Source of the DNA: a virus
Taxonomy: Duplodnaviria > Caudoviricetes
Length of the DNA stretch: 64,000 nt
Virus record (IMG/VR): IMGVR_UViG_3300024344_003081
Reading direction: 5' to 3' (one strand)
Part shown: piece by piece, positions 1 through 64,000 of the stretch
Layout: the number at the start of each line of letters is the position of its first letter
Numbering within the stretch: position 1 is the first letter of the stretch
The notes under the pieces: generated by a model
What the model was told of the DNA's origin: nothing
Databases searched by the model: none
What the model saw: only the letters and a program-made list of their open reading frames with translations
Made by a program: the position numbers and the translations under genes

Positions 1-152
1 CAGACGAAAATAATATGTTTATAAGAAAAGATACAACTATAGATGATGTTTATAATTGGACTATTGATATTGAAAAAAAGAAAACATCAGTTGATATGAA
101 AAAATTCGATCCTGATAAAATCATTAAAAAATGGACTAAACTATTAAAATGA
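1..152 (+). CDS. 3' end of a gene truncated by the window edge (possibly a glycosyltransferase-like protein)
   Basis: Open frame from base 3 (DENNMFIRK...FDPDKIIKKWTKLLK*) ending at TGA 150-152, overlapping the next ATG; product is a guess from the C-terminal pattern and context. Confidence 0.4.
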   Translation, partial: DENNMFIRKDTTIDDVYNWTIDIEKKKTSVDMKKFDPDKIIKKWTKLLK

Positions 153-781
153 ATTCGCCAAATCCAAAAGATTTAATAAAAGCAGGTGCCCAGTTTGCTT
201 ATCCTGTTCAGTGGAGAAGATGGGAAGTAATTAATGTTTTTGTCACACAATTTAATTGGAAAATAGGTGTTGAAATTGGTGTTAATGAGGGTTTAAATAT
301 TTTTGAAGTAGCAAAAAATAATGAAAAATTAAAAATTTATGGTGTTGATCCATACAAAGTGCAAGAAGAAAATACTTTATATGAAAAAAAGATAGGTGAA
401 GTACAAAAATTTAATAGAAAAAGATATGATAATGATTCTTTAAATATGATTAGAAGAAGAATGTTAAAAGAGTCTCTTAAATATTCAAATCTTAAAATAA
501 TTATAGATACTTCTGTTAATGCTTCAAAACAATTTGATAAAGAATCAATTGATTTTGTTTTTATAGATGGAGATCATAGTTATGAAAGTGTTAAAAGTGA
601 TATAAAATATTGGGAGCCAATAGTAAAAGAAAATGGTTTAATTATGGGTCATGATTATAATTGGGGCGATGTTGCCAGAGCAGTTGGAGAAAATTTTAAT
701 GAAGTTTGGATATTACCTGATAATGTTTGGGTAGCTTCAAAAGTCTGGTTAAGAAATGTTAGAAAAAATTTCAATAGATAA
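149..781 (+). CDS. Class I SAM-dependent methyltransferase (Methyltransf_24-like)
   Basis: Motifs GVEIGVNEG, YGVDPY, FVFIDGDHSYESVKSD, GLIMGHDY. Confidence 0.8.
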   Translation: MNSPNPKDLIKAGAQFAYPVQWRRWEVINVFVTQFNWKIGVEIGVNEGLNIFEVAKNNEKLKIYGVDPYKVQEENTLYEKKIGEVQKFNRKRYDNDSLNMIRRRMLKESLKYSNLKIIIDTSVNASKQFDKESIDFVFIDGDHSYESVKSDIKYWEPIVKENGLIMGHDYNWGDVARAVGENFNEVWILPDNVWVASKVWLRNVRKNFNR

Positions 782-2252
782 GAAAAATGAAGTCTACATG
801 TTGGTTCAAGCAGAACCAGGTATTGAACAGGAAATAAGTGAATATTTTACTTTTTTTATTCCTGGTTATAGATTTATGCCGTCTTACAGAAATAAAATGT
901 GGGATGGTAAAATTAGACTTTTTAATTTAAGATCAAAAGAATTATATATTGGATTATTAGATCATTTACTTAAATTTTCAAAAGAAAGACAATATGAAAT
1001 AGAGTATAAAAGTTTTCCTAAAAGTTTAAATAAATATGATAAAGAGGACTATGAAAGATTTGCCAAAAGTCTTGCATTAACAATTAATGCTAGAGATTAT
1101 CAGATTGATACGTTTTTATACGCTATAAATCATGAAAGGTGCTTACTTCTCTCTCCCACAGCATCTGGCAAATCTTTCATAATTTATCTTCTTTTAAGAT
1201 ATTATCAACAAAAACTTCCAACCTTTAAAGCATTAATAGTAGTTCCCACAACATCTTTAGTCGCACAAATGAAAAGTGATTTTGCTGATTATTCTAAAAC
1301 AGATAATTGGGATGCTTCGGAAAATATTCATCAAATTTATGCAGGTAAAGATCGAGTATCACCTAAACCCATTTATATTTCTACTTGGCAATCTTTATAT
1401 AAAATGACTATTAATTATTATGCTGAATTTGATTTTATTTTAGGTGATGAGGCCCATCTTTTTAAAGCAAAATCACTTACATCAATAATGGAAAAGACAA
1501 CCAAAACGAAATATAAATTTGGAACAACTGGAACTTTAGATGGTACGTTAACACATAAATTGGTATTAGAAGGATTATTTGGAAAGACTTATACAGTAAC
1601 AACTACAAAAGATTTAATAGATAAAAAAACATTATCTCCATTTCAGATTAAGTGTTTAGTTTTACAATATCCTGAAAAATTATGTGAATTAGTTAAATCA
1701 TATAATTATAAAGAAGAACTTAATTGTATTGTTTCAAATGAAGCAAGAAATAGATTCATTAGAAATCTTGCAATAAGTTTAAGCAATAATACTTTAGTAT
1801 TATTTCAAATGGTAGAAAAACATGGAAGAATAATTTATGACCTCATCAAAGAAAAGACAAAAAAAGAAAGAAAAATCTTTTTCGTATACGGGGGGACGGA
1901 AACCTCCGATAGAGAAGATATTCGAAAAATCGTTGAATCTGAATCAGATGCCATCATTGTTGCGAGTTACGGTACCTTTTCTACTGGTATCAATATTACT
2001 AATTTACATAATGTTATTTTTGCTTCTCCTTCTAAGTCAAGGGTAAGAAATTTACAGAGTATAGGAAGAGGTCTTAGAAAAAATGCATCAAAAGAAATAG
2101 CTACATTATATGATATATCTGATGATTTTACCTATAAAAGCTATAAGAACTATACTTTAAAACATTTTGTTGAAAGAATAAAGATTTATAATGAAGAGCA
2201 GTTTGAATATAAAATAATAATTGTACCAATTGGCGCTCCGCAGAAATTTTAG
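756..2252 (+). CDS. uvsW: UvsW SF2 DNA helicase
   Basis: Walker A SPTASGKS, DEAH box, GTTGT, QSIGRGLR, T4-type N-terminus; precedes gp55. Confidence 0.95.
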   Translation: MLEKISIDKKNEVYMLVQAEPGIEQEISEYFTFFIPGYRFMPSYRNKMWDGKIRLFNLRSKELYIGLLDHLLKFSKERQYEIEYKSFPKSLNKYDKEDYERFAKSLALTINARDYQIDTFLYAINHERCLLLSPTASGKSFIIYLLLRYYQQKLPTFKALIVVPTTSLVAQMKSDFADYSKTDNWDASENIHQIYAGKDRVSPKPIYISTWQSLYKMTINYYAEFDFILGDEAHLFKAKSLTSIMEKTTKTKYKFGTTGTLDGTLTHKLVLEGLFGKTYTVTTTKDLIDKKTLSPFQIKCLVLQYPEKLCELVKSYNYKEELNCIVSNEARNRFIRNLAISLSNNTLVLFQMVEKHGRIIYDLIKEKTKKERKIFFVYGGTETSDREDIRKIVESESDAIIVASYGTFSTGINITNLHNVIFASPSKSRVRNLQSIGRGLRKNASKEIATLYDISDDFTYKSYKNYTLKHFVERIKIYNEEQFEYKIIIVPIGAPQKF

Positions 2253-2294
2253 CATTTTTACCGTACGATTAAATATATATAAAATCAATTATAC

Positions 2295-2324
2295 TTGACA
2301 AATAGTAAATGTTTATGTTATCAT
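2295..2324 (+). promoter_or_regulatory. sigma70-type promoter
   Basis: TTGACA(2295)-18 nt-TGn-TATCAT(2319) upstream of gp55. Confidence 0.65.
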
Positions 2325-2358
2325 AGTAGTTCAATTAATAACTTAATGGAGAGCCATT

Positions 2359-2907
2359 ATGGCCAATTATATAAACAATGAAGATTTTCTTAATGCAATG
2401 ATTGTGTATAAAGAAGATATCAAAAAAGCAGAGGAAAAAAATATAGAAATTCCACCTGTTCCAGATTATATAGGAGAATGTTTTTTACTTATAGCGGAAA
2501 GACTTTCTTTTAGACCTAATTTTATAAATTATGCATTTAAAGATGATATGATTTCTGATGGTATAGAAAATTGTCTTCAATATGTTAATAATTTTAATCC
2601 AGAAAAATCAAAAAATCCCTTTGCATATTTTACTCAAATAATTTATTGGGCATTTGTTAGAAGAATACAAAAAGAAAAGAAGAATTTATATATCAAATAT
2701 AAAGAAATGGAAAGAATGTCCTATCTTGAAGATCATATAGAAACGAGTTCGGATGATAATAAGGAATATTTGAGTTTAATAGGATCTGCTGATTCTAGAA
2801 ATATGATATCTCAATTTATAGAAGATTTTGAAGAAAAAAGATTTAAGAAAAGAAAGAAAAAAGAAGACGATACCGTTGTTTCTAATATTGGATCAGTTAG
2901 TATATGA
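2359..2907 (+). CDS. gp55: Late-transcription sigma factor gp55
   Basis: YINNEDF...RPNFINYAFKDDMISDGIENC...NPFAYFTQIIYWAFVRRIQKEKK; synteny with gp47/gp46. Confidence 0.95.
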   Translation: MANYINNEDFLNAMIVYKEDIKKAEEKNIEIPPVPDYIGECFLLIAERLSFRPNFINYAFKDDMISDGIENCLQYVNNFNPEKSKNPFAYFTQIIYWAFVRRIQKEKKNLYIKYKEMERMSYLEDHIETSSDDNKEYLSLIGSADSRNMISQFIEDFEEKRFKKRKKKEDDTVVSNIGSVSI

Positions 2908-3980
2908 AAATAGCATTAATCACAGATACGCATTGGGGAGCAAGAAATGATAATATTGCATTCTCCGATTATTTTAGTAAATTTTACAATAATATCTTTT
3001 TTCCCTATCTAGAAAAGCATGATATTAAGACATGTATTCATTTAGGAGATGTTGTTGATAGAAGAAAATATATTAATTTTAAAACTGCTAATGATTTAAG
3101 AGAAAATTTTGTAGAACGATTATGGAAAATGGGTGTTGATACTCATGTTATAATCGGAAATCATGATATTTTTTATAAAAACACCAATGATATAAATTCT
3201 ATGGAAGAATTGTTTTCTTCATCAGATGGTAAATATGAACCTTGGATTTATGCGAGTCCAAGAGAAGTTGAATTTGATGGTACTAAAATAATGATGATGC
3301 CTTGGATTACTTCTGATAATTATTCAGACTGTGTAAGTGCTATTAAAAAAACTAAAGCACAAATTATGATGGGACATCTTGAAATTAGTGGATTTGAAAT
3401 GCATCGTGGACAAATATGTGATACAGGCTTTACTGCAGAAATGTTTTCTAAATTTGATCTAGTTTATAGTGGACATTTTCATCATAAGTCTACACAAGGA
3501 AGTATTACATATCTTGGTAATCCTTATGAAATAACTTGGTCTGATTATCAAGATGCAAGAGGTTTTCATATATTTGATACTAAAACAAGAGAATTACAGT
3601 TTATTCAAAATCCGTATAATATGTTTCATAAAATTTATTATGATGATACCAAAGAAACATTCGAAACAATTAAAGAAAAAGATTATGAACAATATGCAGG
3701 ATCTATTGTTAAAATTATAGTTGTACAAAAACAAAATCCATATTGGTTTGACACAATGTTGGATGAATTATATAAAGTTGATATAGTGGATATATCAGTT
3801 ATAGAAAATATTGATCTTGAATTTGAAGATGATGATACAGTTGTGGATGAAGCTGAAGACACCCTTACAATTTTGAGTAATTATATAGATACATTAAATA
3901 TACAAAAAGATAAAAAAGAACTTGACACTTTAATAAGGACATTATACAATGAAGCAATCGACTATCAAATCTCAGCTTAG
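2904..3980 (+). CDS. gp47: Recombination endonuclease subunit gp47 (Mre11/SbcD-like)
   Basis: Metallophosphoesterase motifs DTHWG, GDVVD, GNHD, GHFH. Confidence 0.95.
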   Translation: MKIALITDTHWGARNDNIAFSDYFSKFYNNIFFPYLEKHDIKTCIHLGDVVDRRKYINFKTANDLRENFVERLWKMGVDTHVIIGNHDIFYKNTNDINSMEELFSSSDGKYEPWIYASPREVEFDGTKIMMMPWITSDNYSDCVSAIKKTKAQIMMGHLEISGFEMHRGQICDTGFTAEMFSKFDLVYSGHFHHKSTQGSITYLGNPYEITWSDYQDARGFHIFDTKTRELQFIQNPYNMFHKIYYDDTKETFETIKEKDYEQYAGSIVKIIVVQKQNPYWFDTMLDELYKVDIVDISVIENIDLEFEDDDTVVDEAEDTLTILSNYIDTLNIQKDKKELDTLIRTLYNEAIDYQISA

Positions 3981-4140
3981 AGAACTTGAATTAAATTTAC
4001 CAGATGAAATAATAGTAAAATTAGCATTAGATGCACATAAAAGAGATGTATCTTTAAATTCTCACATTATTGATATTTTGAAAAAAGAAACAAAAAATAA
4101 CGCATTTGATGGATCACCTCAATTACTTACTGAAAATTAA
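3949..4140 (+). CDS. Small ribbon-helix-helix (Arc-like) DNA-binding protein
   Basis: LELNLPDEIIVKLALDAHKRDVSLNSHIIDIL fits the RHH pattern. Confidence 0.55.
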   Translation: MKQSTIKSQLRELELNLPDEIIVKLALDAHKRDVSLNSHIIDILKKETKNNAFDGSPQLLTEN

Positions 4141-4291
4141 ACTTGATGAATTGTCTGTCTTAGAAGAAGAATATATTAAAACATATAGACACAAATATCA
4201 AAACAACAGAGACATAGCATACGCTAGGATTCTGGCTTGCCAAAAAGAAATAATAGAAATATTGAAATCAAATTATGATAAATTTTCATAA
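4106..4291 (+). CDS. Hypothetical protein
   Basis: 61-aa ORF coupled to gp46. Confidence 0.5.
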   Translation: MMDHLNYLLKIKLDELSVLEEEYIKTYRHKYQNNRDIAYARILACQKEIIEILKSNYDKFS

Positions 4292-5987
4292 GATCAGATG
4301 GAAAAACGTTCTTTCCACTGGTCAAAATTTTATTGAAATTGATTTAGACAAAAATCCAACAACTTTGATTGTTGGAGAAAATGGGTCTGGTAAATCTACA
4401 ATATTAGATGCTCTTACCTTTAGTCTATTCGGAAAAGCATTTCGTAATATTAATAAATCTCAAATTATCAATTCAATTAATGATAGAAATTGTCTTATTG
4501 AAACAGAATTTTCAATTGGTAATAGACACTATCTTGTACGTAGAGGAATAAAACCAAATCTATTTGAAATTGAAGTTGATGGAGCATTAATAAATCAAGA
4601 TGCAAAAGTAAGAGATTATCAAGAACATCTTGAAAAAAATATTCTTAAATTAAATTATAAATCTTTTACTCAAATTGTTGTTCTTGGTAGTTCGTCTTTT
4701 GTTCCTTTTATGCAACTCAAATCAAATGATCGTAGAATTATTATTGAAGATTTGCTCGATATTCAAATATTTTCTACAATGAATTTTATATTGAAAAGCA
4801 AAGTTTCTAATTTAAAAGAAGAACAATATCAAAATGAATTAAATTTATCAAAAGCTGAAACTGCTTTAGAATTACAAGAAGATTTTATTTCGAAAATGAA
4901 AAAAAGCAATAAACAATTAATTGCTAGTAATCAAAAAAAAATTAAAGATTCTCATAAACAAATAGAAAAATATAATTCTCTTGTTGCAACTTGTGATAAA
5001 GAAATAGCAACTCTTCAGAAACTTGTTAATGATTTTGATAAAGAACAAAAGAAACATCAAAAATTAGAACTATATCAGAATGAAATTGAAAAAAATGTAA
5101 AGAAACTTGAAAAAGAAATTGAATTTTACAATGAAAATACAGATTGTCCAACATGTAAACAAACAATTGATGATGAACATAGAAATTGCGAAATTCATTC
5201 AAAAGAAGAGAAAAAAGTAGAATTAAGTGAAGCAATTAGTAAAATAGGGAGTGATATTAAAGAATCACTTTTCGTTATTTCTGAAATGCAAACAACCCAA
5301 GAAAATATTACTGAAATTCAAAGTACTGTAACAAAACATAATGTTTCGATATCTGCAATTAATCAATATATTGAAAAAATAAATGAGGAAGTAAATCAAT
5401 TAAATGAAAATGATGTAGATGTTTCAGATGCTTCTGCAAAATTAAAAAAAATAAAATCAGAACAAAAAGATTTTTTAACATTAAAAGAACAGCATAGTAA
5501 TACACAATCTATATATGATACTGCAAGTGTTTTATTGAAAGATGGGGGCATTAAAACTTTGATTGTCAAAAAATATCTTCCAATTATGAATAAATTGATT
5601 AATAAGTATTTGGCAAATATGGACTTTTATGTTTCATTTAATCTTGATGAAAATTTTAATGAGACAATTAAATCTAGATTTCGTGATGAATTTACTTATG
5701 CTTCTTTTAGTGAAGGAGAAAAGATGCGTATTGATTTAGCTTTGCTTTTTACGTGGAGAGCAATTGCTAAGTTGAAAAATAGTATGAGTACTAATTTACT
5801 TATACTAGACGAAGTATTTGACAGTTCGCTTGATGAAGATGGAACAAGTGATTTTCTTAAAATAATACATTCTCTTGGTAGTGCATCAAATGTGTTTGTG
5901 ATAAGTCATAAGGGAGAAATACTTTATGATAAATTCAAACACATGATTAAATTTGAGAAAATTAAAAATTTTAGTAGGATAGTGTAA
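4275..5987 (+). CDS. gp46: Recombination ATPase subunit gp46 (Rad50/SbcC-like)
   Basis: GENGSGKST, zinc hook CPTC, FSEGEK signature, LILDEVFD. Confidence 0.95.
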   Translation: MINFHKIRWKNVLSTGQNFIEIDLDKNPTTLIVGENGSGKSTILDALTFSLFGKAFRNINKSQIINSINDRNCLIETEFSIGNRHYLVRRGIKPNLFEIEVDGALINQDAKVRDYQEHLEKNILKLNYKSFTQIVVLGSSSFVPFMQLKSNDRRIIIEDLLDIQIFSTMNFILKSKVSNLKEEQYQNELNLSKAETALELQEDFISKMKKSNKQLIASNQKKIKDSHKQIEKYNSLVATCDKEIATLQKLVNDFDKEQKKHQKLELYQNEIEKNVKKLEKEIEFYNENTDCPTCKQTIDDEHRNCEIHSKEEKKVELSEAISKIGSDIKESLFVISEMQTTQENITEIQSTVTKHNVSISAINQYIEKINEEVNQLNENDVDVSDASAKLKKIKSEQKDFLTLKEQHSNTQSIYDTASVLLKDGGIKTLIVKKYLPIMNKLINKYLANMDFYVSFNLDENFNETIKSRFRDEFTYASFSEGEKMRIDLALLFTWRAIAKLKNSMSTNLLILDEVFDSSLDEDGTSDFLKIIHSLGSASNVFVISHKGEILYDKFKHMIKFEKIKNFSRIV

Positions 5988-6535
5988 TGATTTTAGACCT
6001 CGTAGATGGAGTACATCCTTTAATAGAAACTAAATTAGACGAATTTGATTTCGATTCTAATAAAACAACATATTTTGATGATGAAAAAGTATTACATACA
6101 TTGAATGCTCACGAATTAGAACAAATACTTCTAGAAAACATGGTTCATCATGAAGGATTGGGTATTTCTTCTAATCAAATAGGGATTAATTGCAGAGCAT
6201 TTGCAATGTTACATGAAGGCGAGCCTTTGATTATGATTAATCCTAAAGTTATACAAGCAACAGAAGAAGAAGTTTTGATGAAAGAAGGATGTCTTACATG
6301 GTTTGGTTTATTTCCTAATGTAAAAAGACCTAGTGGTGTTTCTATTAATTGGAAAGATAGAGATGGTGAAGATTATAATGGAAATTTTATCGGCCTTTCT
6401 GCAAGAATTATTTTGCATGAATATGATCATTTGAATGGCTATACTTTTTTTGATAGAACAAGTACATATCATATGCAACAAGCAAGAAAGAAAAGAAAAC
6501 TATTTTTAAGGAAGGTGAAAAATGGCAAAATATAA
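5987..6535 (+). CDS. def: Peptide deformylase
   Basis: GLGISSNQIG, EGCL, HEYDHLNG motifs. Confidence 0.9.
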   Translation: MILDLVDGVHPLIETKLDEFDFDSNKTTYFDDEKVLHTLNAHELEQILLENMVHHEGLGISSNQIGINCRAFAMLHEGEPLIMINPKVIQATEEEVLMKEGCLTWFGLFPNVKRPSGVSINWKDRDGEDYNGNFIGLSARIILHEYDHLNGYTFFDRTSTYHMQQARKKRKLFLRKVKNGKI

Positions 6536-6650
6536 ATTATTAGTTGAAGATGTTGGAGATTATTCTGAAGATAATTTGTTAAAATTATTCTATCTTGTTA
6601 TTAAGCACAGATTTGGACATTTTTTAAAGGGCGAAGGTTTTCGTGATTGA
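6522..6650 (+). CDS. Small hypothetical protein (42 aa, missing from ORF track)
   Basis: AAGGTG RBS then ATG; MAKYKLLVEDVGDYSEDNLLKLFYLVIKHRFGHFLKGEGFRD*; fills the gap exactly. Confidence 0.6.
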   Translation: MAKYKLLVEDVGDYSEDNLLKLFYLVIKHRFGHFLKGEGFRD

Positions 6651-7485
6651 TAAAATTATCACGAATATTATTGATCAAGAAGCACCTGATCAAACAGTTG
6701 CAGTATTGATGTCTGGAGGAACAGATAGTCTAACAGTTGCCGCGGCCGCTCATAGATTGAATAAAAAATTAAATTGCTATACATTTAGAGTTGATGGAAA
6801 AGATTCTGATGATAGCATATATGCAGAAAAAGCATGTAAGCATTTTGGTTGGAATTTTAAACTTATAGATGTTCCAGTTGACAATATTGAAAATGATTTT
6901 TTTACTTTGATTAAAACATATGAATGTAAAAAGAAAACTCATGTAGAATGTACATTTCCTTTTTTATATGTTTATCCTCATATAAAAGAGAAATATATCT
7001 TAACTGGTTGGGCCGCTGATGGTTATTATGGGGTGAGCAAAAAAGCAAATATACATTTCAAACACACCAAAGAATTGATGGATGAATTCAGACGGGATTA
7101 CTTTGGTAAATTAGATGAGACTACACAAAAATTTATTCCAGGAAATCCTGTAGGAGTGAAACAACAAATGTTGTTGGCAGAATCAATAGATTCTATTTTA
7201 GTTGCTCCATACATTGATAAGACGGTCTGGGACTGGATGATACAGTATGATTGGGATTTTTTCAATAAACCATATCAGAAAGCTCCGCTATTTGATGCAT
7301 TTCCCGAATTGCTTGAAATAAAGAGAAGAAATCATCTGAATTTACAGTTAGCCGCAGGAATACCAAATTATTTTGAGAAATTGCTTGACAATAAGGAAAT
7401 TAATATCTATAATAGAAGCAGAATAATGGATTTAGTCAGAGATTGGAAAACTACAACTACAAATATAGAGGAATTTTTTGTATGA
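6643..7485 (+). CDS. Asparagine-synthase-like PP-loop ATP pyrophosphatase (synthetase domain only)
   Basis: VLMSGGTDS PP-loop; LTGWAADGYYG resembles the LSGEGADELFG motif of AsnB; no glutaminase domain. Confidence 0.75.
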   Translation: MIDKIITNIIDQEAPDQTVAVLMSGGTDSLTVAAAAHRLNKKLNCYTFRVDGKDSDDSIYAEKACKHFGWNFKLIDVPVDNIENDFFTLIKTYECKKKTHVECTFPFLYVYPHIKEKYILTGWAADGYYGVSKKANIHFKHTKELMDEFRRDYFGKLDETTQKFIPGNPVGVKQQMLLAESIDSILVAPYIDKTVWDWMIQYDWDFFNKPYQKAPLFDAFPELLEIKRRNHLNLQLAAGIPNYFEKLLDNKEINIYNRSRIMDLVRDWKTTTTNIEEFFV

Positions 7486-8705
7486 GTTATCAAAAATATT
7501 ATGTAAAAGATGTTAAAGAAAAATCATCTGAAAAACTATTTAATGTTATTAGTTGTTTTGCTGGTGGTGGAGGAAGTTCTACTGGATATAGACTCGCTGG
7601 AGCAAATATTCTTTTAATTAATGAATTTGTTGAAGAAGCAATTTCAACATATCAAGCAAATTTTCCAGATACAAACGTTTTAGTTGATGATATTAAAAAA
7701 TATACATCAGATGATTTTTTAGAAATGGCAGGAATTAAAGTTGGAGAATTAGATTTACTTGATGGTTCTCCTCCATGTTCTGCATTTTCACTTGCAGGTA
7801 AGAGAAATAAAGGATGGGAAGGTTATGTAGAAGATACAAGAGAATCTTCTATTGATCTTGAAACTGGTGAAGTTGTGCAGACAGGAGAATTAAAGAAAAA
7901 AGATGGAATAAAGAAATATTCTGAAGATAAAATTCAAGAAAGTATTGAAGATTTGTTTTTAGAATATATAAGAATTGCTAAGGGAATTCAACCAAAAGTT
8001 ATCGTAGCAGAAAATGTTAAAGGAATAACTTTTGGAGAATCTAAGAAAAAACTTTTAGAATTTATTAATGATTTTGAACGAATAGGTTATGAAGTTTCGT
8101 ATCAAGTTATGAATGCGGCTGATTTTGGAACACCTCAAGGAAGAGAAAGAACTATTTTTATTTGTGTTCGAAAAGATGTTGCAGAAACGATAGGTCTTAA
8201 TTTTATGAATATAAGTGGTATTTTTCCTACTAAAACTGTAACTAAACACGTTACAATGAGAGAGGCTTTTGAAGATATTGAAAATGATCCCGAAGAAATT
8301 AAAATGCTGACAGAGTTTGTCGAAGGTTCTTTTCAAAAAAAATTTTTAAGTTTTCTTCCATTTAATCCAGAAAAACCGATTAAACCCTCAGATAAACAAT
8401 TTCGTGAATTTAATCCTAAAGGATCATGTTTTAATATGATTCGACCAGCACCCGATCTTCCTTCTCCTACTTTGACTCAACAAGGTCAGAAGAAAGGATT
8501 GTCTGGTGTTTTTCATTATGCTGAAAATCGCAAACCGACCATTGTTGAATTTAAAAGACTTATGGGTATGCCAGAAGATTTTATTTTGACAGGTGATTTT
8601 GATCAACAAGCAGAAAGATTAGGAAGAATGGTCGCTCCAAAAATGATGAAAGAAATCGCAAATAGTATATACAAAAATGTACTAGAACCCTTTAATAAAA
8701 AATAA
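7482..8705 (+). CDS. DNA cytosine-C5 methyltransferase
   Basis: FAGGGG (motif I), GSPPCSAFS (IV), ENV (VI), QGRERTIF (VIII), GRMV (X); ATG at 7482 overlaps the upstream stop. Confidence 0.92.
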   Translation: MSYQKYYVKDVKEKSSEKLFNVISCFAGGGGSSTGYRLAGANILLINEFVEEAISTYQANFPDTNVLVDDIKKYTSDDFLEMAGIKVGELDLLDGSPPCSAFSLAGKRNKGWEGYVEDTRESSIDLETGEVVQTGELKKKDGIKKYSEDKIQESIEDLFLEYIRIAKGIQPKVIVAENVKGITFGESKKKLLEFINDFERIGYEVSYQVMNAADFGTPQGRERTIFICVRKDVAETIGLNFMNISGIFPTKTVTKHVTMREAFEDIENDPEEIKMLTEFVEGSFQKKFLSFLPFNPEKPIKPSDKQFREFNPKGSCFNMIRPAPDLPSPTLTQQGQKKGLSGVFHYAENRKPTIVEFKRLMGMPEDFILTGDFDQQAERLGRMVAPKMMKEIANSIYKNVLEPFNKK

Positions 8706-8707
8706 TT

Positions 8708-8920
8708 ATGAAAGCTGATATCAAAAAACAAGTAAAAGAAAAACTTGCAAAATATAATATGAAATATGCCGCTATGGACTGGGACTATAAGTGGTTTTGC
8801 TTTGAAAAGAAGCCGAAATGTGTCGATGATACATGGGATGTCAAAGATGGACATTATATGAGAATTCATACTCTTCCTACTGAAGGTTTTGACTGGAGAG
8901 ATTCATTAGTCCAAAAATAA
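8708..8920 (+). CDS. Hypothetical protein
   Basis: 70-aa ORF; its segment RIHTLPTEGFDWRDSLVQ resembles 50611-50859. Confidence 0.6.
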   Translation: MKADIKKQVKEKLAKYNMKYAAMDWDYKWFCFEKKPKCVDDTWDVKDGHYMRIHTLPTEGFDWRDSLVQK

Positions 8921-8932
8921 CCAAGAATTGTC

Positions 8933-8961
8933 TTGACAGTATTTCCAGATATTGATACCAT
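8933..8961 (+). promoter_or_regulatory. sigma70-type promoter
   Basis: TTGACA(8933)-17 nt-TACCAT(8956) with TGn. Confidence 0.65.
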
Positions 8962-8999
8962 ATAAGTGAAGGTTAAAAACTAATCAAAAAGGATATCTT

Positions 9000-11333
9000 A
9001 TGAATGAAATACAGTCTACAAAATCTCTTTTAGCAAAACTTCTTGCTTCTGAGAACATTACAGTAGAGCATGGTAATTATCAAACAGCATCATTTGATGT
9101 TAAAAATCGGGTCATTCGTCTACCAATTTTCAAGTATATGAGTGGTTCGATTTATGATTTGATGGTTCTCCATGAAGTTGGACATGCACTTTGGACTCCT
9201 TTAAAAGGATTGCATTCTGAGAAGAATGAGAAGGGTCCTGGATTTAAGTCTTATCTTAATGTTGTTGAAGATGCTAGAATTGAGAAAAAGATAAAAAGAA
9301 AATATCCAGGTGGTTCAAAGCCGATGATTGAAGGCTATCGCCAACTTGTATCAGAGAACTTTTTTGCAACAAAAGATCGTGATCTGAATGCATTAAATTT
9401 GATTGATAGAATTAATTTACATTATAAAATCGGTGCATCTGCGGGTATTGAATTTGATGAAATAGAAAGTCCTTTTCTTACTGAAATTGATAAAGCAGAG
9501 ACTTTTGAAGAAATTTATGATATAACTGTAAGACTTTATGATTATTCAAAAGAAAATGAAAGTCAAACAGATTTTCAAGATTTTACTGATTTTGATTCTT
9601 CAATGTGTGAAGGTTTTGAAAGTTTTGAAGAAGAGCCTGAAGTAATGGGTGATTCTCCGCTTGAGTGGATGGAAGAAGAGGAAGAACGTGAAGATGCCAA
9701 GTCGGGTATGAGAGGTGATAGTTTAGAATCTGAAGAGGAAGAAGGATCTTCTGAAGAAGATTCTGCTGGAACATCTGAAGAAGATTCTGCTTCTGCTGGA
9801 AATAAAGGAGAAAATGAAGATGAAAATGGAGATAAAGGTAAAGAAGCGAGTGGAATAACTTCTGGTCTTGAGGGTGGAGTATCGAATGATGAAAGATATG
9901 AACCTAAATCTATAACTGATGAAGCATGGCAAGAATCAGCAAAAGATTTAAATCAAGAAACTGACCGAATTAGGGAATATGTAACAATTCCAAAAGCAAA
10001 TTTGGAAGAAATAATTGTTCCTCACAAAGAATTATATAAGATGACTCGGGACTTTTTTAAAGATTCTAAGTATGAAGACGGTCGTTATGATGAATTCTTT
10101 GCCGCCGCACAAAGTATGGTGAAAGATTTCAAAAGAAAAAATTCAAAAACAGTAGATTATCTTGTTAAAGAATTTGAAATGAAAAAGAGGGCTGATGAGT
10201 ATAAAAGAACCAGCATTTCAAAAACTGGTTTACTTGATATGTCTTCAATTCATTCTTACAAATATAATGATAATCTTTTCAAAAAAGTTGCAACTATTGC
10301 TTCTGGAAAAAATCACGGTCTTGTTTTATTCATAGACTGGTCTGGTTCTATGCATTCCAATTTACCTGGTACTATTGATCAACTTTTGAATCTGGTTTTA
10401 TTTTGCAGAAAAGTAAATATTCCTTTTGAAGTATATGCTTTTACTGATCGTAATATTAAACAACCACTGGTTGATGGACAGCCAGTAGATTCTTCAATTC
10501 AAGAAGATATTAAACAGAAGGACAGGGTTTTCTTTCAAAAAGAAGGTCATATTGCTTCTAATTCTACTTTGTTTTTGATGAATCTTTTTAGTAGTTCAAT
10601 GTTAACTTCAGAGTTGAATTATGCTATGCAAATTATGATGCAAATGAAGATGAGATATGATACTGAAAATTGGTACGGTTTTAGATACAGTATTCCATAT
10701 CATTTTGAATTGGGCGGAACTCCTCTTGATGCAACAATTATTACAGCATTGGAATTGATTCCTGAATTTCAAAAGAAAAATCGTGTACAAATTGTAAATA
10801 CAGTTTTTCTTACTGATGGTGAATCTCACACTAATACTCAAGTTTGGAGACCTAATAAAGAAGGTGTTCTTGATAAAGAATATTTTGATAGTAGAGGAAG
10901 AGACACTTATTATACTGATCCTGTCAGTAAAAAAACTTATACATCTACAGGTCGCCGATCTGGAATGTCTACTCATACTTTTTATAATATTTTGAAAGAT
11001 CGATGTAAAGTCAATATTCTGGGATTTTTCTTAATAGGAAAAAGATTTAAATGGGTAAGTTCTGATATTTCCTGGGGTACAAAGAATGCTCCAAATCCTG
11101 CTGAAATTTTAAAATTATTCAAAAAAGAAAAATCATATGTTGCTTCAAATTGGATCGGATATGATAAATTATATTACATTAAAGATGGTAGTGATTTGAA
11201 TGTTGAAGATGAAGGTTTTGCTGTTACTGAAGATGCTTCAAAAAGTCAATTGACTAAAGCATTTAAAAAATTCACTGGCAAAAAACTTACTAACAGAATT
11301 GTTCTGAAAAGTTTTGCAGAAATGGTCGCATGA
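9000..11333 (+). CDS. CobT-like protein: N-terminal HExxH zincin-like domain, acidic linker, C-terminal vWA domain
   Basis: LHEVGHALWT, NVVEDARIE, MIDAS-like FIDWSGSM, GGTPL, FLTDGES. Confidence 0.8.
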   Translation: MNEIQSTKSLLAKLLASENITVEHGNYQTASFDVKNRVIRLPIFKYMSGSIYDLMVLHEVGHALWTPLKGLHSEKNEKGPGFKSYLNVVEDARIEKKIKRKYPGGSKPMIEGYRQLVSENFFATKDRDLNALNLIDRINLHYKIGASAGIEFDEIESPFLTEIDKAETFEEIYDITVRLYDYSKENESQTDFQDFTDFDSSMCEGFESFEEEPEVMGDSPLEWMEEEEEREDAKSGMRGDSLESEEEEGSSEEDSAGTSEEDSASAGNKGENEDENGDKGKEASGITSGLEGGVSNDERYEPKSITDEAWQESAKDLNQETDRIREYVTIPKANLEEIIVPHKELYKMTRDFFKDSKYEDGRYDEFFAAAQSMVKDFKRKNSKTVDYLVKEFEMKKRADEYKRTSISKTGLLDMSSIHSYKYNDNLFKKVATIASGKNHGLVLFIDWSGSMHSNLPGTIDQLLNLVLFCRKVNIPFEVYAFTDRNIKQPLVDGQPVDSSIQEDIKQKDRVFFQKEGHIASNSTLFLMNLFSSSMLTSELNYAMQIMMQMKMRYDTENWYGFRYSIPYHFELGGTPLDATIITALELIPEFQKKNRVQIVNTVFLTDGESHTNTQVWRPNKEGVLDKEYFDSRGRDTYYTDPVSKKTYTSTGRRSGMSTHTFYNILKDRCKVNILGFFLIGKRFKWVSSDISWGTKNAPNPAEILKLFKKEKSYVASNWIGYDKLYYIKDGSDLNVEDEGFAVTEDASKSQLTKAFKKFTGKKLTNRIVLKSFAEMVA

Positions 11334-11336
11334 ATT

Positions 11337-11729
11337 ATGGCAATCGATAATCCTGTATGGGACAATAAAAATAAAGAAATACAAAAAATCTTAACAGAAA
11401 AGATTCTGACAGATTCCCAATTGCTTAAAGCAATGGAAACTTCAGCCCATAAGGAAATAAATAGACTGCAAGAACATGCAAATCTTTTAGTAAAACAAGC
11501 ACACGAAATTATGGAAAGAGTACAATTAACAAAAAGAATACATGAAAGAGTTGATATTCAATTTCGTATTGTAAAAGAAAAACATTATTTTTTATATGAA
11601 GATGATACATTATCTTTAATTTCTCCAGAAGAATGGGATAAGAAAGAATCATCTATTACAGTAAAACAATTAGGAGATGGAACGTGGGAAGAAGTAATTA
11701 ATTTGGATGAAAACCAAGAAATGTCTTGA
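11337..11729 (+). CDS. Conserved hypothetical protein (DUF2452-like)
   Basis: HYFLYE...LSLISPEEW...VKQLGDGTWEEV pattern. Confidence 0.55.
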   Translation: MAIDNPVWDNKNKEIQKILTEKILTDSQLLKAMETSAHKEINRLQEHANLLVKQAHEIMERVQLTKRIHERVDIQFRIVKEKHYFLYEDDTLSLISPEEWDKKESSITVKQLGDGTWEEVINLDENQEMS

Positions 11730-11754
11730 CACTATTGTTGAAATTTGAGATAAT
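11726..11754 (+). promoter_or_regulatory. sigma70-type promoter
   Basis: TTGACA(11726)-17 nt-TGn-GATAAT(11749). Confidence 0.7.
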
Positions 11755-11760
11755 AGTAGT

Positions 11761-11882
11761 GAAGAGTGAGGGAAGAATGAGGTGAATACCGCCCGGCTCA
11801 TGGAAATGTTTGCCCTGTGAATAGAAAAACAGGTAAGAAAAAAGGAGCGCCCCGCCGCCATGACATTCACTCTTTATTTTTT
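11761..11882 (+). ncRNA. Candidate structured small RNA or cis-regulatory leader
   Basis: GC-rich island directly after the promoter; closing helix AAGAGTGA(11762)/TCACTCTT(11867), inner CCTGT/ACAGG, TCATGG/CCATGA, GCTC/GAGC; followed by a T-rich tract. Confidence 0.45.
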
Positions 11883-11910
11883 ATAACTTATATATTATGG
11901 AGATTGTGAA

Positions 11911-13101
11911 ATGAATGCTAATCAAAAATCGCTTATTGAAGCCGTTATTGAAGCAGGTTATGAAGATGAAATTACACGTCCAGAATTGAAAGCAATTGGA
12001 AGAAAACTTGGTGTAAGTACTGCATGGGTGCAAAAAAATACTGCATACAAGGTTGCTAGAGGTGTATATCGTATCCCCCAAATTGATGGTTCTGTAAAAA
12101 GTGCATTAGCACAAACTGTTGCTAGTGAAAACATCGAAGAAAAAGAAAATAAAGTGATTCCATTTCCAACACAAACTGAATCTTTTATTCCAGATAAAGA
12201 TTCTCATTTTGTTAGATTTGGACATTGTAAAGATGTAGAGTCAATTGTTAAATCAAGAATTTTTTATCCAACATTTGTTACTGGTCTTTCTGGTAATGGT
12301 AAAACTTTCATGATTGAACAGGTTTGTGCAAGACTTAATCGTGAAATGTTTCGTGTTAACGTTACTATTGAAACTGATGAAGACGATTTGCTTGGTCACT
12401 ATCTTTTAAAAGATGGTGAAACTGTTTGGCAAGATGGTCCAGTTATTCAAGCAATGAAACGTGGTGCAATTTTGCTTCTTGATGAAGTTGACCTTGCATC
12501 AAATAAAATTATGTGTTTGCAACCTGTTCTTGAAGGTAAAGGAATTTTTATTAAAAAGATAAACCAATGGGTTCGTCCTATTCGTGGTTTTAATATTTTT
12601 GCTACTGCAAATACTAAAGGAAAAGGTTCTGATGATGGTCGATTTATTGGAACAAATATTCTTAATGAAGCATTTCTTGAAAGATTTGCAATTACTATGG
12701 AACAAGAATATCCTAGTATAGGAGTTGAGAAAAAAATTCTCAATTCAGTTCTTGCTTCTCTTGATTGTGTAAATACAGAATTCGTTGAGAAACTTACAAA
12801 TTGGGCGGATATTATTCGCAAAACATTTTATGATGGTGGTGTTGATGAAATTATTGCTACTCGCCGATTGGTTCATATTTGTAATGCTTATGCTATCTTT
12901 AAAGATAAAATGAAATCAATTCAAATGTGTGTTAATCGTTTTGATGAAGAAACAAAATCAGCTTTCCTTGATTTGTATAGTAAGGTTGATGCTGAAGTTG
13001 TTAATCCTAACGATGATCCTGCGGCTGAAGGAGAAGCGGCACTTGATGCTGAAATTACTGAATCTACTGAATCCGAAGAAGATCCAGAAACTCCTTTTTA
13101 A
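11911..13101 (+). CDS. CobS/MoxR-like AAA+ ATPase
   Basis: GLSGNGKT, LLLDEVD, ATANTKGKGS, LNEAFLERF; partner of the vWA protein. Confidence 0.9.
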   Translation: MNANQKSLIEAVIEAGYEDEITRPELKAIGRKLGVSTAWVQKNTAYKVARGVYRIPQIDGSVKSALAQTVASENIEEKENKVIPFPTQTESFIPDKDSHFVRFGHCKDVESIVKSRIFYPTFVTGLSGNGKTFMIEQVCARLNREMFRVNVTIETDEDDLLGHYLLKDGETVWQDGPVIQAMKRGAILLLDEVDLASNKIMCLQPVLEGKGIFIKKINQWVRPIRGFNIFATANTKGKGSDDGRFIGTNILNEAFLERFAITMEQEYPSIGVEKKILNSVLASLDCVNTEFVEKLTNWADIIRKTFYDGGVDEIIATRRLVHICNAYAIFKDKMKSIQMCVNRFDEETKSAFLDLYSKVDAEVVNPNDDPAAEGEAALDAEITESTESEEDPETPF

Positions 13102-13117
13102 TCGTTTTATCTGACAG

Positions 13118-13125
13118 TATAAATA
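13118..13125 (+). promoter_or_regulatory. T4-type late promoter TATAAATA
   Basis: Exact consensus, intergenic. Confidence 0.55.
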
Positions 13126-13164
13126 ATAGAGGATATAGAGTAAAATCTTATCCTCTATTTTTTT
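13126..13164 (+). terminator. Intrinsic terminator-like hairpin
   Basis: ATAGAGGATA/TATCCTCTAT stem plus T tract. Confidence 0.7.
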
Positions 13165-13186
13165 ATCATTTTCACGTGGAGAAATA

Positions 13187-14194
13187 ATGCAGATTGAGAT
13201 TAAAGTTGAAGAATTAAGAAAGAAAAAAATATTTGTAGCAACACCAATGTATGGTGGTCAATGTCATGGAATGTATGCAAAATCCGCCATTGATCTTGCA
13301 ACATTGTGTGCAAATTATGGAGTAGAATGTAGGTTTTTTTACATATTTAATGAATCTCTTATTACCAGAGCAAGAAATTATTTAGTCGATGAATTTTTAA
13401 GAGCGGAAGAATTTACACACTTGATGTTTATTGATAGTGATATTCATTTTGATCCAAGGGATGTTTTGTCTCTTGCGGCTTTATGTGATGATGATAAACC
13501 TATTATTGGTGGACCCTACGGTAAAAAATGTATTGCTTGGGAAAAAATTGTGCAAGCAGTAGATTCAGGAATTGCGGATAAAGATCCAGAAGAACTATCA
13601 AAATTTGTAGGTGATTTTGTGTTTAATCCAGTTGCAGGAACGCAAGAACTTGCAATTAATGAACCCGTAAATGTTTTAGAAATTGGAACTGGTTTTATGA
13701 TGGTTCAGAGACAAGTTTTTGATAAATGGAGAGAAGCATATCCTCAGTTTCATTATAAACCAGATCATAATCGTTCAGAGCAATTTAAAGGTGATCGATA
13801 TATTCATGCATATTTTGATACAGTCATTGATAATGAACAATATATGCCTATGGGTTCATCGAATAAATCTGATCGATATTTATCGGAAGATTATGCATTT
13901 TGTCAATTATCAAGACATATAGACATTCCTATCTATTTGTGTCCTTGGATGAAATTAGGACATATAGGCACTTATGTTTTTGATGGTTCAATGGCTGATC
14001 TTGGAAGAATAGATACTTCAAATCCACTTGCAAAAAGTCATCAAGAACAATCTCAAAAATTAAGGGCGGCTAGAATAAAAGTTACTGAAGAAGCACAAGC
14101 AGTAAAGAAAATTGAAGACATTGAAAAGGTAAAAGGAAACAGGCAAGAAAGACGAAAAGCATTAAGAGATAAGAAGAAAAAGAAGAAACGTTGA
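13187..14194 (+). CDS. GT-A fold glycosyltransferase-like conserved phage protein
   Basis: IFVATPMYGG, ESLITRARN, DxD-like FIDSDIHF, YLSEDYAFC, LGHIG. Confidence 0.6.
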   Translation: MQIEIKVEELRKKKIFVATPMYGGQCHGMYAKSAIDLATLCANYGVECRFFYIFNESLITRARNYLVDEFLRAEEFTHLMFIDSDIHFDPRDVLSLAALCDDDKPIIGGPYGKKCIAWEKIVQAVDSGIADKDPEELSKFVGDFVFNPVAGTQELAINEPVNVLEIGTGFMMVQRQVFDKWREAYPQFHYKPDHNRSEQFKGDRYIHAYFDTVIDNEQYMPMGSSNKSDRYLSEDYAFCQLSRHIDIPIYLCPWMKLGHIGTYVFDGSMADLGRIDTSNPLAKSHQEQSQKLRAARIKVTEEAQAVKKIEDIEKVKGNRQERRKALRDKKKKKKR

Positions 14195-14219
14195 CATATG
14201 TTACTGTGTATGGTATAAT
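14191..14219 (+). promoter_or_regulatory. sigma70-type promoter
   Basis: Perfect TTGACA-17 nt-TGn-TATAAT. Confidence 0.85.
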
Positions 14220-14251
14220 GATGATAATTAAACAATTAATAGAGAAAAATT

Positions 14252-14929
14252 ATGAAATTAAGTGATCAAACGGTTTCTGTTTTGAAAAATTTTGCTAATA
14301 TTAATAGTGGAATTTTCTTTGAACAAGGAAAAGTAATCAGAACAGTTGCTCCTACTAAAGCAATTTTAGCGAAAGCTAATATTGTAGAAGAAATACCAAG
14401 AAATTTCGGTATATATGATATAACAAAAATGCTCGGTTCGTATTCTTTATTTGAATATCCTGAAGTCGAATTTGAAGATAAGTATATTGTTATTGAAGAC
14501 AAGAAGAATAAAAGAAATGTAAAATATTGGGTTTGTGATCCCGAACTTATTGTAAGACCACCAGAAGGAAAAGAAATTGCACTTCCTTCTGAAGATGTAA
14601 ATTTTGTTCTTGATTCTGATGCATTAGATTTTACAATTAAACAAGCTAGTGTTTTATCGCTTCCTGAAATAGGTATTATAGGTAATGGTACTGATATAAC
14701 TATTTCAGCATTGGATTCACAAACTAATGAAACTTCTTCCGAACAAGTAGTCGGTGAAACCGATAAAAATTTCAAATTTGTTTTTAAGTTTGAAAATATT
14801 ACAAAATTGATGGCCAAAAATTATAATGTGTCTTTGTCTAGTAAAGGATTGTCGAAATTTAACAGTTCTGATAATGTTATAGAATATTTTGTTGCTATCG
14901 AATTAGCAAATTCTATATATGAAGATTAA
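14252..14929 (+). CDS. gp45: Sliding clamp gp45
   Basis: MKLSDQTVSVLKNFANIN, FGIYDITKML; synteny with gp44. Confidence 0.92.
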   Translation: MKLSDQTVSVLKNFANINSGIFFEQGKVIRTVAPTKAILAKANIVEEIPRNFGIYDITKMLGSYSLFEYPEVEFEDKYIVIEDKKNKRNVKYWVCDPELIVRPPEGKEIALPSEDVNFVLDSDALDFTIKQASVLSLPEIGIIGNGTDITISALDSQTNETSSEQVVGETDKNFKFVFKFENITKLMAKNYNVSLSSKGLSKFNSSDNVIEYFVAIELANSIYED

Positions 14930-14950
14930 TATGTATATTATGGATAATAA

Positions 14951-15892
14951 ATGTTTGGAGAATCTTTTTTATGGGTCGAAAAATATAGACCTAAAACAAT
15001 CGATGAGTGTATACTTCCTGATAGAATAAAAACACTTTTTCAACAGATATCATCGGAAAGTCGTATTCCTAATATGATTCTTTCTGGCGGTCCTGGTATG
15101 GGTAAAACGACCGTTGCGAAAGCACTTTGTAATGAAGTGGGATGTGATTTTCTTATGATAAATGGTTCTGAAGAATCTGGTATTGATGTTCTACGTACTA
15201 AGATTAGAGGATATGCATCAACTGTTAGTTTTGATGGTAAAAGAAAAGTTGTTATACTCGATGAAGCAGATTATTTAAATCCCCAATCTACCCAGCCCGC
15301 CTTAAGGTCTTTTATTGAAGAATTCGAAAAACATTGTTCATTTATAATGACATGTAATTATATTAATCGAATTATTGAACCTCTTCATTCTAGATGTCAA
15401 ACAATTGATTTTCGTATAAATAAAGAAGAGAAGTTAAATGTTGGATCGAATTTCGGAAAAAGACTTTATACAATCCTAGATCAAGAAAAAGTAAATTATG
15501 ATAAGAAAGTGGTCGCCGAAGTGTTGATGAAACACTTTCCCGATTATCGCCGAGTATTAAACGAACTCCAAAAATATTCTAAATATGGTAACATAGATTC
15601 GGGCATTCTGTCCCAAGTCTCCGATATAGATTTGTCTGAACTTATGAATCATATGAAAGATAAAAAATTTAATGAGGTACGAAAATGGGTTGTTAATAAT
15701 TTAGATAATGATCCACAAAAAATATATAGAAAAATATATGATGTTGCAGAAAAATATGTACAAACAACATCGATACCTCAATTAGTATTAATTTTGGCAG
15801 ACTCCCAGTATAAATCTGCATTTGCCGCAGATCATGAATTAAATTTAGTTGCATGTCTTGTAGAGATAATGGTAGAATGTCAATTTAATTAA
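14951..15892 (+). CDS. gp44: Clamp loader ATPase gp44
   Basis: WVEKYRP, GPGMGKTT, DEAD, PLHSRC. Confidence 0.95.
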   Translation: MFGESFLWVEKYRPKTIDECILPDRIKTLFQQISSESRIPNMILSGGPGMGKTTVAKALCNEVGCDFLMINGSEESGIDVLRTKIRGYASTVSFDGKRKVVILDEADYLNPQSTQPALRSFIEEFEKHCSFIMTCNYINRIIEPLHSRCQTIDFRINKEEKLNVGSNFGKRLYTILDQEKVNYDKKVVAEVLMKHFPDYRRVLNELQKYSKYGNIDSGILSQVSDIDLSELMNHMKDKKFNEVRKWVVNNLDNDPQKIYRKIYDVAEKYVQTTSIPQLVLILADSQYKSAFAADHELNLVACLVEIMVECQFN

Positions 15893-15901
15893 AGAGATAA
15901 T

Positions 15902-16468
15902 ATGATAAAAAATGCACTTATACAAGTTCTTTTGTGTTGGTTAGTTGTTGCTTTTACAATAATGGGTATAGGTAAAGTAATAAAAGGAGAAGAAATTAGA
16001 GATCCTAATCCAAATATAAAATTATATAATTGGACAACACAATTATTGTATGATACTACAAATGCTTGTTATCAAGGAACATTACGATGGATAGTTATGT
16101 CTAAACCTGATCTTGCTGGTATTCCTCCTGGATTTGAATCTCAAAGACAAATGTTAGTGCATTGTTTTTGTGTCATGGATAGAATTAGATCGAAATATAA
16201 AATAGAAGAATATCGTAAAAAAGTTTTTGACAGCAAATTCATTGGAAGTCTTTTTATGGATAATGCATTTGAATGTGTAAAAAATGAAAAAACATTACAT
16301 TCTTTTTTTGTTGTGGAAGACAACGAATCACTTAAAACACGAAATATACCACAATTTAACGAACCAACAAAAATACCAAGAGAGAAACCTGAGGATTCAA
16401 AAGAAGAGTCACCAGACCAACAACAGGAAGAATCGGAAGGATCTCCTCAAACAATTTTTCAAGGATAA
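15902..16468 (+). CDS. Hypothetical secreted or membrane-anchored protein
   Basis: N-terminal hydrophobic segment; several Cys (C..HCFC..C). Confidence 0.6.
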   Translation: MIKNALIQVLLCWLVVAFTIMGIGKVIKGEEIRDPNPNIKLYNWTTQLLYDTTNACYQGTLRWIVMSKPDLAGIPPGFESQRQMLVHCFCVMDRIRSKYKIEEYRKKVFDSKFIGSLFMDNAFECVKNEKTLHSFFVVEDNESLKTRNIPQFNEPTKIPREKPEDSKEESPDQQQEESEGSPQTIFQG

Positions 16469-16470
16469 AA

Positions 16471-17559
16471 ATGAAAAACATCAAGTATTATGGCTTGATA
16501 TGTTTTTTTATTATTATTTCACTTGTACCGATAAACATATCAGCTACAGAAAACAATTTTGGAGAAGTCGTTGAAAGGGCGAAAAAGTCAGTAGTATTAC
16601 TGTCTATGAACCCTAGTGATAATCCAGAAACAAATCCAAATTCATCAGGACTATGTTCTGGTGTAGTTATAGATGATATTGGTCATGTTCTTACAAATTT
16701 TCATTGTGTTTATAATCAAAATTTTATAAAATTATATTATTATGATGAAAATGATTGGGCTGATTATGATGTAAATGTAATAGGTTTAGATCCGCTTGCA
16801 GATTTAGCAGTACTTCAAGTCTTAGGAAAAGAAGAACCGATTCCATATCTTAAATTTGCAGAAAATTCAGATAATATAACATTAGGAACTGATGTTTTTG
16901 CATTAGGGCATCCTATGGGAATGGCATGGAGTTTAACTAAGGGAATTGTTTCTAGTAATGAAAGATATGCTAGACATCCCTTTATTAAAGCAATTCAAAC
17001 TGATTCTGCAATTAATAAAGGAAATTCGGGCGGTCCTCTTATGAACATGAAAGGAGAAATCGTAGGGATTAATGCATTAATTGTTTCTAGAATTTCTGAA
17101 AGTGCAGGAATAGGTTTAGCGATTAGAGGTGATATTGCAAAAAAATCTGTTTTATCTATGTTATCTATTGGAAGAGTTGATAGACCAGCAATTGGTATTA
17201 TGATTATGGAATTGGTCAATGAGAACTCAAGAAAAAAAATAATGAAAGAATTTCCTAAACTTAAAGAAAATCATATTCCAAATACTTATGGAATATTTGT
17301 GAGGTCTGATAAAAACCCCAAAGGAATAAAGAAATTTGATACTATTGTTGCAATTAATGATATCATGACTAATGGTCAAGTACAATTTTCTGATGAAATA
17401 AGTAAATATAATGTAGGAGATATTATTACTTTGACAGTTATACGAAAACGAAGATATTTAAAAGTTGATATTCCGTTAAAGGTTTTTCCCGTTGATGCTG
17501 ATGCATTGTATTCAGTAATACGTAGACCAACATTACCAATAGTACCAGAAAATAAATGA
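16471..17559 (+). CDS. HtrA/DegP-like trypsin serine protease with PDZ-like C-terminus and signal peptide
   Basis: Catalytic triad TNFHCV, DLAVL, GNSGGPL. Confidence 0.88.
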   Translation: MKNIKYYGLICFFIIISLVPINISATENNFGEVVERAKKSVVLLSMNPSDNPETNPNSSGLCSGVVIDDIGHVLTNFHCVYNQNFIKLYYYDENDWADYDVNVIGLDPLADLAVLQVLGKEEPIPYLKFAENSDNITLGTDVFALGHPMGMAWSLTKGIVSSNERYARHPFIKAIQTDSAINKGNSGGPLMNMKGEIVGINALIVSRISESAGIGLAIRGDIAKKSVLSMLSIGRVDRPAIGIMIMELVNENSRKKIMKEFPKLKENHIPNTYGIFVRSDKNPKGIKKFDTIVAINDIMTNGQVQFSDEISKYNVGDIITLTVIRKRRYLKVDIPLKVFPVDADALYSVIRRPTLPIVPENK

Positions 17560-17954
17560 CTCCTTTCGATTTTTTAAATGATATAAATTATGGTAAAAAA
17601 AATCTGATGGTTGATGATATCGACCATCAGGTTGAAAAACAATATACGCCCTTTATTGTTAATAAAGGACTGTCTTATACAATGGATACAGCCATTTATG
17701 CGAATGAAATGAATATTCGCCCTAATACTGATAAGAAACTACAATTTGACTATTTAATAAATACAATCAGACGTAATAAACGTTTTCCAAAGTGGATAAA
17801 ACATGAGGAAGACGAAAACATCAGAGTGATCATGGATTATTATGGATATAATGTACACAGAGCAAAGGAAGTTTTATCTTTGCACTCCATGGAAGAAATT
17901 AGTCAATTAAAAGAAAAATTAGATACGGGCGGTGAAAGGAACACAAATGTATGA
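17556..17954 (+). CDS. gp62: Clamp loader small subunit gp62
   Basis: PFDFLNDIN...YTPFIVNKGLSYTMDT...YANEMN...QFDYLINTIRRNKRF. Confidence 0.9.
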   Translation: MTPFDFLNDINYGKKNLMVDDIDHQVEKQYTPFIVNKGLSYTMDTAIYANEMNIRPNTDKKLQFDYLINTIRRNKRFPKWIKHEEDENIRVIMDYYGYNVHRAKEVLSLHSMEEISQLKEKLDTGGERNTNV

Positions 17955-18342
17955 CATTAGTGAAATGGTAGAAATTATTTTAAAAGAGAGTGATGATTTT
18001 CTAAAAGTAAAAGAAACATTAACTCGGATTGGTGTAGCTAGTAGAAAAGAAAAAACGCTTTATCAGTCTTGTCACATTTTACACAAACAAAGTAAATATT
18101 ATATAGTGCATTTTAAAGAGTTATTTGCTCTTGATGGTAAGCCTTATAATTTTTCAGATACAGATATTGCTAGAAGAAACACAATAGCAAATCTATTAGA
18201 AGAATGGAATCTTGTTAAATTAGTAGATGTAGAAAAAACAAAAGATCCTTCTTTACCTTTAAATCAATTAAAAATACTTTCTTTTTCTGAAAAAGAAGAA
18301 TGGACATTAACACCGAAATATAATATCGGCAAAAAATCATAA
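17947..18342 (+). CDS. regA: Translational repressor RegA
   Basis: DDFLKVKETLTRIGVASRK...LYQSCHILHKQ...YYIVHFKELFALDGK. Confidence 0.95.
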   Translation: MYDISEMVEIILKESDDFLKVKETLTRIGVASRKEKTLYQSCHILHKQSKYYIVHFKELFALDGKPYNFSDTDIARRNTIANLLEEWNLVKLVDVEKTKDPSLPLNQLKILSFSEKEEWTLTPKYNIGKKS

Positions 18343-18866
18343 TGAATGGAACATTTGAATTACAAGAAAATTTAGGAATTTTTTGTTTGTATGATGATGT
18401 TGAAGTACCATCATTAGCAACTGAAAAGTCGGCATGTTTTGACTTGAAAGCATATCTTAAATCGCATACAAAAGTACTTGCATATAATCATTATAATCAT
18501 AAAAAAGAAATTCTCATAACAAATAACTCTTTATCAATGTTACCACATTGGAGATATCTAATACCCACAGGAATAATTTTTGATATTCCTAGAGGATATT
18601 ATGTTAAAGTTCATCCTCGTTCTGGTAATGCATTGAAAAAAGGTTTAATTACTGCAAATAATGTGGGGATTGTTGATGAAGATTATGTAGAAGAATGTAA
18701 TTGTATTATGAGAAATGTATCACATACTCCTATTCAAATTAATCATGGTGATAGAATTGCACAAGCAGAATTGCGTAAAGTAGAAAATTTCAACATCAAA
18801 CTTGTACGTAAACGACCAAAACAAAAAACAGATAGAGATGGTGGATTTGGCTCTACTGGACAATGA
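18342..18866 (+). CDS. dut: Trimeric dUTPase
   Basis: ACFDL, PRSG, GIVDEDY, RIAQ, RDGGFGSTG. Confidence 0.92.
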   Translation: MNGTFELQENLGIFCLYDDVEVPSLATEKSACFDLKAYLKSHTKVLAYNHYNHKKEILITNNSLSMLPHWRYLIPTGIIFDIPRGYYVKVHPRSGNALKKGLITANNVGIVDEDYVEECNCIMRNVSHTPIQINHGDRIAQAELRKVENFNIKLVRKRPKQKTDRDGGFGSTGQ

Positions 18867-19417
18867 TTATTGATTTAAAAGAATTAATAGATGATGATTT
18901 AATTTTTAATTATTTTTCTCATAAAGTTGAAAATGCCCAAAGTCTTACATCATCTTTAAAAACTATTCCAATTAAAAAAGACGGCTATAGAGGATATGAT
19001 TTTTATTGTGATTATCTATCAATGATTTTTCATTTAAAAATTACACCTTTTGTTTCAAAAATTCTAAATAAAGAATTAATACCAACTTTTTGTTTTACAA
19101 GAATGTATTTTGGGGGAAGTAAATTAGATTTTCATACAGATAGGGAAGCATGTGAAATTACTGTATCTCATTGTCATTATGGTAGTCCATGGAAAATATA
19201 TGTTTTAGAAGATGAATTTGTAACAGAAAAAGGAGTAAGTCTTTGTTATGAGGGAGCAAAAAAATCTCATGGTAGAGTTGCTCCAACATTAAATAAAGCA
19301 TTATATTCTTTTTATCATTGGGTTGAAAAAGGTGGAAAATATGATGAATTGAAGTATGATGAATCAGAAAAAATAGAAAAAATTTATAGTCAAACCCTTG
19401 ACAAATTATATATATAA
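18863..19417 (+). CDS. 2OG-Fe(II) oxygenase-like protein
   Basis: HxD motif FHTDREACEITVS and distal HGR. Confidence 0.6.
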   Translation: MIIDLKELIDDDLIFNYFSHKVENAQSLTSSLKTIPIKKDGYRGYDFYCDYLSMIFHLKITPFVSKILNKELIPTFCFTRMYFGGSKLDFHTDREACEITVSHCHYGSPWKIYVLEDEFVTEKGVSLCYEGAKKSHGRVAPTLNKALYSFYHWVEKGGKYDELKYDESEKIEKIYSQTLDKLYI

Positions 19418-19426
19418 GAGTATAAT
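19398..19426 (+). promoter_or_regulatory. sigma70-type promoter of hsp20
   Basis: Perfect TTGACA-17 nt-TATAAT. Confidence 0.85.
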
Positions 19427-19434
19427 TGATCTTA

Positions 19435-19532
19435 TGAGAATTAAAATGAAATTCTCATTGTTGCAATCAGCAACATCCCTCTGGCTTTATTGCAGAGGAT
19501 TAATTAGTTAATCTGCCTATAAAGGAGATAAT
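19435..19532 (+). promoter_or_regulatory. ROSE-like RNA thermometer candidate in the hsp20 5' UTR
   Basis: Four consecutive hairpins; the last pairs UCU(G)CCU with the AGGAGA Shine-Dalgarno, leaving a bulged G. Confidence 0.6.
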
Positions 19533-20000
19533 ATGTATTTAGTACCGAAATCTATCGAAGAACTCAATCGCCAACTATCAATGTCCGTAGGGTTTGATTC
19601 TTTTTTTAATCGTCTATTTGATGATGCTTTTTTAGCGAATAGTTCACAGGGGTATCCTCCTTATAATATTCGCAAAGTGACCGATACAGAGTATGCTATC
19701 GAAATTGCCTTAGCAGGATTTACAAAAGACGACCTAGATATAGAACTTGCAGATGGAACACTTACAATAAAAACAGTTCCAAACGAAAAACAAAATGATG
19801 AAAGTTATTTACATCATGGAATCGCCAAGCGAGTCTTTACCCGAAGATTTAACCTTGCTGATGATGTCATTGTGAAGGGTGCAGATTTGTTCAATGGCTT
19901 GCTTAAAGTTGAGCTGGAGCGAGTTATTCCTGAGGAAAAAAGACCTCGCAAAATTGATATAGATGATGGCGTGAAAGTGGTTGATCACAAAGTTGTGTAA
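19533..20000 (+). CDS. Small heat-shock protein Hsp20 (IbpA-like)
   Basis: GYPPYNI, EIALAGF, YLHHGIAKR, GLLKVELERVIPEEKRPRKI. Confidence 0.95.
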   Translation: MYLVPKSIEELNRQLSMSVGFDSFFNRLFDDAFLANSSQGYPPYNIRKVTDTEYAIEIALAGFTKDDLDIELADGTLTIKTVPNEKQNDESYLHHGIAKRVFTRRFNLADDVIVKGADLFNGLLKVELERVIPEEKRPRKIDIDDGVKVVDHKVV

Positions 20001-20022
20001 AAAAATAACAACTTAAACAAAT

Positions 20023-20056
20023 AAAGGGGGGTCATGATTATGACCTCCTTTTTTTT
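20023..20056 (+). terminator. Intrinsic terminator after hsp20
   Basis: AAAGGGGGGTCAT-GATT-ATGACCTCCTTTT plus T tract. Confidence 0.8.
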
Positions 20057-20069
20057 AGGATTAAATACA

Positions 20070-20534
20070 ATGAAACTCACCAAAAATTTTTCATTCAAAG
20101 AAATGACTTTTTCTGATACTGCTATTAGAAAAAATATAGACAATACTCCAGGTTTAAAAGAAGCAATAAATTTGACAAATGTTTGTAATAATATTTTGCA
20201 ACCTGTAAGAGATCATTTTGGAAAAGTAGTAAGAATTAATTCTGGATATAGATCAGTTAAATTGTGTTTAGCAGTAGGAAGTTCCGCAAAATCTCAACAT
20301 GCAAAAGGAGAGGCCGCGGATTTTGAAATTAATGGTATATCGAATCATGATTTAGCAAAATGGGTTTATAATAATTTAAATTATGATCAAATTATTTTAG
20401 AATACTACGATCCAAAAGGTGATCCCAATAGTGGTTGGGTTCATTGTTCTTATAAAGCTGATGGAACAGGTCGTAAGCAAGCTCTAATTATTAATAAAAA
20501 CACAAAGGGCAAATATCTCCCATGGAAGCCATAG
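20070..20534 (+). CDS. Peptidase M15A (possible endolysin)
   Basis: SGYRS, SQHAKGEAAD, WVH zinc ligands; ATG 20070 preferred because 20034 lies inside the terminator. Confidence 0.85.
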   Translation: MKLTKNFSFKEMTFSDTAIRKNIDNTPGLKEAINLTNVCNNILQPVRDHFGKVVRINSGYRSVKLCLAVGSSAKSQHAKGEAADFEINGISNHDLAKWVYNNLNYDQIILEYYDPKGDPNSGWVHCSYKADGTGRKQALIINKNTKGKYLPWKP

Positions 20535-20606
20535 AAGCATTTTTTTGGAAATGTTATCTGCAATTATTATTCGGACTTCATTTATTAATTCATAAAAAAA
20601 CGTGGA

Positions 20607-20635
20607 TTGACAATCATATTTTATTATGCTATACT
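20607..20635 (+). promoter_or_regulatory. sigma70-type promoter of gp43
   Basis: TTGACA-17 nt-TGn-TATACT. Confidence 0.8.
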
Positions 20636-20691
20636 AATTTAGATAAATTAGGTAGCAATTACGATAAATCCTGGTACTACAAATTCACTAA

Positions 20692-23205
20692 ATGACCTTT
20701 TATACAAATGTTCAAAATTGGGGCGGTAAAATCTATTACAGAGGAATAGATTCTAACGGCATTCACTTCAAAAAAAAGTTGGATTATAATCCAACTCTAT
20801 TCATTAACTCACCAGAACCCACCGAATATAAAACTCTTGAAGGAACATGTCTTGCTCCTGTTGAATGTGGTAATATTAGACAAACAAGAGATTTTATAAA
20901 AAAGTATGAAGGAGTAGAGAATTTTAAAATCTACGGAAATACAAATTATCATTATACTTTTATTACAGATAATTTTCCTGATCAAATAAACTACGATTTA
21001 AGCAAAATAACAGTTGCGAATATTGATATAGAAACTGGTTCGGAAAATGGGTTTCCTAATCCTGAAACTGCTCCTGAACCTGTTACTGCAATAACTATTT
21101 CTTTAAATGGAAAATATTATGTTTTTGGATGTGGTGAATATAAAGTTCATAGGAATGATGTTGAATATTTTGAATGTGAAAATGAATTACATTTACTTCA
21201 AGAATTTATATCATTGTGGTCCAAGCAAGATATAGACATTGTTACTGGTTGGAATATTAAGTTTTTTGATATACCATATCTTGTAAATAGAATGAATTTG
21301 TTATTTGACGAATCATTTTATTATGATTTATCGCCTTGGCAGTTTGTAAGTGAGAGAACGGTGATGGGTTTCGGGGGAGCAAAACAGCAACAAGCATATG
21401 AGCTTATGGGTGTTGCGACTCTTGATTATTTAGATTTATTTCGAAAATTTACTTATACTAATCAAGAATCTTATGCGTTAAATCATATTGCTCATGTTGA
21501 ATTGGGCGAAAGAAAATTAGATTATTCTGAATATGGTTCATTACATACTCTTTGGAAAGAAGATTATCAGAAATTTATAGAGTATAATGTAAAAGATGTT
21601 GAGCTTGTTAATAAATTAGATGATAAAATGAAATTAATTGAAATGGCTATTGTATTAGCATATGATGCCAAAGTAAATTATACAGATGTTTATACACAAG
21701 TTAGAATGTGGGATACTTTAATTTATAATGAATTAAGAAATAAAGGTATACAACTTCCTCCTAAAAAAGATTCAATAAAAGATCGGCCCTATATTGGTGC
21801 TTATGTTAAAGAACCTATTCCTGGAATGTATGAGTGGGTTGCTAGTTTTGATTTGGATAGTTTATATCCACATTTAATCATGCAATATAATATTTCTCCA
21901 GAAACATTACTTACAAAATTTCCTCAAAAATCATTATCTGTTGATAAACTTTTAAATAAAGAAATTAGTACTGATTATGCTAAAACTGAAGATATATGCA
22001 TAGGAGCTAATGGGTTTCATTTTTCAAATGAGCATCAAGGATTTCTTCCAGAAATGATGGAAAGAATGTATGCAGAACGAAAAAAGTTTAAAAAAGATAT
22101 GCTCAAGGCACAACAAGAATTAGAAACAGAAACCGATGGATTGGATAGATTACGACTTATTAAAGAGGTTTCAAGATTAAATAATATGCAGATGGCAAGA
22201 AAGATTCAACTTAATTCTGCTTATGGTGCTTTAGGTAATCAATATTTTAGATTTTATGATGAAAGACAAGCAACGGCTATCACGACTGGTGGACAGCTTT
22301 CAATTAGATGGGTTGAGAATGATGTTAATCGATATTTGAATAAAATTCTCAAAACAGAAAATAAAGATTATATTATAGCCGCTGATACTGATTCGATTTA
22401 TCTAGGTTTAGATGATTTAGTTAAATCTGTTTTTACTGATACAAGCGATAAAGAAAAAATTATTAAATTTTTAGATAAGGTATGTGAAACAAAAATACAA
22501 GATTGTATAAATGATTCATTCAATCGATTGCATGTATATATGAATGCATTTGAACAAAAAATGAATATGTCTAGAGAAGTTCTAGCAGATAAAGCGGTTT
22601 GGACTGGTAAGAAACATTATATTATGAATGTTCATAATTCTGAGGGAGTACAGTATACTAAACCTAAATTAAAAGTAATGGGTATAGAGTCAGTAAAATC
22701 TTCAACTCCAGCAGTTTGTAGAGAAAAATTAAAACAGTCTTTTGATATTCTTATGAATGGGACTGAAGACCAAATGCAGAAATTTATTGAAGAATTTAAG
22801 GAATCATTCCAAACACTTCCTCCAGAAGATATTGCATTTCCAAGATCAGTTAAGGGAATTGACAAATATAGTGATAGTGTGTTATTATATAAGAAAGGCA
22901 CGCCTATACATGTAAAGGGAACAATCATACATAATAAATTACTGAAAGAACATAAACTTATAAAGAAATATCAAATTATTCAAGAGGGAGAAAAGATTAA
23001 ATTTTCTTATCTTAAAGAACCGAATCCTGTAGGAGATACTGTAATTAGTATGGGAACAGTATTGCCTTCAGAGTTTGGTTTACATGAATATATAAATTAT
23101 AATATGCAATTTGAAAAGTCTTTTTTAGAGCCGTTAAAAAATATATTAAAATGTGTTGGATGGGAACATGAAAAAAGAAGTACACTTGAAGATTTTTTTA
23201 TTTAA
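20692..23205 (+). CDS. gp43: Family B DNA polymerase gp43
   Basis: Exo DIET, FDLDSLYP, KIQLNSAYG, AADTDS, C-terminal clamp-binding LEDFF; uninterrupted. Confidence 0.97.
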   Translation: MTFYTNVQNWGGKIYYRGIDSNGIHFKKKLDYNPTLFINSPEPTEYKTLEGTCLAPVECGNIRQTRDFIKKYEGVENFKIYGNTNYHYTFITDNFPDQINYDLSKITVANIDIETGSENGFPNPETAPEPVTAITISLNGKYYVFGCGEYKVHRNDVEYFECENELHLLQEFISLWSKQDIDIVTGWNIKFFDIPYLVNRMNLLFDESFYYDLSPWQFVSERTVMGFGGAKQQQAYELMGVATLDYLDLFRKFTYTNQESYALNHIAHVELGERKLDYSEYGSLHTLWKEDYQKFIEYNVKDVELVNKLDDKMKLIEMAIVLAYDAKVNYTDVYTQVRMWDTLIYNELRNKGIQLPPKKDSIKDRPYIGAYVKEPIPGMYEWVASFDLDSLYPHLIMQYNISPETLLTKFPQKSLSVDKLLNKEISTDYAKTEDICIGANGFHFSNEHQGFLPEMMERMYAERKKFKKDMLKAQQELETETDGLDRLRLIKEVSRLNNMQMARKIQLNSAYGALGNQYFRFYDERQATAITTGGQLSIRWVENDVNRYLNKILKTENKDYIIAADTDSIYLGLDDLVKSVFTDTSDKEKIIKFLDKVCETKIQDCINDSFNRLHVYMNAFEQKMNMSREVLADKAVWTGKKHYIMNVHNSEGVQYTKPKLKVMGIESVKSSTPAVCREKLKQSFDILMNGTEDQMQKFIEEFKESFQTLPPEDIAFPRSVKGIDKYSDSVLLYKKGTPIHVKGTIIHNKLLKEHKLIKKYQIIQEGEKIKFSYLKEPNPVGDTVISMGTVLPSEFGLHEYINYNMQFEKSFLEPLKNILKCVGWEHEKRSTLEDFFI

Positions 23206-23214
23206 GGAGATATA

Positions 23215-24270
23215 ATGAGTTTTTTAAAAGAATATATTAAGGAGGTGGGGAATGAATATGCTGGATTGGTTTCAGATGGTATTGAAGCAGGCGATGTTGA
23301 ATCTTTCATTGATACTGGCAGTTATGCTTTTAATGCTTTACTTAGTGGCTCAATATATGGAGGTTTGGCCTCAAACAAAATTACAGCATTCGCTGGAGAA
23401 AGTGCAACTGGGAAAACATTCTTTGTACTCGGTATTGTCAAACAATTTTTGGAAGACAATCCTACTGGTGGCGTTCTTTATTTTGAGTCTGAATCTGCTA
23501 TAACAAGACAAATGATTGAGCAACGAGAAATAGATACTACTCGTATGGTTATGTTACCTGTTGCTACAATTCAAGAGTTTGCATATCAAGTTACAAAGGT
23601 TCTTGATAAACATCTTGCTAGTGAAGATAGAAAGCCTTTGATGATATGTCTTGATAGTCTTGGTATGTTATCTACTTCAAAAGAGGTGGGAGATGTTGCA
23701 GAAGGTAAAGAGACAAAAGATATGACAAGAGCCGCACTTGTAAAAGGAACATTTAGAGTATTAACACTTAAAGCAAGTAAAGCAAAAGTTCCTGTATTAA
23801 TTACAAATCATACTTATAGTCAAATTGGTGTGATGTTTCCACAGCAAATTATGGGTGGTGGTACTGGTCTTTATTATGCTTCAAGTAATATTGTATTTCT
23901 TTCAAAAAGAAAAGAAAAAGAAGGTACAGAAGTAATAGGTAATATTATTCATTGCAAAAATCATAAGTCTAGATTGACAGTAGAAAATAAAATGGTTGAT
24001 GCATTAGTGACTTATAATAAAGGATTAGATCGTTGGCATGGTATGTTAGAACTTGCTGAAGAAGCTGGTATTTTTACTAAAGTGTCAACAAGATTTGAGC
24101 TTCCAGATGGTACAAAATTATTTGGAAAACAAATTATGCAAGATCCTGAAAAACATTTTACTGAAGAAGTAATGTTAAAAATCGACAAATATTGTCAGGA
24201 GAAATTTCTATATGGAACAACAAAAGACAATGAAGAAGTGGTACACGATGGTGAAGAATCCTCAGAATGA
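23215..24270 (+). CDS. uvsX: UvsX RecA-like recombinase
   Basis: [19 protein letters not shown]. Confidence 0.95.
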
Positions 24271-24577
24271 AGAGGATGACCAATTCGCTTTTGCTATCAC
24301 TAAAGGTAAATTTAAAGATGTAGTTTATAAGTATAATCGATTTGGATTAATAGAACCAGATGCAGAACAAGAAGAGTTGAAATATCGGTTCGAATATGAT
24401 ATACTTGAAATACCTGGAGAAATCAGAGATAAGAAATATTCTGATACTGAGGGTGTAGAATTTGAAAAATTAATAGGCGACATTTTAATAGAAGTAATTC
24501 AAGAAAACATAGATTTAAATACAAACGAAGATGACGAGGATAGAGGACACGATACTGAAGAATCTGATATTCAATGA
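24248..24577 (+). CDS. Hypothetical protein between uvsX and gp41 (position of T4 gp40)
   Basis: ORF overlapping both neighbours; start uncertain. Confidence 0.55.
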
Positions 24578-25970
24578 TGAATATACCAGAAAATCTCTTC
24601 CATATTTAAAAAAAGAATATTTTACAGATCATAATGATAAATTTCTTTTTGAAGAAATAGAAAATTATGTGAATAGTTTTAATGTTCTTCCTACCAAAGA
24701 AGCCCTAATTATAGAAGTTGGAAATAATTCGAAACTTACTGAAGATCAATTTACTGATGTTTCTAAAAAAGTTACAGAATATTTCGATAATAAAGAAGAT
24801 ACAGAAACAGATTGGTTACTTGAAACTACTGAAAGATTTTGTCAAGATAAAGCAATTTATAATGCAGTACTTGAATCGATAGGTATTATTGATGATCAAA
24901 AAGAAACACAAAAAGATAAAGGAGCTATACCAGAAATTTTATCTGATGCTCTTTCTGTTTCTTTTGATCCTAACATAGGTCACGATTACATTGAAGATTC
25001 GAATGAACGGTTCGAATTTTATCACAAAGTTGAAGAAAAGATACCTTTTGATTTAGATTATTTTAATAAAATAACTAAGGGCGGTTTATCCAAAAAAACT
25101 TTGAATGTCACTCTTGCTGGTGTAGGTGTTGGAAAGTCATTATTCATGTGTCATCATGCGGCTTCTGCAATTGCTCAAGGATTAAATGTTTTATATATTA
25201 CTCTTGAAATGGCTGAAGAAAAGATTGCAGAAAGAATTGATGCAAATTTAATGAATATTACGATAGATGATTTACATGATATACCTAAAGATATGTTTGA
25301 TAAAAAAATAAAAAAAGTTAAAAAATCAACATCAGGTAGATTGATTGTTAAAGAATATCCCCCCGCTTCTGCGAATGTAAATCATTTTAGAAATTTATTG
25401 AATGAATTAAAATTAAAAAGAAAATTTGTACCTGAAATTATATTCATAGATTACTTAAATATTATGGCTTCATCCAGATTGAAGTATGGTAATACTGTAA
25501 ATTCTTATAATTATATTAAATCTATTGCGGAAGAAGTACGTGGTCTTGCAGTTGAAAACAATCTTCCTATTTGTTCTGCTACACAAACAACTAGATCAGG
25601 ATTTACAGATACAGATTTTGGACTTGAAGATACTTCTGAATCATTTGGATTGCCAGCAACTGCAGATTTTATGTTTGCTTTAATTAGTACAGAAGAATTA
25701 GAAGAACTTGATCAAATTTTAATTAAACAATTGAAAAATCGTTATAGTGATCCTGGTAAAAATAAAAGATTTGTAATTGGAATTGATAGAGCAAAAATGA
25801 AATTATATGATCTTGAAGAAACTGCACAAGATGATTTAGTTACGAGGTCTACACAAAAGAAAAAGCCAAGATTCAGCAAAAAAGATAAAGATGATGATCC
25901 AGTATTTGATGTTGGAACAAATAATAGAATGAAAAGAAAGAAAGATTTCTCGGAATTTTCCTTTAATTAG
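24531..25970 (+). CDS. gp41: Replicative DNA helicase gp41
   Basis: AGVGVGKS, LEMAEE, FIDYL, ATQTTR, SESFG, KNRY. Confidence 0.96.
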   Translation: MTRIEDTILKNLIFNDEYTRKSLPYLKKEYFTDHNDKFLFEEIENYVNSFNVLPTKEALIIEVGNNSKLTEDQFTDVSKKVTEYFDNKEDTETDWLLETTERFCQDKAIYNAVLESIGIIDDQKETQKDKGAIPEILSDALSVSFDPNIGHDYIEDSNERFEFYHKVEEKIPFDLDYFNKITKGGLSKKTLNVTLAGVGVGKSLFMCHHAASAIAQGLNVLYITLEMAEEKIAERIDANLMNITIDDLHDIPKDMFDKKIKKVKKSTSGRLIVKEYPPASANVNHFRNLLNELKLKRKFVPEIIFIDYLNIMASSRLKYGNTVNSYNYIKSIAEEVRGLAVENNLPICSATQTTRSGFTDTDFGLEDTSESFGLPATADFMFALISTEELEELDQILIKQLKNRYSDPGKNKRFVIGIDRAKMKLYDLEETAQDDLVTRSTQKKKPRFSKKDKDDDPVFDVGTNNRMKRKKDFSEFSFN

Positions 25971-25971
25971 C

Positions 25972-25999
25972 TTGACATAATTTCTCATTTTGATATAAT
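25972..25999 (+). promoter_or_regulatory. sigma70-type promoter
   Basis: TTGACA-16 nt-TGn-TATAAT. Confidence 0.7.
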
Positions 26000-26057
26000 A
26001 ATAGTGTATTGGTTGAGTTAGAAGCTCTTTTTGTTAATCTCAAATAAATGAGGTGAT

Positions 26058-26777
26058 ATGTATAAGTATATTATGATAATTACAGTTGCATTAACAATAT
26101 TTTCGGGCTGTGCCCCAAAAAATTATGCTGTAGCTGGTAGTAATAAAATAGGATTACCATTTGGTACTGTTCTTACAGTTGGTGGTAAAAAAATGATTGT
26201 AGTCAGTCAAGAAACTCAAGAAGTAAGATTAAAACCTTATATAGTAGAAAAAACATCTGTATCTATGACAGGTGTTAAAGCAGAAGAACCCAAAGGCAAT
26301 ATAGTAAAACCAGAGTGGGACAGTAAAAAAGTTGTTACAGAAGGAGTAAAAACTGTTCAAGAATGTCAAGATCCACGAGGATGTCCTCAGGATGTTGCAA
26401 CTGGTGAATGTCTTGAAGGGTGTTCTGAACAAAAAGTAAAAGTTGAAATGACAGAAACAATTGTTACTCCAGCAATGCAAGTAGAAGTGACTAAACCAGT
26501 TTCAGATACACTTGATCCTGAGTTAGTTCTTGAAGTATTCTTTAAATTCGAACCAACCATAGGTACCCCTAAATCTCTAAAAGGAATGTGGGCGAATTAC
26601 TATGGTAAACCCGAATGGTTATGTGTAATGATAAATTTTTCAGGAACTACACGAACTAAAGTATTATTAACAAAACTTCTCCATTCCAACCCCAAATTTC
26701 TCAAAATGTGCAATACGGCATTTCCCCGCAATGACAATTTCTGGAATCACCTTCCAAAGTCAAAATTCTACAATTAA
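26058..26777 (+). CDS. Putative lipoprotein
   Basis: Signal peptide with lipobox FSGC; Cys cluster CQDPRGCPQDVATGECLEGC. Confidence 0.6.
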   Translation: MYKYIMIITVALTIFSGCAPKNYAVAGSNKIGLPFGTVLTVGGKKMIVVSQETQEVRLKPYIVEKTSVSMTGVKAEEPKGNIVKPEWDSKKVVTEGVKTVQECQDPRGCPQDVATGECLEGCSEQKVKVEMTETIVTPAMQVEVTKPVSDTLDPELVLEVFFKFEPTIGTPKSLKGMWANYYGKPEWLCVMINFSGTTRTKVLLTKLLHSNPKFLKMCNTAFPRNDNFWNHLPKSKFYN

Positions 26778-26798
26778 ACAATCCTCAATTAGATAATA

Positions 26799-26806
26799 TA
26801 ATAAAT
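26799..26806 (+). promoter_or_regulatory. T4-type late promoter TATAAATA
   Basis: Exact consensus at the start of the late gene block. Confidence 0.75.
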
Positions 26807-26849
26807 AGTTAGTGACTATTTATGTTTATATTACAGTACTTAGAGGAAA

Positions 26850-28085
26850 ATGATCGATTTTAAAGATTTTTTGCTAGAATCTCAGGGTGCTAACAAGCAC
26901 CTTGAGCATATAGAAGATGAAGTTTTAAATGGTGGTTTCGATGGTGTGAAAAAGGCAATCACCTATTTAAGTTCATTAGGATCAACTTTAAAGGGTTCTT
27001 CTTCTAAAAAAATTACAATAACGACCAAATGGGATGGAGCGCCAGCAATTGTAGCTGGAATAGATCCTGAGACTAAAAAGTTTTTTGTAGCAACTAAACA
27101 TGGAGCATTTGCTAAAGAACCTAAATTAAATTTTTCAGATGAAGATATTGAAAATAATCATGAAGCAACAGGATTGCAAGATGTATTAAAAGATTCATTA
27201 AAATATCTTAAAGATATTGGAATGGATGGTGTTTATCAAGGAGATTTATTATATAGTCCACAGAAATCTAAAACACTACAGAATATAGATGGTGAATCGC
27301 ATGTTGTTTTTACTCCAAATACTATAACATATGCGATTAAATTAAGAAGTGACTTGGGTAGAAAAATAACTGCTTCAAAATTGGGCATTGTTTGGCATAC
27401 AAAATATGTCGGTGAAAAAGTAAATCAGATGGATGCTACATTTGATGTAAATGTTGATAATTTTAAACAAACATCAGATGTATGGTTTAAAGATGCTGAA
27501 TATGAAAAAATGGATGGAATAGCATCTTTTACTAAAGAGGAAACTGAAAAATATTTTAATGTACTTTCGATGGCAGGTAGAGTATTTAGAACTCTTAATA
27601 AAAAACTGTTAGACGGTATTAAAGATGATAAATACTTAAATACACAGATTAAAGCATTTGCTAATTTTAAAATAAGACAAGGTATGCCCATTGGAAATGT
27701 TAATAGTCATGTTATTGGTTTGATTAGATATTTACAAAATAAGTTAGATAAAGAGGTTGATAAATTAAAATCAGTAAGAGGTAAAGAAAATAGGCGTAAA
27801 AAAAATGAAGATATTTTAAAATTTTTTACTGGGAATAAGACTGCTTTGAAAAATATGTTTCAAATGCAAAATATTCTTATAGCCGCTAAAATGATAGTAA
27901 TTAAGAAATTACAAGATATTCAGCCTTTGACAAAAACGTTTATACAAACCGATAAAGGTTTTGAAATTACAAATCCAGAAGGATTTGTTGCAGTTACATT
28001 AGATGATGGAGCGGTAAAATTAGTAGATAGACTAGAGTTTTCTAGACAAAATTTTTTAGCACCAAAAACATTTGGGAGTCGTTAA
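26850..28085 (+). CDS. Conserved T4-like phage protein (DUF6267-like)
   Basis: HLEHIED, KWDGAPA, QGDLLY, FTPNTITY, EGFV, VKLVDRLEFSRQNF; family recalled, not searched. Confidence 0.65.
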   Translation: MIDFKDFLLESQGANKHLEHIEDEVLNGGFDGVKKAITYLSSLGSTLKGSSSKKITITTKWDGAPAIVAGIDPETKKFFVATKHGAFAKEPKLNFSDEDIENNHEATGLQDVLKDSLKYLKDIGMDGVYQGDLLYSPQKSKTLQNIDGESHVVFTPNTITYAIKLRSDLGRKITASKLGIVWHTKYVGEKVNQMDATFDVNVDNFKQTSDVWFKDAEYEKMDGIASFTKEETEKYFNVLSMAGRVFRTLNKKLLDGIKDDKYLNTQIKAFANFKIRQGMPIGNVNSHVIGLIRYLQNKLDKEVDKLKSVRGKENRRKKNEDILKFFTGNKTALKNMFQMQNILIAAKMIVIKKLQDIQPLTKTFIQTDKGFEITNPEGFVAVTLDDGAVKLVDRLEFSRQNFLAPKTFGSR

Positions 28086-28498
28086 TGCAAGTAGCAGAAC
28101 AGGGTCTTTTAGACAGATTAGGCGAATCTTATATGAATATAGCATTGTCAGAAGATGTCGATGCACGATTAAAAAGATTAGCAAGAGAAGGATTAATCGG
28201 TAAACAAGAATATGCATTGTTTCTTAAAACAATGAAAGATTTGGAAGATGATAAAAAACCAAATCCAAAACAAAGAATGCTGATTATAAGAATTTTTGAT
28301 AAAATGCTTGCTCTCATTATGGGCGATAAAGTTGTATATCAAAAAATATTACAAACTGTTAAAAAAGGCAAAAAAGATAAAGCAAAAGTAGCAGAAGAAG
28401 CCTTTAGAGATACACACACCACAGTTGTTCATGGTGGAACAGAATTTTATGTTAATGCTGAGAACAAATTAGTGGAAATGCCATCTTCATTTGAATAA
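28085..28498 (+). CDS. Hypothetical protein
   Basis: ORF coupled to the upstream gene. Confidence 0.6.
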   Translation: MQVAEQGLLDRLGESYMNIALSEDVDARLKRLAREGLIGKQEYALFLKTMKDLEDDKKPNPKQRMLIIRIFDKMLALIMGDKVVYQKILQTVKKGKKDKAKVAEEAFRDTHTTVVHGGTEFYVNAENKLVEMPSSFE

Positions 28499-28506
28499 AT
28501 AATTCT

Positions 28507-30654
28507 ATGAAGATTTATAAACATTTTTTAACAGAAACAAAGCAAGAAAAAACAGCAGTTGTGACTTTTGGGAGAATGAATCCTCCTTCAATAGGTCATG
28601 TTAAACTTGCAAAAAAGATTGGAGCAGAGGCTAGAAAACATAAAGCAGAGCCTTTTATTTTTCTGTCCCCTACTCAGAATGCTAAAAAGGATCCTTTAGG
28701 TCCAGATAGAAAAGTTGTTTATGTTGAAAAAACAATAGGTCAAAATATCAATATAGATATTAAACCTACAGTTTTTGAAGCACTATCTGATTTATATTCT
28801 AATGGATTTAAAAAACTTGTATTTGTAGTTGGTAGTGATAGATTAGCTAAATTTTCAAAATGGATATCAGAATATAATGGAAAAGAGAAAAGACATGGAT
28901 TTTATGATTTTATAGATATCGATTTTGTAAGTTCAGGAGATCGTGATCCTGATGCTGAAGGTGTTGCTGGAATGTCTGCATCGAAATTAAGAGAATTTGC
29001 AGTTTCTGGAGATTTTGACAGTTTTAAAAAGGGAACGAAATTATCTGTTAAAGATACAAAGTCTATGTATAACGAAATTAGGAAGGCAATGAAAATTGAC
29101 ACTATAAAAGAAGCGGCTCTTAGACCTGGAACTAAAGTAAAAGTTGCTCATCCAGCAAAAGGTAAGGGAATGGTTACAGGAAAAGTAGTTCGCTATGATG
29201 ATCAAGGGCCTCATTCTCCTTTTTACGTTGTTGCTATTCCAGGATTAGCAAGATCAGAAAAAGTGCCCGCACATAAAATTAAAGAAGGAGCAGAATATCC
29301 CAAAACTCCTGAGGCAAAGAAAGCACATTTAGCTAAAATAATGAAAAAAGTGAAAGATACCGAAGCAAAAAGAGCAAAAGCGGGTTATAAAATAATAGAT
29401 AGAACTCCTGATTGGATGTTTTCTAAAGAAGAAGTTGAAGTAGATGAAATGAGTGCAGTACAAAAAACTGCTCTTAATATTCATAATCAAAGAGTTAAGT
29501 TGGGTATTGTTAAACCTGGTACTAAAAAGATCAAGAAGAAAGAAAGTGGAGTACAGAAAGCGGCTAGGGCTTCAGGAATGTCTAATAGAGAAAGATCCTT
29601 TTTGTACAATGATAATCATTTGGAAGATATTGAAATAGATGAAATGTCTAAAAAATTACTTTATAGAGCCGCATCAAAAGCAGAAGTACAAGGAAGAGAA
29701 CCTGAAAGTCCAGGTTCAGACACAGGTTTTGGTAAGAGAGATCCCGCAATAAGATTGAAACGAAGAAAACAAGCTGTTAAATTTGTTAAAGGAATATCTA
29801 AAGCATCAGAAGAAGTTGTAGTAGACGAAGCAAAAATAGAAAAACAACCTGATGATCATCTTAAAGCAAAGATGAAGCAATTGCGTACTAGCGGAAAAAC
29901 TGATATGCCTTCTTTTCAATTTATGATTAAACGTATTGGTAAAGAGATGAAGAAAAGGGGATTAGAAGAAAAAGCGCCTCCAGGAAGAGAAAAGCAAGTA
30001 AAAGCATTAAAGAAAAAAGTAGGTACAGAAAAAGCATATGCATTTGCTTGGGCGCAACATAATAAACATGGATTGCCCGAAGAAGCAGATCGAAAAAGAC
30101 TCCCGACAAGGAAACAAATTAAGAAACATTGGGCTGATACTCAAATAAAAAGAAAAAAAGAAATGATAAAAACCAGTCATCCTGGATATGATGAATCTGT
30201 TATAATAGACAATTTAAAATTAAAAGCTGAACAGTCTGGTATTCCATTTAAAATTTTACAAAAAGTATATACTCGTGGAATTAGTGCATGGAATACAGGA
30301 CATAGACCAGGAACTACTCCCCAACAATGGGCAGAGTCAAGAGTTAATTCATTTTTGACTGGTGGTAAAACTAGATTAATCGCAGATCAAGATTTATGGA
30401 TTCAAGTTAACTCTGTGCATAGAACAAAGGAAGAAATGGATACAAATCATGCATTCAAAAAATGGTTAGCCTTTAGTGAAGCAGATGTAGTTGTAGACAC
30501 TCCTCAAGGCAGATATGTAAAAAAAGGATCTGTTGCTTCAGAAAAAATGAGAGCAAAAAGGGCTTTCCGAGACCAGAAAGATAAAAAACAAGTAAGTACT
30601 AGGGTAGCTAACCCTATAGAAAGAAAATATCTTCAACGTAAAGATGAGGGATAA
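28507..30654 (+). CDS. Cytidylyltransferase-like (HxGH nucleotidyltransferase) domain fused to a modular Lys/Glu-rich tail with a DUF5824-like domain; probable internal head protein
   Basis: TFGRMNPPSIGH, VVGSDR, GMSASKLR; C-terminal KAEQSGIP...AWNTGHRPGTTPQQWAESRVNSF. Confidence 0.7.
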   Translation: MKIYKHFLTETKQEKTAVVTFGRMNPPSIGHVKLAKKIGAEARKHKAEPFIFLSPTQNAKKDPLGPDRKVVYVEKTIGQNINIDIKPTVFEALSDLYSNGFKKLVFVVGSDRLAKFSKWISEYNGKEKRHGFYDFIDIDFVSSGDRDPDAEGVAGMSASKLREFAVSGDFDSFKKGTKLSVKDTKSMYNEIRKAMKIDTIKEAALRPGTKVKVAHPAKGKGMVTGKVVRYDDQGPHSPFYVVAIPGLARSEKVPAHKIKEGAEYPKTPEAKKAHLAKIMKKVKDTEAKRAKAGYKIIDRTPDWMFSKEEVEVDEMSAVQKTALNIHNQRVKLGIVKPGTKKIKKKESGVQKAARASGMSNRERSFLYNDNHLEDIEIDEMSKKLLYRAASKAEVQGREPESPGSDTGFGKRDPAIRLKRRKQAVKFVKGISKASEEVVVDEAKIEKQPDDHLKAKMKQLRTSGKTDMPSFQFMIKRIGKEMKKRGLEEKAPPGREKQVKALKKKVGTEKAYAFAWAQHNKHGLPEEADRKRLPTRKQIKKHWADTQIKRKKEMIKTSHPGYDESVIIDNLKLKAEQSGIPFKILQKVYTRGISAWNTGHRPGTTPQQWAESRVNSFLTGGKTRLIADQDLWIQVNSVHRTKEEMDTNHAFKKWLAFSEADVVVDTPQGRYVKKGSVASEKMRAKRAFRDQKDKKQVSTRVANPIERKYLQRKDEG

Positions 30655-30656
30655 AC

Positions 30657-33600
30657 ATGGATTTTAAAACGCTTCACGAAGATTGGAAAACTTTATCACC
30701 AGGTCCTTTTACAGAACCTGAAGATGAAGCAATATATCAAGAATTTTTAAAAATAAAAGAGCAAGGTGATGTACATCATCATCATTATGCTAAAGGTGAT
30801 AATCCTGATGATAAAAAGAAACGAGAGAAAGATGCTAAAGCTAAAGCAAAAGAAGGCGAAGCAAAAGCAGATAAACCAGACAGTAATGGTGAAGCAAAAC
30901 CAAAAGAAGGTGAAGCGAAAGCAAATGATAACGGTGAAGAAAAACCAAAATTAGATCCTGTTGGAAAAGAAGATGGGGATATTGATAATGATGGAGATAA
31001 AGATAAATCTGATAAGTATCTAGCGAAAAAAAGAAAAGCAATTGGTAAATCTATTAAAGCACAGAAAAAAACGAAAAACGAAAAACCTATAAAATTATCA
31101 GGCGAAAAAGAAAAAGTTAAACTTCATAAGGGAGTTGAAGAAGCAAGTACATATAGAGATAGTAAAAAAGCAGAGGATAATAAAAAGGTCAAGAAATTTG
31201 CTTTTGGAAAGAAAAAAGAAAGAAGAATTGCTGGTCAATATCATTCAGGATATAGTAAAGAAGAAACAGAACTTGGAGAGGGTCACGAAAAAGAAATTGC
31301 TAATTTTATGGACAAAGCATTTCAAGGAGTAGACTATCATTTTAAACAAGGCGCACTTCATGTAGCAAAAGGATTTAGAGGAAAAGTTGCACGAAGAATG
31401 GCGGGGGAAGGAATTAAACCTCCTATAAAAGGTATAAAAGAAGAAGCCGAACTTAAAGAAGCAGAATATGTAAAACCAGTTTTCTCGGGTAAAGAAAAAG
31501 CAAATATAAAGAGAACACTCGGATTTTCATTTGCAGACAAGGTTAAAAAATATAATAAAAAATTACAAAAAACAAAAGATTCTATTAACAAATATAAAAC
31601 AGAAGATACTGAAATTGAAGAAAGAGCATTGTCTGGTAAAGAAGTTGCTCAAAGAATGCTAAATTATAAAGGTAGAGGTGGTCATAATTATTTAAAAGGA
31701 TTTGCAAAAGATGTTGCAAAAATGAGAACAGTTACTAGAAATGATTTAGAAAAATTATTTCCCGATTATGTTGATGGAAGTGATATTACAAAATTATTAG
31801 AGGGATGGAAAAAAGGAAAATATAAAATTACTGATGATAAAGGAAAAATACATGGTGTATTTAATTCTGGTCGTCAAGCTGAAAAAGCACAACAAGATAT
31901 GATGCAAAAAGGAGATCATAAGAGACTTGAAGTATCAGCGGTGAACGAAGGAGAATTAGATGAAGCTCCATCAAACTACGAAGATGAAATTAAAAAATTT
32001 AAAGCTGGTGGCGGAAAAGTTAAAAAATTAAAGCCTGGCAAAAAATTTGGAAGTCTTTTTAAACAAAAGGGACCAAAAAGACCCCCACGACAAGCTGAAG
32101 AAACAGAAGATGTGGAAGAGGGTACTGGATTACAAGTAAAAATGGCTTTAGATGATGCAGGATTAAAGGGGAAATTCAAAGATGGAAAAGTTAGTGTTCA
32201 TAAAAAACATATGAAAAAAGCACACAAAGCCCTAAAAGGAAATGTCTATTATAAAGGAAAAACTCCTGATGTTGTGGGAGAGGACACACTTGATGAAGCA
32301 ACAAAATCTCAATTGCGTGATTTTTCTCAGGAGTTAGCCGCTTATGCAAGAAAACATAGAAGCAGTATTGATAAACAATATTATGAAAAAATCGCACAAA
32401 TAGCCGCGGCAGGAAAAATACCTTCTGCTAAAGATATTGATACTGATACAGAGCCACGAGATGTTGTTTTAGGTATGATGGCTAAATCTTTTCCTTCAGG
32501 AGTAATGAAAAGTTTTAAAGGAGTTTCTCCTGCTCTTGATCGTTCTTTGTCAAAAGGTAGTGGACTTTATTATGCTCGACATGGTGAAGAAGTCGAACAT
32601 GAAGGTGATATGACAGAAGATTTAAAAGCAATTGAAAAAGAAATTGATAAACTTCATAGTCGAACCAAACATATGAAGTATCTTACTGGAAAAGATCGTG
32701 ATGCAATGCGGGCTTTGTCAAGAAAAAGAGATGCCGCTTTAAAGGGACGTAAATTTGAAGAGGTAGAACTTGATGAATTAGTTGCTCCAGGAAAAAAATC
32801 TGCAAGTGGTTATATACTTTATCATAAAACCTTTTCAGATGCAATGCAACATGCAGTTGATCATGCAAAAACAAAAGGTGCTATTGTAGATCCTAAAGAA
32901 ATAGATGATAAAGTTGCAACTGGCCCAAGAAAACCATCAAGCGGTAAGACAAATCGTTATTCATTAGGTGCAGGAAGAAAAACAGTACAAATTCAAGTTG
33001 CAAATTTAGACAACAAAGCATACGAATTGAACATGTATATTGAAGGTGTTCAATTTGATGAAGATTTTAAAGGAAGAATTTCTAACAACCCACTAATAAA
33101 TAAACTTTACTTGATGAATCAAGCAAAGGCTATTGCAAAAGAAAAAGCAGGTCCCGATAAAGAACATAAAATTTCTGCTTGGGAAGATTTAGCTAAAAAA
33201 ATGGGATTCGACAGACGAGATTATGAAGAGTTTGGTGAACATCAAGGTATGTATGAATCCTCTATACCACAAGAAAAGGGAGATATGGCTACTAAAACAA
33301 GACTAAAACTTGAAAAGGTTCTAGAAAATAGAAAAAAGATTGTAGAGCCTAAGGAGAGTGAAAGAGCAGGAGAATGGGGAACTGATAAGTTGTCTGACAA
33401 TTATAAGGAAGCCACTCCTGGTCAAGATGTAAAAGAAGGAAATGTCATTGTCAATGACAGAGATCCTTATAGGGTGTTTGAACACATGGTTCATTATTTA
33501 ATGGGTACTTCTATTAAAAATGTAGAAGATTATTCATTTTATAAAATTGAAGAAACACCTGATAAATTGAGATTAGAAAATAAAGAAGGAGCTTTAGCAA

Positions 33601-33875
33601 CAATTACTTTAGCTGATGTTCAATCTTTTTACGATGATCAAGATATGGGTATGGATGAATTTGTTGAAATGATAGTAGGATTTGGTGTTAAAGAATTGAC
33701 AGAAAAAGAAAATAGTATTATAGGAGACGAAGGTACTCCTGCTATTGGAAAAGACAAAATGGGGCAAGGTATCTATACTACTGATCCACCCAAAACTTTT
33801 GAAAATATAGATGTATATTCAAAATATATTCAATCAAATGAACAGCGGCTAAAAAAAGGTTTCGTTGTAAGCTAA
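30657..33875 (+). CDS. Large modular charged protein, probable internal head polyprotein
   Basis: Short basic modules separated by repeated (L/I/V)xE motifs; DxDxDG segment DGDIDNDGDKD. Confidence 0.55.
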   Translation: MDFKTLHEDWKTLSPGPFTEPEDEAIYQEFLKIKEQGDVHHHHYAKGDNPDDKKKREKDAKAKAKEGEAKADKPDSNGEAKPKEGEAKANDNGEEKPKLDPVGKEDGDIDNDGDKDKSDKYLAKKRKAIGKSIKAQKKTKNEKPIKLSGEKEKVKLHKGVEEASTYRDSKKAEDNKKVKKFAFGKKKERRIAGQYHSGYSKEETELGEGHEKEIANFMDKAFQGVDYHFKQGALHVAKGFRGKVARRMAGEGIKPPIKGIKEEAELKEAEYVKPVFSGKEKANIKRTLGFSFADKVKKYNKKLQKTKDSINKYKTEDTEIEERALSGKEVAQRMLNYKGRGGHNYLKGFAKDVAKMRTVTRNDLEKLFPDYVDGSDITKLLEGWKKGKYKITDDKGKIHGVFNSGRQAEKAQQDMMQKGDHKRLEVSAVNEGELDEAPSNYEDEIKKFKAGGGKVKKLKPGKKFGSLFKQKGPKRPPRQAEETEDVEEGTGLQVKMALDDAGLKGKFKDGKVSVHKKHMKKAHKALKGNVYYKGKTPDVVGEDTLDEATKSQLRDFSQELAAYARKHRSSIDKQYYEKIAQIAAAGKIPSAKDIDTDTEPRDVVLGMMAKSFPSGVMKSFKGVSPALDRSLSKGSGLYYARHGEEVEHEGDMTEDLKAIEKEIDKLHSRTKHMKYLTGKDRDAMRALSRKRDAALKGRKFEEVELDELVAPGKKSASGYILYHKTFSDAMQHAVDHAKTKGAIVDPKEIDDKVATGPRKPSSGKTNRYSLGAGRKTVQIQVANLDNKAYELNMYIEGVQFDEDFKGRISNNPLINKLYLMNQAKAIAKEKAGPDKEHKISAWEDLAKKMGFDRRDYEEFGEHQGMYESSIPQEKGDMATKTRLKLEKVLENRKKIVEPKESERAGEWGTDKLSDNYKEATPGQDVKEGNVIVNDRDPYRVFEHMVHYLMGTSIKNVEDYSFYKIEETPDKLRLENKEGALATITLADVQSFYDDQDMGMDEFVEMIVGFGVKELTEKENSIIGDEGTPAIGKDKMGQGIYTTDPPKTFENIDVYSKYIQSNEQRLKKGFVVS

Positions 33876-33911
33876 ATAATGAGAATAAACAATTTTAATT
33901 AGGAGAAAACA

Positions 33912-34523
33912 ATGCCTTTATGGGGAACAGATGGTGATGTTGCAACCAATAAGCCTAAATTTTTGCCCGATGATACAAATAGTCCTTATGATAAGACTAT
34001 GGTTTTTGCAAATCAATCAGGCTGGGCAGTAACAGGCGCCGCAACTGGTAATGGAAATGCAGATGCTACTCCAGAAGTTCTTGTAGCAATTCGTGGTCTC
34101 GCTGGAGCCACGGCCGCAACTGGACTAAAACATCCAACTATGACAAATTTCAGAGTACTTACTTCGGCCGCTCATGGTACTGGAAGTAATATTGTATTTG
34201 AAATCATCTATGATGAACGAATAAAGTATACTGCTGGATCTGCGGCCACTTTTCTTTTGACTGCATCAGCAGGCGGAAACGTAACTGCAACACTTACACA
34301 CCTAAATGGAACAGCATTAGCAACTGGTGGAGTAGGAAATAGATTGAGATTTACTGCAACCAGTGGTGCCGCAGGAACTTTTACTCTTGCGGATGATGTA
34401 GCAATGGGAAATCGAACAGATTTATCTGATAATATTTCTGGAACTGCCTTAGAAGCGGCATCAGGACTACTTAGTTCTGCAGTTAAGACTGCAATAGGTG
34501 TTTCAGTAATAACAATTGCATAA
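33912..34523 (+). CDS. Putative virion structural protein
   Basis: MPLWG...KPKFLP...QSGW N-terminus; Ala/Gly/Thr-rich; late block. Confidence 0.55.
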   Translation: MPLWGTDGDVATNKPKFLPDDTNSPYDKTMVFANQSGWAVTGAATGNGNADATPEVLVAIRGLAGATAATGLKHPTMTNFRVLTSAAHGTGSNIVFEIIYDERIKYTAGSAATFLLTASAGGNVTATLTHLNGTALATGGVGNRLRFTATSGAAGTFTLADDVAMGNRTDLSDNISGTALEAASGLLSSAVKTAIGVSVITIA

Positions 34524-34551
34524 TATAATTGATTTTTGAAAAAAGGTTATA

Positions 34552-34851
34552 ATGGAAGAAGAATATAATGAAGAATTTGGTAATAATGTTCCTGATCTTA
34601 ACATTGAAGAAGAGACTCCTTTTGTAGGAAGTATAAGTACTACTGCAATGGAGTCTCATACTTCTATTCTTGAAAAGAAATTGCTTGAAATTGAAGATAT
34701 GTTTGAAGGTCAAGAAGAAGAATTAAAAGCTCTTGCAATTGAGAAAGAAGAGCTAAATAATAGAGAAGAAGCCGTGAAATACGAATTAAGCGGATTACAT
34801 GGCGCTAAAGTAGTTTTACAACAATTAATTGAAGAAGCAAAAGATTCATAA
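34552..34851 (+). CDS. Hypothetical acidic coiled-coil protein
   Basis: Glu-rich heptad-like pattern. Confidence 0.6.
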   Translation: MEEEYNEEFGNNVPDLNIEEETPFVGSISTTAMESHTSILEKKLLEIEDMFEGQEEELKALAIEKEELNNREEAVKYELSGLHGAKVVLQQLIEEAKDS

Positions 34852-34906
34852 ACCGGTCTTGGCTGAGTCCCAGCAACTTCACCGCTATTATTAAGGAGTT
34901 AAAGCA

Positions 34907-35695
34907 ATGGCTGACAAAAAGATGACGGATCTGACCGATCTTACTACTGGAGTAGCATCCGATGATATTATTCATATAGTAGATGATCCATCAGGTAGTC
35001 CTGTCAATAAAAAAGTTAACGTTTTCAATCTTTTTGGAAACTTAAATCATTCTACAAATACGGGTGATGCCACTGGCAGATCATTCGTTTCTACATCTAT
35101 TTCAACTTCACTTGGTACAACTGCAGGAGATATTGCATCATTTAATGCACAAACAACACATGATCATAGAACAGGTGATGCTAATTCAGTAGTTAATGTC
35201 TATGGAGCTAAAATAGATGCAAATCTTTCGGGTTCTAATTCAATAGTCACTACTGCCGCCGCAGGTGCAAAAATCACTCTTAATATGACAAATGGTCTTC
35301 ACAAAGATAACGTGAATACTTCATATACTGGCGGTGTTACAAGAACATATGGTATGATGATTGATGTTAATGATGATGCTGGTGATAGAGCAACAAAACC
35401 AGATGCATTTATTAGTTTAAGAGACCTTGGAGGTGGTATGGCATCAACTAATGCTAATGATCCATCTGCACAAGCAGTACACTATTTTGTTGAACTGGGT
35501 TCAGAGCTTGGTGCCGCAGGTAATCAACATGGACATGTTGCCGCTTCGGCCGCCGCTAATACAACAGCAAGAGATTCAAATCTTATTATGTTTGCAACTG
35601 CTACTGCTGATATTACATCTAATGCTAGATTGCGAATGAAAGTAAATGGAACTGAATACTGGTTGTTAGCAACCGCTAATGGACATCTTAGCTGA
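34907..35695 (+). CDS. Putative tail fibre/appendage protein
   Basis: MADKKMTDL...VDDPSGSPVNKKV N-terminus paralogous to the next gene. Confidence 0.55.
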   Translation: MADKKMTDLTDLTTGVASDDIIHIVDDPSGSPVNKKVNVFNLFGNLNHSTNTGDATGRSFVSTSISTSLGTTAGDIASFNAQTTHDHRTGDANSVVNVYGAKIDANLSGSNSIVTTAAAGAKITLNMTNGLHKDNVNTSYTGGVTRTYGMMIDVNDDAGDRATKPDAFISLRDLGGGMASTNANDPSAQAVHYFVELGSELGAAGNQHGHVAASAAANTTARDSNLIMFATATADITSNARLRMKVNGTEYWLLATANGHLS

Positions 35696-35710
35696 TAAAA
35701 GGTTAAATAA

Positions 35711-38023
35711 ATGGCAGACAAACGCATTTCGGGACTGCCTTCACTATCATCTGCGGCCAGAGAAGACTTATTATTGGTCGTAGATGATCCAGCGGGGACT
35801 CCCTCAAATAAAAAAGTAACATTAACACAATTTTTTTCAAATGTTGAACCTGAAATAGTGTTTGCTAACACTAAAGCATTAGGTAGTTCGACTAATGCTT
35901 CTGTTATTTTCAAAGGCGGTGTTGCTGTTAATGATAGTGTTAAAGTTGATACAGATTTGACAGTAAATGCTAATGCAACTATAAATGTTGTTACAATGAC
36001 CGCCATACATTCCAATGTACAACCAGGAACAAATGCTACTCATGATTTAGGTAATACAACTATAGGTTGGAAAAATGCATATGTAGGAATAATTTCTGGT
36101 GATACTGAATCCAATCTGTTACTCGCCGCAAATACTAATGCTTCAGCAAATATTACATTTACAGGCGGATTAGTTCATATAAAAAGCAATTCTACAATTG
36201 CTGGTCAAGATACTACAATTACATCAAATGCATCATTTACAGGAAATGTAATTGCTTCTGGACCAAATACTCATATTGCATCGAATTCTACAATAGCAGG
36301 AGCAAATACTGTAATTACAGCCAATGCACTTTTTTCTGGTGCTAATGTAGTTATTGATGGTACAAATGCACATATAACATCAAATACTACTATAGCAGGA
36401 ACGAATACAGATTTTACATCTAATACACTTTGGATTTCTGATCTAAATCGTTTTATGGGTTCTAATACTCAATTTACAACCAATGCTTATTTTCAAGGAA
36501 CGGATGTAAGGGTTACAGCAAATATTCATATGAGCGGTTCAAATGTTCATATTCAAGGATCAAATACGTTTGTTTCTTCAAACACAACATTAAAAGGAAC
36601 AAATACAGATATTACATCCAATGTTACTATGACTTCAAATGTAGCATTGACTTCAGCGGTAGATTCTACAAGTAATACATCTGGTGCTTTAGTAGTATCA
36701 GGTGGTGTGGGTATTCTTAAAAGTGCAGTTATTGGTGGAAATTTAAGATGTCATGGAAATATACATGCAAACGGAAATATTACGGCAGATGGCGGAACAA
36801 TCACTCTCGGTGATTCTGCGGATGATACAGTAACATTTAATGCTGATATTGGTTCTGATATTATTCCAAATGTGGACTCATCTTCTGATTTAGGAAATAC
36901 CACACATAGATTTGCAAATGCTTATATTGATGATGTAGTATTAACAGGGAATCTTGATGTGGGTGGTACAGTAACATCTACAGGAAATGTAAGTGGAGCA
37001 TTTGGAATATTTTCTGATAATGTATCAATTGGAACCGATAAATCATTAACATTTAGAGATGCTACTTTAGAAATTAATTCTCCAAATGATGGAGAAATAG
37101 AAATTACTGCAGATGATCTTATTACACTTACTGCAACTGCAAATGTGGAAATAGATTCAGCAGTCTTAAATGTCACATCGAATACAACTGTAGGAGGCAC
37201 AAATACAGTTATTGGTTCGAATGTTACGATAAATGGTGCAAATACAGTTATTGCTAGTGCAAATGTAAATCTTACTGGAGCTGGAGCAACTATAGATGGT
37301 ACATTAATGAATGTTAAGTCTAATGTTGTTATGTCAGGAATTACAACTCTGGGAGTAGATGGTTCAGGTAAAAACTTTACAGTTTGGGCTAATACTTCTG
37401 GACAAAAAATTCAGTTAAAAGCAGATTCAGATCAATTTATTGCAAATACACAAATTGAAAGTAGTGAAAAAATTCGGTCTGATGGTGATGTTTTTGTAGC
37501 AAACGATTGTTCTCTTGTATTTGGTAGTCAATTTAAAATTATGGATACTGCAAGTACAACTGGTTTTCTTTTACAAGAAGACGGAACTGCGGCAGGAAGT
37601 GGAACTGAAGGTGGAAGACTTGATTTAGAAGCAAGTCATACATTAACTCATAATACATCTGCTGGATTTATTTTTAATGATAATTTAAGAACCGATAAAT
37701 CAATTGCTCTCTATGGTGCAACTCTCACTTCTGCTACAGTTGGAGATGCCGCAGGTGTTTTTGCAGTAAAAAATGGAACTGCACCAACTGTTCAAGGAGC
37801 AGATCAAGCATATTTGTATGCAAAAGATGATGCATCAGAATCACACATATATACAATGGATGAGGGTGGAAACGAAACAAAACTGGGTCCTCATAATGAA
37901 GATGGAGAATGGGAATTTTATTCCAGAAATGTTAAAACGGGAAAAGTTATGCGTGTTAATATGGAACGCATGATAAAGAAATTAGAAGAATTTACAGGAG
38001 AAAATTTTATAGAAGAAAATTGA
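35711..38023 (+). CDS. Putative tail fibre/appendage protein with Asn/Thr-rich beta repeats
   Basis: MADKRISGL...VDDPAGTPSNKKV; repeats such as SNSTIAG.NT.IT; HDLGNTT..WKNAY and SDLGNTTHRFANAY motifs. Confidence 0.65.
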   Translation: MADKRISGLPSLSSAAREDLLLVVDDPAGTPSNKKVTLTQFFSNVEPEIVFANTKALGSSTNASVIFKGGVAVNDSVKVDTDLTVNANATINVVTMTAIHSNVQPGTNATHDLGNTTIGWKNAYVGIISGDTESNLLLAANTNASANITFTGGLVHIKSNSTIAGQDTTITSNASFTGNVIASGPNTHIASNSTIAGANTVITANALFSGANVVIDGTNAHITSNTTIAGTNTDFTSNTLWISDLNRFMGSNTQFTTNAYFQGTDVRVTANIHMSGSNVHIQGSNTFVSSNTTLKGTNTDITSNVTMTSNVALTSAVDSTSNTSGALVVSGGVGILKSAVIGGNLRCHGNIHANGNITADGGTITLGDSADDTVTFNADIGSDIIPNVDSSSDLGNTTHRFANAYIDDVVLTGNLDVGGTVTSTGNVSGAFGIFSDNVSIGTDKSLTFRDATLEINSPNDGEIEITADDLITLTATANVEIDSAVLNVTSNTTVGGTNTVIGSNVTINGANTVIASANVNLTGAGATIDGTLMNVKSNVVMSGITTLGVDGSGKNFTVWANTSGQKIQLKADSDQFIANTQIESSEKIRSDGDVFVANDCSLVFGSQFKIMDTASTTGFLLQEDGTAAGSGTEGGRLDLEASHTLTHNTSAGFIFNDNLRTDKSIALYGATLTSATVGDAAGVFAVKNGTAPTVQGADQAYLYAKDDASESHIYTMDEGGNETKLGPHNEDGEWEFYSRNVKTGKVMRVNMERMIKKLEEFTGENFIEEN

Positions 38024-38030
38024 TAATATT

Positions 38031-38315
38031 ATGAAAAAAATTAAAAAAAATGAAACAGTTTTAGAAAAAGAATATACATCATTGTATGAAGATAATAAAA
38101 AAAGGAGTGATATTGTTATGATTGAAAAAATCGAAGCTGAACTTGAAAAATTAAACAATGATAGAACTATGACAATACAGAAAATAAATCAGTTTGAATC
38201 AGAATTAGTAAATTTAAAAAATCATCTTAGTATGATCAGTGGAGCTATTCAAACATGTACTTATTTTTTAACAGGTAAAGAAAAAAGTGAAAATGAAGAA
38301 GTAGTATCTAATTGA
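38031..38315 (+). CDS. Hypothetical coiled-coil protein
   Basis: Heptad pattern; follows the fibre gene. Confidence 0.55.
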   Translation: MKKIKKNETVLEKEYTSLYEDNKKRSDIVMIEKIEAELEKLNNDRTMTIQKINQFESELVNLKNHLSMISGAIQTCTYFLTGKEKSENEEVVSN

Positions 38316-38325
38316 AAGAGAGATA

Positions 38326-38745
38326 GTGTTTGAAGACTTGAATAAAGATAATTTTATCTTATATGCAATGAAATATTATGAGAATCCTCAATGTTTAAGT
38401 GAACAAGATTTTCATGATGATTTAAAAATTATAAAGTATTTAAAAAGATTATTAAATAGATATCATTTGGGTGGTGAATTAAAAGAAAGATTAATCTTAA
38501 ACCATTTAATAACATTAGGAAATGTTTTTCCTATTGAAGTTTTAACGAGAATATTATTTTTAAAAATATCTCAAAAATATTGGACCTATTTAAAAACTTT
38601 TTTAATATTTTTAGATTATATGCCAGATCAAATATCTAGTATAAATGGTGAAAAAATTATTAGTAGTAATATAACAGTAAATTTAGAAATAGCAGATAGA
38701 TTAAGAGAGATAATACCAGATGGGACTAGCATCAGCGGCAGGTAA
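38326..38745 (+). CDS. Conserved T4-like hypothetical protein
   Basis: GTG start; NFILYAMKYYENPQC...LKERLILNHLI pattern typical of marine T4-like phages. Confidence 0.7.
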   Translation: MFEDLNKDNFILYAMKYYENPQCLSEQDFHDDLKIIKYLKRLLNRYHLGGELKERLILNHLITLGNVFPIEVLTRILFLKISQKYWTYLKTFLIFLDYMPDQISSINGEKIISSNITVNLEIADRLREIIPDGTSISGR

Positions 38746-39493
38746 CATATATTTTGTTTATTCATTTATTAAAAGACTTGCAACTCCTTTTAAGAATACA
38801 AAAGCCTTTGAGTTGGGAATAATAGATGAAAATGGAAAAATTCTTAAAAAAAGAAGTAAATTAAAAACCAAAGAAGAAAAAGAAGCATATACATTGTCAG
38901 ATACATTGGTTTTTAATTTAAAAAAAGTTTTAGCGAAAGTTCCTGGTGGATCAACAAAATTTGCTTCTTTTGCGGCGGCTTTATTTCTAATGAAAGAAGA
39001 AAATAAAAATGCAAAATTATACTATGATCAAACATTTTTAGAAAAAGAATATACATTATTTTTACAAGAATGTAAATATAATAAAAAAGAAATGAATCAA
39101 TTAATAGAAGAAGTTGAACGTAGAGAAGAGGAATTAAATGAAGATGGATTGGCCGCTGGCGGTGGTGCTATTGCAGGACTTGGTGTAGAAAATCCTTCTA
39201 TTCCAGGACAAGCAGAACCAGGAGTTAAGAGGAAGAAGAAAATAAAAAAAGGAAGTAAGTTTGCTGGTTCAGAAGTTTTTATGGTTAAACCAGAAACTTT
39301 TATGAGAGCAAGATATGGTAAGCGCCGTTATGCTAAATATGAACAGTATGTAGGCAATGATGAAGTTGGAGAAGCAATTAGACAATATGGAAGAGCCAAT
39401 CCAGGTAAACCTATTATTTTACAAGATGAGTTAACGGGTTCTATGATTTATCTTAAATACGGGCGTAAAAATGCTAGATTTCACAACATTTAG
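38720..39493 (+). CDS. Conserved T4-like hypothetical protein
   Basis: FIKRLATPF..TKAFELGIIDENGK...LVFNLKK. Confidence 0.7.
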   Translation: MGLASAAGNIYFVYSFIKRLATPFKNTKAFELGIIDENGKILKKRSKLKTKEEKEAYTLSDTLVFNLKKVLAKVPGGSTKFASFAAALFLMKEENKNAKLYYDQTFLEKEYTLFLQECKYNKKEMNQLIEEVERREEELNEDGLAAGGGAIAGLGVENPSIPGQAEPGVKRKKKIKKGSKFAGSEVFMVKPETFMRARYGKRRYAKYEQYVGNDEVGEAIRQYGRANPGKPIILQDELTGSMIYLKYGRKNARFHNI

Positions 39494-39797
39494 AGAACAA
39501 ACATCTTATCATGAAGAAATAGATGCTCTTGCAGAAAAATATGATATTAATCATAAAATTGCAAGTAAAGTAAAAGAAGAATTGGTTAAGAGAAATATAA
39601 ATATTAGTGATACTGAAACTATTTCTTCTATTATTAGAATGTTTAAGTTGAGAGAAGAACCAAAAAGTAAAAAACAATTACGAGCAGAAGAAAAACGGGG
39701 AAATTTGGATTATCTTTTAAATCAATTCAAAGATGATAAGACAAAAAAACAAGATATTAATGATAAATTCAAATCAATTTTTGTGGGAGTAAAATGA
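39471..39797 (+). CDS. Hypothetical protein
   Basis: Coupled ORF. Confidence 0.55.
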   Translation: MLDFTTFREQTSYHEEIDALAEKYDINHKIASKVKEELVKRNINISDTETISSIIRMFKLREEPKSKKQLRAEEKRGNLDYLLNQFKDDKTKKQDINDKFKSIFVGVK

Positions 39798-40426
39798 TAG
39801 CAAGAGACACACTTACAATACAGAATCATACAGAAGGAGATGGAACTGCCGCCAGATTAACTAATATTGCGTTTCAAGGATGGTCTGATGGAGAAGATTC
39901 TGCTAATGATTATTTTAAGGGGTTTGGTTCAACTACATTTACTGGAAGTGGTTTAGATGATCTTACATATGGTGGAGCTTATAATTCAACTGCTGTCAGA
40001 ACTTATCGAGTGAAAATTGATGCGGCGGCCGCTACTGACACATATACTTGGTCAGAAGACGGAGGATCAACATGGGAAGCGACTGGTGTTGCAATGACAG
40101 GATCTGCACAAGAATTAAATAAAGGAATAACTGTTACATTTGCCGCAACAACTGGTCATACATTAAATGAATATTGGGAGATTACTACAATTATAACAAC
40201 AACTGCTATGCATAAATTGGGCGAAATAGTTGTTGATCATGAAGGAACTTCTGCTGATGATAAAGGAGAGTTGGTTGTAAAAACAAATAATGGATCAGGA
40301 GTAAATACAATTCAAACTTATCACTCTAATGGCGATGCAACTTTTTCTGCAAAATGTTATAATTCTGATGGGGCACATGGTTTGATAACAATTAGAGACA
40401 CTAGCGGAACGATTGTTAATACATGA
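39794..40426 (+). CDS. Putative structural protein
   Basis: Thr/Gly-rich beta-type composition; WSEDGGSTW motif. Confidence 0.5.
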   Translation: MIARDTLTIQNHTEGDGTAARLTNIAFQGWSDGEDSANDYFKGFGSTTFTGSGLDDLTYGGAYNSTAVRTYRVKIDAAAATDTYTWSEDGGSTWEATGVAMTGSAQELNKGITVTFAATTGHTLNEYWEITTIITTTAMHKLGEIVVDHEGTSADDKGELVVKTNNGSGVNTIQTYHSNGDATFSAKCYNSDGAHGLITIRDTSGTIVNT

Positions 40427-40497
40427 AATAATGAAAAAACTAAATATTTCTACCACTGAATTTATTGCGATGATCATTCAAAGTTTAAAAAGGTAAA

Positions 40498-40815
40498 ATG
40501 GTAAACAATAAATTCGAAAAATATTTCGTAGGTCCAATAAGTGCCGCTACTATAGCTATAGTTGGTTGGAGTCTCATTAATATTATAGAATTAAAAGAAG
40601 ATACTGCTATACTAAAAACTGATATAAAACATCTAGTAAAAGCGGTTGATAAAAATACACAAGCATTAACTAGATTATCTGATCAAATAGCTTATTCCTC
40701 CCCAACCTATCATGATGATTCTTTTGATATTGCAGATACTTTAGCTTTAAATAAAGATGTAAGTCCAGCTACACTTGAAAATAGAGATTGGGGATCAAAT
40801 GAGTCAACTGAGTGA
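40498..40815 (+). CDS. Hypothetical membrane-anchored coiled-coil protein
   Basis: N-terminal TM segment followed by a coiled coil. Confidence 0.55.
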   Translation: MVNNKFEKYFVGPISAATIAIVGWSLINIIELKEDTAILKTDIKHLVKAVDKNTQALTRLSDQIAYSSPTYHDDSFDIADTLALNKDVSPATLENRDWGSNESTE

Positions 40816-40960
40816 AAATGAACAAAAAGTTTATAAATTAGTTACATCTATAAAAAATAAAAATAAAGTTAAAGACTTATCTCCAATTTATAATTATGCT
40901 TATCAATTGAATGTATCCGATGAATCAATCCAAAAAATATTATCATTAGCCTCTTGGTGA
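40799..40960 (+). CDS. Small hypothetical protein
   Basis: MSQLSENEQ...LSLASW*. Confidence 0.45.
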   Translation: MSQLSENEQKVYKLVTSIKNKNKVKDLSPIYNYAYQLNVSDESIQKILSLASW

Positions 40961-40989
40961 TTGACTTTCCTAATTAAATCTGATATAAT
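40961..40989 (+). promoter_or_regulatory. sigma70-type promoter of the primase
   Basis: TTGACT-17 nt-TGn-TATAAT. Confidence 0.75.
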
Positions 40990-41019
40990 TTTAATAAAAC
41001 TTTAATTCCTTCGGGTATT

Positions 41020-42021
41020 ATGTCCATTTATATTGATGTAAAATATTTGAATCTGTTATCTAATCGTCTTCCGATATTTAAGCAAAAAAGAGAATTTCTT
41101 TGGAATTTTCGATGTCCTATCTGTGGTGATTCTCAAAAAAAATCAACAAAAGCTAGAGGATATATTCATAGAAAAGATAATGATCTTTTTTATAAATGCC
41201 ATAATTGTGGAGTAGGAAAATCTTTTTCAAATTTTTTGAAAGAGTTAGATGTAAGACTGCACTCTGAATATATTATGGAAAGATATAAGACGGGGGAGAA
41301 TAAATTTAGTAATTATCAAGAGCCCGAATTTAAATTTGAAACTCCAAAATTTCAAAAAATTGATTTAAATATTCCTTGTGTGAAAGATTTAGAGGATGAA
41401 CATTTTTGTAAACAGTATGTGAAATCTAGAAATATTGAAGTCACTAAATACAAGTATCTTTATTTCGCACAAGATTTTAAAAAGTGGGTTGAAAGTTTAA
41501 ATCTTGATATAAATTATGAATTAATAGAAGATGATCCTAGATTAGTCATACCTTTTTTTGATAAAGATTATAATTTGATTGCCGCTCAAGGAAGATCATT
41601 GAGAGGAAAATCTAAATTAAGATATGTTACAATAAAAATTAAAGAAAATGCTCCCAAAATTTTTGGGTTGAATACATGGGACGAAAATAAAACGACATAT
41701 ATAGTCGAAGGTCCGATAGATTCTTTATTTGTAGAAAATTCTCTTGCTATGGCCGGTGCTGATTTATCTGCATATAGAAAAATGTTTGATAATATTGATG
41801 TAGTATTCATTTATGATAATGAGAAAAGAAATAAAGAAATTGTTAAAAAGATGGACAGAATAATTGCAAATAACCAGAAAATAGTTATTTGGCCAAGACA
41901 TGTGATACAAAAAGACATTAATGATATGATTTTAAATAATGTAGATGTTATGAATATTATTGAACATAATACCTATCAAGGATTAACTGCAAAAACAAAA
42001 TTATTGGAATTTAAATTATGA
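41020..42021 (+). CDS. gp61: DNA primase gp61
   Basis: Zn-binding CPICGDS...CHNC; TOPRIM VEGPIDS, DNE, DIND. Confidence 0.95.
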   Translation: MSIYIDVKYLNLLSNRLPIFKQKREFLWNFRCPICGDSQKKSTKARGYIHRKDNDLFYKCHNCGVGKSFSNFLKELDVRLHSEYIMERYKTGENKFSNYQEPEFKFETPKFQKIDLNIPCVKDLEDEHFCKQYVKSRNIEVTKYKYLYFAQDFKKWVESLNLDINYELIEDDPRLVIPFFDKDYNLIAAQGRSLRGKSKLRYVTIKIKENAPKIFGLNTWDENKTTYIVEGPIDSLFVENSLAMAGADLSAYRKMFDNIDVVFIYDNEKRNKEIVKKMDRIIANNQKIVIWPRHVIQKDINDMILNNVDVMNIIEHNTYQGLTAKTKLLEFKL

Positions 42022-42854
42022 TAAGTGAAAAACAAGTGCATAAGCACGGTTTTGTGAAATTGTTAGAAGTGATGGGTAGTGATGAAGAAGTTGAAAATGC
42101 CGCAAGAATTAGTTACGGAACTGGCACACGAAAAACAAGTCAAACAAGAAATCTAATTCGATATTTAATGCGCCATCAACACACATCACCATTTGAGATG
42201 TGTGAAGTGAAGTTTCATTTGAAGCTACCGATATTTGTAATGAGACAAATTGTTAGACATAGAACTGCTAATATAAATGAATATTCAGGTCGTTATTCTA
42301 TTATGAGTGACGAATTTTATTTGCCTGCGGAAAAAGATGTACACGAACAATCAAAACAAAATAATCAAGGTCGAGGAACAGAATTAGATGAAGACAACAA
42401 ACAGCTTGTCCTTGGACGGATGTATGATGTTAATGAACATGCAAAAGGTTGTTACAGACAAATTTCACAGCCTAATGATTTAGATGGATTTTATGAAGGA
42501 TTTAAAGGAATTGCTAGGGAATTAGCAAGAGTAATTTTACCAGTTTCGAATTATACAGAATGTATCTGGAAAATAGATTTAAATAATTTCTTTAAATTTT
42601 GTAATTTGAGAATGGATTCTCATACACAACAAGAAACAAGAGATTATGCAGAAGCAATGTATGAATTAGTAGAACCAAAGTTTTCCATATGCTGTGAAGC
42701 ATTTGAAGATTATATGTTTAATTCTGTAACTTTTTCGCAGAAAGAAATGAAAATTATAAAAGACAATTTAAACGGTAGTTGGGTTATGTCTAAGTATGGA
42801 TTGTCTGAACGAGAATCAAAAGAATTTTTAGAAAAACTGAAAGGAGTTGAATAA
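42018..42854 (+). CDS. thyX: Flavin-dependent thymidylate synthase
   Basis: HTSPFE, RQIVRHRTANINEYSGRY, LRMDSHTQQETR. Confidence 0.95.
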   Translation: MISEKQVHKHGFVKLLEVMGSDEEVENAARISYGTGTRKTSQTRNLIRYLMRHQHTSPFEMCEVKFHLKLPIFVMRQIVRHRTANINEYSGRYSIMSDEFYLPAEKDVHEQSKQNNQGRGTELDEDNKQLVLGRMYDVNEHAKGCYRQISQPNDLDGFYEGFKGIARELARVILPVSNYTECIWKIDLNNFFKFCNLRMDSHTQQETRDYAEAMYELVEPKFSICCEAFEDYMFNSVTFSQKEMKIIKDNLNGSWVMSKYGLSERESKEFLEKLKGVE

Positions 42855-44785
42855 TGCCTCTACCCACCGAATATCAATCTTTTATACATTTATCAAGATA
42901 TGCAAGATGGAATTATGATCTTAAAAGACGGGAAACTTGGGAAGAAACGGTTGATAGATATTTAAATTTTTTTAAAGAACACTTAAAAGACAAACATAAT
43001 TTTGATCTTGATAATGGATTAGAGGCAGATTTACGAAAAGGAATTACAAATCTTGATGTAATGCCTTCTATGAGATGTTTAATGACTGCAGGAGAAGCCC
43101 TTAAAAAAGAAAATATTGCAGGATATAATTGTTCTTATGTTAAAGTAGACTGTCCACGTTCATTTGATGAAATTCTTTATGTTTTGATGAATGGAACAGG
43201 TGTAGGATTTTCAGTTGAAGAAGAATATGTTAATCAGCTTCCAGAATTACCAGAAGAATTTTATGAAACAGATACGACAATTATAGTTGCAGATTCTAAA
43301 CTTGGTTGGGCTAAAGCATATAAAGAATTACTGTCATTGTTATGGCAAGGACAAATTCCAAAATGGGATTTATCTAATGTAAGACCTGCAGGATCTCCTC
43401 TCAAAACATTTGGAGGAAGAGCATCGGGTCCAGAGCCATTGGAAGACCTTTTTATGTTTACTATAAATACATTTCAGAGTGCTTTTGGAAGAAAATTAAA
43501 ATCAGTTGAAGCTCATGATATTGTATGTAAGATTGCAGAAATAGTTGTTGTAGGAGGTGTTCGTAGATCCGCTCTTATTAGTTTATCTAATCTTAATGAT
43601 GAATCAATGAGACATGCAAAATCAGGAAAATGGTGGGAAACAAATCCACAAAGAGCCCTTGCAAATAATTCTGTAAATTATAAAGAAAAACCAGATGTTG
43701 GTACTTTTATGAGAGAATGGTTATCTCTCTATGATTCTAAATCTGGAGAACGAGGAATTTATAACAGCCAAGCGGCTAAACATCAAGTAGAAAGGTTGAA
43801 TAGTGAAGAAAAAACCAGAAGAGAACCAAAAGAAGATTTTGGTACCAATCCGTGTAGCGAGATTATTCTTAGAAGCAGAGAATTCTGCAACCTTTCAGAA
43901 GTCGTGGTCAGAGGAGGGGACGATTCCAAATCTTTGGAAGAAAAAGTTCGAACTGCAACTATCCTTGGAACATTTCAATCAACCCTCACCAGTTTCAAAT
44001 ATCTCTCACGGGAATGGAAAAAGAATTGTGAAGAAGAGCGGCTTTTGGGGGTCTCCCTCACAGGAATAATGGATAATTCTTTGACAAATGGTAAAAAAGG
44101 TAATTTAGAAGATTTATTGGAGAATTTAAAAAATGTCGCAATTAAAACAAACAAAGAATTCTCAGAAAAACTCGGAATATCACAATCAGCCTCTATCACC
44201 TGTGTCAAGCCTTCTGGTACGGTTAGCCAGCTTGTCAACTCTGCTAGTGGTATACATGCTCGTCATAATCCATACTATATTAGAACGGTTCGTGCGGATA
44301 ATAAAGACCCCCTTTGTAAATTCATGAAAGATGCAGAATTTCCAAATGAACCAGATGTACTGAGACCTAAACATACAACTGTATTTTCATTTCCTACGAA
44401 GAGTCCAAAAAATGCAATATGTAGAACAGATATAACAGGAATTGAACAGTTAAAGATTTGGTCTACATATCAAAAACATTGGTGTGAACATAAACCTTCT
44501 GTTACTATTTCTGTTAAAGAACAAGAATGGCCAGAAATGGGAAATTGGGTTTGGAGCAATTTTGATGATATTAGTGGAATATCTTTTCTACCTTTTTCGG
44601 AGCATACATACAGACAAGCACCGTATCAAGATTGTACAGAAGAAGAATATACAATAGCATTAAAAGCAATGCCTAAAAATGTTGATTGGTCATTATTGTC
44701 TTCATATGAAGAAAAAGATTTTACTGTAGGATCACAGGAATTGGCTTGTGCCGCAGATGAAGGCTGTGAAGTAGTGGATTTATAA
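42854..44785 (+). CDS. nrdJ: Class II (adenosylcobalamin-dependent) ribonucleotide reductase
   Basis: MPSMR, YNCSY, GGVRRSALI, TNPCSEI, TCVKPSGTVSQL; C-terminal C-x4-C; no nrdB nearby. Confidence 0.88.
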   Translation: MPLPTEYQSFIHLSRYARWNYDLKRRETWEETVDRYLNFFKEHLKDKHNFDLDNGLEADLRKGITNLDVMPSMRCLMTAGEALKKENIAGYNCSYVKVDCPRSFDEILYVLMNGTGVGFSVEEEYVNQLPELPEEFYETDTTIIVADSKLGWAKAYKELLSLLWQGQIPKWDLSNVRPAGSPLKTFGGRASGPEPLEDLFMFTINTFQSAFGRKLKSVEAHDIVCKIAEIVVVGGVRRSALISLSNLNDESMRHAKSGKWWETNPQRALANNSVNYKEKPDVGTFMREWLSLYDSKSGERGIYNSQAAKHQVERLNSEEKTRREPKEDFGTNPCSEIILRSREFCNLSEVVVRGGDDSKSLEEKVRTATILGTFQSTLTSFKYLSREWKKNCEEERLLGVSLTGIMDNSLTNGKKGNLEDLLENLKNVAIKTNKEFSEKLGISQSASITCVKPSGTVSQLVNSASGIHARHNPYYIRTVRADNKDPLCKFMKDAEFPNEPDVLRPKHTTVFSFPTKSPKNAICRTDITGIEQLKIWSTYQKHWCEHKPSVTISVKEQEWPEMGNWVWSNFDDISGISFLPFSEHTYRQAPYQDCTEEEYTIALKAMPKNVDWSLLSSYEEKDFTVGSQELACAADEGCEVVDL

Positions 44786-45051
44786 TGTTAAAATACGAAA
44801 TAGATTTTAATAAAGGAAATTATGTTGTTGGACATTTTACTTTCAGAGAATGTGCAATGTGCGATAAAGCAAAGTCTTTATTAGATAAACATAAAAAACA
44901 ATACATGTTCATTCAAGCAGATAAGAAACTGTTTGGTAAAATATTGTCAGTTACAGGAAGTAAAAAGGTTCCTCAGATTTTTTTGGAAGGTAAGGTTTAT
45001 CTGACTGTAGGAGAATTAGAGGAAGCATTAGACAAAAATGGAGATATCTGA
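44785..45051 (+). CDS. Glutaredoxin
   Basis: CAMC active site; KVPQIF. Confidence 0.8.
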   Translation: MLKYEIDFNKGNYVVGHFTFRECAMCDKAKSLLDKHKKQYMFIQADKKLFGKILSVTGSKKVPQIFLEGKVYLTVGELEEALDKNGDI

Positions 45052-45190
45052 AAAAATTGAATGTACATTTTGTTCAAAAATGTACGAAGTTATTATTCAT
45101 GAAGAAGACGAAGAAAAAGTACAATTTTGTTCTTATTGTGGAGAGATGATAGAACTACAAGAAGAGGACGATGATAACTGGGATACATGA
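45038..45190 (+). CDS. Small zinc-ribbon protein (50 aa, missing from ORF track)
   Basis: MEISEKIECTFCSK...FCSYCGE...DDDNWDT*; two CxxC motifs. Confidence 0.65.
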   Translation: MEISEKIECTFCSKMYEVIIHEEDEEKVQFCSYCGEMIELQEEDDDNWDT

Positions 45191-45752
45191 TTTGCATGTG
45201 GGAATTGATTATTCACTAACCAGTCCAGCAGTAACAGAATGTGATGGTGAATGGAAATATGAAAACATTAAACATTATTGTTTAGCGAAAAACGGTAGAC
45301 AACTTGATAGATGGGGTTCTTTACATAATATTCAAATCACGGAATATCCTAAATATAACACAGAGATGGAAAGATATTTAGGACTATCTTCTTGGGTAAT
45401 AGAATGTATTGTAAAATATGCTAAAAGACCCAAAATAGTCTATATTGAAGATTATGCCTATGCCGCAAGCGGACAAAGAGTTTTACAAATTGCGGAAAAT
45501 ATGGCAATTTTAAAACATACTTTACTCAATTATAAACTGAGGTATGAAATGATACCTCCTACAGTAATTAAAAAATACGCATCCGATAAGGGAAACGCAA
45601 ATAAAGAATTAATGTATGATTCTTTTGTGTCTGACACACAGAGAGAACTTACAAAAGAATTTCAGACAAAGTGTGATAAAAATCCCATTTCAGATATAGT
45701 TGACTCTTATTGGATTTGCAAATACGGATACGAAAATGGCACAAATACCTGA
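45171..45752 (+). CDS. RuvC-like RNase H-fold nuclease (resolvase-like)
   Basis: VGIDYSLTSP, IEDY, PPTVIKK..GNANK, SDIVDSYWI. Confidence 0.7.
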   Translation: MITGIHDLHVGIDYSLTSPAVTECDGEWKYENIKHYCLAKNGRQLDRWGSLHNIQITEYPKYNTEMERYLGLSSWVIECIVKYAKRPKIVYIEDYAYAASGQRVLQIAENMAILKHTLLNYKLRYEMIPPTVIKKYASDKGNANKELMYDSFVSDTQRELTKEFQTKCDKNPISDIVDSYWICKYGYENGTNT

Positions 45753-46101
45753 TGAATATGCTAGTTTTGACTTCGGTTTTTCCGCAGTAGATGATGAAGA
45801 ATATAAAGCAAAAACTACAGAAGTAGAAAAAAAGATTGAACAAGTAGAAGCAAAATCAAAAGATTTTTCGGCATTAGAAAAGAAAATAGATTCTGCTATT
45901 AAAGAAATCGGTTATAAAAAAGATTATTTAGAAGAAAAATATGTAGAAGATATGAGCAAAATTGAACAATTAATTTTACCTCTTTTATATAATCTTATGA
46001 AAAATCCAGATAAGGATTATATTTATTGGCCGAATCGTGAAGAAATTATTACTAAACAAATAGAAAAAATTAAAGATGTGACTCAAGATTTATCTAAATA
46101 G
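45736..46101 (+). CDS. Conserved hypothetical protein
   Basis: FDFGFSAVD...LILPLLYNL.KNPDKDYIYWPNR. Confidence 0.65.
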   Translation: MAQIPDEYASFDFGFSAVDDEEYKAKTTEVEKKIEQVEAKSKDFSALEKKIDSAIKEIGYKKDYLEEKYVEDMSKIEQLILPLLYNLMKNPDKDYIYWPNREEIITKQIEKIKDVTQDLSK

Positions 46102-46104
46102 TTT

Positions 46105-46445
46105 TATCGATGATACTGTAGAGTAGCATTTAAGACATCGGTGCGATTCCGATCAGCTCCACCAAAGGAACATCAATGAGTAGTGCAGATATGGCCATAT
46201 TAGTAGTATTAATTGTAATTGGCATAATTATGACGGGAACTTATTTTTATTTTGGTGGGTGATTCTTTGGAGGGGCTGTAATAGAATTCGATTGGATGTG
46301 ATTATACAGAGGAGATCATCTTGACAGATGTAAAATGTCATTTAAATTAATCGCAAATAATAACGATTATTATTCAGCACAAGTGGCATTAGCCGCTTAA
46401 TCGCTGGCGGGCTTATGATTGTGCCTTGGAACAGAAACAATCAGA
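46105..46445 (+). ncRNA. ssrA: Circularly permuted (two-piece) tmRNA: acceptor piece ~46105-46164, coding piece 46272-~46445, tag ANNNDYYSAQVALAA at 46353-46400
   Basis: T-arm ATCGG-TGCGATT-CCGAT and CAGCTCC-A-CCA (to 46164) lie upstream of GGGGCTG (46272); acceptor stem has the G3:U70 alanine pair; tag ends LAA*; outer boundaries approximate. Confidence 0.9.
46176..46262 (+). CDS. 28-aa single-TM peptide inside the tmRNA intervening segment
   Basis: AAGGAA RBS; MSSADMAILVVLIVIGIIMTGTYFYFGG*. Confidence 0.55.
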   Translation: MSSADMAILVVLIVIGIIMTGTYFYFGG

Positions 46446-46464
46446 CACACACAACACACACACA
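46445..46464 (+). repeat. AC-dinucleotide-rich tract before an RBS
   Basis: ACACACACAACACACACACA then TAAGGAG. Confidence 0.8.
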
Positions 46465-46476
46465 TAAGGAGAAAAT

Positions 46477-46704
46477 ATGTCTAATCCATATGAATTAAGA
46501 TTTAGACTTTTAGAGATGGCTTCTGGTTATCTTTATGATCAACAGCAAAAACAAACACAATTCGCTATTGATGCATGGGAATTTGCAAAAGAAGAAGGTA
46601 CAGCAAATATGGAGTTGTTTAAAGACCTCCAACCCAAAAATTATACTATTGAAGACATAAAGAATAAAGCTACTGAACTTTATGAATTTGTTGAAAAAAA
46701 ATAA
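46477..46704 (+). CDS. Conserved small hypothetical protein
   Basis: MSNPYELRFRLLEMA...KATELYEFVEKK; strong RBS. Confidence 0.7.
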   Translation: MSNPYELRFRLLEMASGYLYDQQQKQTQFAIDAWEFAKEEGTANMELFKDLQPKNYTIEDIKNKATELYEFVEKK

Positions 46705-46747
46705 TTGGCGCACCCCATCTGTAATGGATGGGGTTCTTCAGGAGAAA

Positions 46748-47140
46748 ATGATCAGCTTAACAGAAAAAGCCGCTAGTAAAATATTAAGCATTATGAAAGA
46801 CCAAAAAGTATCTGGTGAGACAGTATTACGGGTTGGAGTTAAGGGCGGAGGATGTTCAGGATTTACTTATACAGTAGACTTTGATACTAGAAAAGGAAAG
46901 TTTGATTTAGAGTTTGAATCATATGGTTTAGGAATTTTATGTGACAAAAAGAGTCATCTATATATTAAAGGCACGGAAATTGATTGGTCAGATGATTTAA
47001 ATGATAGAGGATTAAAATTTAACAATCCTTCAGCTAAAGGTTCTTGTGGCTGTAGGACTTCTTTTATGTACGAACATACGGAGACTAAAACTGAAACAAC
47101 ACCTAATTGGATGGGAATGAACAATGCAGACTACTTGTGA
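46748..47140 (+). CDS. iscA: HesB/IscA A-type Fe-S carrier
   Basis: GGGCSGFTY...GTEID...FNNP..KGSCGCRTSF; RBS CAGGAG. Confidence 0.9.
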   Translation: MISLTEKAASKILSIMKDQKVSGETVLRVGVKGGGCSGFTYTVDFDTRKGKFDLEFESYGLGILCDKKSHLYIKGTEIDWSDDLNDRGLKFNNPSAKGSCGCRTSFMYEHTETKTETTPNWMGMNNADYL

Positions 47141-47519
47141 ATTAAAAATAACAGAAAAGGCCGCAGTAGAATTTAAACAAATGTGTATTGGTGAAGATAA
47201 ACATTGGGCGGATGCATATTTAAGAATAGGAGCAAATTCAGGCGGATGTTCTGGTTGGAAGTATAGTTTAGATTATGAAGATACAGTAGAGTCTACAGAT
47301 TTAATTTTCGAACAGCATGGTGTTAAATTAGTAGTAGACGAATACATTCTTAATGATATAATTGGTGATGTAGAAGTAGATTATAAAGTAGGAAATTTAG
47401 TAGAACAAGGATTTATATTTAAACGGCTCAAATTTGAGCATGTCTGTGGATGTGGAGAGAGTTTTACACCAGTAAAAGATATCCCTGCAGACGGTAAACA
47501 AAAATTAGGATGGAATTAA
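47124..47519 (+). CDS. iscA: Second HesB/IscA-family Fe-S carrier
   Basis: ITEKAA...GGCSGWKY...CGCGESF. Confidence 0.85.
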   Translation: MQTTCELKITEKAAVEFKQMCIGEDKHWADAYLRIGANSGGCSGWKYSLDYEDTVESTDLIFEQHGVKLVVDEYILNDIIGDVEVDYKVGNLVEQGFIFKRLKFEHVCGCGESFTPVKDIPADGKQKLGWN

Positions 47520-47520
47520 T

Positions 47521-47910
47521 ATGGCATATTCAGAAAAAGTTATAGATCATTTTCAAAATCCAAAAAACATCGGAAGTTTTGATAAAAATGATCCAACTAT
47601 TGGAACTGCTCTTGTAGGCGCTCCAGAGTGTGGCGATGTAATGAAATTACAGATAAAAGTGGGTGATAATGGAACAATTGAAGATGCTAAGTTTAAAACA
47701 TTTGGTTGTGGAAGTGCAATAGCAAGTTCTTCACTTGCAACTGAATGGGTAAAGGGAAGAACTTTAGATGAAGCATGGGCGGTAGAAAACACCGAAATCG
47801 TAGAAGAATTATCATTGCCTCCAGTAAAAATTCATTGTTCTGTTCTTGCAGAAGATGCGATTAAAGGAGCAATAGCAGATTATAAGAATAAACATGAAAT
47901 AAATACTTAA
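47521..47910 (+). CDS. iscU: Fe-S scaffold IscU
   Basis: YSEKVIDHFQNPKN, APECGDVMKLQI, FGCGSAIASSS, LPPVKIHCSVLAEDAIK. Confidence 0.95.
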   Translation: MAYSEKVIDHFQNPKNIGSFDKNDPTIGTALVGAPECGDVMKLQIKVGDNGTIEDAKFKTFGCGSAIASSSLATEWVKGRTLDEAWAVENTEIVEELSLPPVKIHCSVLAEDAIKGAIADYKNKHEINT

Positions 47911-47955
47911 AAAGCAACAGAATCCCGTATAAACATAAATATAAAGGAGTTAACA

Positions 47956-48069
47956 ATGTGTAATAATCCAGAATGCAAATGTACAGATTGCACCTGTGAT
48001 CCATGTGAATGTTCGTCTGAGAGTCCTTGTGGATGTGAATTTGATGATGAACAAGTAGCACCAGTTTAA
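47956..48069 (+). CDS. Metallothionein-like Cys-rich peptide (37 aa, missing from ORF track)
   Basis: AAGGAG RBS; MCNNPECKCTDCTCDPCECSSESPCGCEFDDEQVAPV*; 9 Cys including four CxC. Confidence 0.75.
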   Translation: MCNNPECKCTDCTCDPCECSSESPCGCEFDDEQVAPV

Positions 48070-48078
48070 AGGAAAAAA

Positions 48079-48507
48079 ATGTTAAATGTAAAAGAGTTAT
48101 TTGAAAGTTTGTCTGATGCAGAAAAAGAAGAACTTAGAAAACTTCTTCTTCATCATACAGATGATGTTAAAGTGCAAAGTCCTAAAGAAGACATTTTTGC
48201 CAATGTAGAAATAATAGATCCTCTTCAACAAAATGAAGAAGTTACTATTGGTGATCAATTAGACCAAATAGTAAATGAAGCAGAAGCAGAAGCAGAAGTA
48301 GAAACCCAAACTCCTGAAGGAGAAACAGACCTTACAGTTTCAGAAAAACAGGAATTTTTAGTTAAGTTTGGATATGATCCTACTAACGTAAAATATATGA
48401 ATACTGATATTTTGGATCAAGCATACGGTAGTGCTTTAAAAATTAGAGATGCAGAAGCAGGTGGAGAAACTATTACTGCAATGCCAGGAATGCCTACAGA
48501 AGGATAA
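48079..48507 (+). CDS. Hypothetical acidic protein
   Basis: ORF with RBS. Confidence 0.6.
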   Translation: MLNVKELFESLSDAEKEELRKLLLHHTDDVKVQSPKEDIFANVEIIDPLQQNEEVTIGDQLDQIVNEAEAEAEVETQTPEGETDLTVSEKQEFLVKFGYDPTNVKYMNTDILDQAYGSALKIRDAEAGGETITAMPGMPTEG

Positions 48508-48544
48508 TATCATTTTTTAAACTGAAACATTATGAGGAAATATA

Positions 48545-48832
48545 ATGTCATTAGATAAGAAGCAAAACGGCGCAGAAATGTCGGCTATAGAACGAAGAAA
48601 AGTGAAGAATTGGTGGGCCAGGATTACTTTATCTTGGGCTATTGTTGGAACATTTTTAATTTTGATTTACCTTTTATTCTTTACAGAATCCACAGATGAT
48701 AATCATATGCAATTGATAAACATCCTGGTTGGTGCCTATGTCGCAGTTTTAGCAAAAAGTACGGATTACTGGTTCAAGGAGAAAGACGATCCAGAACATA
48801 AGGAATCACAGGACTTAACAAATGGCCATTGA
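48545..48832 (+). CDS. Two-TM membrane protein (holin-like)
   Basis: Two hydrophobic helices; STDYWF motif. Confidence 0.55.
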   Translation: MSLDKKQNGAEMSAIERRKVKNWWARITLSWAIVGTFLILIYLLFFTESTDDNHMQLINILVGAYVAVLAKSTDYWFKEKDDPEHKESQDLTNGH

Positions 48833-49139
48833 AAAGTCTTATTTAACTACTAATGGAATAATTGTAGATAAGGCATATTATAAAGTGCATCAACTCACAC
48901 CTTGGGATATAGAAAATTCCGAAAATACATATCAAGCACAAGTCTGGGTTTGGGCTAATGAATATCAAAGACAAAAAAATCCAGACAACCCCCTCGCATC
49001 AAATATCTACTATAAATTTGAGCCGGATACTTCCGCCTTTGATGCAAAAATTAGTGATGAAGAAAATAGAATTAAACAAGCATACAGCAAATTAAAAAAT
49101 TTAACTGATAGTTTTAAAAATGATGGAAGTGATGTATAA
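48822..49139 (+). CDS. Hypothetical protein
   Basis: Coupled ORF. Confidence 0.55.
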   Translation: MAIEKSYLTTNGIIVDKAYYKVHQLTPWDIENSENTYQAQVWVWANEYQRQKNPDNPLASNIYYKFEPDTSAFDAKISDEENRIKQAYSKLKNLTDSFKNDGSDV

Positions 49140-49148
49140 AGGAATATT

Positions 49149-49604
49149 ATGCTGACAATATTAGGAAGTGTATTGGGATTTGCTACTTCTACTGTACCCA
49201 CCATAATGGACTTCTTTAAAGATAAAGAAGAGAAGAAAGCAAAACAAGAAGAATTTAAACTACAGATAGAAGCAAAAAAAGCAGGTGTAGATTTAGACAT
49301 TAAACTGTTTCAAGCAAAAAAAGATTTTGATGAACAGAAAATGCTTCTTGAACATGATACTGCATTAGGTCAACAAGGGGGTTTTATAAACTCGTTAAGA
49401 GCATTTGTAAGACCTTTTATAACGTATGTGTTTGTGTTGACATTTATAGGTATTAAAATAGTACTTGTATGGCAAGCAATACAAATGGATGCAGATTTAA
49501 ATCAAACTATTAATATAGTATGGGATGATGAAACTGAGGCTCTATTTGCCGCTATTATAAGTTTTTGGTTTGGTTCCCGTGCAATGCCAGTTAGAAAAAA
49601 GTGA
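49149..49604 (+). CDS. Holin-like membrane protein (3TM holin-like)
   Basis: LRAFVRPFITY...AIISFWFGSR pattern. Confidence 0.65.
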   Translation: MLTILGSVLGFATSTVPTIMDFFKDKEEKKAKQEEFKLQIEAKKAGVDLDIKLFQAKKDFDEQKMLLEHDTALGQQGGFINSLRAFVRPFITYVFVLTFIGIKIVLVWQAIQMDADLNQTINIVWDDETEALFAAIISFWFGSRAMPVRKK

Positions 49605-49682
49605 TATCTCCGTTATCTAAATAATTGGATAACTTAAAAAAAGGAGAAAGTATGAACTTATTTCGGAGAATAATCGGATCTT

Positions 49683-49985
49683 TTGATCTTTCTGGAGAGA
49701 GTATTAGCCTGTGAGGAAAAGACTTCACAGGCCAAACACGTTAAAAGAATAATTAAAAATGAAGATTCAACGTTAATTGTTTATTATAAACTAGAAAACC
49801 CATCGATTCAAATGGACCAATTAAATTTTCATACAATGAGTTTAGAAGATTTAGAACATTTAAAAGAATATCTTTTAGATTCAAGAAATACAGAAGAAGC
49901 ATATTCTGAAAGAGCGGATATTAATCAAAGAATTCTTCTTATTGATAAAGAGATTCATAACAAAAAACAACAATTAAATGGTTAA
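49683..49985 (+). CDS. Hypothetical protein, possibly 5'-frameshifted (RBS-ATG at 49652 is in another frame)
   Basis: TTG start without its own RBS. Confidence 0.45.
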   Translation: MIFLERVLACEEKTSQAKHVKRIIKNEDSTLIVYYKLENPSIQMDQLNFHTMSLEDLEHLKEYLLDSRNTEEAYSERADINQRILLIDKEIHNKKQQLNG

Positions 49986-49987
49986 TT

Positions 49988-50233
49988 ATGTCAAAAAGTG
50001 TAGTGAGAATTAGTGTAAAAAATAAAAATAATAATAACTTTAGAACTTTGCAAATTTTTAAAAATAAAGTTAATGATGAGGGAATTATACAAGATTTAAA
50101 AAAGAAAGAATATTATGTAAAGCCCTCAATGCGTAAAAGATTAAAAAGAGAAAACGCAGAAAAACAGAGAACAAAAGATTTAAATAAAGACATTAAAAAT
50201 GCTTTAAAAAGTCAAAATGATCTGTTCTCTTAA
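49988..50233 (+). CDS. rpsU: Ribosomal protein bS21 homolog
   Basis: LQIFKNKVNDEGIIQDLKKKEYYVKPSMRKRLKR matches the bS21 signature (R/K)xxYxKPS. Confidence 0.8.
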   Translation: MSKSVVRISVKNKNNNNFRTLQIFKNKVNDEGIIQDLKKKEYYVKPSMRKRLKRENAEKQRTKDLNKDIKNALKSQNDLFS

Positions 50234-50235
50234 TA

Positions 50236-50243
50236 TATAAATA
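50236..50243 (+). promoter_or_regulatory. T4-type late promoter TATAAATA
   Basis: Exact consensus, intergenic; followed by hairpin TGTTGGG-AACC-CCTAACA. Confidence 0.6.
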
Positions 50244-50305
50244 TTCGTGTAATGTTGGGAACCCCTAACAAAAAGAAAGAAAAATGAATATCGAAAGAGT
50301 TAAAC

Positions 50306-50614
50306 ATGCCAGTACAAACCATGCAAAGTATAGCAGAGCATCAATTATTCAAGGCGACTTTGCCCCTTCTCTTTGTATTCGTGGTAGGCAGTATAACATG
50401 GATATTTGTTACAGTCATGGATATAGACAAAGTAATACATAAAATTGAAGATTCGGAAATACCACAAATTAATAAAGATATTGCACTTGGATATAAAAAA
50501 ATAGAAGAATTGGAAAAACAAATGATGGATATGAGAATTAAAATGGCAGAAATAGAAGGTTCAGTTTCTCCAGGTCATCCATCTAAATCAGGATTTCGAC
50601 CAGAAAATAGATGA
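50306..50614 (+). CDS. Hypothetical membrane-anchored coiled-coil protein
   Basis: One TM plus coiled coil. Confidence 0.55.
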   Translation: MPVQTMQSIAEHQLFKATLPLLFVFVVGSITWIFVTVMDIDKVIHKIEDSEIPQINKDIALGYKKIEELEKQMMDMRIKMAEIEGSVSPGHPSKSGFRPENR

Positions 50615-50859
50615 AAAAATTAACTATTGATACTTTAGTACCAATACATTTTGACTATCTTGCTAGAGACAAAGATGGAAAAACTTTTGTTTTTCAAAAC
50701 AAACCTGAACTAACATCTGATGTTGATTGTGATACATGGGATGTAGAAGAGGGAGAAATTTTACAAATTACTGATTCAATTTCCGTACCAGATGGAGAAA
50801 TTGATTCTCAATTAGGAAATTGGAAAGAATCGTTAATTGATTTAAGAGATTCATCATGA
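50611..50859 (+). CDS. Hypothetical protein
   Basis: LARDKDGK..VFQNKP...WKESLI. Confidence 0.55.
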   Translation: MKKLTIDTLVPIHFDYLARDKDGKTFVFQNKPELTSDVDCDTWDVEEGEILQITDSISVPDGEIDSQLGNWKESLIDLRDSS

Positions 50860-51305
50860 ACAAACTATGGTATAGTTGGGAAGAAATGCGTAACGATTGT
50901 AACGTTCTTGTAAGAGATATCGTTCTTGATAATTTCGACCCAGTAGTGATTGTTGGATTATCACGAGGAGGATTAACTCCTGGTGTGATGTTATCACATT
51001 GGTTCAAAAAACCATTTAAATCTGTGAAATCAGCTTTAAGAGACTTTCCTGAGTGGGAAGACTATTTACCAAGACCTACTGATAAGAGAGTTTTGATAGT
51101 TGATGATATCTGTGATTCTGGTGAAACCTTTCATAGGATGAAAGAACATATTATTAAAAAAGCCAATGGAGTAGATGTTCGATTTGCTACTCTTTGGTGG
51201 AATAATGAATGTAATTTTGAACCGAAATATTATGTCAGAGAAATTGCTAAAGATTCCACGAATACCTGGATTAATTTTCCTTGGGAAAAATGGTGGGATG
51301 CTTAA
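50856..51305 (+). CDS. Type I phosphoribosyltransferase (Gpt/Hpt-like)
   Basis: VGLSRGG; PRPP loop VLIVDDICDSGET; WINFPWE. Confidence 0.88.
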   Translation: MNKLWYSWEEMRNDCNVLVRDIVLDNFDPVVIVGLSRGGLTPGVMLSHWFKKPFKSVKSALRDFPEWEDYLPRPTDKRVLIVDDICDSGETFHRMKEHIIKKANGVDVRFATLWWNNECNFEPKYYVREIAKDSTNTWINFPWEKWWDA

Positions 51306-51396
51306 TCTGATATAATTCAATCTATTCTAACGAATCACCATGGAAGGATTTGAAGTATTATTGTTAGAATATTAACAATCTTTAAGGAGAATATAA

Positions 51397-51615
51397 ATGG
51401 TAGAAAAAATTCTCGGTTGGGTTAAATCTCTCACCGAAATTGGTCTAGCTTTTATAGCACTCGGAGTAGTGCTTCAGATCCTATTCGGAGCCGCAGTTCC
51501 ATTTCTTGGTTTGGACGTAATTGGTTCTGTATTAGCGGTCGTTAAGGAACTAGGAAGCGAAGGACTCGTTGGTCTAGTTGCTATATGGGTACTTTGGGGA
51601 ATATACTCAAAGTAA
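51397..51615 (+). CDS. Small multi-TM membrane protein
   Basis: Strong RBS; almost entirely hydrophobic. Confidence 0.65.
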   Translation: MVEKILGWVKSLTEIGLAFIALGVVLQILFGAAVPFLGLDVIGSVLAVVKELGSEGLVGLVAIWVLWGIYSK

Positions 51616-51625
51616 GTTAATAAAT

Positions 51626-51657
51626 AGCGGTAGATTGGAAGATTTACCGCTTTTTTT
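51626..51657 (+). terminator. Intrinsic terminator-like hairpin
   Basis: AGCGGTA/TACCGCT stem plus T tract; preceded by AATAAATA. Confidence 0.7.
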
Positions 51658-51677
51658 GTTTTCTCGGAAGGAGAAAA

Positions 51678-52763
51678 ATGAATAAGTTAAAAATCCTTGC
51701 TGTACTCATTTTGAGTATAGCATTAATTGGTATTGCTAACGCAAAAAAGCAAGTATCAGTTGGTTATGTTCTAGTGGGACCAAAAAATGATGGCGGATGG
51801 TCAATGCGACATCATCAAGGATTTCAATCCTTAACAAAACATGGGTATGAAGTCTCAATGGTAGAAATGGTACCAGAGTCAGAATCCCAAAAAGTATTCC
51901 GTAAACTCGCAAGAAAACACGATATTGTCTTTGCAACTTCATTCGGTTATATGGATGGAATGGTGAAAGCCGCAAAGAAAAATCCTGATACAATTTTCAT
52001 GCATGCCACGGGTTACAAAGGTAACGATACAAATATGGACAACTACGTTTGTCATTCATTCCAAGCACGATATCTTACAGGAATTGCGGCTGGAATGTTG
52101 TCAAAAACAAATAAGATTGGTGTAGTTGGTTCACATCCGATACCTGAAATTATTCGTAATATTAATGCTCTAACTATTGGAGCCCAAACAGTAAATCCAG
52201 ACATTGAAGTTAATATTGTATGGATTAACTCATGGTTCGATCCACCTAAAGATATGGATGCGGCTAAAGCACTTCTTGATGATGGAAATGATATTCTCTT
52301 TACAACAACAGATTCACCTAGTGTAGTAACTCTTGCACAACAAGCGTGGAAAACTGATGGTAAAGAAGTATGGAGTATGGGAAATGATGCGCCTATGGGA
52401 AGTAACGGACCAGATCGATACATCACGGGTATGATGTTCAACTGGAATGTTCTTTACAAACATATAGTAGATCAACTTGCACATGGAAAACTCAAAATGA
52501 ATCAAAGGTGGAATTGGGGTTTGAAAGAAAATTGTGTAGGACTATCACCATGGGGAGCAAATGTTCCTGGCTCTGTTGTTAATAAAGTTGAAACAGTTAA
52601 AATGAACTGGATTAATGATGATTTGGATGAATGGTATCCATTCTCTCAAGGAATTACGAAACAGGATGGTTCAACAATTCCCGCTGGTACTCTTAAAAGA
52701 CCAGAATTAGAAACAATGCAATACTTTGTAAAAGGTGTTGTTAATAAATTCCCTACTAATTAA
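51678..52763 (+). CDS. BMP-family (purine nucleoside-type) substrate-binding protein
   Basis: Signal peptide; VGPKNDGGWS..H, ATSFGY, MHATGY, SWFDP, TTDSP. Confidence 0.88.
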   Translation: MNKLKILAVLILSIALIGIANAKKQVSVGYVLVGPKNDGGWSMRHHQGFQSLTKHGYEVSMVEMVPESESQKVFRKLARKHDIVFATSFGYMDGMVKAAKKNPDTIFMHATGYKGNDTNMDNYVCHSFQARYLTGIAAGMLSKTNKIGVVGSHPIPEIIRNINALTIGAQTVNPDIEVNIVWINSWFDPPKDMDAAKALLDDGNDILFTTTDSPSVVTLAQQAWKTDGKEVWSMGNDAPMGSNGPDRYITGMMFNWNVLYKHIVDQLAHGKLKMNQRWNWGLKENCVGLSPWGANVPGSVVNKVETVKMNWINDDLDEWYPFSQGITKQDGSTIPAGTLKRPELETMQYFVKGVVNKFPTN

Positions 52764-52776
52764 TGGAGAGTAAAAA

Positions 52777-53718
52777 ATGAAAAATATTTTAGCAATTATT
52801 GTAGCATTCTTTATGATGATGAGTGTTACTTATGCCAAAGAAAAAGTGACCCTGTTAATGGATTGGTTTCCACAGGGCAATCAAAGTGGATTCTGGCAGG
52901 CTCAATTTGATAATGCACATAATCCAGACCTTGAAATTACAATTAAATCGGGCGGACCAAAAGTTAGAACTACTACTGCAGTAGCATCTGGTCAAGTAGA
53001 ATTTGGTCTTAATGGATCAGATAGTGTAATGATGGCTAATGCAAAAGGTGCAGGACTTAAAGCTATTTTCGTTAGTCTTGGTCATGTTCCATACACGTTA
53101 GTTTATCATCCAAATACTGGTGTAAATAGTGTTCAAGATTTAGATGGTAGACCCTTTGCAGTTGTGATGGGTATTACATATTGGAAATGGGTAAAACATA
53201 CTTATAATTTAAATAAAGTAAAAGAATTTCCATTGACTGGTGATCTTGGATTGTTTGCAAGAACTCCACAACAATTTCAACAAGGATATTCTCTTTTCTT
53301 ACCAGCAAGACTGGATGCTAAGGGAGTTGATAATGAGCAAATTACAGTTGAGTCTTTGGGTTATAGACCATATAGTGTTTTGTTCACAAGCGATAAGTTG
53401 ATCAAAGAAAATCGTGCATTAGTGCAGAAAGTTGTTGATCGTCTTAGTATTTCTTTTCACAAGTCTTTAGTTGATCCAAAACCAACTAGAGATTTTATTC
53501 TTTCAAAGAGTAAAAAAGTAAATGCTGAAATTCATAACAATGCTCTTGAACTTATGAAGGCAGATTTTCTTCCCGATGATTGGAGCAAGATTGGATGTCA
53601 AGATCCTCAACGATGGGTTGAATTAGCAAGTCAATTGAAAGAAGTTAACGTATTACCTGCGGATTTCGATCCACATTCGTCATATGATACTTCATTTAAA
53701 AAGGGATGTTTTAATTAA
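52777..53718 (+). CDS. NMT1/THI5/SsuA-like ABC substrate-binding protein
   Basis: Signal peptide; LLMDWFPQGNQSG, GGP, VEFG. Confidence 0.8.
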   Translation: MKNILAIIVAFFMMMSVTYAKEKVTLLMDWFPQGNQSGFWQAQFDNAHNPDLEITIKSGGPKVRTTTAVASGQVEFGLNGSDSVMMANAKGAGLKAIFVSLGHVPYTLVYHPNTGVNSVQDLDGRPFAVVMGITYWKWVKHTYNLNKVKEFPLTGDLGLFARTPQQFQQGYSLFLPARLDAKGVDNEQITVESLGYRPYSVLFTSDKLIKENRALVQKVVDRLSISFHKSLVDPKPTRDFILSKSKKVNAEIHNNALELMKADFLPDDWSKIGCQDPQRWVELASQLKEVNVLPADFDPHSSYDTSFKKGCFN

Positions 53719-53731
53719 TTGAGAGTTTATT

Positions 53732-54436
53732 ATGATTGACATTTCAGGTGTTACTAAACATTTTGATGATGTCCATGCATTAGCAGAAATAAATTTAGAC
53801 ATTAGCACAGGAGAGTTTGTTTCTATAGTTGGACCCTCTGGTTGCGGAAAGTCTACCTTATTAAGAATTATTGCGGGTTTAGTTTCTACTCATGGAAGAG
53901 TATTAAAACCTGATAAAGGTGCTTTTGTGTTCCAAGATTCTGCATTACTTCCATGGAGGAATGTGCAGAAAAACATAGAACTTTTAATGGAATTAGAACT
54001 TATCCCTAAAGCAGAACGAGTCGAAAAGGCTCGTTCTGCCCTCTCTCAAGTCGGACTAACTGGATTTGAAAAAAATTATCCTCATCAATTATCTGGTGGC
54101 ATGAAAATGAGATTGTCTCTAGCAAGATCATTAGTATTAAACCCTGATTATCTTCTTATGGATGAACCATTATCTGCGGTAGATGAATTAACCCGTGAAG
54201 TTTTACAAGAAGAGATATATGCATTATGGAAAAAAGATAAATTTACTGCTATACTTGTGACACATAATGTTCCAGAAGCAGTTTATCTTTCTAATAGAGT
54301 AGTTATTATGTCTCCAAGACCTGGAAGTATTACACATATTGTTGATGTTCCTTTTAAGAACAGAAATCAAAAATTGAGATCATCAAATAAATATCATAAA
54401 CTTATTAATAATATTTCTGGAAAATTAAGATCATGA
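53732..54436 (+). CDS. ABC transporter ATP-binding subunit (TauB/SsuB-like)
   Basis: GPSGCGKST, VFQ, LSGGMKMR, LLMDEPLSAVD, VTH. Confidence 0.95.
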   Translation: MIDISGVTKHFDDVHALAEINLDISTGEFVSIVGPSGCGKSTLLRIIAGLVSTHGRVLKPDKGAFVFQDSALLPWRNVQKNIELLMELELIPKAERVEKARSALSQVGLTGFEKNYPHQLSGGMKMRLSLARSLVLNPDYLLMDEPLSAVDELTREVLQEEIYALWKKDKFTAILVTHNVPEAVYLSNRVVIMSPRPGSITHIVDVPFKNRNQKLRSSNKYHKLINNISGKLRS

Positions 54437-55194
54437 AAAATATAATTCCACCAATTCTAGTCTTAATAATATTTCTATTTGTGTGGACACTAGCGGCCCA
54501 TCTTTATAATATGTCTTTTCTTTTACCAAATCCCCTAGAAGTTTTACAAGCATTTATAACAGATTTTGATATGGTTATCGGTGGACTTTGGATTACTTTT
54601 CAAGAAGCATTATATGGTTATCTTTTAGCAATCGGTATTGGTATTACTTCTGCGGCAATTATGAGTCAATCAAAAATATTAGAACGCAGTTTCTATCCCT
54701 ATGCAATATTATTACAAACACTTCCTGCAGTTGCAGTAGCTCCATTGATTGTTCTTTGGTTTGGATTTGAAATGAGATCAGTTGTTATTATAAGTTTAAT
54801 TATTTCATTATTTCCAATCATTAATAATACTTTGTTAGGATTAAAATCAACATCTATTAGTTTAGTTGAACTTTTTCAAATGCATAATCAATCACGTTTT
54901 GTTAATTTTTTCAAACTTCGTTTACCAGCCGCTACTCCTAATGTTATTGCAGGATTGAGAATATCAGCAGGATTATCTGTTATCGGTGCAATCGTAGGAG
55001 AGTTTATTATTGGCTCTGGAAGTGAAGGTGGCGGATTAGGTGTAATGATAATGTATGCACAAGCAGATTTAGCAACTGCATTAGTAATAGCACTTATTTT
55101 TACTGCTACTGGTTTGGGGTTTGCTTTCTTTATGACAGTATCAACATTGGGACACTATCTTTTACATAACTGGCACGAATCAGAGTTAGCATGA
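54433..55194 (+). CDS. ABC transporter permease (TauC/SsuC-like)
   Basis: About 6 TM; EAA-like loop KLRLPAATPNVIAGLR; GAIVGEF. Confidence 0.92.
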   Translation: MKNIIPPILVLIIFLFVWTLAAHLYNMSFLLPNPLEVLQAFITDFDMVIGGLWITFQEALYGYLLAIGIGITSAAIMSQSKILERSFYPYAILLQTLPAVAVAPLIVLWFGFEMRSVVIISLIISLFPIINNTLLGLKSTSISLVELFQMHNQSRFVNFFKLRLPAATPNVIAGLRISAGLSVIGAIVGEFIIGSGSEGGGLGVMIMYAQADLATALVIALIFTATGLGFAFFMTVSTLGHYLLHNWHESELA

Positions 55195-56246
55195 AATCAA
55201 CAATAGAACGCAGAAAAACGGGATTAATTTATTGGGATATGGATTGGTCTTCTGGATGTTATACTTTGTATGCACCACAAACTGGTAATGGTTTAGTAAA
55301 ATTAATTGCTATTGATGGCGATACTGTTCACGAATGGAAACTTCCAGTAAGACCCGGTCGAGATGCAGTAATACTAGATTATGTACAAGGTCGTAAATCT
55401 GGAAATCTTGGTTACAATGGTAGTCATGCAAAGTCAGCAAATCTTTATCCATCATGGGATATTTGGCATGGTGGACATTTCATGGAAGTTGCACCAAACG
55501 GAGATATTGTATGGGAACATGAAGATATCTATCATCACCATGATGCTCAATGGTTGCCAAATGGAAATTTAATCTATACAGTTGCGGCTGAATGGAATGG
55601 TAAACAATCAGATATTGTAAAAGAAGTAAATCCAAAAGGTGAAGTAGTTTGGGAATGGAGAGCATGGGAACATCTTACTAGAAAAGAGTGGTCTATACAT
55701 GAATGTTTTAATGATGATCATTGGCCAATGATTAATGGTGTTTATCAAGATGGGTTTCTACTTTATTTGAGTTTACGAACAACATCGGGTATTATTGCAG
55801 TAAATAAAAATACAAAAGAAGTAATTTGGGAATTGAAGTATCCTTTTGTAGCACAACAGCATGATCCATCAATAACAGAACAGGGAAATTTATTGTGTTT
55901 TGATAATGGAAATATTCGTCCTAGTTCAATTCATCATTCTCGTATTGTAGAGTATGATACAGTATCAAAAGAACTTGTATGGGAATATAAAGACCCGATG
56001 CCTTCTGCATTTTTTTCTCCGTATATGGGAAGTGTTCAAAAACTTTGGAATGGAAGTTATTCTATTTGTGAAAGTGCATTTGGAAGAATATTCGAAGTAA
56101 CTTCAGAAGGCGAATTAATGTGGGAATATGTTATACCAGAATTCGCAGAATACCCCTCACCACTAAATAACTATATAACAGGATCACATAATAGTTGTTT
56201 TAAAGCACATCGTTACGAATCAAATACGATAACGAATATTCTCTAG
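55191..56246 (+). CDS. Aryl-sulfate sulfotransferase (ASST)-like beta-propeller protein
   Basis: HHHDAQWLPNGN, QQHDP, FDNG, SRIVEYD, GRIFEV; repeated W-E-W/Y blades. Confidence 0.75.
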   Translation: MKSTIERRKTGLIYWDMDWSSGCYTLYAPQTGNGLVKLIAIDGDTVHEWKLPVRPGRDAVILDYVQGRKSGNLGYNGSHAKSANLYPSWDIWHGGHFMEVAPNGDIVWEHEDIYHHHDAQWLPNGNLIYTVAAEWNGKQSDIVKEVNPKGEVVWEWRAWEHLTRKEWSIHECFNDDHWPMINGVYQDGFLLYLSLRTTSGIIAVNKNTKEVIWELKYPFVAQQHDPSITEQGNLLCFDNGNIRPSSIHHSRIVEYDTVSKELVWEYKDPMPSAFFSPYMGSVQKLWNGSYSICESAFGRIFEVTSEGELMWEYVIPEFAEYPSPLNNYITGSHNSCFKAHRYESNTITNIL

Positions 56247-56261
56247 GAGGGTGAATAAAAA

Positions 56262-57539
56262 ATGATCGGATTCAAAAAGAATCGATGGGACAATATAACA
56301 CGTCCTTATACAGAAGAAGATGTAGACCGGTTAGGGGGGTCTCTCAAAATAGAATATACTCTAGCAAAAACAGGAGCAGATAAATTATGGAACAGACTAC
56401 ATTCTAAAAATCGAAATTATGTAAATGCATTAGGAGCATTAACAGGAAATCAAGCATTGCAACAAGCAAAAGCAGGATTAAAATCTGTTTATCTCAGTGG
56501 TTGGCAAGTAGCAGGAGATGCAAATGATAGTTTAGAAATGTATCCAGATCAATCACTATATGCAACAAGTAGTGTACCCACAGTAATTAAAAAAATCAAT
56601 AATACATTTATTCGTGCAGATCAAATTCAAACAATGGAAGGAACAGGAGATATAGATTATTTTCTTCCTATTGTTGCTGATATGGAATCGGGATTTGGTG
56701 GAGTACTTAATACACATGAATTAATGAAAGACATGATTGAAGCAGGTGCCGCAGGTGTACATTTAGAAGATCAATTATCTTCTGCTAAAAAATGTGGACA
56801 TATGGGAGGAAAAGTTTTAGTACCTACTCGGGAAATGATTTCTAAACTTATTTCAGCAAGATTTGCGGCAGACATAATGGGCGTTGATACAGTAATAATT
56901 GCAAGAACAGATTCATTAGCAGGAGCATTATTGTCTTCTGATTCTGATCCTTATGATCATAAATTTATTGAAAAAAAACAGTGGAACCACATGCTTCCAC
57001 CGAAAGAAGATAGAACTGAAGAAGGTCTTTTTAGAGTAAAAGCAGGAATGGAACAAGCAGTTTCTAGAGGACTTGCATATGCACCATATTGTGATTTAAT
57101 TTGGATGGAAACATCTTTACCAGACCTGGGAGAATGTAAAGAATTTATACAAGAGATTCGTAAAGAGTTTCCTGAAAAAATGTTTGCATATAATTGTTCT
57201 CCATCATTTAATTGGAAAGCAAAATTAAATGATACAGAAATACGTGATTTTCAAGATAATTTGGGTGAATTGGGATGTAAATATCAGTTTATAACTCTTG
57301 CTGGTTTTCATAGTTTAAATTATAGTATGTTTGATTTAGCAAGAAAATATAAAAAAACAGGAATGACTGGATTTGTAGACTTACAACAAAAAGAATTTGA
57401 AGCACAGGATAAGGGTTTTACTGCAGTAAAGCATCAACGTGAAGTTGGGGCGGGTTATTTTGATGCAGTTGGGCAAATTTGTACAAATAGCAATACTTTG
57501 AGTGCAGTTGAAGGATCAACTGAACAAGAGCAATTTTAG
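56262..57539 (+). CDS. aceA: Isocitrate lyase
   Basis: [65 protein letters not shown]. Confidence 0.95.
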
Positions 57540-57549
57540 AAGGAGTAAA

Positions 57550-58632
57550 ATGAAAAGTGGAGATGTGGCAACAGGTGTAGATGTATCAAAAGAAACAAGT
57601 GTTGGAAATGAAGATGTTGGCGCAAGTGCAGAAGCCCATGCAGAAGCAGGTGTAGAAGTAACCGATTCTAGTGTAAGTGCAGAAGCAGAAGTTGGCGCAA
57701 GTGCAGAAGCACATGCAGGTACTACAGTAGGTGGAGTTGATTTAGAAGCAGAGGCATCAGTAGAAGCAGAAGCACATGCAACGGCAGGTGCAGAAATTAC
57801 AGATACAGATGTGAGTGCAGGAGCAGAAGTTGGTGCAAGTGTAGAAGCCAGTGTGGAAGCAAGTGCAGGATCAGATACTACAATAGGTGATACAGGTATT
57901 GATGTAGGAGCAGAAACTTCAGTAGGAGCAACTGCAGAAGCACATGTAGGAGCAGAAGCAGAAGCAACTGCTGGACTTCATGGAGTAGAAGGACATGCAG
58001 GAGCAGAAGTTGGTGCAAGTGTTGGTGTAGAATCAGAATCATCTGTTCAAGTTGGTGCGGCAGAAGCAACTGGAAGTGCAGGAGTAAGTATTGGAGTGCA
58101 AGCTGGTGCAGAAGTCGGTGGAGGCGCAACTTTTGATGAGGGAACGATTAGTATGGGAGTTGATGGACATATTGCGTTACTTGCTGGTGTGGATCTTGAT
58201 TTAGAAGTAGATATTGATACTAAAGAAGCATTGAGAGAAGCAAAAGATGCGGCCCAAGAAGCACAAAAACTGGCGGATGAAGCAAAAAAAGCGGCTTTAG
58301 CACATGATAAAGAAGTTGCTGAAGCAAAAAGATTAGCAGAAGAACATGCTAAAGAAGTAGCAAAAGCCGCTCAAGAGAAAATTCTGAAAGATAAAGAATA
58401 CGCCGAAGAGAAGGCACGAAAAGCAAAAGCAGAAGCAGAAGAAAAAGCTAGACAAGCGGCGGAAAAAGCTAGACAAGCAAAAGAGGCCGCAGAAAGAGCG
58501 GCCGCAAAGAAAGCTGAAGAAGCTAAAAAAGCCGCGGAGAATACGGCTAAAAAGGCGAAAAAGACAACAAAGAAAACAACAAAAAAAATAACAAAAGCAT
58601 TTAGTACGAAAAAGAAAAAGAAGAAAAAATGA
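57550..58632 (+). CDS. Bipartite repeat protein: acidic (G/A)xE(A/V) beta-repeat domain plus Ala/Lys/Glu helical tail with basic end
   Basis: AGGAG RBS before ATG 57550; repeats ASAEAHAEAG/AGAEVGASV; KKTTKK...KKKKKK end. Confidence 0.65.
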   Translation: MKSGDVATGVDVSKETSVGNEDVGASAEAHAEAGVEVTDSSVSAEAEVGASAEAHAGTTVGGVDLEAEASVEAEAHATAGAEITDTDVSAGAEVGASVEASVEASAGSDTTIGDTGIDVGAETSVGATAEAHVGAEAEATAGLHGVEGHAGAEVGASVGVESESSVQVGAAEATGSAGVSIGVQAGAEVGGGATFDEGTISMGVDGHIALLAGVDLDLEVDIDTKEALREAKDAAQEAQKLADEAKKAALAHDKEVAEAKRLAEEHAKEVAKAAQEKILKDKEYAEEKARKAKAEAEEKARQAAEKARQAKEAAERAAAKKAEEAKKAAENTAKKAKKTTKKTTKKITKAFSTKKKKKKK

Positions 58633-58635
58633 AGA

Positions 58636-58989
58636 ATGCAAGATTTAAATATTAGATGTATTATACATAAATCTTCATTGATTGAATATTTTTATAAACA
58701 TACACTTGTTATTCAAGATGAAGAACATATAGATCCATTAATAGAATTTCAAGATGATTCTTGGTTACTTTATTCTTCAAAGGTCCCTAAACATAAAACG
58801 AGTTTGATTCCTCCAACTCTTCCTTTGAAAGCTATAAGACCTGTAGTAGATTCTTTGACTTTATATTATATTAAAAATTCATTAGTGATGCCTTGTTTTG
58901 ATTTATTAAAAACTACTATGGAAATTGATTTTGGTATAGTAGAAGAAAGTAAAGAAATTGTTATCACTAATATAAAAACTAAATACTAA
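58636..58989 (+). CDS. Hypothetical protein
   Basis: ORF. Confidence 0.5.
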   Translation: MQDLNIRCIIHKSSLIEYFYKHTLVIQDEEHIDPLIEFQDDSWLLYSSKVPKHKTSLIPPTLPLKAIRPVVDSLTLYYIKNSLVMPCFDLLKTTMEIDFGIVEESKEIVITNIKTKY

Positions 58990-58990
58990 T

Positions 58991-59896
58991 ATGAGAACAT
59001 TTAAAGGATATCTAACAGAACGCTTTCAAGAGTGGAAAAAACCCAATAAGCCCGCATGGACAGAAGGTCTGTCTACCATGTTATTTGATTTACGTAACTC
59101 GGGCATAAACGATTTACCAATTCCCCTATCTCCCTCTATTTTTTCAAGACTTTGGCCAAAACCCACCCGTTCAAGAGTATTTCATGTAACTGATTATATG
59201 GGAGTCGAAAATTTAGCAAGATTGCAAGGAAGAAAGAAATCAATTTCTGCATTTTATAATATTGCAAGATGGACTATTGAAGATGGTATCAGAACAGATG
59301 GGGGTTATGTTGTTGAATTAGATGCAGATGTTCTCGTTGCGGCACCAGATGATATTTCAAGTATGCCCGATAAGGGGGGAACAAGATGGATTACTTGGAA
59401 TACAATTTTTTCTCAAATGGGACAGAAAAAATATCTTAAAAGAATGGAAGATGATCTGAATGAATTCTTGATAGAACTTATTATGCAATATGCAGATGAT
59501 CCAAAATTTATGCCAGATGTTAAGAAATCTTGGATTGCTCTTGGTAAAGAATATAAGAATGAAAAAAGAATATTGTATGATATTATCAAAGATTATTTTG
59601 ATGGTATAGAGCAAGTTATACGAAAACATGGAAAAGAGTTACACTTTGTCTTTACTAATTATGTTGGAGATAGGCATATGAGGCCAGATCCAGATAGTGG
59701 AGACTATGAAGAATGGGATGAATTAGTAGTTAATAATATTAAGATTATAAAGATTCATGTAGGACCAGAATTTGCACCAGATTTTGAAGAAGATGATGAT
59801 ATAGATGGATTTCCATTTAAGGGTTGGGATGATACTGGTGATTTAACAAAGTATATTGCACAAAAAGTAAAAAAGGATCTTAAAAAAAGAAAATGA
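58991..59896 (+). CDS. Hypothetical protein
   Basis: MRTFKGYLTE N-terminus resembles other late/internal proteins of T4-like phages. Confidence 0.6.
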   Translation: MRTFKGYLTERFQEWKKPNKPAWTEGLSTMLFDLRNSGINDLPIPLSPSIFSRLWPKPTRSRVFHVTDYMGVENLARLQGRKKSISAFYNIARWTIEDGIRTDGGYVVELDADVLVAAPDDISSMPDKGGTRWITWNTIFSQMGQKKYLKRMEDDLNEFLIELIMQYADDPKFMPDVKKSWIALGKEYKNEKRILYDIIKDYFDGIEQVIRKHGKELHFVFTNYVGDRHMRPDPDSGDYEEWDELVVNNIKIIKIHVGPEFAPDFEEDDDIDGFPFKGWDDTGDLTKYIAQKVKKDLKKRK

Positions 59897-59903
59897 AAAT
59901 ATA

Positions 59904-60416
59904 ATGATAATAGATTTTAATAAAAGTATTAGTGAACAATGGAAAGATCAAACTACAACAACATCACATACAGCCGCTACGGCTGATGAAAAAGTTTTAG
60001 CAACATCAACTTTTAATACAGAAATACCATCAACAGTAATTGACATTTATAATTTTCCTAGAAAATCAAAGTCTATTGTTGCAACAAGTAAAAACAAAGA
60101 AAAGTTAATTGAATTATTTGATCTCATTGAATCAAAAAATGAAACGACATTGAAATTTAATGAGTCAGAAGATTTATTTGTTTCTGAAGAATTTAAACAT
60201 TTTAAAGAAGTTCAATTTGATATTTTTCCTCTAACAATGGATGTGAATAAGCTATTTACAGATTTTAAACAACTGTTACAGTTAAAAAATATGACTATTA
60301 TTTGTAAATTTAGTCCAGAAATAGCTTGCCATGAAGTGCTAGATATGTTAAAATATGTGTTAGTATTAAAAAATAAGAATTATCCTGGAATTGTAATAAT
60401 TAAAGATGAGATATGA
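59904..60416 (+). CDS. Hypothetical protein
   Basis: ORF coupled to guaC. Confidence 0.5.
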   Translation: MIIDFNKSISEQWKDQTTTTSHTAATADEKVLATSTFNTEIPSTVIDIYNFPRKSKSIVATSKNKEKLIELFDLIESKNETTLKFNESEDLFVSEEFKHFKEVQFDIFPLTMDVNKLFTDFKQLLQLKNMTIICKFSPEIACHEVLDMLKYVLVLKNKNYPGIVIIKDEI

Positions 60417-61396
60417 GAATACAAGATGATATAAAACTTGATTTTGATGATGTTTTAATCAAGCCTAAAAGATCCACCCTAGTTTCACGTAAAAAAGCAA
60501 ATCTAGAAAGAACATTTAAGTTCAAACATTCACACCATCGATGGACAGGAATTCCTATAATTGCATCCAATATGGATCATACGGGAACTATTGCTATGGC
60601 TCATGTTCTTATGGAATTTCCCATGCTTACAGCATTGTGTAAATTTGTTGAGTCTACAGAATGGGGATGGAATAAAAATATAATAAGAACAATCGGTCTA
60701 GATCAAAATTTAGATGAATTAACTGATGATTCAATGTGGATTTGTCTTGATGTAGCAAATGGATATACAGAACGTTTTAATGATTATGTTGCATTAATGA
60801 GAAGACATGCCGCAACTAAAGATAGAATAATTATAGCAGGAAATGTATGTACACCAGAAGCAACAGAACAAATACTTTTAGCAGGAGCCGATATCGTAAA
60901 AATAGGAATAGGTCCTGGATCGGTGTGTACAACTCGCAAAATGACAGGCGTTGGATATCCACAATTAAGTGCTACAATGGAATGTGGAGATGCGGCCCAT
61001 GGTCTAGGAGGACACATAATTACAGACGGAGGATGCACAGTTGTAGGAGATATTGCAAAAAGTTTTGGAGGTGGTGCAGATTTTGTAATGCTTGGTGGTA
61101 TGTTAGCAGGGCACAAAGAATGCGAAGGAGAAATAGAAGATGACAAAATGATATTTTATGGAATGTCTTCAACTGAAGCACAAATAAAACATCATGGTGG
61201 AAAAAAATCTCATAGAGCATCAGAAGGAAAAGCAGTTATGATAGATTACAGAGGTAATGTAGCAGATACAGTACAAGAAATCTTAGGAGGATTACGAAGT
61301 TCATGTACATATGCTGGTGCAAAATCAATTAAAGACTTGCCCAAATGTACTACATTTGTTAAGGTTAATCGACAGTTAAATACGGTATTTAATTGA
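60413..61396 (+). CDS. guaC: GMP reductase
   Basis: DIKLDFDDVLI.PKRSTL.SR, DVANGY, GIGPGSVCTTR, FYGMSS, RASEGK; no CBS domains. Confidence 0.93.
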   Translation: MRIQDDIKLDFDDVLIKPKRSTLVSRKKANLERTFKFKHSHHRWTGIPIIASNMDHTGTIAMAHVLMEFPMLTALCKFVESTEWGWNKNIIRTIGLDQNLDELTDDSMWICLDVANGYTERFNDYVALMRRHAATKDRIIIAGNVCTPEATEQILLAGADIVKIGIGPGSVCTTRKMTGVGYPQLSATMECGDAAHGLGGHIITDGGCTVVGDIAKSFGGGADFVMLGGMLAGHKECEGEIEDDKMIFYGMSSTEAQIKHHGGKKSHRASEGKAVMIDYRGNVADTVQEILGGLRSSCTYAGAKSIKDLPKCTTFVKVNRQLNTVFN

Positions 61397-61434
61397 ACTC
61401 TAATCATATCTTAACAATATTCTAACAATAGAAA

Positions 61435-61442
61435 TATAAATA
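61435..61442 (+). promoter_or_regulatory. T4-type late promoter TATAAATA
   Basis: Exact consensus, intergenic. Confidence 0.55.
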
Positions 61443-61510
61443 TTTTGGATGGATATGCAAAAGGAACACAGAACACTTTACGATAAATGGAAATATAAAA
61501 AAGGAGATAT

Positions 61511-62476
61511 GTGGATTTAGTAACATTGTATACTATAGTTGGATTTTCTCTAGCGAGTTATTCAGTTATAGCTAATGATTCAGTCCAGACCCTTGGTACA
61601 TGGATGGCATCAAATCAAGCACGGTTCAAGTGGTATTACATGTGGGCCGCCGCTAGTTTTGTTTTGCTATTCACAATTTGGTATGGTTGGTCTATCAACG
61701 CAGGTGATATATCGTATGGCAGATTAAACAAAATCCCATACATCCCCATAGAATGGTATCATGCCATAGCACCACTCATTCTTGTAGCCCTCACAAGATT
61801 CGGTGTTCCCGTCAGCACAACATTTTTAGTTCTATCTGCATTTGCTAGTACAGTAGTTCTAGAAAAGGTTCTTACCAAATCAGCATTAGGATATATTGTT
61901 GCCGCTTCGGCCGCTTATCTCATATGGTTGCTTGTTGCAAGGTTTTGGGAGTCAAAGAAAGATATTCCAGAGTCGCATGACAAGTATTGGAGAGTGGCAC
62001 AATGGTGTACAACAGGTTGGTTATGGTTCACTTGGTTGTCGCATGACATGGCAAACATAGCAGTATATCTACCTAGACAAGTTCCTGTTAATGTAATGAT
62101 TATCATTAGCATTATATTTGTCGCAGGTCTAGGTTATATGTTCCATGAGAAAGGTGGTAGAATACAAGAAGTTGTATTGAGTAAGACAAACACAAAATAT
62201 GTCAGGTCTGCAACATTAGTTGACTTGATTTATAGTTTGATATTGTGGTACTTCAAAGGATATAATGATATTCCAATGAGTACAACTTGGGTGTTTGTTG
62301 GTTTGCTTGCAGGTAGAGAACTTGCATTTGCAACGATAACTGGTGAGCATACATTTAAAACTGTTTTTCCATTGATAGGAAAAGATTTCTTCAAGATGAT
62401 TATAGGTCTTTCTTTGTCAGTTGTCATTGTACTATTAATTCATGGATTTGCATTCGATGGTTTGAAAACCAATTGA
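61511..62476 (+). CDS. Multi-TM transporter related to the PiT (inorganic phosphate transporter) family
   Basis: Duplicated PiT-like signatures: IANDSVQ / GVPVSTT and SHDMAN / DIPMSTT; GTG start. Confidence 0.6.
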   Translation: MDLVTLYTIVGFSLASYSVIANDSVQTLGTWMASNQARFKWYYMWAAASFVLLFTIWYGWSINAGDISYGRLNKIPYIPIEWYHAIAPLILVALTRFGVPVSTTFLVLSAFASTVVLEKVLTKSALGYIVAASAAYLIWLLVARFWESKKDIPESHDKYWRVAQWCTTGWLWFTWLSHDMANIAVYLPRQVPVNVMIIISIIFVAGLGYMFHEKGGRIQEVVLSKTNTKYVRSATLVDLIYSLILWYFKGYNDIPMSTTWVFVGLLAGRELAFATITGEHTFKTVFPLIGKDFFKMIIGLSLSVVIVLLIHGFAFDGLKTN

Positions 62477-62523
62477 TTAAAAATAATCGGAGTGCTTTGG
62501 CACTCCACTTCCCATTTTTTATT

Positions 62524-63117
62524 ATGATAATACAAAAAGATAATAATGATCCAAATGGGTATGCATTTGAGGATGCTTTAGCAAAAGCACAATACATGTA
62601 TCCAAAACCCAGAAATCCTCACATACATACAATTTTACAACATGCTCAACAGATTTATGATGGTGAATTAATTGAACGATCTATTTGTAAACAACTTCCC
62701 GATTTTAAACCCATCAATATGATAAATTGTAAGAAGTATTTTGAGGAAATGAAGCCATGGGAATTCTTATTGAAGACTAAAGAAAGAAAAATATCAAAAG
62801 AAATGATGAGAAAAAATAATGGTGCATGGGAAACATATTATGAAGAAAAAAATGTTACAGAATGGGAATACATGTACTATGATATATTTCATGTTCCAAC
62901 TCTTTCTATTATAGAGTGTAAAACATATGATTCAGACGAAGGAAGAAGGGGACATTTACAACATATACGTGAAAATGATTGGAAATATAAGAATATGGAT
63001 TATTTCTTATTTGCATTGAATAAAGACGAAAAATCTTTCGAAATTACTGATTTTTTAAGTTTAAACGGTTCAAATCAATTCAAAACTCATAATATTGATG
63101 AATTTATAGAGTTATAA
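62524..63117 (+). CDS. Hypothetical protein (C-terminal D..ExK nuclease-like motif)
   Basis: YYDIFHVPTLSIIECKTY; function speculative. Confidence 0.5.
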   Translation: MIIQKDNNDPNGYAFEDALAKAQYMYPKPRNPHIHTILQHAQQIYDGELIERSICKQLPDFKPINMINCKKYFEEMKPWEFLLKTKERKISKEMMRKNNGAWETYYEEKNVTEWEYMYYDIFHVPTLSIIECKTYDSDEGRRGHLQHIRENDWKYKNMDYFLFALNKDEKSFEITDFLSLNGSNQFKTHNIDEFIEL

Positions 63118-63120
63118 ATA
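63113..63120 (+). promoter_or_regulatory. T4-type late promoter TATAAATA
   Basis: Exact consensus upstream of 63168. Confidence 0.6.
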
Positions 63121-63167
63121 TTGATAAGAATAAATATATTACTATTAAAACCCTACAAGGAGAATTA

Positions 63168-63407
63168 ATGGATTATACCTCAAGTGATCTTTTAGATAAA
63201 ATTGCAAGTGGAGAACACATTAAAGGAAAAGATGTTTTTAATGCATTGATGAATGATAGAGTGTTATCCGAACTTGGTGCTAAAAAAGTTGAAATAGCTA
63301 GAAGTTTATTACCCTCATCTGAAATTCCTCACTCGGAGATTGTTTTTGATAAAGCAAAAGACATCTCTCAAGAAGATGCCAAAGATGAGCAAGAAACCGC
63401 ACAATAA
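63168..63407 (+). CDS. Small acidic late protein, prohead-core (gp67-like) candidate
   Basis: DLLDKIASGE..KGKDVFNALMNDRV...KKVEIA pattern; late promoter upstream. Confidence 0.45.
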   Translation: MDYTSSDLLDKIASGEHIKGKDVFNALMNDRVLSELGAKKVEIARSLLPSSEIPHSEIVFDKAKDISQEDAKDEQETAQ

Positions 63408-63666
63408 AAAACAAAAAATAGATATCGTAACTGTTGAAGAGCCTAAAGAAAATATTAGGATTTTTGGTGATATAGGATTTTTACCAGACTTTTTTTATGA
63501 AGATGGTGATGTCAAAATTCCTAGAGAAGATGTAATTTATCTCTTTGATGATGACTGTGATGAGGATGTTACTGAATTTGTAAACCAACAATGGTCGGAA
63601 TTAGAAAAAGATGAGAACTTTTCAAAAGTTTGCATTGAACGAAGGATTAATCCAGATACCCCCTAA
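63385..63666 (+). CDS. Hypothetical protein
   Basis: ORF; start uncertain. Confidence 0.45.
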   Translation: MSKKPHNKKQKIDIVTVEEPKENIRIFGDIGFLPDFFYEDGDVKIPREDVIYLFDDDCDEDVTEFVNQQWSELEKDENFSKVCIERRINPDTP

Positions 63667-63715
63667 AATTTATAAGCATTTTGAAACTGCTTTATTTACA
63701 TTTGCTTTTTCACAT

Positions 63716-64000
63716 ATGATAAATGAAGTGGGAGATTATGGGTTTTCTAAAACAATTAAAAAAATAGCGGGAAAATATGGAATAAGGCGTTTTATTAAAC
63801 CCGCCGCGGAGACAAATGTAGTATATAGAAATCCCCATCAAGATATGCCGTATCAAGATTGGGATGTAGATCAAAATGATAATATTACATTATTCATGGT
63901 TTATGATGAAAAAGATGCTAGTTATAATTCCTATTACGATAGTGAACATGAAAAAACGGGCAACCCTGCGATTACGTTTTATGCTTCTAATTATGTAAAA
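63716..64000 (+). CDS. Hypothetical protein truncated by the window end
   Basis: ATG 63716, open for 95 codons to base 64000. Confidence 0.5.
   Translation, partial: MINEVGDYGFSKTIKKIAGKYGIRRFIKPAAETNVVYRNPHQDMPYQDWDVDQNDNITLFMVYDEKDASYNSYYDSEHEKTGNPAITFYASNYVK

Follow-up and report, generated by a model that had tools for sequence, protein, structure and literature searches.

Complete synonymous avoidance of GCWGC in an uncultured marine T4-like phage

Background

The window considered here, i.e. the whole stretch of 64,000 nucleotides that was analysed, lacks any copy of the pentanucleotide GCWGC, and the question is what removed it. A preliminary description of the sequence had proposed that this word is avoided throughout, most visibly in recoded Ala-Ala pairs, and had named two possible causes: a host restriction system or a phage-encoded nuclease directed at host DNA. 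The stretch belongs to an uncultured marine T4-like phage and is a very clean case of restriction-site avoidance through synonymous codons, as already known from phages. Among sequencing runs, only marine, marine-plankton and "subsurface" metagenomes contained it; cultures and single cells did not. Megablast of 24 kb against a phage collection yielded only short matches to replication genes of Synechococcus myophages.

GCWGC counts and codon usage

Exact counts over the 64,000 bases (31.7 % GC) gave no GCAGC and no GCTGC, 57 GCCGC and 35 GCGGC; from position 1 to 64000 GCWGC thus occurred 0 times versus 92 for GCSGC. Markov models of order 0 to 3 predicted 28 to 41 GCWGC sites, and shuffling of synonymous codons within genes predicted ~71 (200 shuffles, of which the lowest retained 60 sites; z = -17.7). 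The suspected avoidance was therefore borne out, while the rough figure of ~20 chance occurrences given earlier was too low. Total GCNGC, both strands being counted, was close to expectation (184 observed, 188 expected). The surplus of GCSGC is therefore pure compensation, and the specificity is indeed for W and not for N. Strong selection at the DNA level against GCWGC, but not against GCNGC, is supported by these counts.

In-frame Ala-Ala pairs represented 95 % of the expected GCWGC sites. The first codon of the 87 pairs was GCC in 54 cases and GCG in 33, and never GCA or GCT, in full agreement with the recoding initially noticed. This was not a general preference, since GCA or GCT was used for 1,018 (89 %) of the 1,145 Ala codons without a following Ala. 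Ala-Ala itself was not depleted, as ~74 pairs were expected from 1,232 Ala among 20,530 codons. GCWGC was likewise missing out of frame, with 0 sites versus ~8 expected in a 161-kb relative.

The examples quoted in the preliminary description, all on the plus strand, were recovered. The Ala run GCCGCGGCCGCT (6739 to 6750) lies within a CmoY-like gene and creates a NotI site at 6742; GCGGCGGCCGCT (40022 to 40033) contains another at 40025, and GCCGCTTCGGCCGCCGCT occupies positions 35540 to 35557. An Ala/Lys/Glu-rich stretch (58240 to 58540) displayed eight GCSGC and no GCWGC, with a NotI site at 58498. Even the permuted tmRNA (gene 46072 to 46491, plus strand) obeyed the Ala-Ala rule: its tag reading frame (46353 to 46400), ANNNDYYSAQVALAA, closes with ...GCA TTA GCC GCT TAA.

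Other avoided words and distribution among relatives

GCWGC was not the only word missing. The window also lacked AAGCTT, AGATCT, ACTAGT, CAGCTG, GAGCTC, AGGCCT and GACGC, and was poor in CCGG (6 versus 33 expected) and AGCT (79 versus 167 expected). The 161-kb relative displayed no AGATCT, CAGCTG, AAGCTT or ACTAGT (48, 40, 36 and 34 expected, respectively), no CGWCG (19 expected), no TCCGGA (11 expected) and two CTTAAG (14 expected). At least eight restriction-type palindromes were purged in this lineage, GCWGC most strongly, and each of these eight is recognised by a known Type II enzyme. No avoidance was encountered for GCSGC, GGCC, TGCA and GCGC.

The GCWGC purge is a lineage trait. The 161-kb contig, 95 % identical to the window, had no site where ~99 were expected; together with a second contig (189 kb of this close relative) the count remained 0 versus 85-99 expected. 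A single site was found in ~770 kb of relatives' loci (~425 expected), distributed as 0 of 139 expected (32 loci), 1 of 254 (31 loci) and 0 of 33 (five loci). In sister clade B, whose proteins are 72-80 % identical, 48 of 69 Ala-Ala pairs (70 %) were written GCW-GCN; this clade retained GCWGC and lost CGCG and CTTAAG. Clade C lost both GCWGC and GATC, the latter with 0 of 196 expected sites. AGCT was wholly absent from some sub-lineages of clade A, and the 84 % group (A84) kept AGATCT. The purged sets thus differed among clades A, A84, B, C and D, and this mosaic is a classic sign of avoidance of host Type II restriction.

The CmoX/CmoY module

Two adjacent plus-strand genes resembled the hypermodification system of Synechococcus phage S-B43. 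The one at 6643 to 7485 codes for a CmoY-like ATP-dependent amide ligase (Asn-synthase/PP-loop fold) with 47 % identity to SpCmoY, and the one at 7482 to 8705 for a CmoX-like DNA cytosine C5-carboxymethyltransferase whose entire length aligns with PDB 8YF3 (E 2e-105). The latter frame is open from TTG 7443, and ATG 7482, overlapping the stop of CmoY, is the probable start. The CmoX-like protein matched PF00145 (E 6.5e-52), was 49 % identical to its S-B43 counterpart and carried the SPPC motif within 'GSPPCSAFS', aligned to SpCmoX. It also conserved the arginine corresponding to SpCmoX R350 ('ERLGRMVAP' aligns with 'ERVGRMVPP' of 8YF3), the residue to which the Cx-SAM carboxyl group binds (PMC12783734). 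Judging from its sequence the gene is a CmoX homologue, of the GpC-specific C5-carboxymethyltransferase type, and its predicted target is GpC and not GCWGC (PMC12783734); the earlier hint that this methyltransferase might act on GCWGC was thus mistaken. The "methylase" annotation can be corrected accordingly, the gene being placed in the CmoX/CmoY system, a recently described route of cytosine hypermodification.

Gene order, the SPPC motif and the Cx-SAM-binding arginine were common to this module and to the CmoA-CmoX-CmoY system of S-B43 (PMC12783734, PDB 8YF3); in this phage modification and its sequence context are predictions. The two differ in that tblastn returned no CmoA match in the window or in contigs C1 and C40 of the close relative (189 kb). 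In L218, which is 89 % identical, a 225-aa CmoA (Cx-SAM synthase) is located beside CmoX, and its insertion point corresponds to the junction at 8691 to 8699 (plus strand) of the window, where it is missing. The contigs on which 5,615 candidate CmoX were detected reportedly yielded 4,257 CmoA sequences, and Cx-SAM can be provided by the host's own CmoA (PMC12783734). A further difference is that S-B43 is unpurged, displaying 58 GCWGC in 41 kb versus 29 expected. Purging and CmoX occurred independently of each other among the relatives.

Origin of the avoidance

GCWGC was probably lost under selection by a restriction enzyme of the marine host population that cuts this word. Among the causes proposed at the outset host restriction is the best supported, since at least seven other palindromes are purged along with GCWGC and since the set varies by sub-clade; no support was found for the alternative of a phage nuclease. 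The lineage would have been selected, over the long term and still at present, to shed its GCWGC targets, every mutation creating such a site being eliminated. Where Ala-Ala is needed, only GCC or GCG, both otherwise rare, would be tolerated as the first codon, turning GCWGC into GCSGC. Either a TseI/ApeKI-like enzyme or a BbvI-like one whose site is read on both strands could have exerted this selection. ApeKI recognises GCWGC and BbvI GCAGC, so that the avoided word equals the recognition sequence of these restriction-modification systems; symmetric TseI/ApeKI-type and asymmetric BbvI-type (GCAGC) enzymes are indistinguishable here since both predict the same pattern. Cleavage of GCWGC by TseI is documented (PMC6329791), GCWGC is included in lists of Type II and Type IIM sites (PMC6286503), and methylation of this word has been described from aquatic bacteria (PMC6329791, PMC8919816). 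Roughly one phage genome in ten is reported to have lost orthodox Type II sites completely (PMC6286503). Contigs C1 and C40 held no methyltransferase of PF01555, PF02086 or PF02384, and their sole PF00145 member was the CmoX-like gene; the phage is therefore not guarding GCWGC by ordinary methylation.

Several points stand against host restriction. A cognate GCWGC restriction enzyme was not encountered, and the one genome with DNA of this phage, the Chloroflexota MAG described below, displayed normal GCWGC counts and no DNA methyltransferase of the families searched besides the phage gene. A CmoX acting on both GCWGC cytosines in both strands would be expected to block most Type II enzymes, and HhaI is indeed blocked by SpCmoX modification (PMC12783734). 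This may be explained by incomplete modification, since ~75 % of GpC are modified in S-B43 (PMC12783734), together with the phage CmoA that was not found here. The module would probably add a bulky group to the GpC cytosine and confer protection that is expected to be incomplete, so that site loss and base modification would act side by side. Their natural coexistence argues that such modification alone gives incomplete protection. A further point is that so absolute a purge would also fit a nuclease carried by the phage.

Such an endonuclease, unaccompanied by a methylase, would cut host or competitor DNA at GCWGC while a genome without sites remained safe. This is judged unlikely, even though not one site remains in at least 225 kb and a candidate exists in the 473-aa gene p473 (G001:C1:81055-82476), located outside the window, between the terminase subunits. 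Its invariant E...D...SxK residues are typical of PD-(D/E)XK nucleases, and it matched the homing endonuclease I-Ssp6803I weakly (Z 4.7), the sole nuclease among the structural matches listed. Foldseek against PDB detected only an N-terminal SH3-like domain, which also dominated a wide search, and a model of the domain by itself (pLDDT 58) was too poor for structure search. Each of the 31 clade A loci covering the region contained p473 (30 of these loci have no GCWGC, the other has one site), and unpurged clade B lacked it, but this co-occurrence is confounded by descent because it concerns one clade. Clade C is purged (0 of 26 expected), yet its slot holds an unrelated 241-aa gene, and p473 homologues (28-37 % identity) were encountered in the unpurged L208-L211, where GCWGC is at or above expectation. 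p473 matched no restriction-enzyme family of Pfam or PADLOC, ~50 window ORFs that were searched contained no recognisable nuclease family, and one nuclease cannot account for at least seven further purged sites. PADLOC run on all 81 window ORFs together, via alignment, returned 139 families swamped by methylase models, among which nucleases were unresolvable. As a GCWGC nuclease p473 is thus unsupported. The stricter proposal, in which no host enzyme is the cause and p473, as a PD-(D/E)XK-like occupant of a swappable inter-terminase slot, cuts GCWGC in host or rival DNA, seems quite improbable; if true, the different slot genes of sister clades would be nucleases of other specificities matching their purged words.

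The chances are slim that the selecting enzyme was instead modification-dependent (Type IIM, BisI-like) and cut only C5-modified GCWGC, the phage's own CmoX having made the word dangerous. All four GCWGC cytosines lie in GpC and are modifiable by a CmoX-type enzyme (PMC12783734), GCWGC figures among Type IIM recognition sites in REBASE-based work (PMC6286503), GpC is contained in both GCWGC and AGCT, the short words with the strongest depletion here, and two further CmoX-bearing lineages were GCWGC-depleted (L223, 6 of 30 expected; L224, 2 of 25). GCWGC was, however, at or above expectation in the CmoX-bearing S-B43, Melnitz, L219 and L102, while the depleted L068 (clade C) and L078 displayed no CmoX on contigs reaching past the syntenic position. 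Palindromes containing GpC were not significantly enriched among those purged (3 of 8 versus 11 of 79, p = 0.11), and the unavoided GCSGC, GGCC, TGCA and GCGC also argue against a BisI-like enzyme. Reservation of GCWGC as a phage signal for packaging, replication or recombination, and hence its exclusion elsewhere, is hardly credible. It would account for the absoluteness of the purge but for nothing else, it needs at least one copy where the window and 189 kb of the close relative have none, and seven other palindromes behave like GCWGC. Mutational or translational bias, i.e. methylcytosine deamination or a disfavoured GCW-GCN codon pair, has practically no likelihood left, its one favourable point being the 95 % share of in-frame Ala-Ala among expected sites. 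Recoding from W to S keeps both cytosines, which decay of 5mC by deamination cannot yield. GCW-GCN pairs are in free use in clades B and D and in S-B43, and out-of-frame GCWGC is missing too; translation and codon-pair effects are therefore excluded, and deamination and codon-pair bias can both be considered refuted.

Host clues

The only genome carrying DNA of this phage, as 95 %-identical contigs, was the Chloroflexota MAG NAT137. Its other contigs displayed 38-42 % GC, normal GCWGC counts and a one-piece tmRNA. Besides the phage CmoX-like gene, NAT137 had no DNA methyltransferase of the four families searched (N4/N6/Dam-type and C5), and no psbA. A homologue of a phage protein carried a Nitrospinaceae label in a different MAG. 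Both links were rejected as host evidence and taken as binning artefacts. Neither a cognate GCWGC restriction enzyme nor its methylase was found in the sequences tied to the phage.

Comparison with known site avoidance

The phenomenon is ordinary in kind, being a known way for phages to dodge host restriction enzymes. As in the non-temperate dsDNA phages surveyed by Rusinov et al. 2018 (PMC6286503), synonymous changes have removed every copy of short palindromes cut by orthodox Type II enzymes, a phage of lytic type has lost several sites together, and the sets differ among relatives. Unlike in those phages, the purge coexists here with a GpC modification module, the host enzyme is one that we infer, and the recoding of Ala-Ala, complete in 87 of 87 pairs, leaves an unusually clean signature. 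The eight purged words of this phage may be regarded as a fingerprint of the restriction enzymes it meets, and matching them to restriction-enzyme catalogues could assist in identifying the host of this uncultured phage, which is abundant in the ocean. The fine differences between sub-clades suggest that even close relatives face different host strains.

Absence of GCWGC from the window

An exact count over the 64,000 bases of the window returned no GCAGC and no GCTGC (GCWGC, the TseI/ApeKI type), against 57 GCCGC and 35 GCGGC (GCSGC), while Markov models of order 0 to 3 predicted 28 to 41 GCWGC. Under a stricter control, in which synonymous codons were shuffled inside each of 81 called genes so that proteins and codon usage were preserved, the expectation rose to ~71 (minimum over 200 shuffles 60; z = -17.7). 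This confirmed the window-wide avoidance claimed in the preliminary description, which had underestimated its size. Total GCNGC, both strands counted, reached 184 against 188 expected. The specificity is thus GCWGC rather than GCNGC, as had been proposed, and the excess of GCSGC (17 sigma under the codon shuffle) is the other side of the GCWGC purge.

The window had a GC content of 31.7% and its + strand carried all long ORFs. All 87 Ala-Ala pairs started with GCC (54) or GCG (33), exactly as claimed beforehand; Ala codons not followed by another Ala were mostly GCA or GCT (1,018 of 1,145). The recoded examples cited earlier, the Ala-rich region and the tmRNA tag (...GCC GCT TAA) were each present as described. 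Ala-Ala pairs themselves were not depleted (87; with 1,232 Ala among 20,530 codons, ~74 would be expected). Three NotI sites (GCGGCCGC, at 6742, 40025 and 58498) in 64 kb of 32% GC DNA were a by-product of the recoding.

The phage and its relatives

The window is DNA of a marine T4-like myophage. Its genes encode UvsW, a gp46/47-like pair, clamp and clamp loader, RegA, DNA polymerase, UvsX and a primase-helicase, and also ThyX, a class II ribonucleotide reductase, CobS and peptide deformylase. A permuted (two-piece) tmRNA with tag ANNNDYYSAQVALAA was located at 46072-46491; such a tmRNA is also on record in pelagimyophages, Melnitz and certain cyanophages (PMC9004378). A 95%-identical phage, hereafter the relative, was found in the MAG Chloroflexota bacterium NAT137, where it occupies one contig of 161 kb and another of 28 kb.

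The purge extended to the relative: its 161-kb contig had no GCWGC where Markov modelling predicted 75 and the codon shuffle 99, and its second contig had none against 10 expected. IMG/VR loci behaved likewise when gathered by polymerase (at least 78% identity, n=32; 0 against 139 expected), terminase (at least 80%, n=31; 1 against 254) or the DNA cytosine C5-carboxymethyltransferase CmoX (at least 89%, n=5; 0 against 33). Among the sister clades of the window's own lineage (clade A), clade B (polymerase 72%, terminase 78-80%) displayed GCWGC at or above expectation, and clade C (polymerase 75-76%, terminase 77%) was purged (0 against 26 expected).

In-frame Ala-Ala pairs made up 95% of the expected GCWGC sites. 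A codon-pair or translational cause was excluded because out-of-frame sites were also gone (0 against ~8 expected in the 161-kb contig) and sister lineages sharing 72-80% protein identity used GCW-GCN freely. Ala-Ala was written in this way in 48 of 69 pairs of clade B, 130 of 216 of clade D and 26 of 32 of Synechococcus phage S-B43, against 0 of 30 in the purged clade C. Deamination of 5mC was ruled out since the central W is changed to S with both cytosines retained. Selection therefore acts on the DNA word.

Other avoided words

Several further words were missing from the relative (observed/expected under codon shuffle): AGATCT 0/48, CAGCTG 0/40, AAGCTT 0/36, ACTAGT 0/34, CGWCG 0/19, TCCGGA 0/11 and CTTAAG 2/14. 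PstI-type CTGCAG, GGCC, TGCA and GCGC were all at expectation. CCGG, AGCT and GACGC were strongly reduced in the window too.

The repertoire differed among relatives. The 84% group retained AGATCT, and AGCT was wholly absent from several clade A sub-lineages. AGCT-free relatives comprised loci L043, L052, L054, L067, L218 (0 against 48 expected) and L212, while the window retained 79 AGCT; an AluI-type avoidance was recently gained or lost inside the lineage. Clade B had lost CGCG and CTTAAG but retained GCWGC. Clade C (L056, L058, L068, L167-L169) lacked GATC (0 against 196 expected in 55 kb) together with GCWGC, CGCG and CTTAAG. This sub-clade mosaic could be used as a host fingerprint.

The CmoX/CmoY-like module

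The C5-methyltransferase-fold gene at 7482-8705, hinted earlier to target GCWGC, proved to be something else. The closest solved structure to its product, over the full length, was PDB 8YF3 (E 2e-105), SpCmoX of phage S-B43, a DNA cytosine C5-carboxymethyltransferase with carboxy-SAM as its donor and GpC as its target (PMC12783734). Both features set by its authors as criteria for CmoX, the SPPC motif and Arg at position 350 (PMC12783734), were kept. Upstream and overlapping, at 6643-7485, lay a CmoY-like amide ligase gene with 47% identity to SpCmoY, a glycine-adding ligase (PMC12783734). The structural match, the conserved features and this neighbour argue that the product is not a GCWGC methylase but a CmoX homologue, predicted from its sequence to act on GpC.

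Neither the window nor the 189 kb of the relative yielded CmoA, the carboxy-SAM synthase, so the predicted CmoX, if active, would need host carboxy-SAM. In the 89%-identical L218, a 225-aa CmoA was inserted exactly after CmoX, and CmoY was apparently split into two ORFs; presence or absence of CmoA corresponded to a clean 690-bp indel (window 8691-8699 versus L218:11263-11940). The module seems to be in flux among close relatives.

RGCY was the commonest 'm4C' motif called in SMRT data of marine viral MAGs (PMC8919816); now that CmoX has been described, a portion of them might represent a bulky C5 GpC modification instead of N4-methylcytosine.

Origin of the purge

The best explanation, and one we consider rather probable, is avoidance of a putative host restriction enzyme within a multi-site purge; an enzyme cutting GCWGC or, asymmetrically, GCAGC (BbvI type) would select for site loss. 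Avoidance of many Type II palindromes under host restriction is documented in lytic phages (PMC6286503), and it predicts a mosaic like this one, in which many Type II-like palindromes are affected and the set changes quickly. Such a mosaic is beyond what a single phage-borne nuclease can explain. It is improbable that the phage itself causes the purge through p473, the candidate nuclease. This 473-aa gene separates the genes of the two terminase subunits, small and large (G001:C1:81055-82476 on the 161-kb contig; L012:1055-2473 in a related locus); in the relative it lies ~41 kb upstream of the region that corresponds to the window. Pfam and PADLOC searches gave no match for p473; its E...D...SxK pattern was invariant among homologues down to 28% identity, and its confident model (pLDDT 82.6) displayed an SH3-like N-terminal domain and otherwise matched the PD-(D/E)XK homing endonuclease I-Ssp6803I only weakly (Z 4.7). 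It occurred in 31 of 31 clade A loci, which together held one GCWGC (in L140), and was absent from unpurged clade B. However, clade C was purged with a different, 241-aa gene in the slot. Homologues of 28-37% identity were present both in L208-L211, with normal GCWGC, and in a single purged phage, L212. Common descent therefore accounts for the association. The same slot held an unrelated ~500-aa gene in clade B and no gene in clade D, and looks like a hotspot for mobile genes, possibly nucleases.

Four of four cytosines of GCWGC sit in GpC, so that modification should protect the word from ordinary enzymes or expose it to modification-dependent ones, and GCWGC is among the listed Type IIM specificities (PMC6286503). 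A purge driven by modification is nevertheless at odds with the distribution of CmoX, whose carriers were either purged or depleted (clade A; L224, 2 GCWGC against 25 expected; L223, 6/30) or unpurged (S-B43 58/29, Melnitz 35/18.5, L219 31/22, L102 27/12). CmoX was also absent from GCWGC-depleted L068 and L078, on contigs extending beyond the syntenic position, and the share of GpC-containing palindromes among the purged words was not significantly raised (p = 0.11). The purge and CmoX look like independent traits. Only ~75% of GpC is modified in S-B43 (PMC12783734), and such incomplete modification may be why site loss would still be selected in a genome >200 kb.

Restriction-site avoidance as seen here is a known kind of phenomenon; the present analysis adds a new identity for the methylase-like gene, a case in which site loss accompanies a predicted base modification, and a mosaic that varies by sub-clade.

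Assignment to a host

The remaining contigs of the NAT137 MAG had 38-42% GC and normal GCWGC counts, and its tmRNA was one-piece, the related phage's counterpart in the window being permuted. Searches for four DNA methyltransferase families, and for photosystem genes, found none in this MAG. A restriction pressure on eight sites cannot originate from this MAG, and its phage contigs are probably a binning artefact: a ~190-kb phage of 31% GC (C1 and C40; record PAAV01000055.1 and another) binned in a 40% GC Chloroflexota species-representative MAG. A homologue of a phage protein was labelled Nitrospinaceae in another MAG, and both assignments look like mistakes made in binning publicly deposited genomes. 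Sequencing runs containing the sequence were marine, marine-plankton and subsurface metagenomes.

Follow-up and report, generated by a model that had tools for sequence, protein, structure and literature searches.

The hsp20 gene of an uncultured marine T4-like phage is preceded by a leader of ~100 nt that likely acts in cis as a ROSE-kind gate on translation, inherited along with the IbpA-type small heat-shock gene. The phage is represented by a 64,000-nucleotide stretch of DNA (IMG/VR record IMGVR_UViG_3300024344_003081), referred to here as the window, which has a GC content of 31.7% and had no match in a DNA search of cultured phages. Few auxiliary genes are as widespread in ocean phages, cyanophages and pelagiphages included, as small heat-shock genes of the hsp20 type. 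A ROSE-type gate over the Shine-Dalgarno (SD) sequence was kept in almost all phage hsp20 copies examined, which suggests that these phages regulate this chaperone post-transcriptionally and independently of the host heat-shock sigma factor. No description of a ROSE-like leader on any phage hsp20 was found in the literature, and papers on cyanophage small heat-shock proteins made no mention of a leader. The window contributes to this picture its four hairpins and shifted bulge, its consensus sigma-70 promoter, the conserved RNA-binding residues of IbpA, and RNA contigs.

ROSE-like thermometers lie in leaders of small heat-shock genes and comprise two to four hairpins, the last of which pairs the SD imperfectly with a U(U/C)GCU sequence and has a predicted bulged G (PMC11182007, PMC11342760, PMC3669281). 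The original prediction for the window described four successive hairpins behind a perfect sigma-70 promoter, with the SD held in the last one. This observation was confirmed. All coordinates claimed for the promoter and the four hairpins hold in the sequence (Table 1), and the minimum free energy (MFE) fold of positions 19432 to 19545 gives exactly these four hairpins. The fold has an energy of −29.8 kcal/mol, compared to a mean of −18.0 kcal/mol for shuffled sequences (z = −3.9), and only 1 of 200 shuffles folded as well. As in ROSE-like 5' untranslated regions, the leader (19432 to 19532) sits between the promoter and the Hsp20 open reading frame (ORF), and its SD lies inside the fourth of four hairpins.

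Table 1. Features of the hsp20 transcription unit, in coordinates of the window
Feature	Position	Strand	Details
Sigma-70-type promoter	19398-19426	+	TTGACA 19398-19403, 17-nt spacer, TATAAT 19421-19426; 12/12 match
Predicted transcription start	19432-19434	+	6-8 nt past the -10 box
Hairpin 1	19434-19458	+	5'-terminal; 19435-19442 pairs with 19450-19457; MFE fold extends to 19434/19458
Hairpin 2	19459-19475	+	19459-19464 with 19470-19475; GUUGC/GCAAC stem, variable loop
Hairpin 3	19478-19498	+	19478-19483 with 19493-19498; MFE fold
Hairpin 4	19511-19529	+	AUCU[G]CCU with AGGAGAU; A19511-U19514 and C19516-U19518 pair with A19523-U19529; loop 19519-19522
Shine-Dalgarno AGGAG	19523-19527	+	5 nt 5' of the start codon; invariant in the clade
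hsp20 gene	19533-20000	+	Start ATG 19533; 155 aa; Pfam HSP20 PF00011, E 1.3e-17; IbpA-type
Intrinsic-terminator-like hairpin and eight T	20027-20056	+	From sequence; aligns with the terminator portion of the L20_leader model; RNA contigs stop at 20031

The SD hairpin carries the central evidence for gating. G19515 was the single bulged G in both the MFE and centroid folds, and UCU[G]CCU pairs with the SD, upholding the claim of an SD sequestered in the final hairpin opposite a bulged G. The bulge sits one base 5' of its canonical ROSE position, and the anti-SD of the window, UCUGCCU, does not literally match the U(U/C)GCU of ROSE-like elements. The proposal of a U(U/C)GCU-type anti-SD was correct for sister clades and for most phage and bacterial IbpA-type genes but not for the window itself, which has UGCCU.

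In isolation, hairpin 4 had a predicted stability of −5.0 kcal/mol at 37°C, compared to −8.8 kcal/mol without the bulge, indicating that the helix is marginal and that the bulge makes it so. The SD hairpin of Salmonella ibpA gave −4.6 kcal/mol in the same computation. At 15°C, hairpin 4 was predicted to reach −8.4 kcal/mol, making it firmer at sea temperatures. When SD accessibility was calculated from 4 to 60°C in ViennaRNA, the window stayed closed; because the Salmonella ibpA leader used as a control also stayed closed up to 50°C, this melting profile has no discriminating power. Short phage leaders with arbitrary 5' ends produced erratic melting profiles. Folding, together with the conservation described below, establishes the closed structure predicted at the SD.

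Conservation within the window's clade was assessed by protein-guided scans of viral and metagenome contigs, which recovered ~40 loci encoding Hsp20 proteins 70 to 100% identical to that of the window and carrying 20 distinct leaders. Folded singly, all 20 distinct leaders had the same hairpin order and an SD hairpin with a bulged G. Six close sequences, whose structure was checked by hand, served to build a covariance model, and all 20 leaders were aligned to it (alignment A6). This replaced an earlier attempt using MAFFT and RNAalifold on raw leaders, which misaligned hairpins 1 and 3 and introduced a spurious long-range helix. In A6, 93.3% of cells were standard pairs, compared to 34 to 52% in slid controls, although A6 was fitted to the structure of the model and its counts lean toward that structure. 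Nine pairs were changed on both sides, while shuffles averaged 3.9 and none of 500 reached 9. Covariation among phage hsp20 leaders, which had been put forward as a check on the original prediction, was observed.

The 5' arm of hairpin 3 (CUCU, 19478 to 19483) can also pair with GGAG of the SD (19523 to 19527). This CUCU/GGAG pairing is the long-range helix picked by RNAalifold on the poor alignment, and it may be a product of chance or an alternative closed state.

The four hairpins differed in how they varied among relatives. All seven pairs of hairpin 1 were changed on both sides in A6. The stem of hairpin 2 was invariant except in one locus (L046), where GUGGC/GCCAC is a compensatory change. 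Hairpin 3 had one double change (C-G to U-A) and several G-U changes, and clean deletions have removed it from five loci (L007, L016, L129, L135, and L136), which stem from different samples, indicating that it is dispensable. Hairpin 4 had no compensatory changes within the clade in A6, because the SD it pairs with is invariant there. Loss of the SD-occluding stem in relatives had been named at the outset, along with temperature-independent reporter translation, as an outcome that would speak against a thermometer; the stem was present in every relative examined.

Two registers of hairpin 4 were seen, UCU[G]CCU in the window's subclade and UCUC[G]CU in all other subclades, with an equal number of pairs and one bulged G in both. 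Sister clades, whose Hsp20 proteins are 78 to 86% identical to that of the window, have UCUC[G]CU-loop-AGGAGA. No UGCCU form was found beyond the window's own subclade, and this confinement marks it as the derived state. We conclude that the window's leader descends from a canonical ROSE-like leader and probably works like a ROSE element, and it is filed here as a variant.

A profile scan of viral contigs added 80 more hsp20 loci at 44 to 80% identity. The canonical arrangement, T[TC]GCT followed by a loop of 3 to 8 nt and AGGA, ending 6 to 11 nt before the start codon, was present in 67 distinct viral hsp20 leaders. The pair just outside this motif covaries among the 67 leaders (U-A in 22, C-G in 23, and A-U in 6). 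With four further leaders included, the outer position was paired in 54 of 71, compared to 32.8 ± 2.9 in shuffles, and 0 of 20,000 shuffles reached 54. Cultured phages carrying the canonical motif include the pelagiphages Mosig, HTVC008M, and HTVC115P, the Methylophilales phage Melnitz, and the cyanophages P-SSM4 and Syn33. Among bacteria, 74 of 77 IbpA-like loci had the motif, mostly in alphaproteobacteria, plus SAR11 and SAR86.

By its distribution in sequence, the motif is specific to hsp20. Across 133 kb of phage loci, it stood at 19 of 64 AGGAG-ATG sites, of which 18 preceded hsp20 and 1 preceded dnaK. The canonical motif was absent from all 27 AGGAG-ATG sites in the window, with its hsp20 site carrying the UGCCU variant. 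The single dnaK site, the only motif outside hsp20 in the 133 kb, is in an IMG/VR contig where a full-length dnaK lies just upstream of hsp20 (L027, positions 440 to 2440); its leader has two hairpins, with UCUUGCU-loop-AGGAG before the start codon. A second recurring element is the hairpin preceding the SD hairpin, which in 48 of 71 leaders had a conserved YGCC-loop-GGG top with a bulged G of its own. Examples lie 30 to 50 nt before the hsp20 start in L051, L062, L083, L143, and others, and at positions 1098 to 1171 of L142. The YGCC-loop-GGG hairpin is also found in Salmonella, SAR11, and SAR86 ibpA leaders and is absent from the window's clade.

This pattern of conservation bears on a simpler explanation, in which the hairpins only stabilize the mRNA and set a fixed low rate of translation, with nothing being sensed. 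Such a role would fit a hairpin 1 that begins within 1 to 3 nt of the predicted transcription start, the dispensability of hairpin 3, and the proposal that 5' hairpins of ROSE-like leaders stabilize ibpA mRNA (PMC3669281). However, it leaves unexplained why hsp20 in particular should retain an anti-SD containing one bulged G. The anti-SD is retained across phages and bacteria even though the proteins are only 42 to 55% identical, and the bulge is retained even when shifted by one base, which a stabilizer alone does not account for. Stabilization as the sole function is accordingly considered improbable, and the leader is treated below as a ROSE-kind gate.

Membership in a described RNA family was examined using Infernal. 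In the comparison with Rfam ROSE models that had been suggested as a check, RF00435, RF01832, and RF02523 gave no match in the window at an E value of ≤10 (126-nt search) or at the gathering score. In the same run, the Salmonella ibpA leader used as a positive control scored 95.2 bits on ROSE_2. Subthreshold ROSE matches of 24 to 34 bits fell exactly on leaders of relatives or of other phage hsp20 genes, including 34 bits on ROSE_3 for Melnitz, 25 to 27 bits for three more, and 24 bits on ROSE_2 for L025. Given a shifted bulge found only in its own subclade and no Rfam ROSE match, the leader is read as a new variant rather than as a filed member of these families.

Weak cmscan matches over positions 19443 to 19535 raised the possibility of a ligand-binding riboswitch akin to preQ1-II (RF01054; 26.3 bits, gathering score 47) or the freshwater-2 motif (19.5 bits, gathering score 49.9), for the latter of which nothing was found in the literature. 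Both scores are far below gathering, and the preQ1-II alignment has nonpairs in place of a third helix. Neither model matched four relatives (L007, L013, L017, and L022), hairpin 3, which aligns to P2 of preQ1-II, is deleted in five, and the downstream hsp20 has no link to queuosine. With scores below gathering, no retention in relatives, and a deletable hairpin 3, both identities were rejected, and a riboswitch of this type is regarded as extremely unlikely.

A ROSE-kind gate can be compared to several characterized systems. The enterobacterial ibpA thermometer (ROSE_2, RF01832) is likewise a 5' untranslated region of an IbpA-type gene with several hairpins, and its last hairpin likewise pairs AGGAG with an anti-SD containing one bulged G, at a predicted stability similar to that of the window (−4.6 versus −5.0 kcal/mol). 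The Salmonella leader has UCUCGCU, as in the window's sister clades, whereas in the UGCCU of the window the bulge lies one base closer to the 5' end. Other differences are the score on ROSE_2 (95 bits for the Salmonella leader versus no match for the window), upstream hairpins that are unrelated in sequence, the lack of a YGCC-loop-GGG hairpin in the window's clade, and a promoter of the sigma-70 type in the window rather than the sigma-32 type of enterobacterial ibpA.

The short thermometers of Pseudomonas ibpA (ROSE_3, RF02523) resemble the window in having the SD in the 3' hairpin opposite an anti-SD motif, an unpaired AUG, and a stable 5' hairpin that is not heat responsive (PMC3669281). 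Among Rfam models, ROSE_3 was also the one that other phage hsp20 leaders matched best, at 25 to 34 bits. In contrast to ROSE_3, the window has four hairpins rather than two, a derived anti-SD, and no match to the model. ROSE1 of Bradyrhizobium japonicum (RF00435) also has four hairpins and precedes a small heat-shock gene, and its last hairpin places a bulged G across from the SD (PMC3669281, PMC11342760). It differs in that cmscan found no match to it in the window, its AUG is inside a hairpin while that of the window is predicted to be free, and the window's element is viral and stands behind a consensus sigma-70 promoter. A 2024 count of phage RNA thermometers included only lambda cIII, SPbeta blyA (fourU), and a gut-phage sigma-70 gene (fourU) (PMC11182007). 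These are also phage leader structures gating a ribosome-binding site, but they are neither of the ROSE type nor on chaperone genes.

The promoter was described correctly as perfect, matching the consensus at 12 of 12 positions, and it is of the sigma-70 type rather than a heat-shock type, in agreement with the claim that no heat-shock sigma promoter is needed. It overlaps the 3' end of the upstream ORF and is kept in all relatives of the window's clade. Strong sigma-70-type sites (at least 11 of 12 matches) numbered 13 on the plus strand and 3 on the minus strand of the window, compared to ~3.1 per strand in shuffles. Perfect TTGACA-N16/17-TATAAT promoters begin at positions 7385, 14191, 19398, and 25972, all on the plus strand. 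Judged by this excess of plus-strand sites over the ~3 expected, the 13 sites look like phage early promoters and the hsp20 promoter looks like one of them. In many other phages, two-hairpin hsp20 leaders are preceded by the late-type box TATAAATA.

A 184-amino-acid ORF with no Pfam match (18863 to 19417, plus strand) separates the dUTPase gene from the hsp20 promoter in the window. In three relatives (L007, L010, and L016), the promoter directly follows the dUTPase stop codon, indicating that promoter, leader, and hsp20 keep together as a unit while the neighbor varies.

Contigs from four marine metatranscriptome runs in three studies were compared to positions 19000 to 20400 of the window. 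They span only ~19432/19458 to 19979/20031; positions 19000 to 19431 and 20032 to 20099 were uncovered, which is not equivalent to absence. The longest contig (X16) has a 5' end equivalent to ~19432 to 19434, where its sequence is that of hairpin 1 in a sister variant, and its 3' end falls within the terminator stem. RNA ends cannot be proven from contigs, and their fit to a monocistronic mRNA containing the whole leader is a weak hint.

In the mechanism favored here, host RNA polymerase with sigma-70 would start a monocistronic mRNA of ~600 nt near position 19433, as suggested by the promoter and, weakly, by the RNA contigs. Hairpins 1 to 3 would act as stable scaffolds, and by analogy, hairpin 1 at the extreme 5' end probably protects the mRNA. 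Hairpin 4 would pair the SD with the anti-SD in a helix weakened by one bulged G, keeping the ribosome-binding site closed in the ground state, and opening of this marginal helix would raise translation. In the window's lineage, the canonical U(U/C)GCU of the sister clades is replaced by a derived UGCCU whose bulge is displaced by one base. As for the signal, heat could open the helix, as it does in bacterial ROSE elements, and release of phage Hsp20 from the leader through titration by unfolded proteins probably could as well.

This second signal has a precedent in bacteria. IbpA proteins of Escherichia coli, Cedecea, and Vibrio repress their own ROSE-type leaders, which requires R93 (irreplaceable), cationic residues at positions 97 and 98, and an aromatic residue at position 34 (PMC10474464). 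The window's Hsp20 shares 44% identity with Salmonella IbpA and carries Y, R, R, and R at the equivalents of Y34, R93, R97, and K98, the residues expected of a self-regulating protein. IbpB has F, Q, L, and S at the same positions and none of the three cationic residues. In 80 phage Hsp20 proteins, position 93 was R in 80 of 80, position 34 was Y in 79 of 80, and position 97 was R or K in 80 of 80, and position 98 was not cationic in most.

These residues suggest by analogy that the leader could chiefly be an operator of phage Hsp20, with the protein binding its own 5' untranslated region and repressing translation until titrated by unfolded proteins. In that case, what the element senses during infection would be protein aggregation rather than temperature, a role compatible with a ROSE-kind gate. 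The precedent on ROSE-type leaders (PMC10474464), the retention in the window of all four leader-binding residues of IbpA alongside a ROSE-type structured leader, and the R93 equivalent in every phage protein compared all argue in this direction, as does the presence of the mRNA in marine metatranscriptomes despite a hairpin predicted to be very stable at ocean temperatures. However, R93 is also general in alpha- and gammaproteobacterial IbpAs and may therefore be kept for other reasons, most phage proteins do not have a cationic residue at position 98, and self-repression has been demonstrated only for gammaproteobacterial IbpAs. An operator as the chief role is a real possibility, though not the one that we would expect.

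Taken as a signal for opening a ROSE-kind gate, self-repression by the chaperone would, on the IbpA analogy, be equally live compared to heat. Temperature changes in the ocean are small, so heat may not be the natural signal, and the case for it may be weakened further by the origin of the contigs in seawater and the −8.4 kcal/mol predicted for the hairpin at 15°C. More speculatively, the ROSE fold of phage hsp20 genes might serve in the sea as the operator of a virus-encoded proteostasis feedback loop rather than as a thermometer, with UGCCU as a retuned set point. If so, Hsp20 would leave the leader when virion or host proteins aggregate, and chaperone synthesis would track demand at constant temperature.

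For such questions, the ~100-nt leader provides a handle for testing why phages carry hsp20. The window's lineage is a natural experiment in its own right, in which the bulged G has shifted by one base and hairpin 3 is missing from some relatives.

The host of the phage was considered from a contig of 161 kb (L156, PAAV01000055.1), which is a phage contig identical to the window over hsp20 and is binned in a Chloroflexota metagenome-assembled genome (MAG). A Chloroflexota host was rejected. Relatives in that lineage have a GC content of 51 to 67%, and their hsp20 genes are not of the IbpA type and do not have the motif; no hsp20 was found in those searched of the other four genomes of the MAG's genus. 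Compared to the 31.7% of the window, the GC content of these relatives suggests that PAAV01000055.1 is probably misbinned.

Other structured RNAs were encountered during these searches. In one viral contig (L047, positions 98 to 303), a manA RNA motif lies upstream of hsp20 at 50.3 bits, below the gathering score of 55.2. In the window, the only Rfam family above gathering was a permuted (two-piece) tmRNA (RF04321), at positions 46109 to 46400 on the plus strand with a score of 94.3 bits.

Follow-up and report, generated by a model that had tools for sequence, protein, structure and literature searches.

A permuted tmRNA gene with a predicted small gene in its spacer in an uncultured marine T4-like myophage

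Results

A two-piece tmRNA gene

The 64-kb stretch of DNA that we analysed, hereafter the window, holds one ARAGORN gene, a permuted tmRNA (tmRNA* in the program's output) at 46072-46491 on the + strand, with the tag ANNNDYYSAQVALAA followed by a stop. In Rfam, the family RF04321 (tmRNA_permuted) aligns over its full model (1-213) to 46109-46400 with 94.3 bits against a gathering score of 47 (E = 5.7e-17), and is the sole family above its cut-off in the window. The order of the parts is permuted on one strand: the 3' half of the tRNA-like domain, whose CCA ends at 46164, lies 5' of the 5' half, whose first base (G1) is 46272 (Table 1). The acceptor piece contains the 5' strands of three inter-piece helices, the T-arm, the 3' strand of the acceptor stem and ACCA, and the coding piece contains the acceptor 5' strand, a D-loop analogue, the 3' strands of the inter-piece helices, a candidate pseudoknot, the tag frame and two 3' hairpins. 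Read from the sequence, the acceptor stem has seven pairs, G3:U70 included, and its variants across relatives are compensatory (GGGGCTG/CAGCTCC, GGGGGTG/CACCTCC, GGGGGCG/CGCCTCC). A preliminary description of this DNA had proposed a permuted two-piece tmRNA, and both the ARAGORN call and the RF04321 score bear it out; the T-arm, the CAGCTCC-A-CCA ending at 46164, the GGGGCTG at 46272 and the seven-pair stem with G3:U70 all lie on the sequence where it had placed them. It is almost certain that the locus is a real permuted tmRNA gene of a phage.

Table 1. Features of the permuted tmRNA locus, in window coordinates.
Feature	Position	Strand	Basis
Acceptor piece (3' half of the tRNA-like domain)	46109..46164	+	Rfam alignment, ARAGORN, sequence; 5' boundary approximate
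T-arm ATCGG, loop TGCGATT, CCGAT	46137..46153	+	Sequence, Rfam
Acceptor 3' strand CAGCTCC (46154-46160), discriminator A (46161), CCA (46162-46164)	46154..46164	+	Sequence, Rfam
Closing stem 5' strand CCAAAGGAA, contains the Shine-Dalgarno site (46165-46169)	46162..46170	+	Constrained fold, anchored covariation
Spacer (intervening segment, predicted to be missing from the mature RNA), 107 nt	46165..46271	+	Between CCA and G1
Spacer ORF, 28 codons + TGA, predicted single-pass membrane peptide	46176..46262	+	ORF list, intact variants in relatives
Closing stem 3' strand TTCTTTGG, directly past the ORF stop codon	46263..46270	+	Constrained fold, anchored covariation
Coding piece	46272..46445	+	ARAGORN, Rfam, relatives
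Acceptor 5' strand GGGGCTG	46272..46278	+	Sequence, Rfam
Inter-piece helix 3' strands: P2a 46292-98, P2b 46305-09, P2c 46315-20	46292..46320	+	Rfam, covariation
Candidate H-type pseudoknot CATCT/AGATG + TGAC/GTCA	46317..46340	+	Exhaustive search; overlaps P2c
Tag reading frame ANNNDYYSAQVALAA + stop; resume codon GCA at 46353	46353..46400	+	ARAGORN
Hairpin CCGC...GCGG, tag stop codon in loop	46393..46410	+	Promoter and terminator scan
Terminal hairpin, stem TGATTGT/ACAATCA, conserved loop CCTTGGAACAGAA	46416..46443	+	Covariation
75-codon ORF, no family, tmRNA-linked in relatives	46477..46704	+	80 related IMG/VR loci

The comparison with permuted models that the preliminary description had proposed as a check came out positive for the general family and below cut-off for the alpha, beta and cyano ones. 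The best lineage model for the window's RNA, beta_tmRNA (RF01850), gives 41.0 bits against a gathering score of 84; alpha_tmRNA (RF01849, gathering score 50) has no window match at threshold, its score lying below the 41 bits of beta, and cyano_tmRNA (RF01851) has none at its gathering threshold, any match being under 41 bits. The T-loop, UGCGAUU, is near the general consensus and unlike the alpha form. The two-piece tmRNAs of marine phages are not all alpha-type.

Covariation of helices and hairpins

Two inter-piece helices, P2a (CATTTAA/TTGGATG) and P2b (CTGTA/TACAG), are drawn in the Rfam alignment and coincide with the two reported in the preliminary description; compensatory changes keep both in relatives. 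A third, P2c, is predicted by the Rfam model between GATGA(T) at 46109-14 and (A)TCATC at 46315-20. Across about 110 related viral contigs the helices are kept through compensatory changes. We aligned the two pieces in 43 distinct oriented sequences and added 80 loci through the downstream protein. In the plain MAFFT alignment, the P2a pair 46129:46296 is G-U in 18 sequences, U-A in 16, A-U in six and U-G in three, and pair counts gave no support for P2b, P2c or the terminal hairpin. This failure is due to the misalignment of subgroups, and anchored analyses were therefore used, in which invariant neighbours serve as anchors and native strand pairs are compared with swaps between dissimilar members at 112 loci. 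The mean number of contiguous pairs is then 6.3 native versus 4.1 swapped for P2a (18 distinct helices), 5.4 versus 4.1 for P2b (21 distinct helices) and 6.7 versus 5.7 for P2c (23 distinct helices); covariation appears to lend P2c weak support. At the terminal hairpin, for which we counted 20 distinct, fully complementary stems, seven or more pairs form in 96% of native combinations versus 7% of swapped ones at the same 112 loci. Its loop is conserved in relatives as CTTGGGAACAGAA, and the loop motif AACAGAA is common to the alpha and beta Rfam consensus. Cofold and MFE energies against shuffled arms, as well as a whole-arm duplex-swap test (p = 0.01), were weakly better than controls.

The pseudoknot of the preliminary description fared less well: it can be drawn in the window's subgroup at 46317-46340, but its first strand clashes with P2c. 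An analogous knot in another subgroup shows one compensatory change (GATG/CATC to GATT/AATC), and an exhaustive search found no pseudoknot upstream of the tag frame in the largest subgroup.

A predicted small gene and a closing stem in the spacer

The spacer opens with a Shine-Dalgarno (SD) site, AAGGA, and an ATG lies 6 nt past the SD core. The peptide encoded by the ORF that starts there starts with a short polar head, behind which some 20 residues are hydrophobic (best 19-residue Kyte-Doolittle mean 2.5), and matches no Pfam or PHROG family. The preliminary description made no mention of a coding spacer. An SD site and an ORF are present in most relatives' spacers, which measure 15-27, 42, 96-114 or 178-214 nt. 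Those of 15-27 nt are devoid of ORFs and the 42-nt spacer is a deletion derivative; those of 96-114 nt encode membrane peptides of 27-32 codons, of several sequence types, and those of 178-214 nt a basic protein of 52-59 codons with a conserved end, DWDxDLWD. The slot is therefore dispensable to the tmRNA as far as its peptide goes, because some relatives have no ORF in it, and it is filled elsewhere by several unrelated ORFs of 27-59 codons that start 4-11 nt past an SD-like site and end 1-16 nt before G1.

The commonest spacer ORF, that of a sister class, has 30 codons, is homologue-like and ends in GYDFR, and is found in 27 distinct nucleotide versions, among which there is not a single stop or length change. 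The selection test was run on this sister class, the window's own subfamily comprising four variants only, and gave a dN/dS of 0.31 in frame; the two remaining frames gave 0.65 and 1.66 and contain 106 and 29 stops, respectively; variability by codon position follows the order 3 > 1 > 2. The four variants of the window's own peptide subtype (27-30 codons) are all intact, with mostly conservative changes.

When spacers were folded with the acceptor stem enforced, every spacer class formed 11-18 pairs between its first and last ~18 nt. This closing stem opens with CAA (the last two bases of CCA and the next A) against UUG just 5' of G1, prolonging the acceptor stem, and then runs through the SD site, and in most classes the AUG too, paired with the last codons of the ORF and the stop region. 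It is retained in the ORF-less spacers of 25-27 nt and in the 42-nt deletion derivative. Its sequence changes from class to class: the anchored test counted 24 distinct helices, in which contiguous pairs average 9.3 for native strands versus 6.9 for swapped ones. Pairing in the closing stem accounts for the nucleotide-level conservation of the final 15 nt of the 30-codon ORF; the core codons outside the stem have a dN/dS of 0.36. Since the folded precursor hides the ribosome-binding site, the peptide would be made only before the stem closes or once it has been opened. Acceptor and closing stems together make one long, nearly continuous helix (7 + 1 + 3 + about 10 pairs), and one may speculate that a double-strand-specific nuclease acts on it.

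The main alternative to a small gene is that the RNA is real and the spacer ORF untranslated, the frame, the SD-like AAGGA and the conserved 3' end being by-products of the stem and of an A/U-rich composition. Part of the conservation is indeed at the RNA level, because a single helix unites the conserved 3' end of the ORF with the conserved SD/AUG region. The pairing of the SD site in the folded precursor and the existence of ORF-less spacers also speak for this alternative, as does the ORF in the 23S rRNA intervening sequence of Coxiella burnetii, whose product is apparently not made in vivo (PMC4990558). Yet by-products of a stem have to be reconciled with the constraint on the core codons that lie outside it, with third positions that vary most, with the absence of stops in 27 versions when the other frames accumulate them, and with several unrelated ORFs occupying one and the same slot, an SD-like site ahead of them. 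An untranslated frame is in our judgement unlikely, though it deserves to be taken seriously, and these patterns of sequence change argue that the spacer ORF is probably translated.

The tag frame

ARAGORN returns the same tag and the same frame, 46353-46400, as the preliminary description; it ends in ...VALAA and a stop. Relatives carry 17 distinct tags, all of which start with AN and end in A[LI][AV]A, and among them the context of the resume codon and the stop-codon hairpin are conserved. ARAGORN missed 46 of 75 related loci, in most of which the coding piece was found by direct search.

A phage tmRNA could act otherwise than by tagging, as a decoy or competitor that sequesters host SmpB or alanyl-tRNA synthetase and blocks host trans-translation, as has been reported of the CDS-less, tmRNA-like RNA of mycobacteriophage DS6A. 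PMC11915505 cites inhibition of the endogenous E. coli tmRNA by one form of phage tmRNA, and the tmRNA of the host itself may differ in form. But the tag frame is intact family-wide, all variants beginning AN and finishing A[LI][AV]A, and a decoy is very unlikely because a pure one needs no tag frame, no resume-codon context and no stop-codon hairpin. Activity in trans-translation we find quite likely. The locus appears to be a constrained, working-type tmRNA gene, and no remnant.

Traces in public RNA libraries

Part of the stretch is contained in 17 public marine RNA libraries, four of which were examined as assembled contigs; in this type of library DNA can contaminate. One contig, of 445 nt, starts exactly at 46272 and continues through the 75-codon ORF downstream, and contigs of three other runs start at 46284, 46289 and 46314. 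The exact start may be an assembly break, because contigs break where variable meets conserved sequence. One RNA-library contig runs from the last part of the acceptor piece into the beginning of the coding piece; the spacer that it crosses is a variant one, with a hydrophobic ORF at its start. As weak hints, the contigs would fit transcription, a precursor and a 5' end at G1. In the four examined runs, no contig covers 46000-46125 or most of the spacer, from which we conclude nothing.

Phage context and the question of the host

All long ORFs of the window are on the + strand, and its GC content is about 31%. PHROG profiles identify on that strand a T4-type DNA polymerase, a DnaB/gp41-like helicase, a primase and a UvsW-like helicase, together with an SbcC-like nuclease subunit, a CobS-like ATPase and a RuvC-like resolvase, and the 45 kb upstream of the tmRNA are a T4-type replication module. 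ThyX-like and class II RNR-like ORFs, judged from translations only, lie just upstream of the tmRNA, and the right-hand part of the window contains cellular-type genes (an ABC transporter, isocitrate lyase and an IMPDH-like gene). The DNA polymerase (gp43) is 52% identical to those of Synechococcus myophages, 48% to those of Melnitz and HTVC008M and 45% to that of phage C48C1, and the phage is therefore a separate lineage near Kyanoviridae. Judging from this gene content, the source is an uncultured marine T4-like myophage, with the tmRNA inside an array of replication and nucleotide-metabolism genes. In blastn against 50,697 phage records, the tmRNA had no match at E up to 1 and the sole match of its 3-kb flank was an IscU-like gene. 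No promoter in the region scored above shuffled controls; the sole + strand terminator-like site, the tag stop-codon hairpin, did not exceed them either. The absence of SmpB from the window, noted in the preliminary description, was confirmed by tblastn, which gave chance-level matches only (E 2.5 and 3.0), so that reliance on host SmpB is the natural inference.

The preliminary description had also taken the permuted form as a clue to the host lineage, and this idea did not survive. None of the alpha, beta and cyano cut-offs is reached, and a 27-nt string spanning the T-arm and acceptor, identical on 69 IMG/VR contigs (at least 69 carry the same tmRNA), occurs too in MAGs labelled Flavobacteriales, Chloroflexota, Acidimicrobiaceae and Candidatus Nitrosopelagicus (an archaeon), that is, in four phyla. 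The nearest genome, G001, has a 96%-identical copy of the locus on one contig, C40, as well as a tmRNA of its own, which is one-piece (tag GKKQLALAA) and lies with SmpB on other contigs, of 37-40% GC versus 33% for C40. We considered G001 as a source for the host and rejected it: a Chloroflexota MAG has a contig identical to C40, and other copies are in unrelated MAGs. Bins so dispersed suggest that phage contigs were mis-binned, and they identify no host. The gene form is itself an unreliable host marker, since Melnitz has an alpha-type tmRNA in a host, OM43, that is not an alphaproteobacterium.

Downstream of the tmRNA, the 75-codon ORF matches no Pfam or PHROG family. Its relatives have a permuted tmRNA directly upstream in nearly all close cases and in about a dozen distant ones, and the adjacency is kept even at only about 30% protein identity. 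The possibility that this ORF is gp33 was rejected, as it has no PF16805 match and a BLASTP E value of 0.41 against Melnitz gp33.

The context bears on two further readings, both of which we regard as extremely improbable. According to the first, the gene is cellular and the window a bacterial or chimeric contig, for example of the Chloroflexota MAG with which C40 is shared, and the cellular-type genes in the right-hand part would fit; a genome with its own one-piece tmRNA and SmpB at a different GC content, copies of the same tmRNA in four phyla, one of them archaeal, and on at least 69 IMG/VR contigs, and a T4-type module across 45 kb all speak for a phage instead. According to the second, the gene is a decaying passenger, a host ssrA copy gained by recombination or imprecise excision with no role in the phage; phages do often carry ssrA fragments as attachment sites (PMC9004378), but here the gene has both its pieces in full, over more than 100 diverged contigs its helices covary and its tag is maintained, the place beside the 75-codon ORF is kept, and no integrase was found among the scanned ORFs, a subset of those of the window.

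Discussion

What seems new at this locus is the stem-closed and probably coding spacer, and the tmRNA class itself was already known. The preliminary description had presented a two-piece phage tmRNA as novel, but the two-piece tmRNA of the OM43 phage Melnitz was described by Buchholz et al. 2022 (PMC9004378), whose survey of 18,146 phage genomes lists 53 ARAGORN-predicted two-piece tmRNAs, 50 being aquatic; of 47 Melnitz-like contigs, 17 carried a permuted tmRNA. The window is therefore a further member of a published class. As to the spacer, the searchable literature, PMC9004378, PMC11915505 and PMC10117765 included, yielded no report of a tmRNA intervening sequence that holds a protein gene; it treats this sequence as discarded, and the only contents that it mentions are a tRNA-Ala gene and a repetitive element (PMC11915505).

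The closest known phages, Melnitz (MZ577097) and HTVC008M (NC_020484), resemble the window in having a permuted ssrA in a Kyanoviridae-type marine myophage, with comparable RF04321 scores (113 bits in Melnitz, 91 in HTVC008M and 94 in the window) and an ALAA-type tag. Read from their sequences, both also form the closing stem between the CCA region and the leader before G1. The differences are several. Both pass the alpha_tmRNA cut-off of 50, with 107 and 84 bits respectively, whereas the window fails it. In Melnitz a glutamine riboswitch follows the tmRNA, ahead of gp33 (PF16805), while no such riboswitch is found at E up to 5 between 45000 and 47500 of the window, and the ORF downstream is unrelated. 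Lastly, HTVC008M has no SD-led ORF in its spacer, whereas the window has one; none is annotated in the Melnitz record, although the spacer of that phage does contain an SD-led frame.

Further afield, the two-piece tmRNAs of cells are reported from Alphaproteobacteria, a betaproteobacterial lineage and marine picocyanobacteria (Keiler 2000; Gaudin 2002; Sharkady and Williams 2004, as cited in PMC9004378 and PMC11915505). They share with the window's RNA the gene order, the tRNA-like domain, the inter-piece helices, the tag frame and the motif of the 3' hairpin loop, but the window's is phage-borne and scores below all three lineage gathering scores. The one-piece tmRNAs of mycobacteriophage cluster C1 and the CDS-less form of DS6A (PMC11915505) are likewise phage-borne and dependent on host SmpB; they differ in having the standard gene order and no spacer, and in belonging to soil actinophages.

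For the nested gene itself, two kinds of element offer a comparison.

In phage T4, the ORFs within introns ('genes within genes') have their ribosome-binding site sequestered, the introns being of group I and the proteins homing endonucleases. The arrangement is similar in that a protein gene is nested in an RNA element of a T4-type phage with its SD hidden, so that translation and folding compete; it differs in that the window has a tmRNA precursor and a 28-residue membrane peptide. The other comparison is with ribosomal RNA. The 23S rRNA intervening sequences of Leptospira carry an S23p ORF. So does that of Coxiella burnetii (PMC4990558), the nearest analogue in the searchable literature, an ORF in a stem-closed segment that is excised from the precursor of a stable RNA. 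There the RNA and the protein are others, the element is cellular and selfish and the Coxiella protein seems not to be made, whereas the sister-class peptide of the tmRNA spacer shows signs of selection.

Taken together, we think it likely that the locus is a functional permuted ssrA of an uncultured marine T4-like myophage, the spacer of which is also a small gene. From the gene anatomy, the covariation, the conserved tags and the phage context established above, we infer how the RNA would be processed, charged and used for tagging, and what the phage would gain. One precursor would be transcribed within the + strand gene array, and its acceptor strands (46154-60 and 46272-78) would pair. Host tRNA-processing enzymes would then cut at G1 (46272) and trim to the CCA (46164), leaving two pieces, of ~56 nt (acceptor) and ~174 nt (coding), that the three helices keep joined. 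With host alanyl-tRNA synthetase, SmpB and EF-Tu, and on the assumption of compatibility with host SmpB, stalled ribosomes would admit the RNA, and ANNNDYYSAQVALAA, a degradation tag of the ClpXP type, would be appended. The benefit could be the freeing of ribosomes and the recycling of amino acids while host mRNA decays during infection.

In this scheme, the spacer peptide would be translatable only with the closing stem open, for instance during transcription, and in any given molecule translation of the spacer would exclude the folding and processing of the tmRNA. It is tempting to go one step further and see here a switch between translation and maturation, in which a dual-function precursor couples the availability of ribosomes to the supply of tmRNA and the spacer acts as an exchangeable slot for small genes, but this extension is tentative and we would not presently bet on it.

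The tmRNA alone would be one more lineage in a published class, and its form a poor guide to the host. Nonetheless, its copies in MAGs of an archaeon and three bacterial phyla offer an explanation for the "archaeal" and cross-phylum permuted tmRNAs that have puzzled the authors of tmRNA databases, at least some of which are mis-binned phage contigs. The nested spacer gene is the more interesting part, and makes the locus worth an experiment. If the peptide is made, a segment that has always been treated as discarded would be a messenger, whose translation is structurally tied to the processing of the tmRNA, and the list of small phage proteins would grow by many that gene callers pass over on account of their position within an RNA gene.

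Genes downstream of the tmRNA

The features discussed here are collected in the table below. Behind the terminal hairpin of the tmRNA lies a CA-repeat tract, in which assembled contigs from three public marine RNA libraries carry a 2-nt length variant at position 46454; similar CA-rich tracts are present in relatives. The 75-codon ORF that follows has relatives with identities extending down to about 30%. In about a dozen distant ones a permuted tmRNA lies directly upstream, with tags such as ANDEAYALAA, and other distant relatives lack one. The pairing of tmRNA and 75-codon ORF may reflect conserved synteny or a functional link.

The IscA/HesB-like and IscU/NifU-like ORFs resemble a phage-borne set for Fe-S cluster assembly, and the window's IscU gene shares 70% identity at the DNA level with that of phage C48C1. 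The cysteine-rich ORF next to them looks metallothionein-like when judged by eye.

Further downstream, the cellular-type gene run encodes a PnrA/Bmp-like binding protein, an NMT1-like binding protein with an ABC ATPase and permease, an arylsulfotransferase-like protein, a protein with an IMPDH/GMP-reductase domain and an isocitrate lyase (348 bits). Part of it is matched at 97% identity by a related contig. The run points either to a chimeric contig or to an auxiliary metabolic cluster of unusual size.

Features of the window and of the Melnitz locus
Feature	Coordinates	Remarks
CA-repeat tract	window 46444-46463	between tmRNA terminal hairpin and SD of next ORF
75-codon ORF	window 46477-46704	downstream of tmRNA; relatives at loci L090-L169
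Two tandem IscA/HesB-like ORFs (phrog_17776), then IscU/NifU-like ORF	window 46682-47910	directly after tmRNA module
37-codon ORF, 11 cysteines	window 47956-48069	immediately past the putative Fe-S genes
Cellular-type gene run	window 51678-61396	same strand as phage genes
Melnitz spacer, 142 nt	L087 1564-1706 (MZ577097, about 46076-46218)	
Melnitz glutamine riboswitch	L087 1886-1934	3' of tmRNA, not within it

Phage tmRNA genes in MAGs

The window's type of phage tmRNA is found in MAGs of one archaeon (Ca. Nitrosopelagicus, L082) and of three bacterial phyla (L080, L081 and L083). The tmRNA database paper lists 19 permuted tmRNAs in archaeal MAGs, for which its authors suspect mis-binned bacterial contigs; phage contigs placed in the wrong bin offer a concrete alternative origin.

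Spacer genes

In Methylophilales phage Melnitz (L087), a published carrier of a two-piece tmRNA, the spacer contains GGAG and, after it, an ATG-led frame about 55 codons long. This frame continues past G1 into the coding piece, and record MZ577097 has no annotation for it. A basic protein of 52-59 codons with a conserved C-terminal DWDxDLWD motif is encoded in the spacers of eight related loci (L095, L113, L116, L117, L124, L029, L055 and L079), and the tmRNA genes that host it differ in their acceptor stems. The DWDxDLWD protein makes up a second spacer-gene family, which seems to move among tmRNA backbones.

Follow-up and report, generated by a model that had tools for sequence, protein, structure and literature searches.

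The spacer between the two pieces of a permuted tmRNA gene in a T4-like marine myophage very probably contains a gene of its own: a micro-ORF of 28 codons, judged genuine from comparison of related phage sequences, whose predicted product is a single-pass membrane peptide. The wider proposition, that the spacer holds a micro-gene for such a peptide of about 28 residues, that this gene is read from the tmRNA precursor or from a read-through transcript, and that it works by the mechanism set out further on, we regard as probable. The gene is unannotated and, as far as found, unpublished. It lies in a stretch of viral DNA of 64,000 nucleotides (IMG/VR record IMGVR_UViG_3300024344_003081; Duplodnaviria, Caudoviricetes), which is called the window in what follows and is numbered from its first letter.

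The permuted (two-piece) tmRNA occupies positions 46109-46400 of the window, where the full Rfam model RF04321 scores 94.3 bits against a cut-off of 47 and is matched over model positions 1-213; ARAGORN too calls a permuted tmRNA here. As in the RF04321 class, the 3' strand of the acceptor stem and the T-arm lie upstream of the 5' strand, CCA is encoded (46162-46164), and the tag frame begins with Ala and closes with a hydrophobic ALAA-type tail and a stop codon. The parts of the locus are these:

46109-46164, + strand: acceptor piece (P2 5' strand, T-arm, acceptor-stem 3' strand and the encoded CCA at 46162-46164), from the Rfam RF04321 alignment, ARAGORN and the sequence.
46165-46271, + strand: spacer (intervening segment) of 107 nt, a large insertion between RF04321 model positions 63 and 87, whose removal is needed before the CCA 3' end and the 5' G become available.
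46166-46169, + strand: Shine-Dalgarno (SD) core AGGA, 6 nt 5' of the ATG and also within the 5' arm of the closing stem, from the sequence and the SD enrichment test.
46176-46262, + strand: micro-ORF of 28 codons and a TGA (46260-46262), specifying a single hydrophobic helix, from translation and from family and clade statistics.
46263-46271, + strand: 5' leader of the coding piece, TTCTTTGGA, 9 nt, the 3' arm of the closing stem, predicted to pair with CCA+AAGGA (46162-46169), from the MFE fold of the junction and from duplex energies.
46272-46440, + strand: coding piece (acceptor-stem 5' strand, P2 3' strand, PK1, tag frame, downstream helices), from Rfam (to 46400), ARAGORN and an RNA contig; the 3' end at 46440 is approximate, and ARAGORN prolongs the piece to 46491.
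46353-46400, + strand: tag reading frame, ANNNDYYSAQVALAA, and its stop, from ARAGORN.

The 5' GGGG of the coding piece begins at 46272, and AAGGAA (46165-46170) follows directly on CCA. The initial annotation of this DNA had described a 107-nt spacer nearly filled by a ribosome-binding site, an ATG at 46176 and an ORF for a single transmembrane helix; sequence and translation bear its coordinates out exactly, and 9 nt separate the stop codon of the ORF from the 5' G. (Two further details of the locus: a promoter-like TTGACA-16-TAAATT, matching at 10 of 12 positions, lies at 46321-46348, in the coding piece just 5' of the tag frame, and is probably a by-product of conserved tmRNA sequence; and a CA-rich tract, acacacacaacacacacaca, at 46447-46467, between the tmRNA and the next gene, varies in length by 2 nt among RNA contigs and shows a depth spike of about 300x in one oligo-dT run, probably through low-complexity cross-mapping.) A scan for promoters and terminators around the locus yielded nothing convincing, promoter-like matches being barely above shuffle expectation.

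The window is the replication module of its phage, with genes all on one strand, a GC content of about 31%, and genes for a gp43-type polymerase, a gp46/SbcC-like protein, a gp41-type helicase and a class II RNR. Immediately upstream of the tmRNA is a gene for a RuvC-like resolvase, whose nearest cultured relative is that of Pelagibacter phage Mosig, at only 39% amino acid identity. IscA/IscU genes lie downstream: two tandem genes of IscA/HesB type and an IscU/NifU-N gene, directly 3' of the tmRNA at 46682-47910, constitute a phage iron-sulphur cluster assembly module. No glutamine riboswitch was found in the window at Rfam gathering scores. Blastn searches of phage records with the whole locus, and with the coding piece alone, gave zero matches; the Mosig tmRNA, searched in the same way, matched only itself. 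The nearest genome found is a 1.9-Mb bacterial MAG, G001, which contains a one-piece tmRNA of its own and one contig 95% identical to the window region (the contigs concerned are C40, with L320 and L329, and C49, with L321). Since G001 has its own one-piece tmRNA, the permuted tmRNA belongs to the phage-like DNA; the contig may be either a mis-binned phage contig or a hint of a host outside the Alphaproteobacteria.

The peptide specified by 46176-46262 is MSSADMAILVVLIVIGIIMTGTYFYFGG, 28 residues long, with a best 15-residue Kyte-Doolittle mean of 3.15 and one hydrophobic segment of at least 18 residues, the length of a membrane span; it is predicted to insert into the membrane and to cross it once, and it contains neither Lys nor Arg. 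Pfam assigns it to no family, and the look-alike offered by a protein atlas, the YoaK family at 0.85, falls below that tool's trust level and establishes no homology. Small single-pass membrane proteins such as the YoaK family do resemble it in size (about 30 residues), in having one hydrophobic helix, and in being missed by gene callers; we know of none that is sited inside a stable-RNA gene. An exact look-up in a collection of 15 billion proteins found none of seven spacer peptides (the window's and six from related contigs), which signifies only that gene callers skip such ORFs. Tblastn of two spacer peptides against phage records returned nothing, which does not imply absence, short hydrophobic queries being probably masked. 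A three-member alignment of the window peptide, run against metagenome and viral contigs, matched patterns of which none was confirmed by tblastn, and the known members L001 and L002 were missed too.

Relatives of the locus itself are more informative. The upstream RuvC-like protein led to 80 related viral contigs, and among its closer relatives (at least 70% amino acid identity) 22 have a tmRNA at the same position. Two pattern scans for a CCA...GGGG junction enclosing a spacer of 55-115 nt added at least about 240 contigs; ARAGORN confirmed at least 208 permuted tmRNAs, with at least 179 unique spacers. (Proportions of viral spacers quoted here are shares of this pattern-scan sample, that is, of spacers of 55-115 nt among the matches listed, and are not prevalences.) In a tree built on the mature tmRNA parts alone, the clade of the window's tmRNA (tags ANN.DY...ALAA) is monophyletic with a support of 98. 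The initial annotation had allowed that homologous spacers might prove to vary with no ORF conserved. What is found instead is that every one of the 25 unique mature tmRNAs of the clade has an ORF of 27-33 codons in its spacer, with zero ORF-less members inside the clade. These ORFs start 4-12 nt past CCA, end 1-9 nt short of the 5' G and fill 81-100% of the spacer; the longest ORF in other spacers fills a median of 36%.

Does such an ORF bear the marks of a coding frame? In the 24 unique spacers of the clade, 708 codons include no stop in the ORF frame, compared with 101 stops in the +1 frame and 26 in the +2 frame. T is concentrated at codon position 2 (54%, against 29% at position 1 and 38% at position 3), and the means over 19 residues on the Kyte-Doolittle scale (KD19) range from 1.39 to 3.33 across the clade, 22 of 24 peptides reaching at least 2.0. 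Conservation of frame, of hydrophobicity and of dN/dS in homologous phage loci had been named at the outset as the check on the spacer ORF. Frame and hydrophobicity are kept; the third measure is less emphatic, pN/pS being 0.60 in a sister family of peptides and 0.79 in the window's own family, below 1 only moderately. Selection thus acts chiefly on frame, length and hydrophobicity and less on the exact sequence, a common situation among small membrane helices.

The two families make the point at closer range. The sister family (consensus MEKKLMWLAI...GYDFR) occurs on 60 viral contigs, and each of its 59 full copies is flanked by a CCA end and a 5' GGGG, which places it in a tmRNA spacer. Its 41 unique coding sequences are every one of them 93 nt long, with zero indels, and have accumulated 163 parsimony steps, distributed 58/23/82 over codon positions 1/2/3; the probability that so many random changes would generate no stop is 2e-5. 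The window's own family, enlarged by a DNA pattern search of viral and metagenome assemblies, comprises nine unique coding sequences, all open, of 27, 28 or 30 codons, with in-frame indels only and with replacements nearly all hydrophobic-for-hydrophobic; its copies, too, all lie in tmRNA spacers. No free-standing copy of either family was found, in a scan that is insensitive for peptides so short.

The skeptical reading is that there is no gene here: a U-rich structured spacer happens to be open in one frame and is hydrophobic through its base composition. The spacers are indeed AT-rich (31% GC) and T-rich, which favors hydrophobic codons, and a stop codon comes at no cost from the conserved leader motif TTGAT; mononucleotide shuffles of the clade spacers produce an ORF of at least 27 amino acids in 4% of cases. 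The same shuffles show all of the features jointly in only 0.75%, however, while they are present in all 24 unique spacers of the real clade. Composition also leaves unexplained why stops are missing from one frame only and why T is in excess at codon position 2 alone, or why substitutions in the sister family are apportioned 58/23/82 with no stop among them. Indels within the ORF are in-frame, and the one indel outside it is not; SD cores are enriched in front of the ORF (p=6e-12, see below). Finally, spacers of similar length without such an ORF are to be seen in other phage tmRNAs: among the matches listed, none of 152 other viral permuted-tmRNA spacers contains a hydrophobic, spacer-filling ORF. 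We consider chance opening of the frame very unlikely.

Within the samples searched, the ORF is confined to phage tmRNAs. In 47 alphaproteobacterial tmRNAs, the 20 longest included, there is no such ORF and the median spacer is 36 nt; across 151 genomes of Alphaproteobacteria most tmRNA matches are 185-240 nt long, as against 292 nt in the window. Genome contigs with the long-spacer junction pattern had no permuted tmRNA among the 120 matches listed (ARAGORN), nor among the 20 of these checked by Rfam; the matches sampled are thus due to chance. A hydrophobic spacer ORF does recur in three unrelated phage tmRNA lineages (L099, L117 and L249/L292, with tags ANDEQFALAA, ANDELFAIAA and ANDEKFALAA among the three), in two of them behind a strong AAGGAG. 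These ORFs, of 22-29 codons, fill their spacers and are located as follows:

L099, 1163-1249: spacer ORF.
L117, 2675-2743, - strand: spacer ORF.
L249, 6559-6624, - strand: spacer ORF.
L292, 8402-8467, - strand: spacer ORF.

The trait has changed state at least four times on the tmRNA tree, which suggests, as far as sequences can tell, that the arrangement has been gained repeatedly.

Inside the clade, the contents of the spacer behave like a cassette. Comparison of the window with contigs L002, L003 and L008 shows 96-97% identity over the mature tmRNA and 84-92% at four-fold degenerate sites of the adjacent gene; the spacers reach only 58-73%, and their peptides cannot be aligned with the window's. 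One tag sequence is found with several peptide types, and one peptide type with several tags. (In L157, L192 and L193, whose tag is ANFFAANNSDYSPARVALAA, the tag frame is longer by five N-terminal residues and the type of spacer peptide is unchanged.) Spacers that diverge far more than neutral sites nearby must either have been exchanged between the conserved arms by recombination or have been subject to strong diversifying selection; the membrane-helix ORF is retained despite the divergence in every comparison within the clade. The thought that the tmRNA might be degenerate, with the ORF its sole live part, was discarded: its mature parts vary less than neutral sites do. The hypervariability of the peptide suggests a conflict-related or accessory role.

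How the ORF is placed with respect to the processing of the tmRNA is best appreciated from the predicted fold. In all permuted precursors, ORF-bearing or not, the trailer that follows CCA pairs (MFE fold) with the leader that precedes the 5' G, prolonging the acceptor stem. In ORF-bearing spacers the 5' arm of this closing stem consists of CCA and the SD, often with the ATG as well, and the 3' arm of the last codons, the stop and the leader, so that the whole ORF is enclosed in a stem-closed segment of the precursor of a stable RNA. The closing stem is a predicted one, and it covaries: arms pair better with their own partners than when swapped with those of other cassette types (-12.6 versus -6.9 kcal/mol, p=6e-12). 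A core SD (AGGA, GGAG or GAGG) is found 4-7 nt 5' of the ATG in 18 of 27 ORF-bearing spacers, compared with 9 of 152 ORF-less trailers (p=6e-12), and a strong core is missing in about a third of the ORF-bearing spacers. The SD starts 1-2 nt past CCA, and 1-9 nt separate the stop from the RNase P site. A leader-peptide attenuator was also contemplated and set aside: there is no terminator-like site in the spacer or just past it, and the sole conserved helix is the closing stem, which is common to ORF-less precursors.

Some RNA evidence can be brought to bear on the precursor. (A technical note: these data are contigs only, from four marine metatranscriptome runs belonging to four studies; they derive from relatives at 90-99% identity, and DNA carry-over is possible.) In a 489-nt contig from an oligo-dT/SMART library, the adaptor ...GTATCAACGCAGAGTACGGG, which we take to be the SMART template-switch oligo that marks an RNA 5' end, is fused exactly at 46272, and the contig continues through the downstream 75-codon gene. 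The end is given by a single contig, belonging to a relative that is about 98% identical over the aligned part (469 nt, with 9 mismatches), and is placed to within ±1-2 nt; so placed, it matches the predicted RNase P site within 1-2 nt. Contigs from two other studies cover the T-arm and CCA and continue into a different spacer ORF, starting MEKAGIILV, with the same acceptor piece and SD. (That peptide type, in RNA contigs at 46131-46173 from runs X2 and X4, is absent from the viral contigs collected.) In one contig an alternative spacer of 87 nt links the acceptor piece to the coding piece, at a depth of about 2, compared with 9-28 for the coding piece; over all, among these contigs of relatives, the depth of the coding piece is 3-10 times that of spacer-containing contigs. 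This fits a precursor that exists and is rarer than the mature coding piece. The window's own spacer has near-zero read coverage in the four RNA runs, which is uninformative, the relatives there having other spacers.

We can now offer a scheme. The spacer would constitute a stem-closed slot: one arm is made up of CCA, the SD and (mostly) the ATG, the opposite arm of the final codons, the stop and the RNase P leader, and the remainder of the ORF is looped out between them. A ribosome would load on the SD co-transcriptionally, before the 3' arm exists. With the SD next to CCA and the stop next to the RNase P site, a ribosome in the act of initiating or terminating would cover both strands of the acceptor stem, and translation and maturation of one molecule should consequently exclude each other. 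Closure of the stem would then hide the SD, and the precursor would be processed to the two pieces of the tmRNA, so that every transcript would yield peptide in a brief burst and a tmRNA afterwards. (Sequestration of the SD in the predicted stem could alternatively mean that the ORF is poorly translated.) Fast exchange or diversification of the gene would fit a membrane role of the peptide at a conflict interface, for example in superinfection exclusion or in modulating a host membrane protein. The parts of this best explanation that we infer are translation and its competition with processing, insertion of the peptide into the membrane, and what the peptide does. The initial annotation had proposed that the precursor may double as an mRNA, with maturation either competing with translation or releasing a mini-mRNA for a small membrane effector. 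This proposal is borne out in part: comparative evidence speaks strongly for a genuine membrane micro-peptide gene in the spacer, and competition between translation and maturation would fit the anatomy; release of a mini-mRNA is less likely, since a precursor trimmed back to CCA would have its SD clipped or removed.

The same anatomy invites a reading in which the peptide is a mere by-product: translation alone would matter, timing or throttling tmRNA maturation by opening the closing and acceptor stems. The SD, ATG and stop are, after all, within the arms of the closing stem and beside both processing sites, peptide sequence is poorly conserved between cassette types, and pN/pS values of 0.6-0.8 are in the same vein. 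A pure ribosome-occupancy device has no need of a membrane-helix product, however, and it is precisely this that is kept: cassette types that cannot be aligned share one design, with a short polar N-terminus, 18-20 hydrophobic residues and an aromatic belt (and the KD19 values already given, at least 2.0 in 22 of 24). Codon position 2 is the most constrained in the sister family (23 of 163 steps), replacements exchange one hydrophobic residue for another, and spacers without an ORF mature without any such device. We judge a purely cis-acting ORF to be unlikely. Nor are we much inclined to see in the peptide a fixed partner of the tmRNA pathway, one that modulates the membrane protease of tagged proteins or brings the precursor to the membrane; that, too, is unlikely, and if anything a shade more so. 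Its attraction lies in the strict linkage of the ORF to tmRNA spacers (59 of 59 copies of the sister family and all copies of the window's family, none found free-standing, by a scan that is itself insensitive for such short peptides), in the emergence of the trait in at least four phage tmRNA lineages, and in precedent: lambda CIII and Bacillus SpoVM, for instance, are small peptides with a modulating effect on FtsH. The spacer peptides do not match such modulators, however, Pfam offering nothing and the protein atlas only its lead to the YoaK family; hypervariability and cassette-like exchange are more in keeping with an accessory or conflict gene than with a fixed partner; the corresponding slot in Methylophilales phage Melnitz has a basic, non-membrane ORF; and many phage tmRNAs have none. 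The micro-gene for a membrane peptide, read from the precursor or a read-through transcript, accommodates these observations best. In its most committed form, an exchangeable stem-closed slot whose expression is coupled to maturation would furnish a peptide that acts together with the phage tmRNA (for example in membrane-bound proteolysis of tagged proteins) or excludes competing phages; we put this forward as a tentative extension, on the doubtful side of possible.

Where does this place the locus among known systems? Two-piece tmRNA genes of cellular Alphaproteobacteria were reportedly described by Keiler, Shapiro and Williams in 2000 and by Sharkady and Williams in 2004. They share with the window the order of acceptor piece, intervening sequence and coding piece, the encoded CCA, and the pairing of trailer with leader; unlike the window, they have short spacers and, in none of the 47 sampled, a hydrophobic ORF that fills the spacer.

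Two-piece tmRNAs have been published for phage Melnitz and for pelagimyophages such as Mosig (PMC9004378, a paper in which the word "intervening" occurs nowhere). In these, as in the window, a permuted ssrA of alphaproteobacterial type lies between same-strand protein genes of a T4-like marine phage, and the Rfam scores are comparable (94 bits for the window, 94 for Mosig, 113 for Melnitz). The spacer of Mosig differs in being too short for an ORF; that of Melnitz, about 142 nt long, has GGAG, an ATG and an unannotated ORF of 54 codons, MFKWLSKTRLVV..., which is basic and of non-membrane type:

L580, 1565-1748 (MZ577097, at about 46077-46260 of the record): Melnitz spacer ORF.

The last 13 or so codons of this ORF, with the stop, lie inside the mature coding piece; the Melnitz record has only "SsrA" at 45984-46436, 453 nt, and its locus tags skip from _86 to _89. 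A 2025 paper on a tmRNA database (PMC11915505) lists as unusual spacer contents only a tRNA gene and a repeat element, and nowhere mentions an ORF. The impression recorded in the initial annotation, that the arrangement had not been described, agrees with the literature searched (these two papers included), in which no description of it was found.

The closest analogue is the intervening sequence of 23S rRNA with its S23p ORF in Coxiella burnetii and Leptospira (PMC4990558): there, too, an ORF sits in a stem-closed, excised segment of a stable-RNA precursor. The S23p system involves 23S rRNA and RNase III, and the window tmRNA, RNase P and 3' trimming. S23p is a soluble protein of about 120 amino acids that forms a defined Pfam family and that, as the abstract of PMC4990558 suggests, is not made in vivo, whereas the products of the clade spacers are predicted membrane peptides of 27-33 amino acids that match no family and for which selection on the frame is demonstrable. 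With no Pfam match, and with tmRNA as the host RNA, the spacer ORF is an analogue of S23p and not a member of its family.

The spacer of two-piece tmRNAs has been treated as disposable so far, and annotation pipelines lay a single "tmRNA" feature over it, as in the Melnitz record. One can think of it instead as a recombination-friendly slot between highly conserved arms, and of the locus as a natural case of one transcript choosing between being an mRNA and being a stable RNA; if the reading in which the slot is coupled to maturation is true, this would be a new class of bifunctional precursor, at once stable RNA and mRNA. That a clade of abundant marine phages keeps a selected, fast-changing gene in this place points to a hidden class of phage small proteins.
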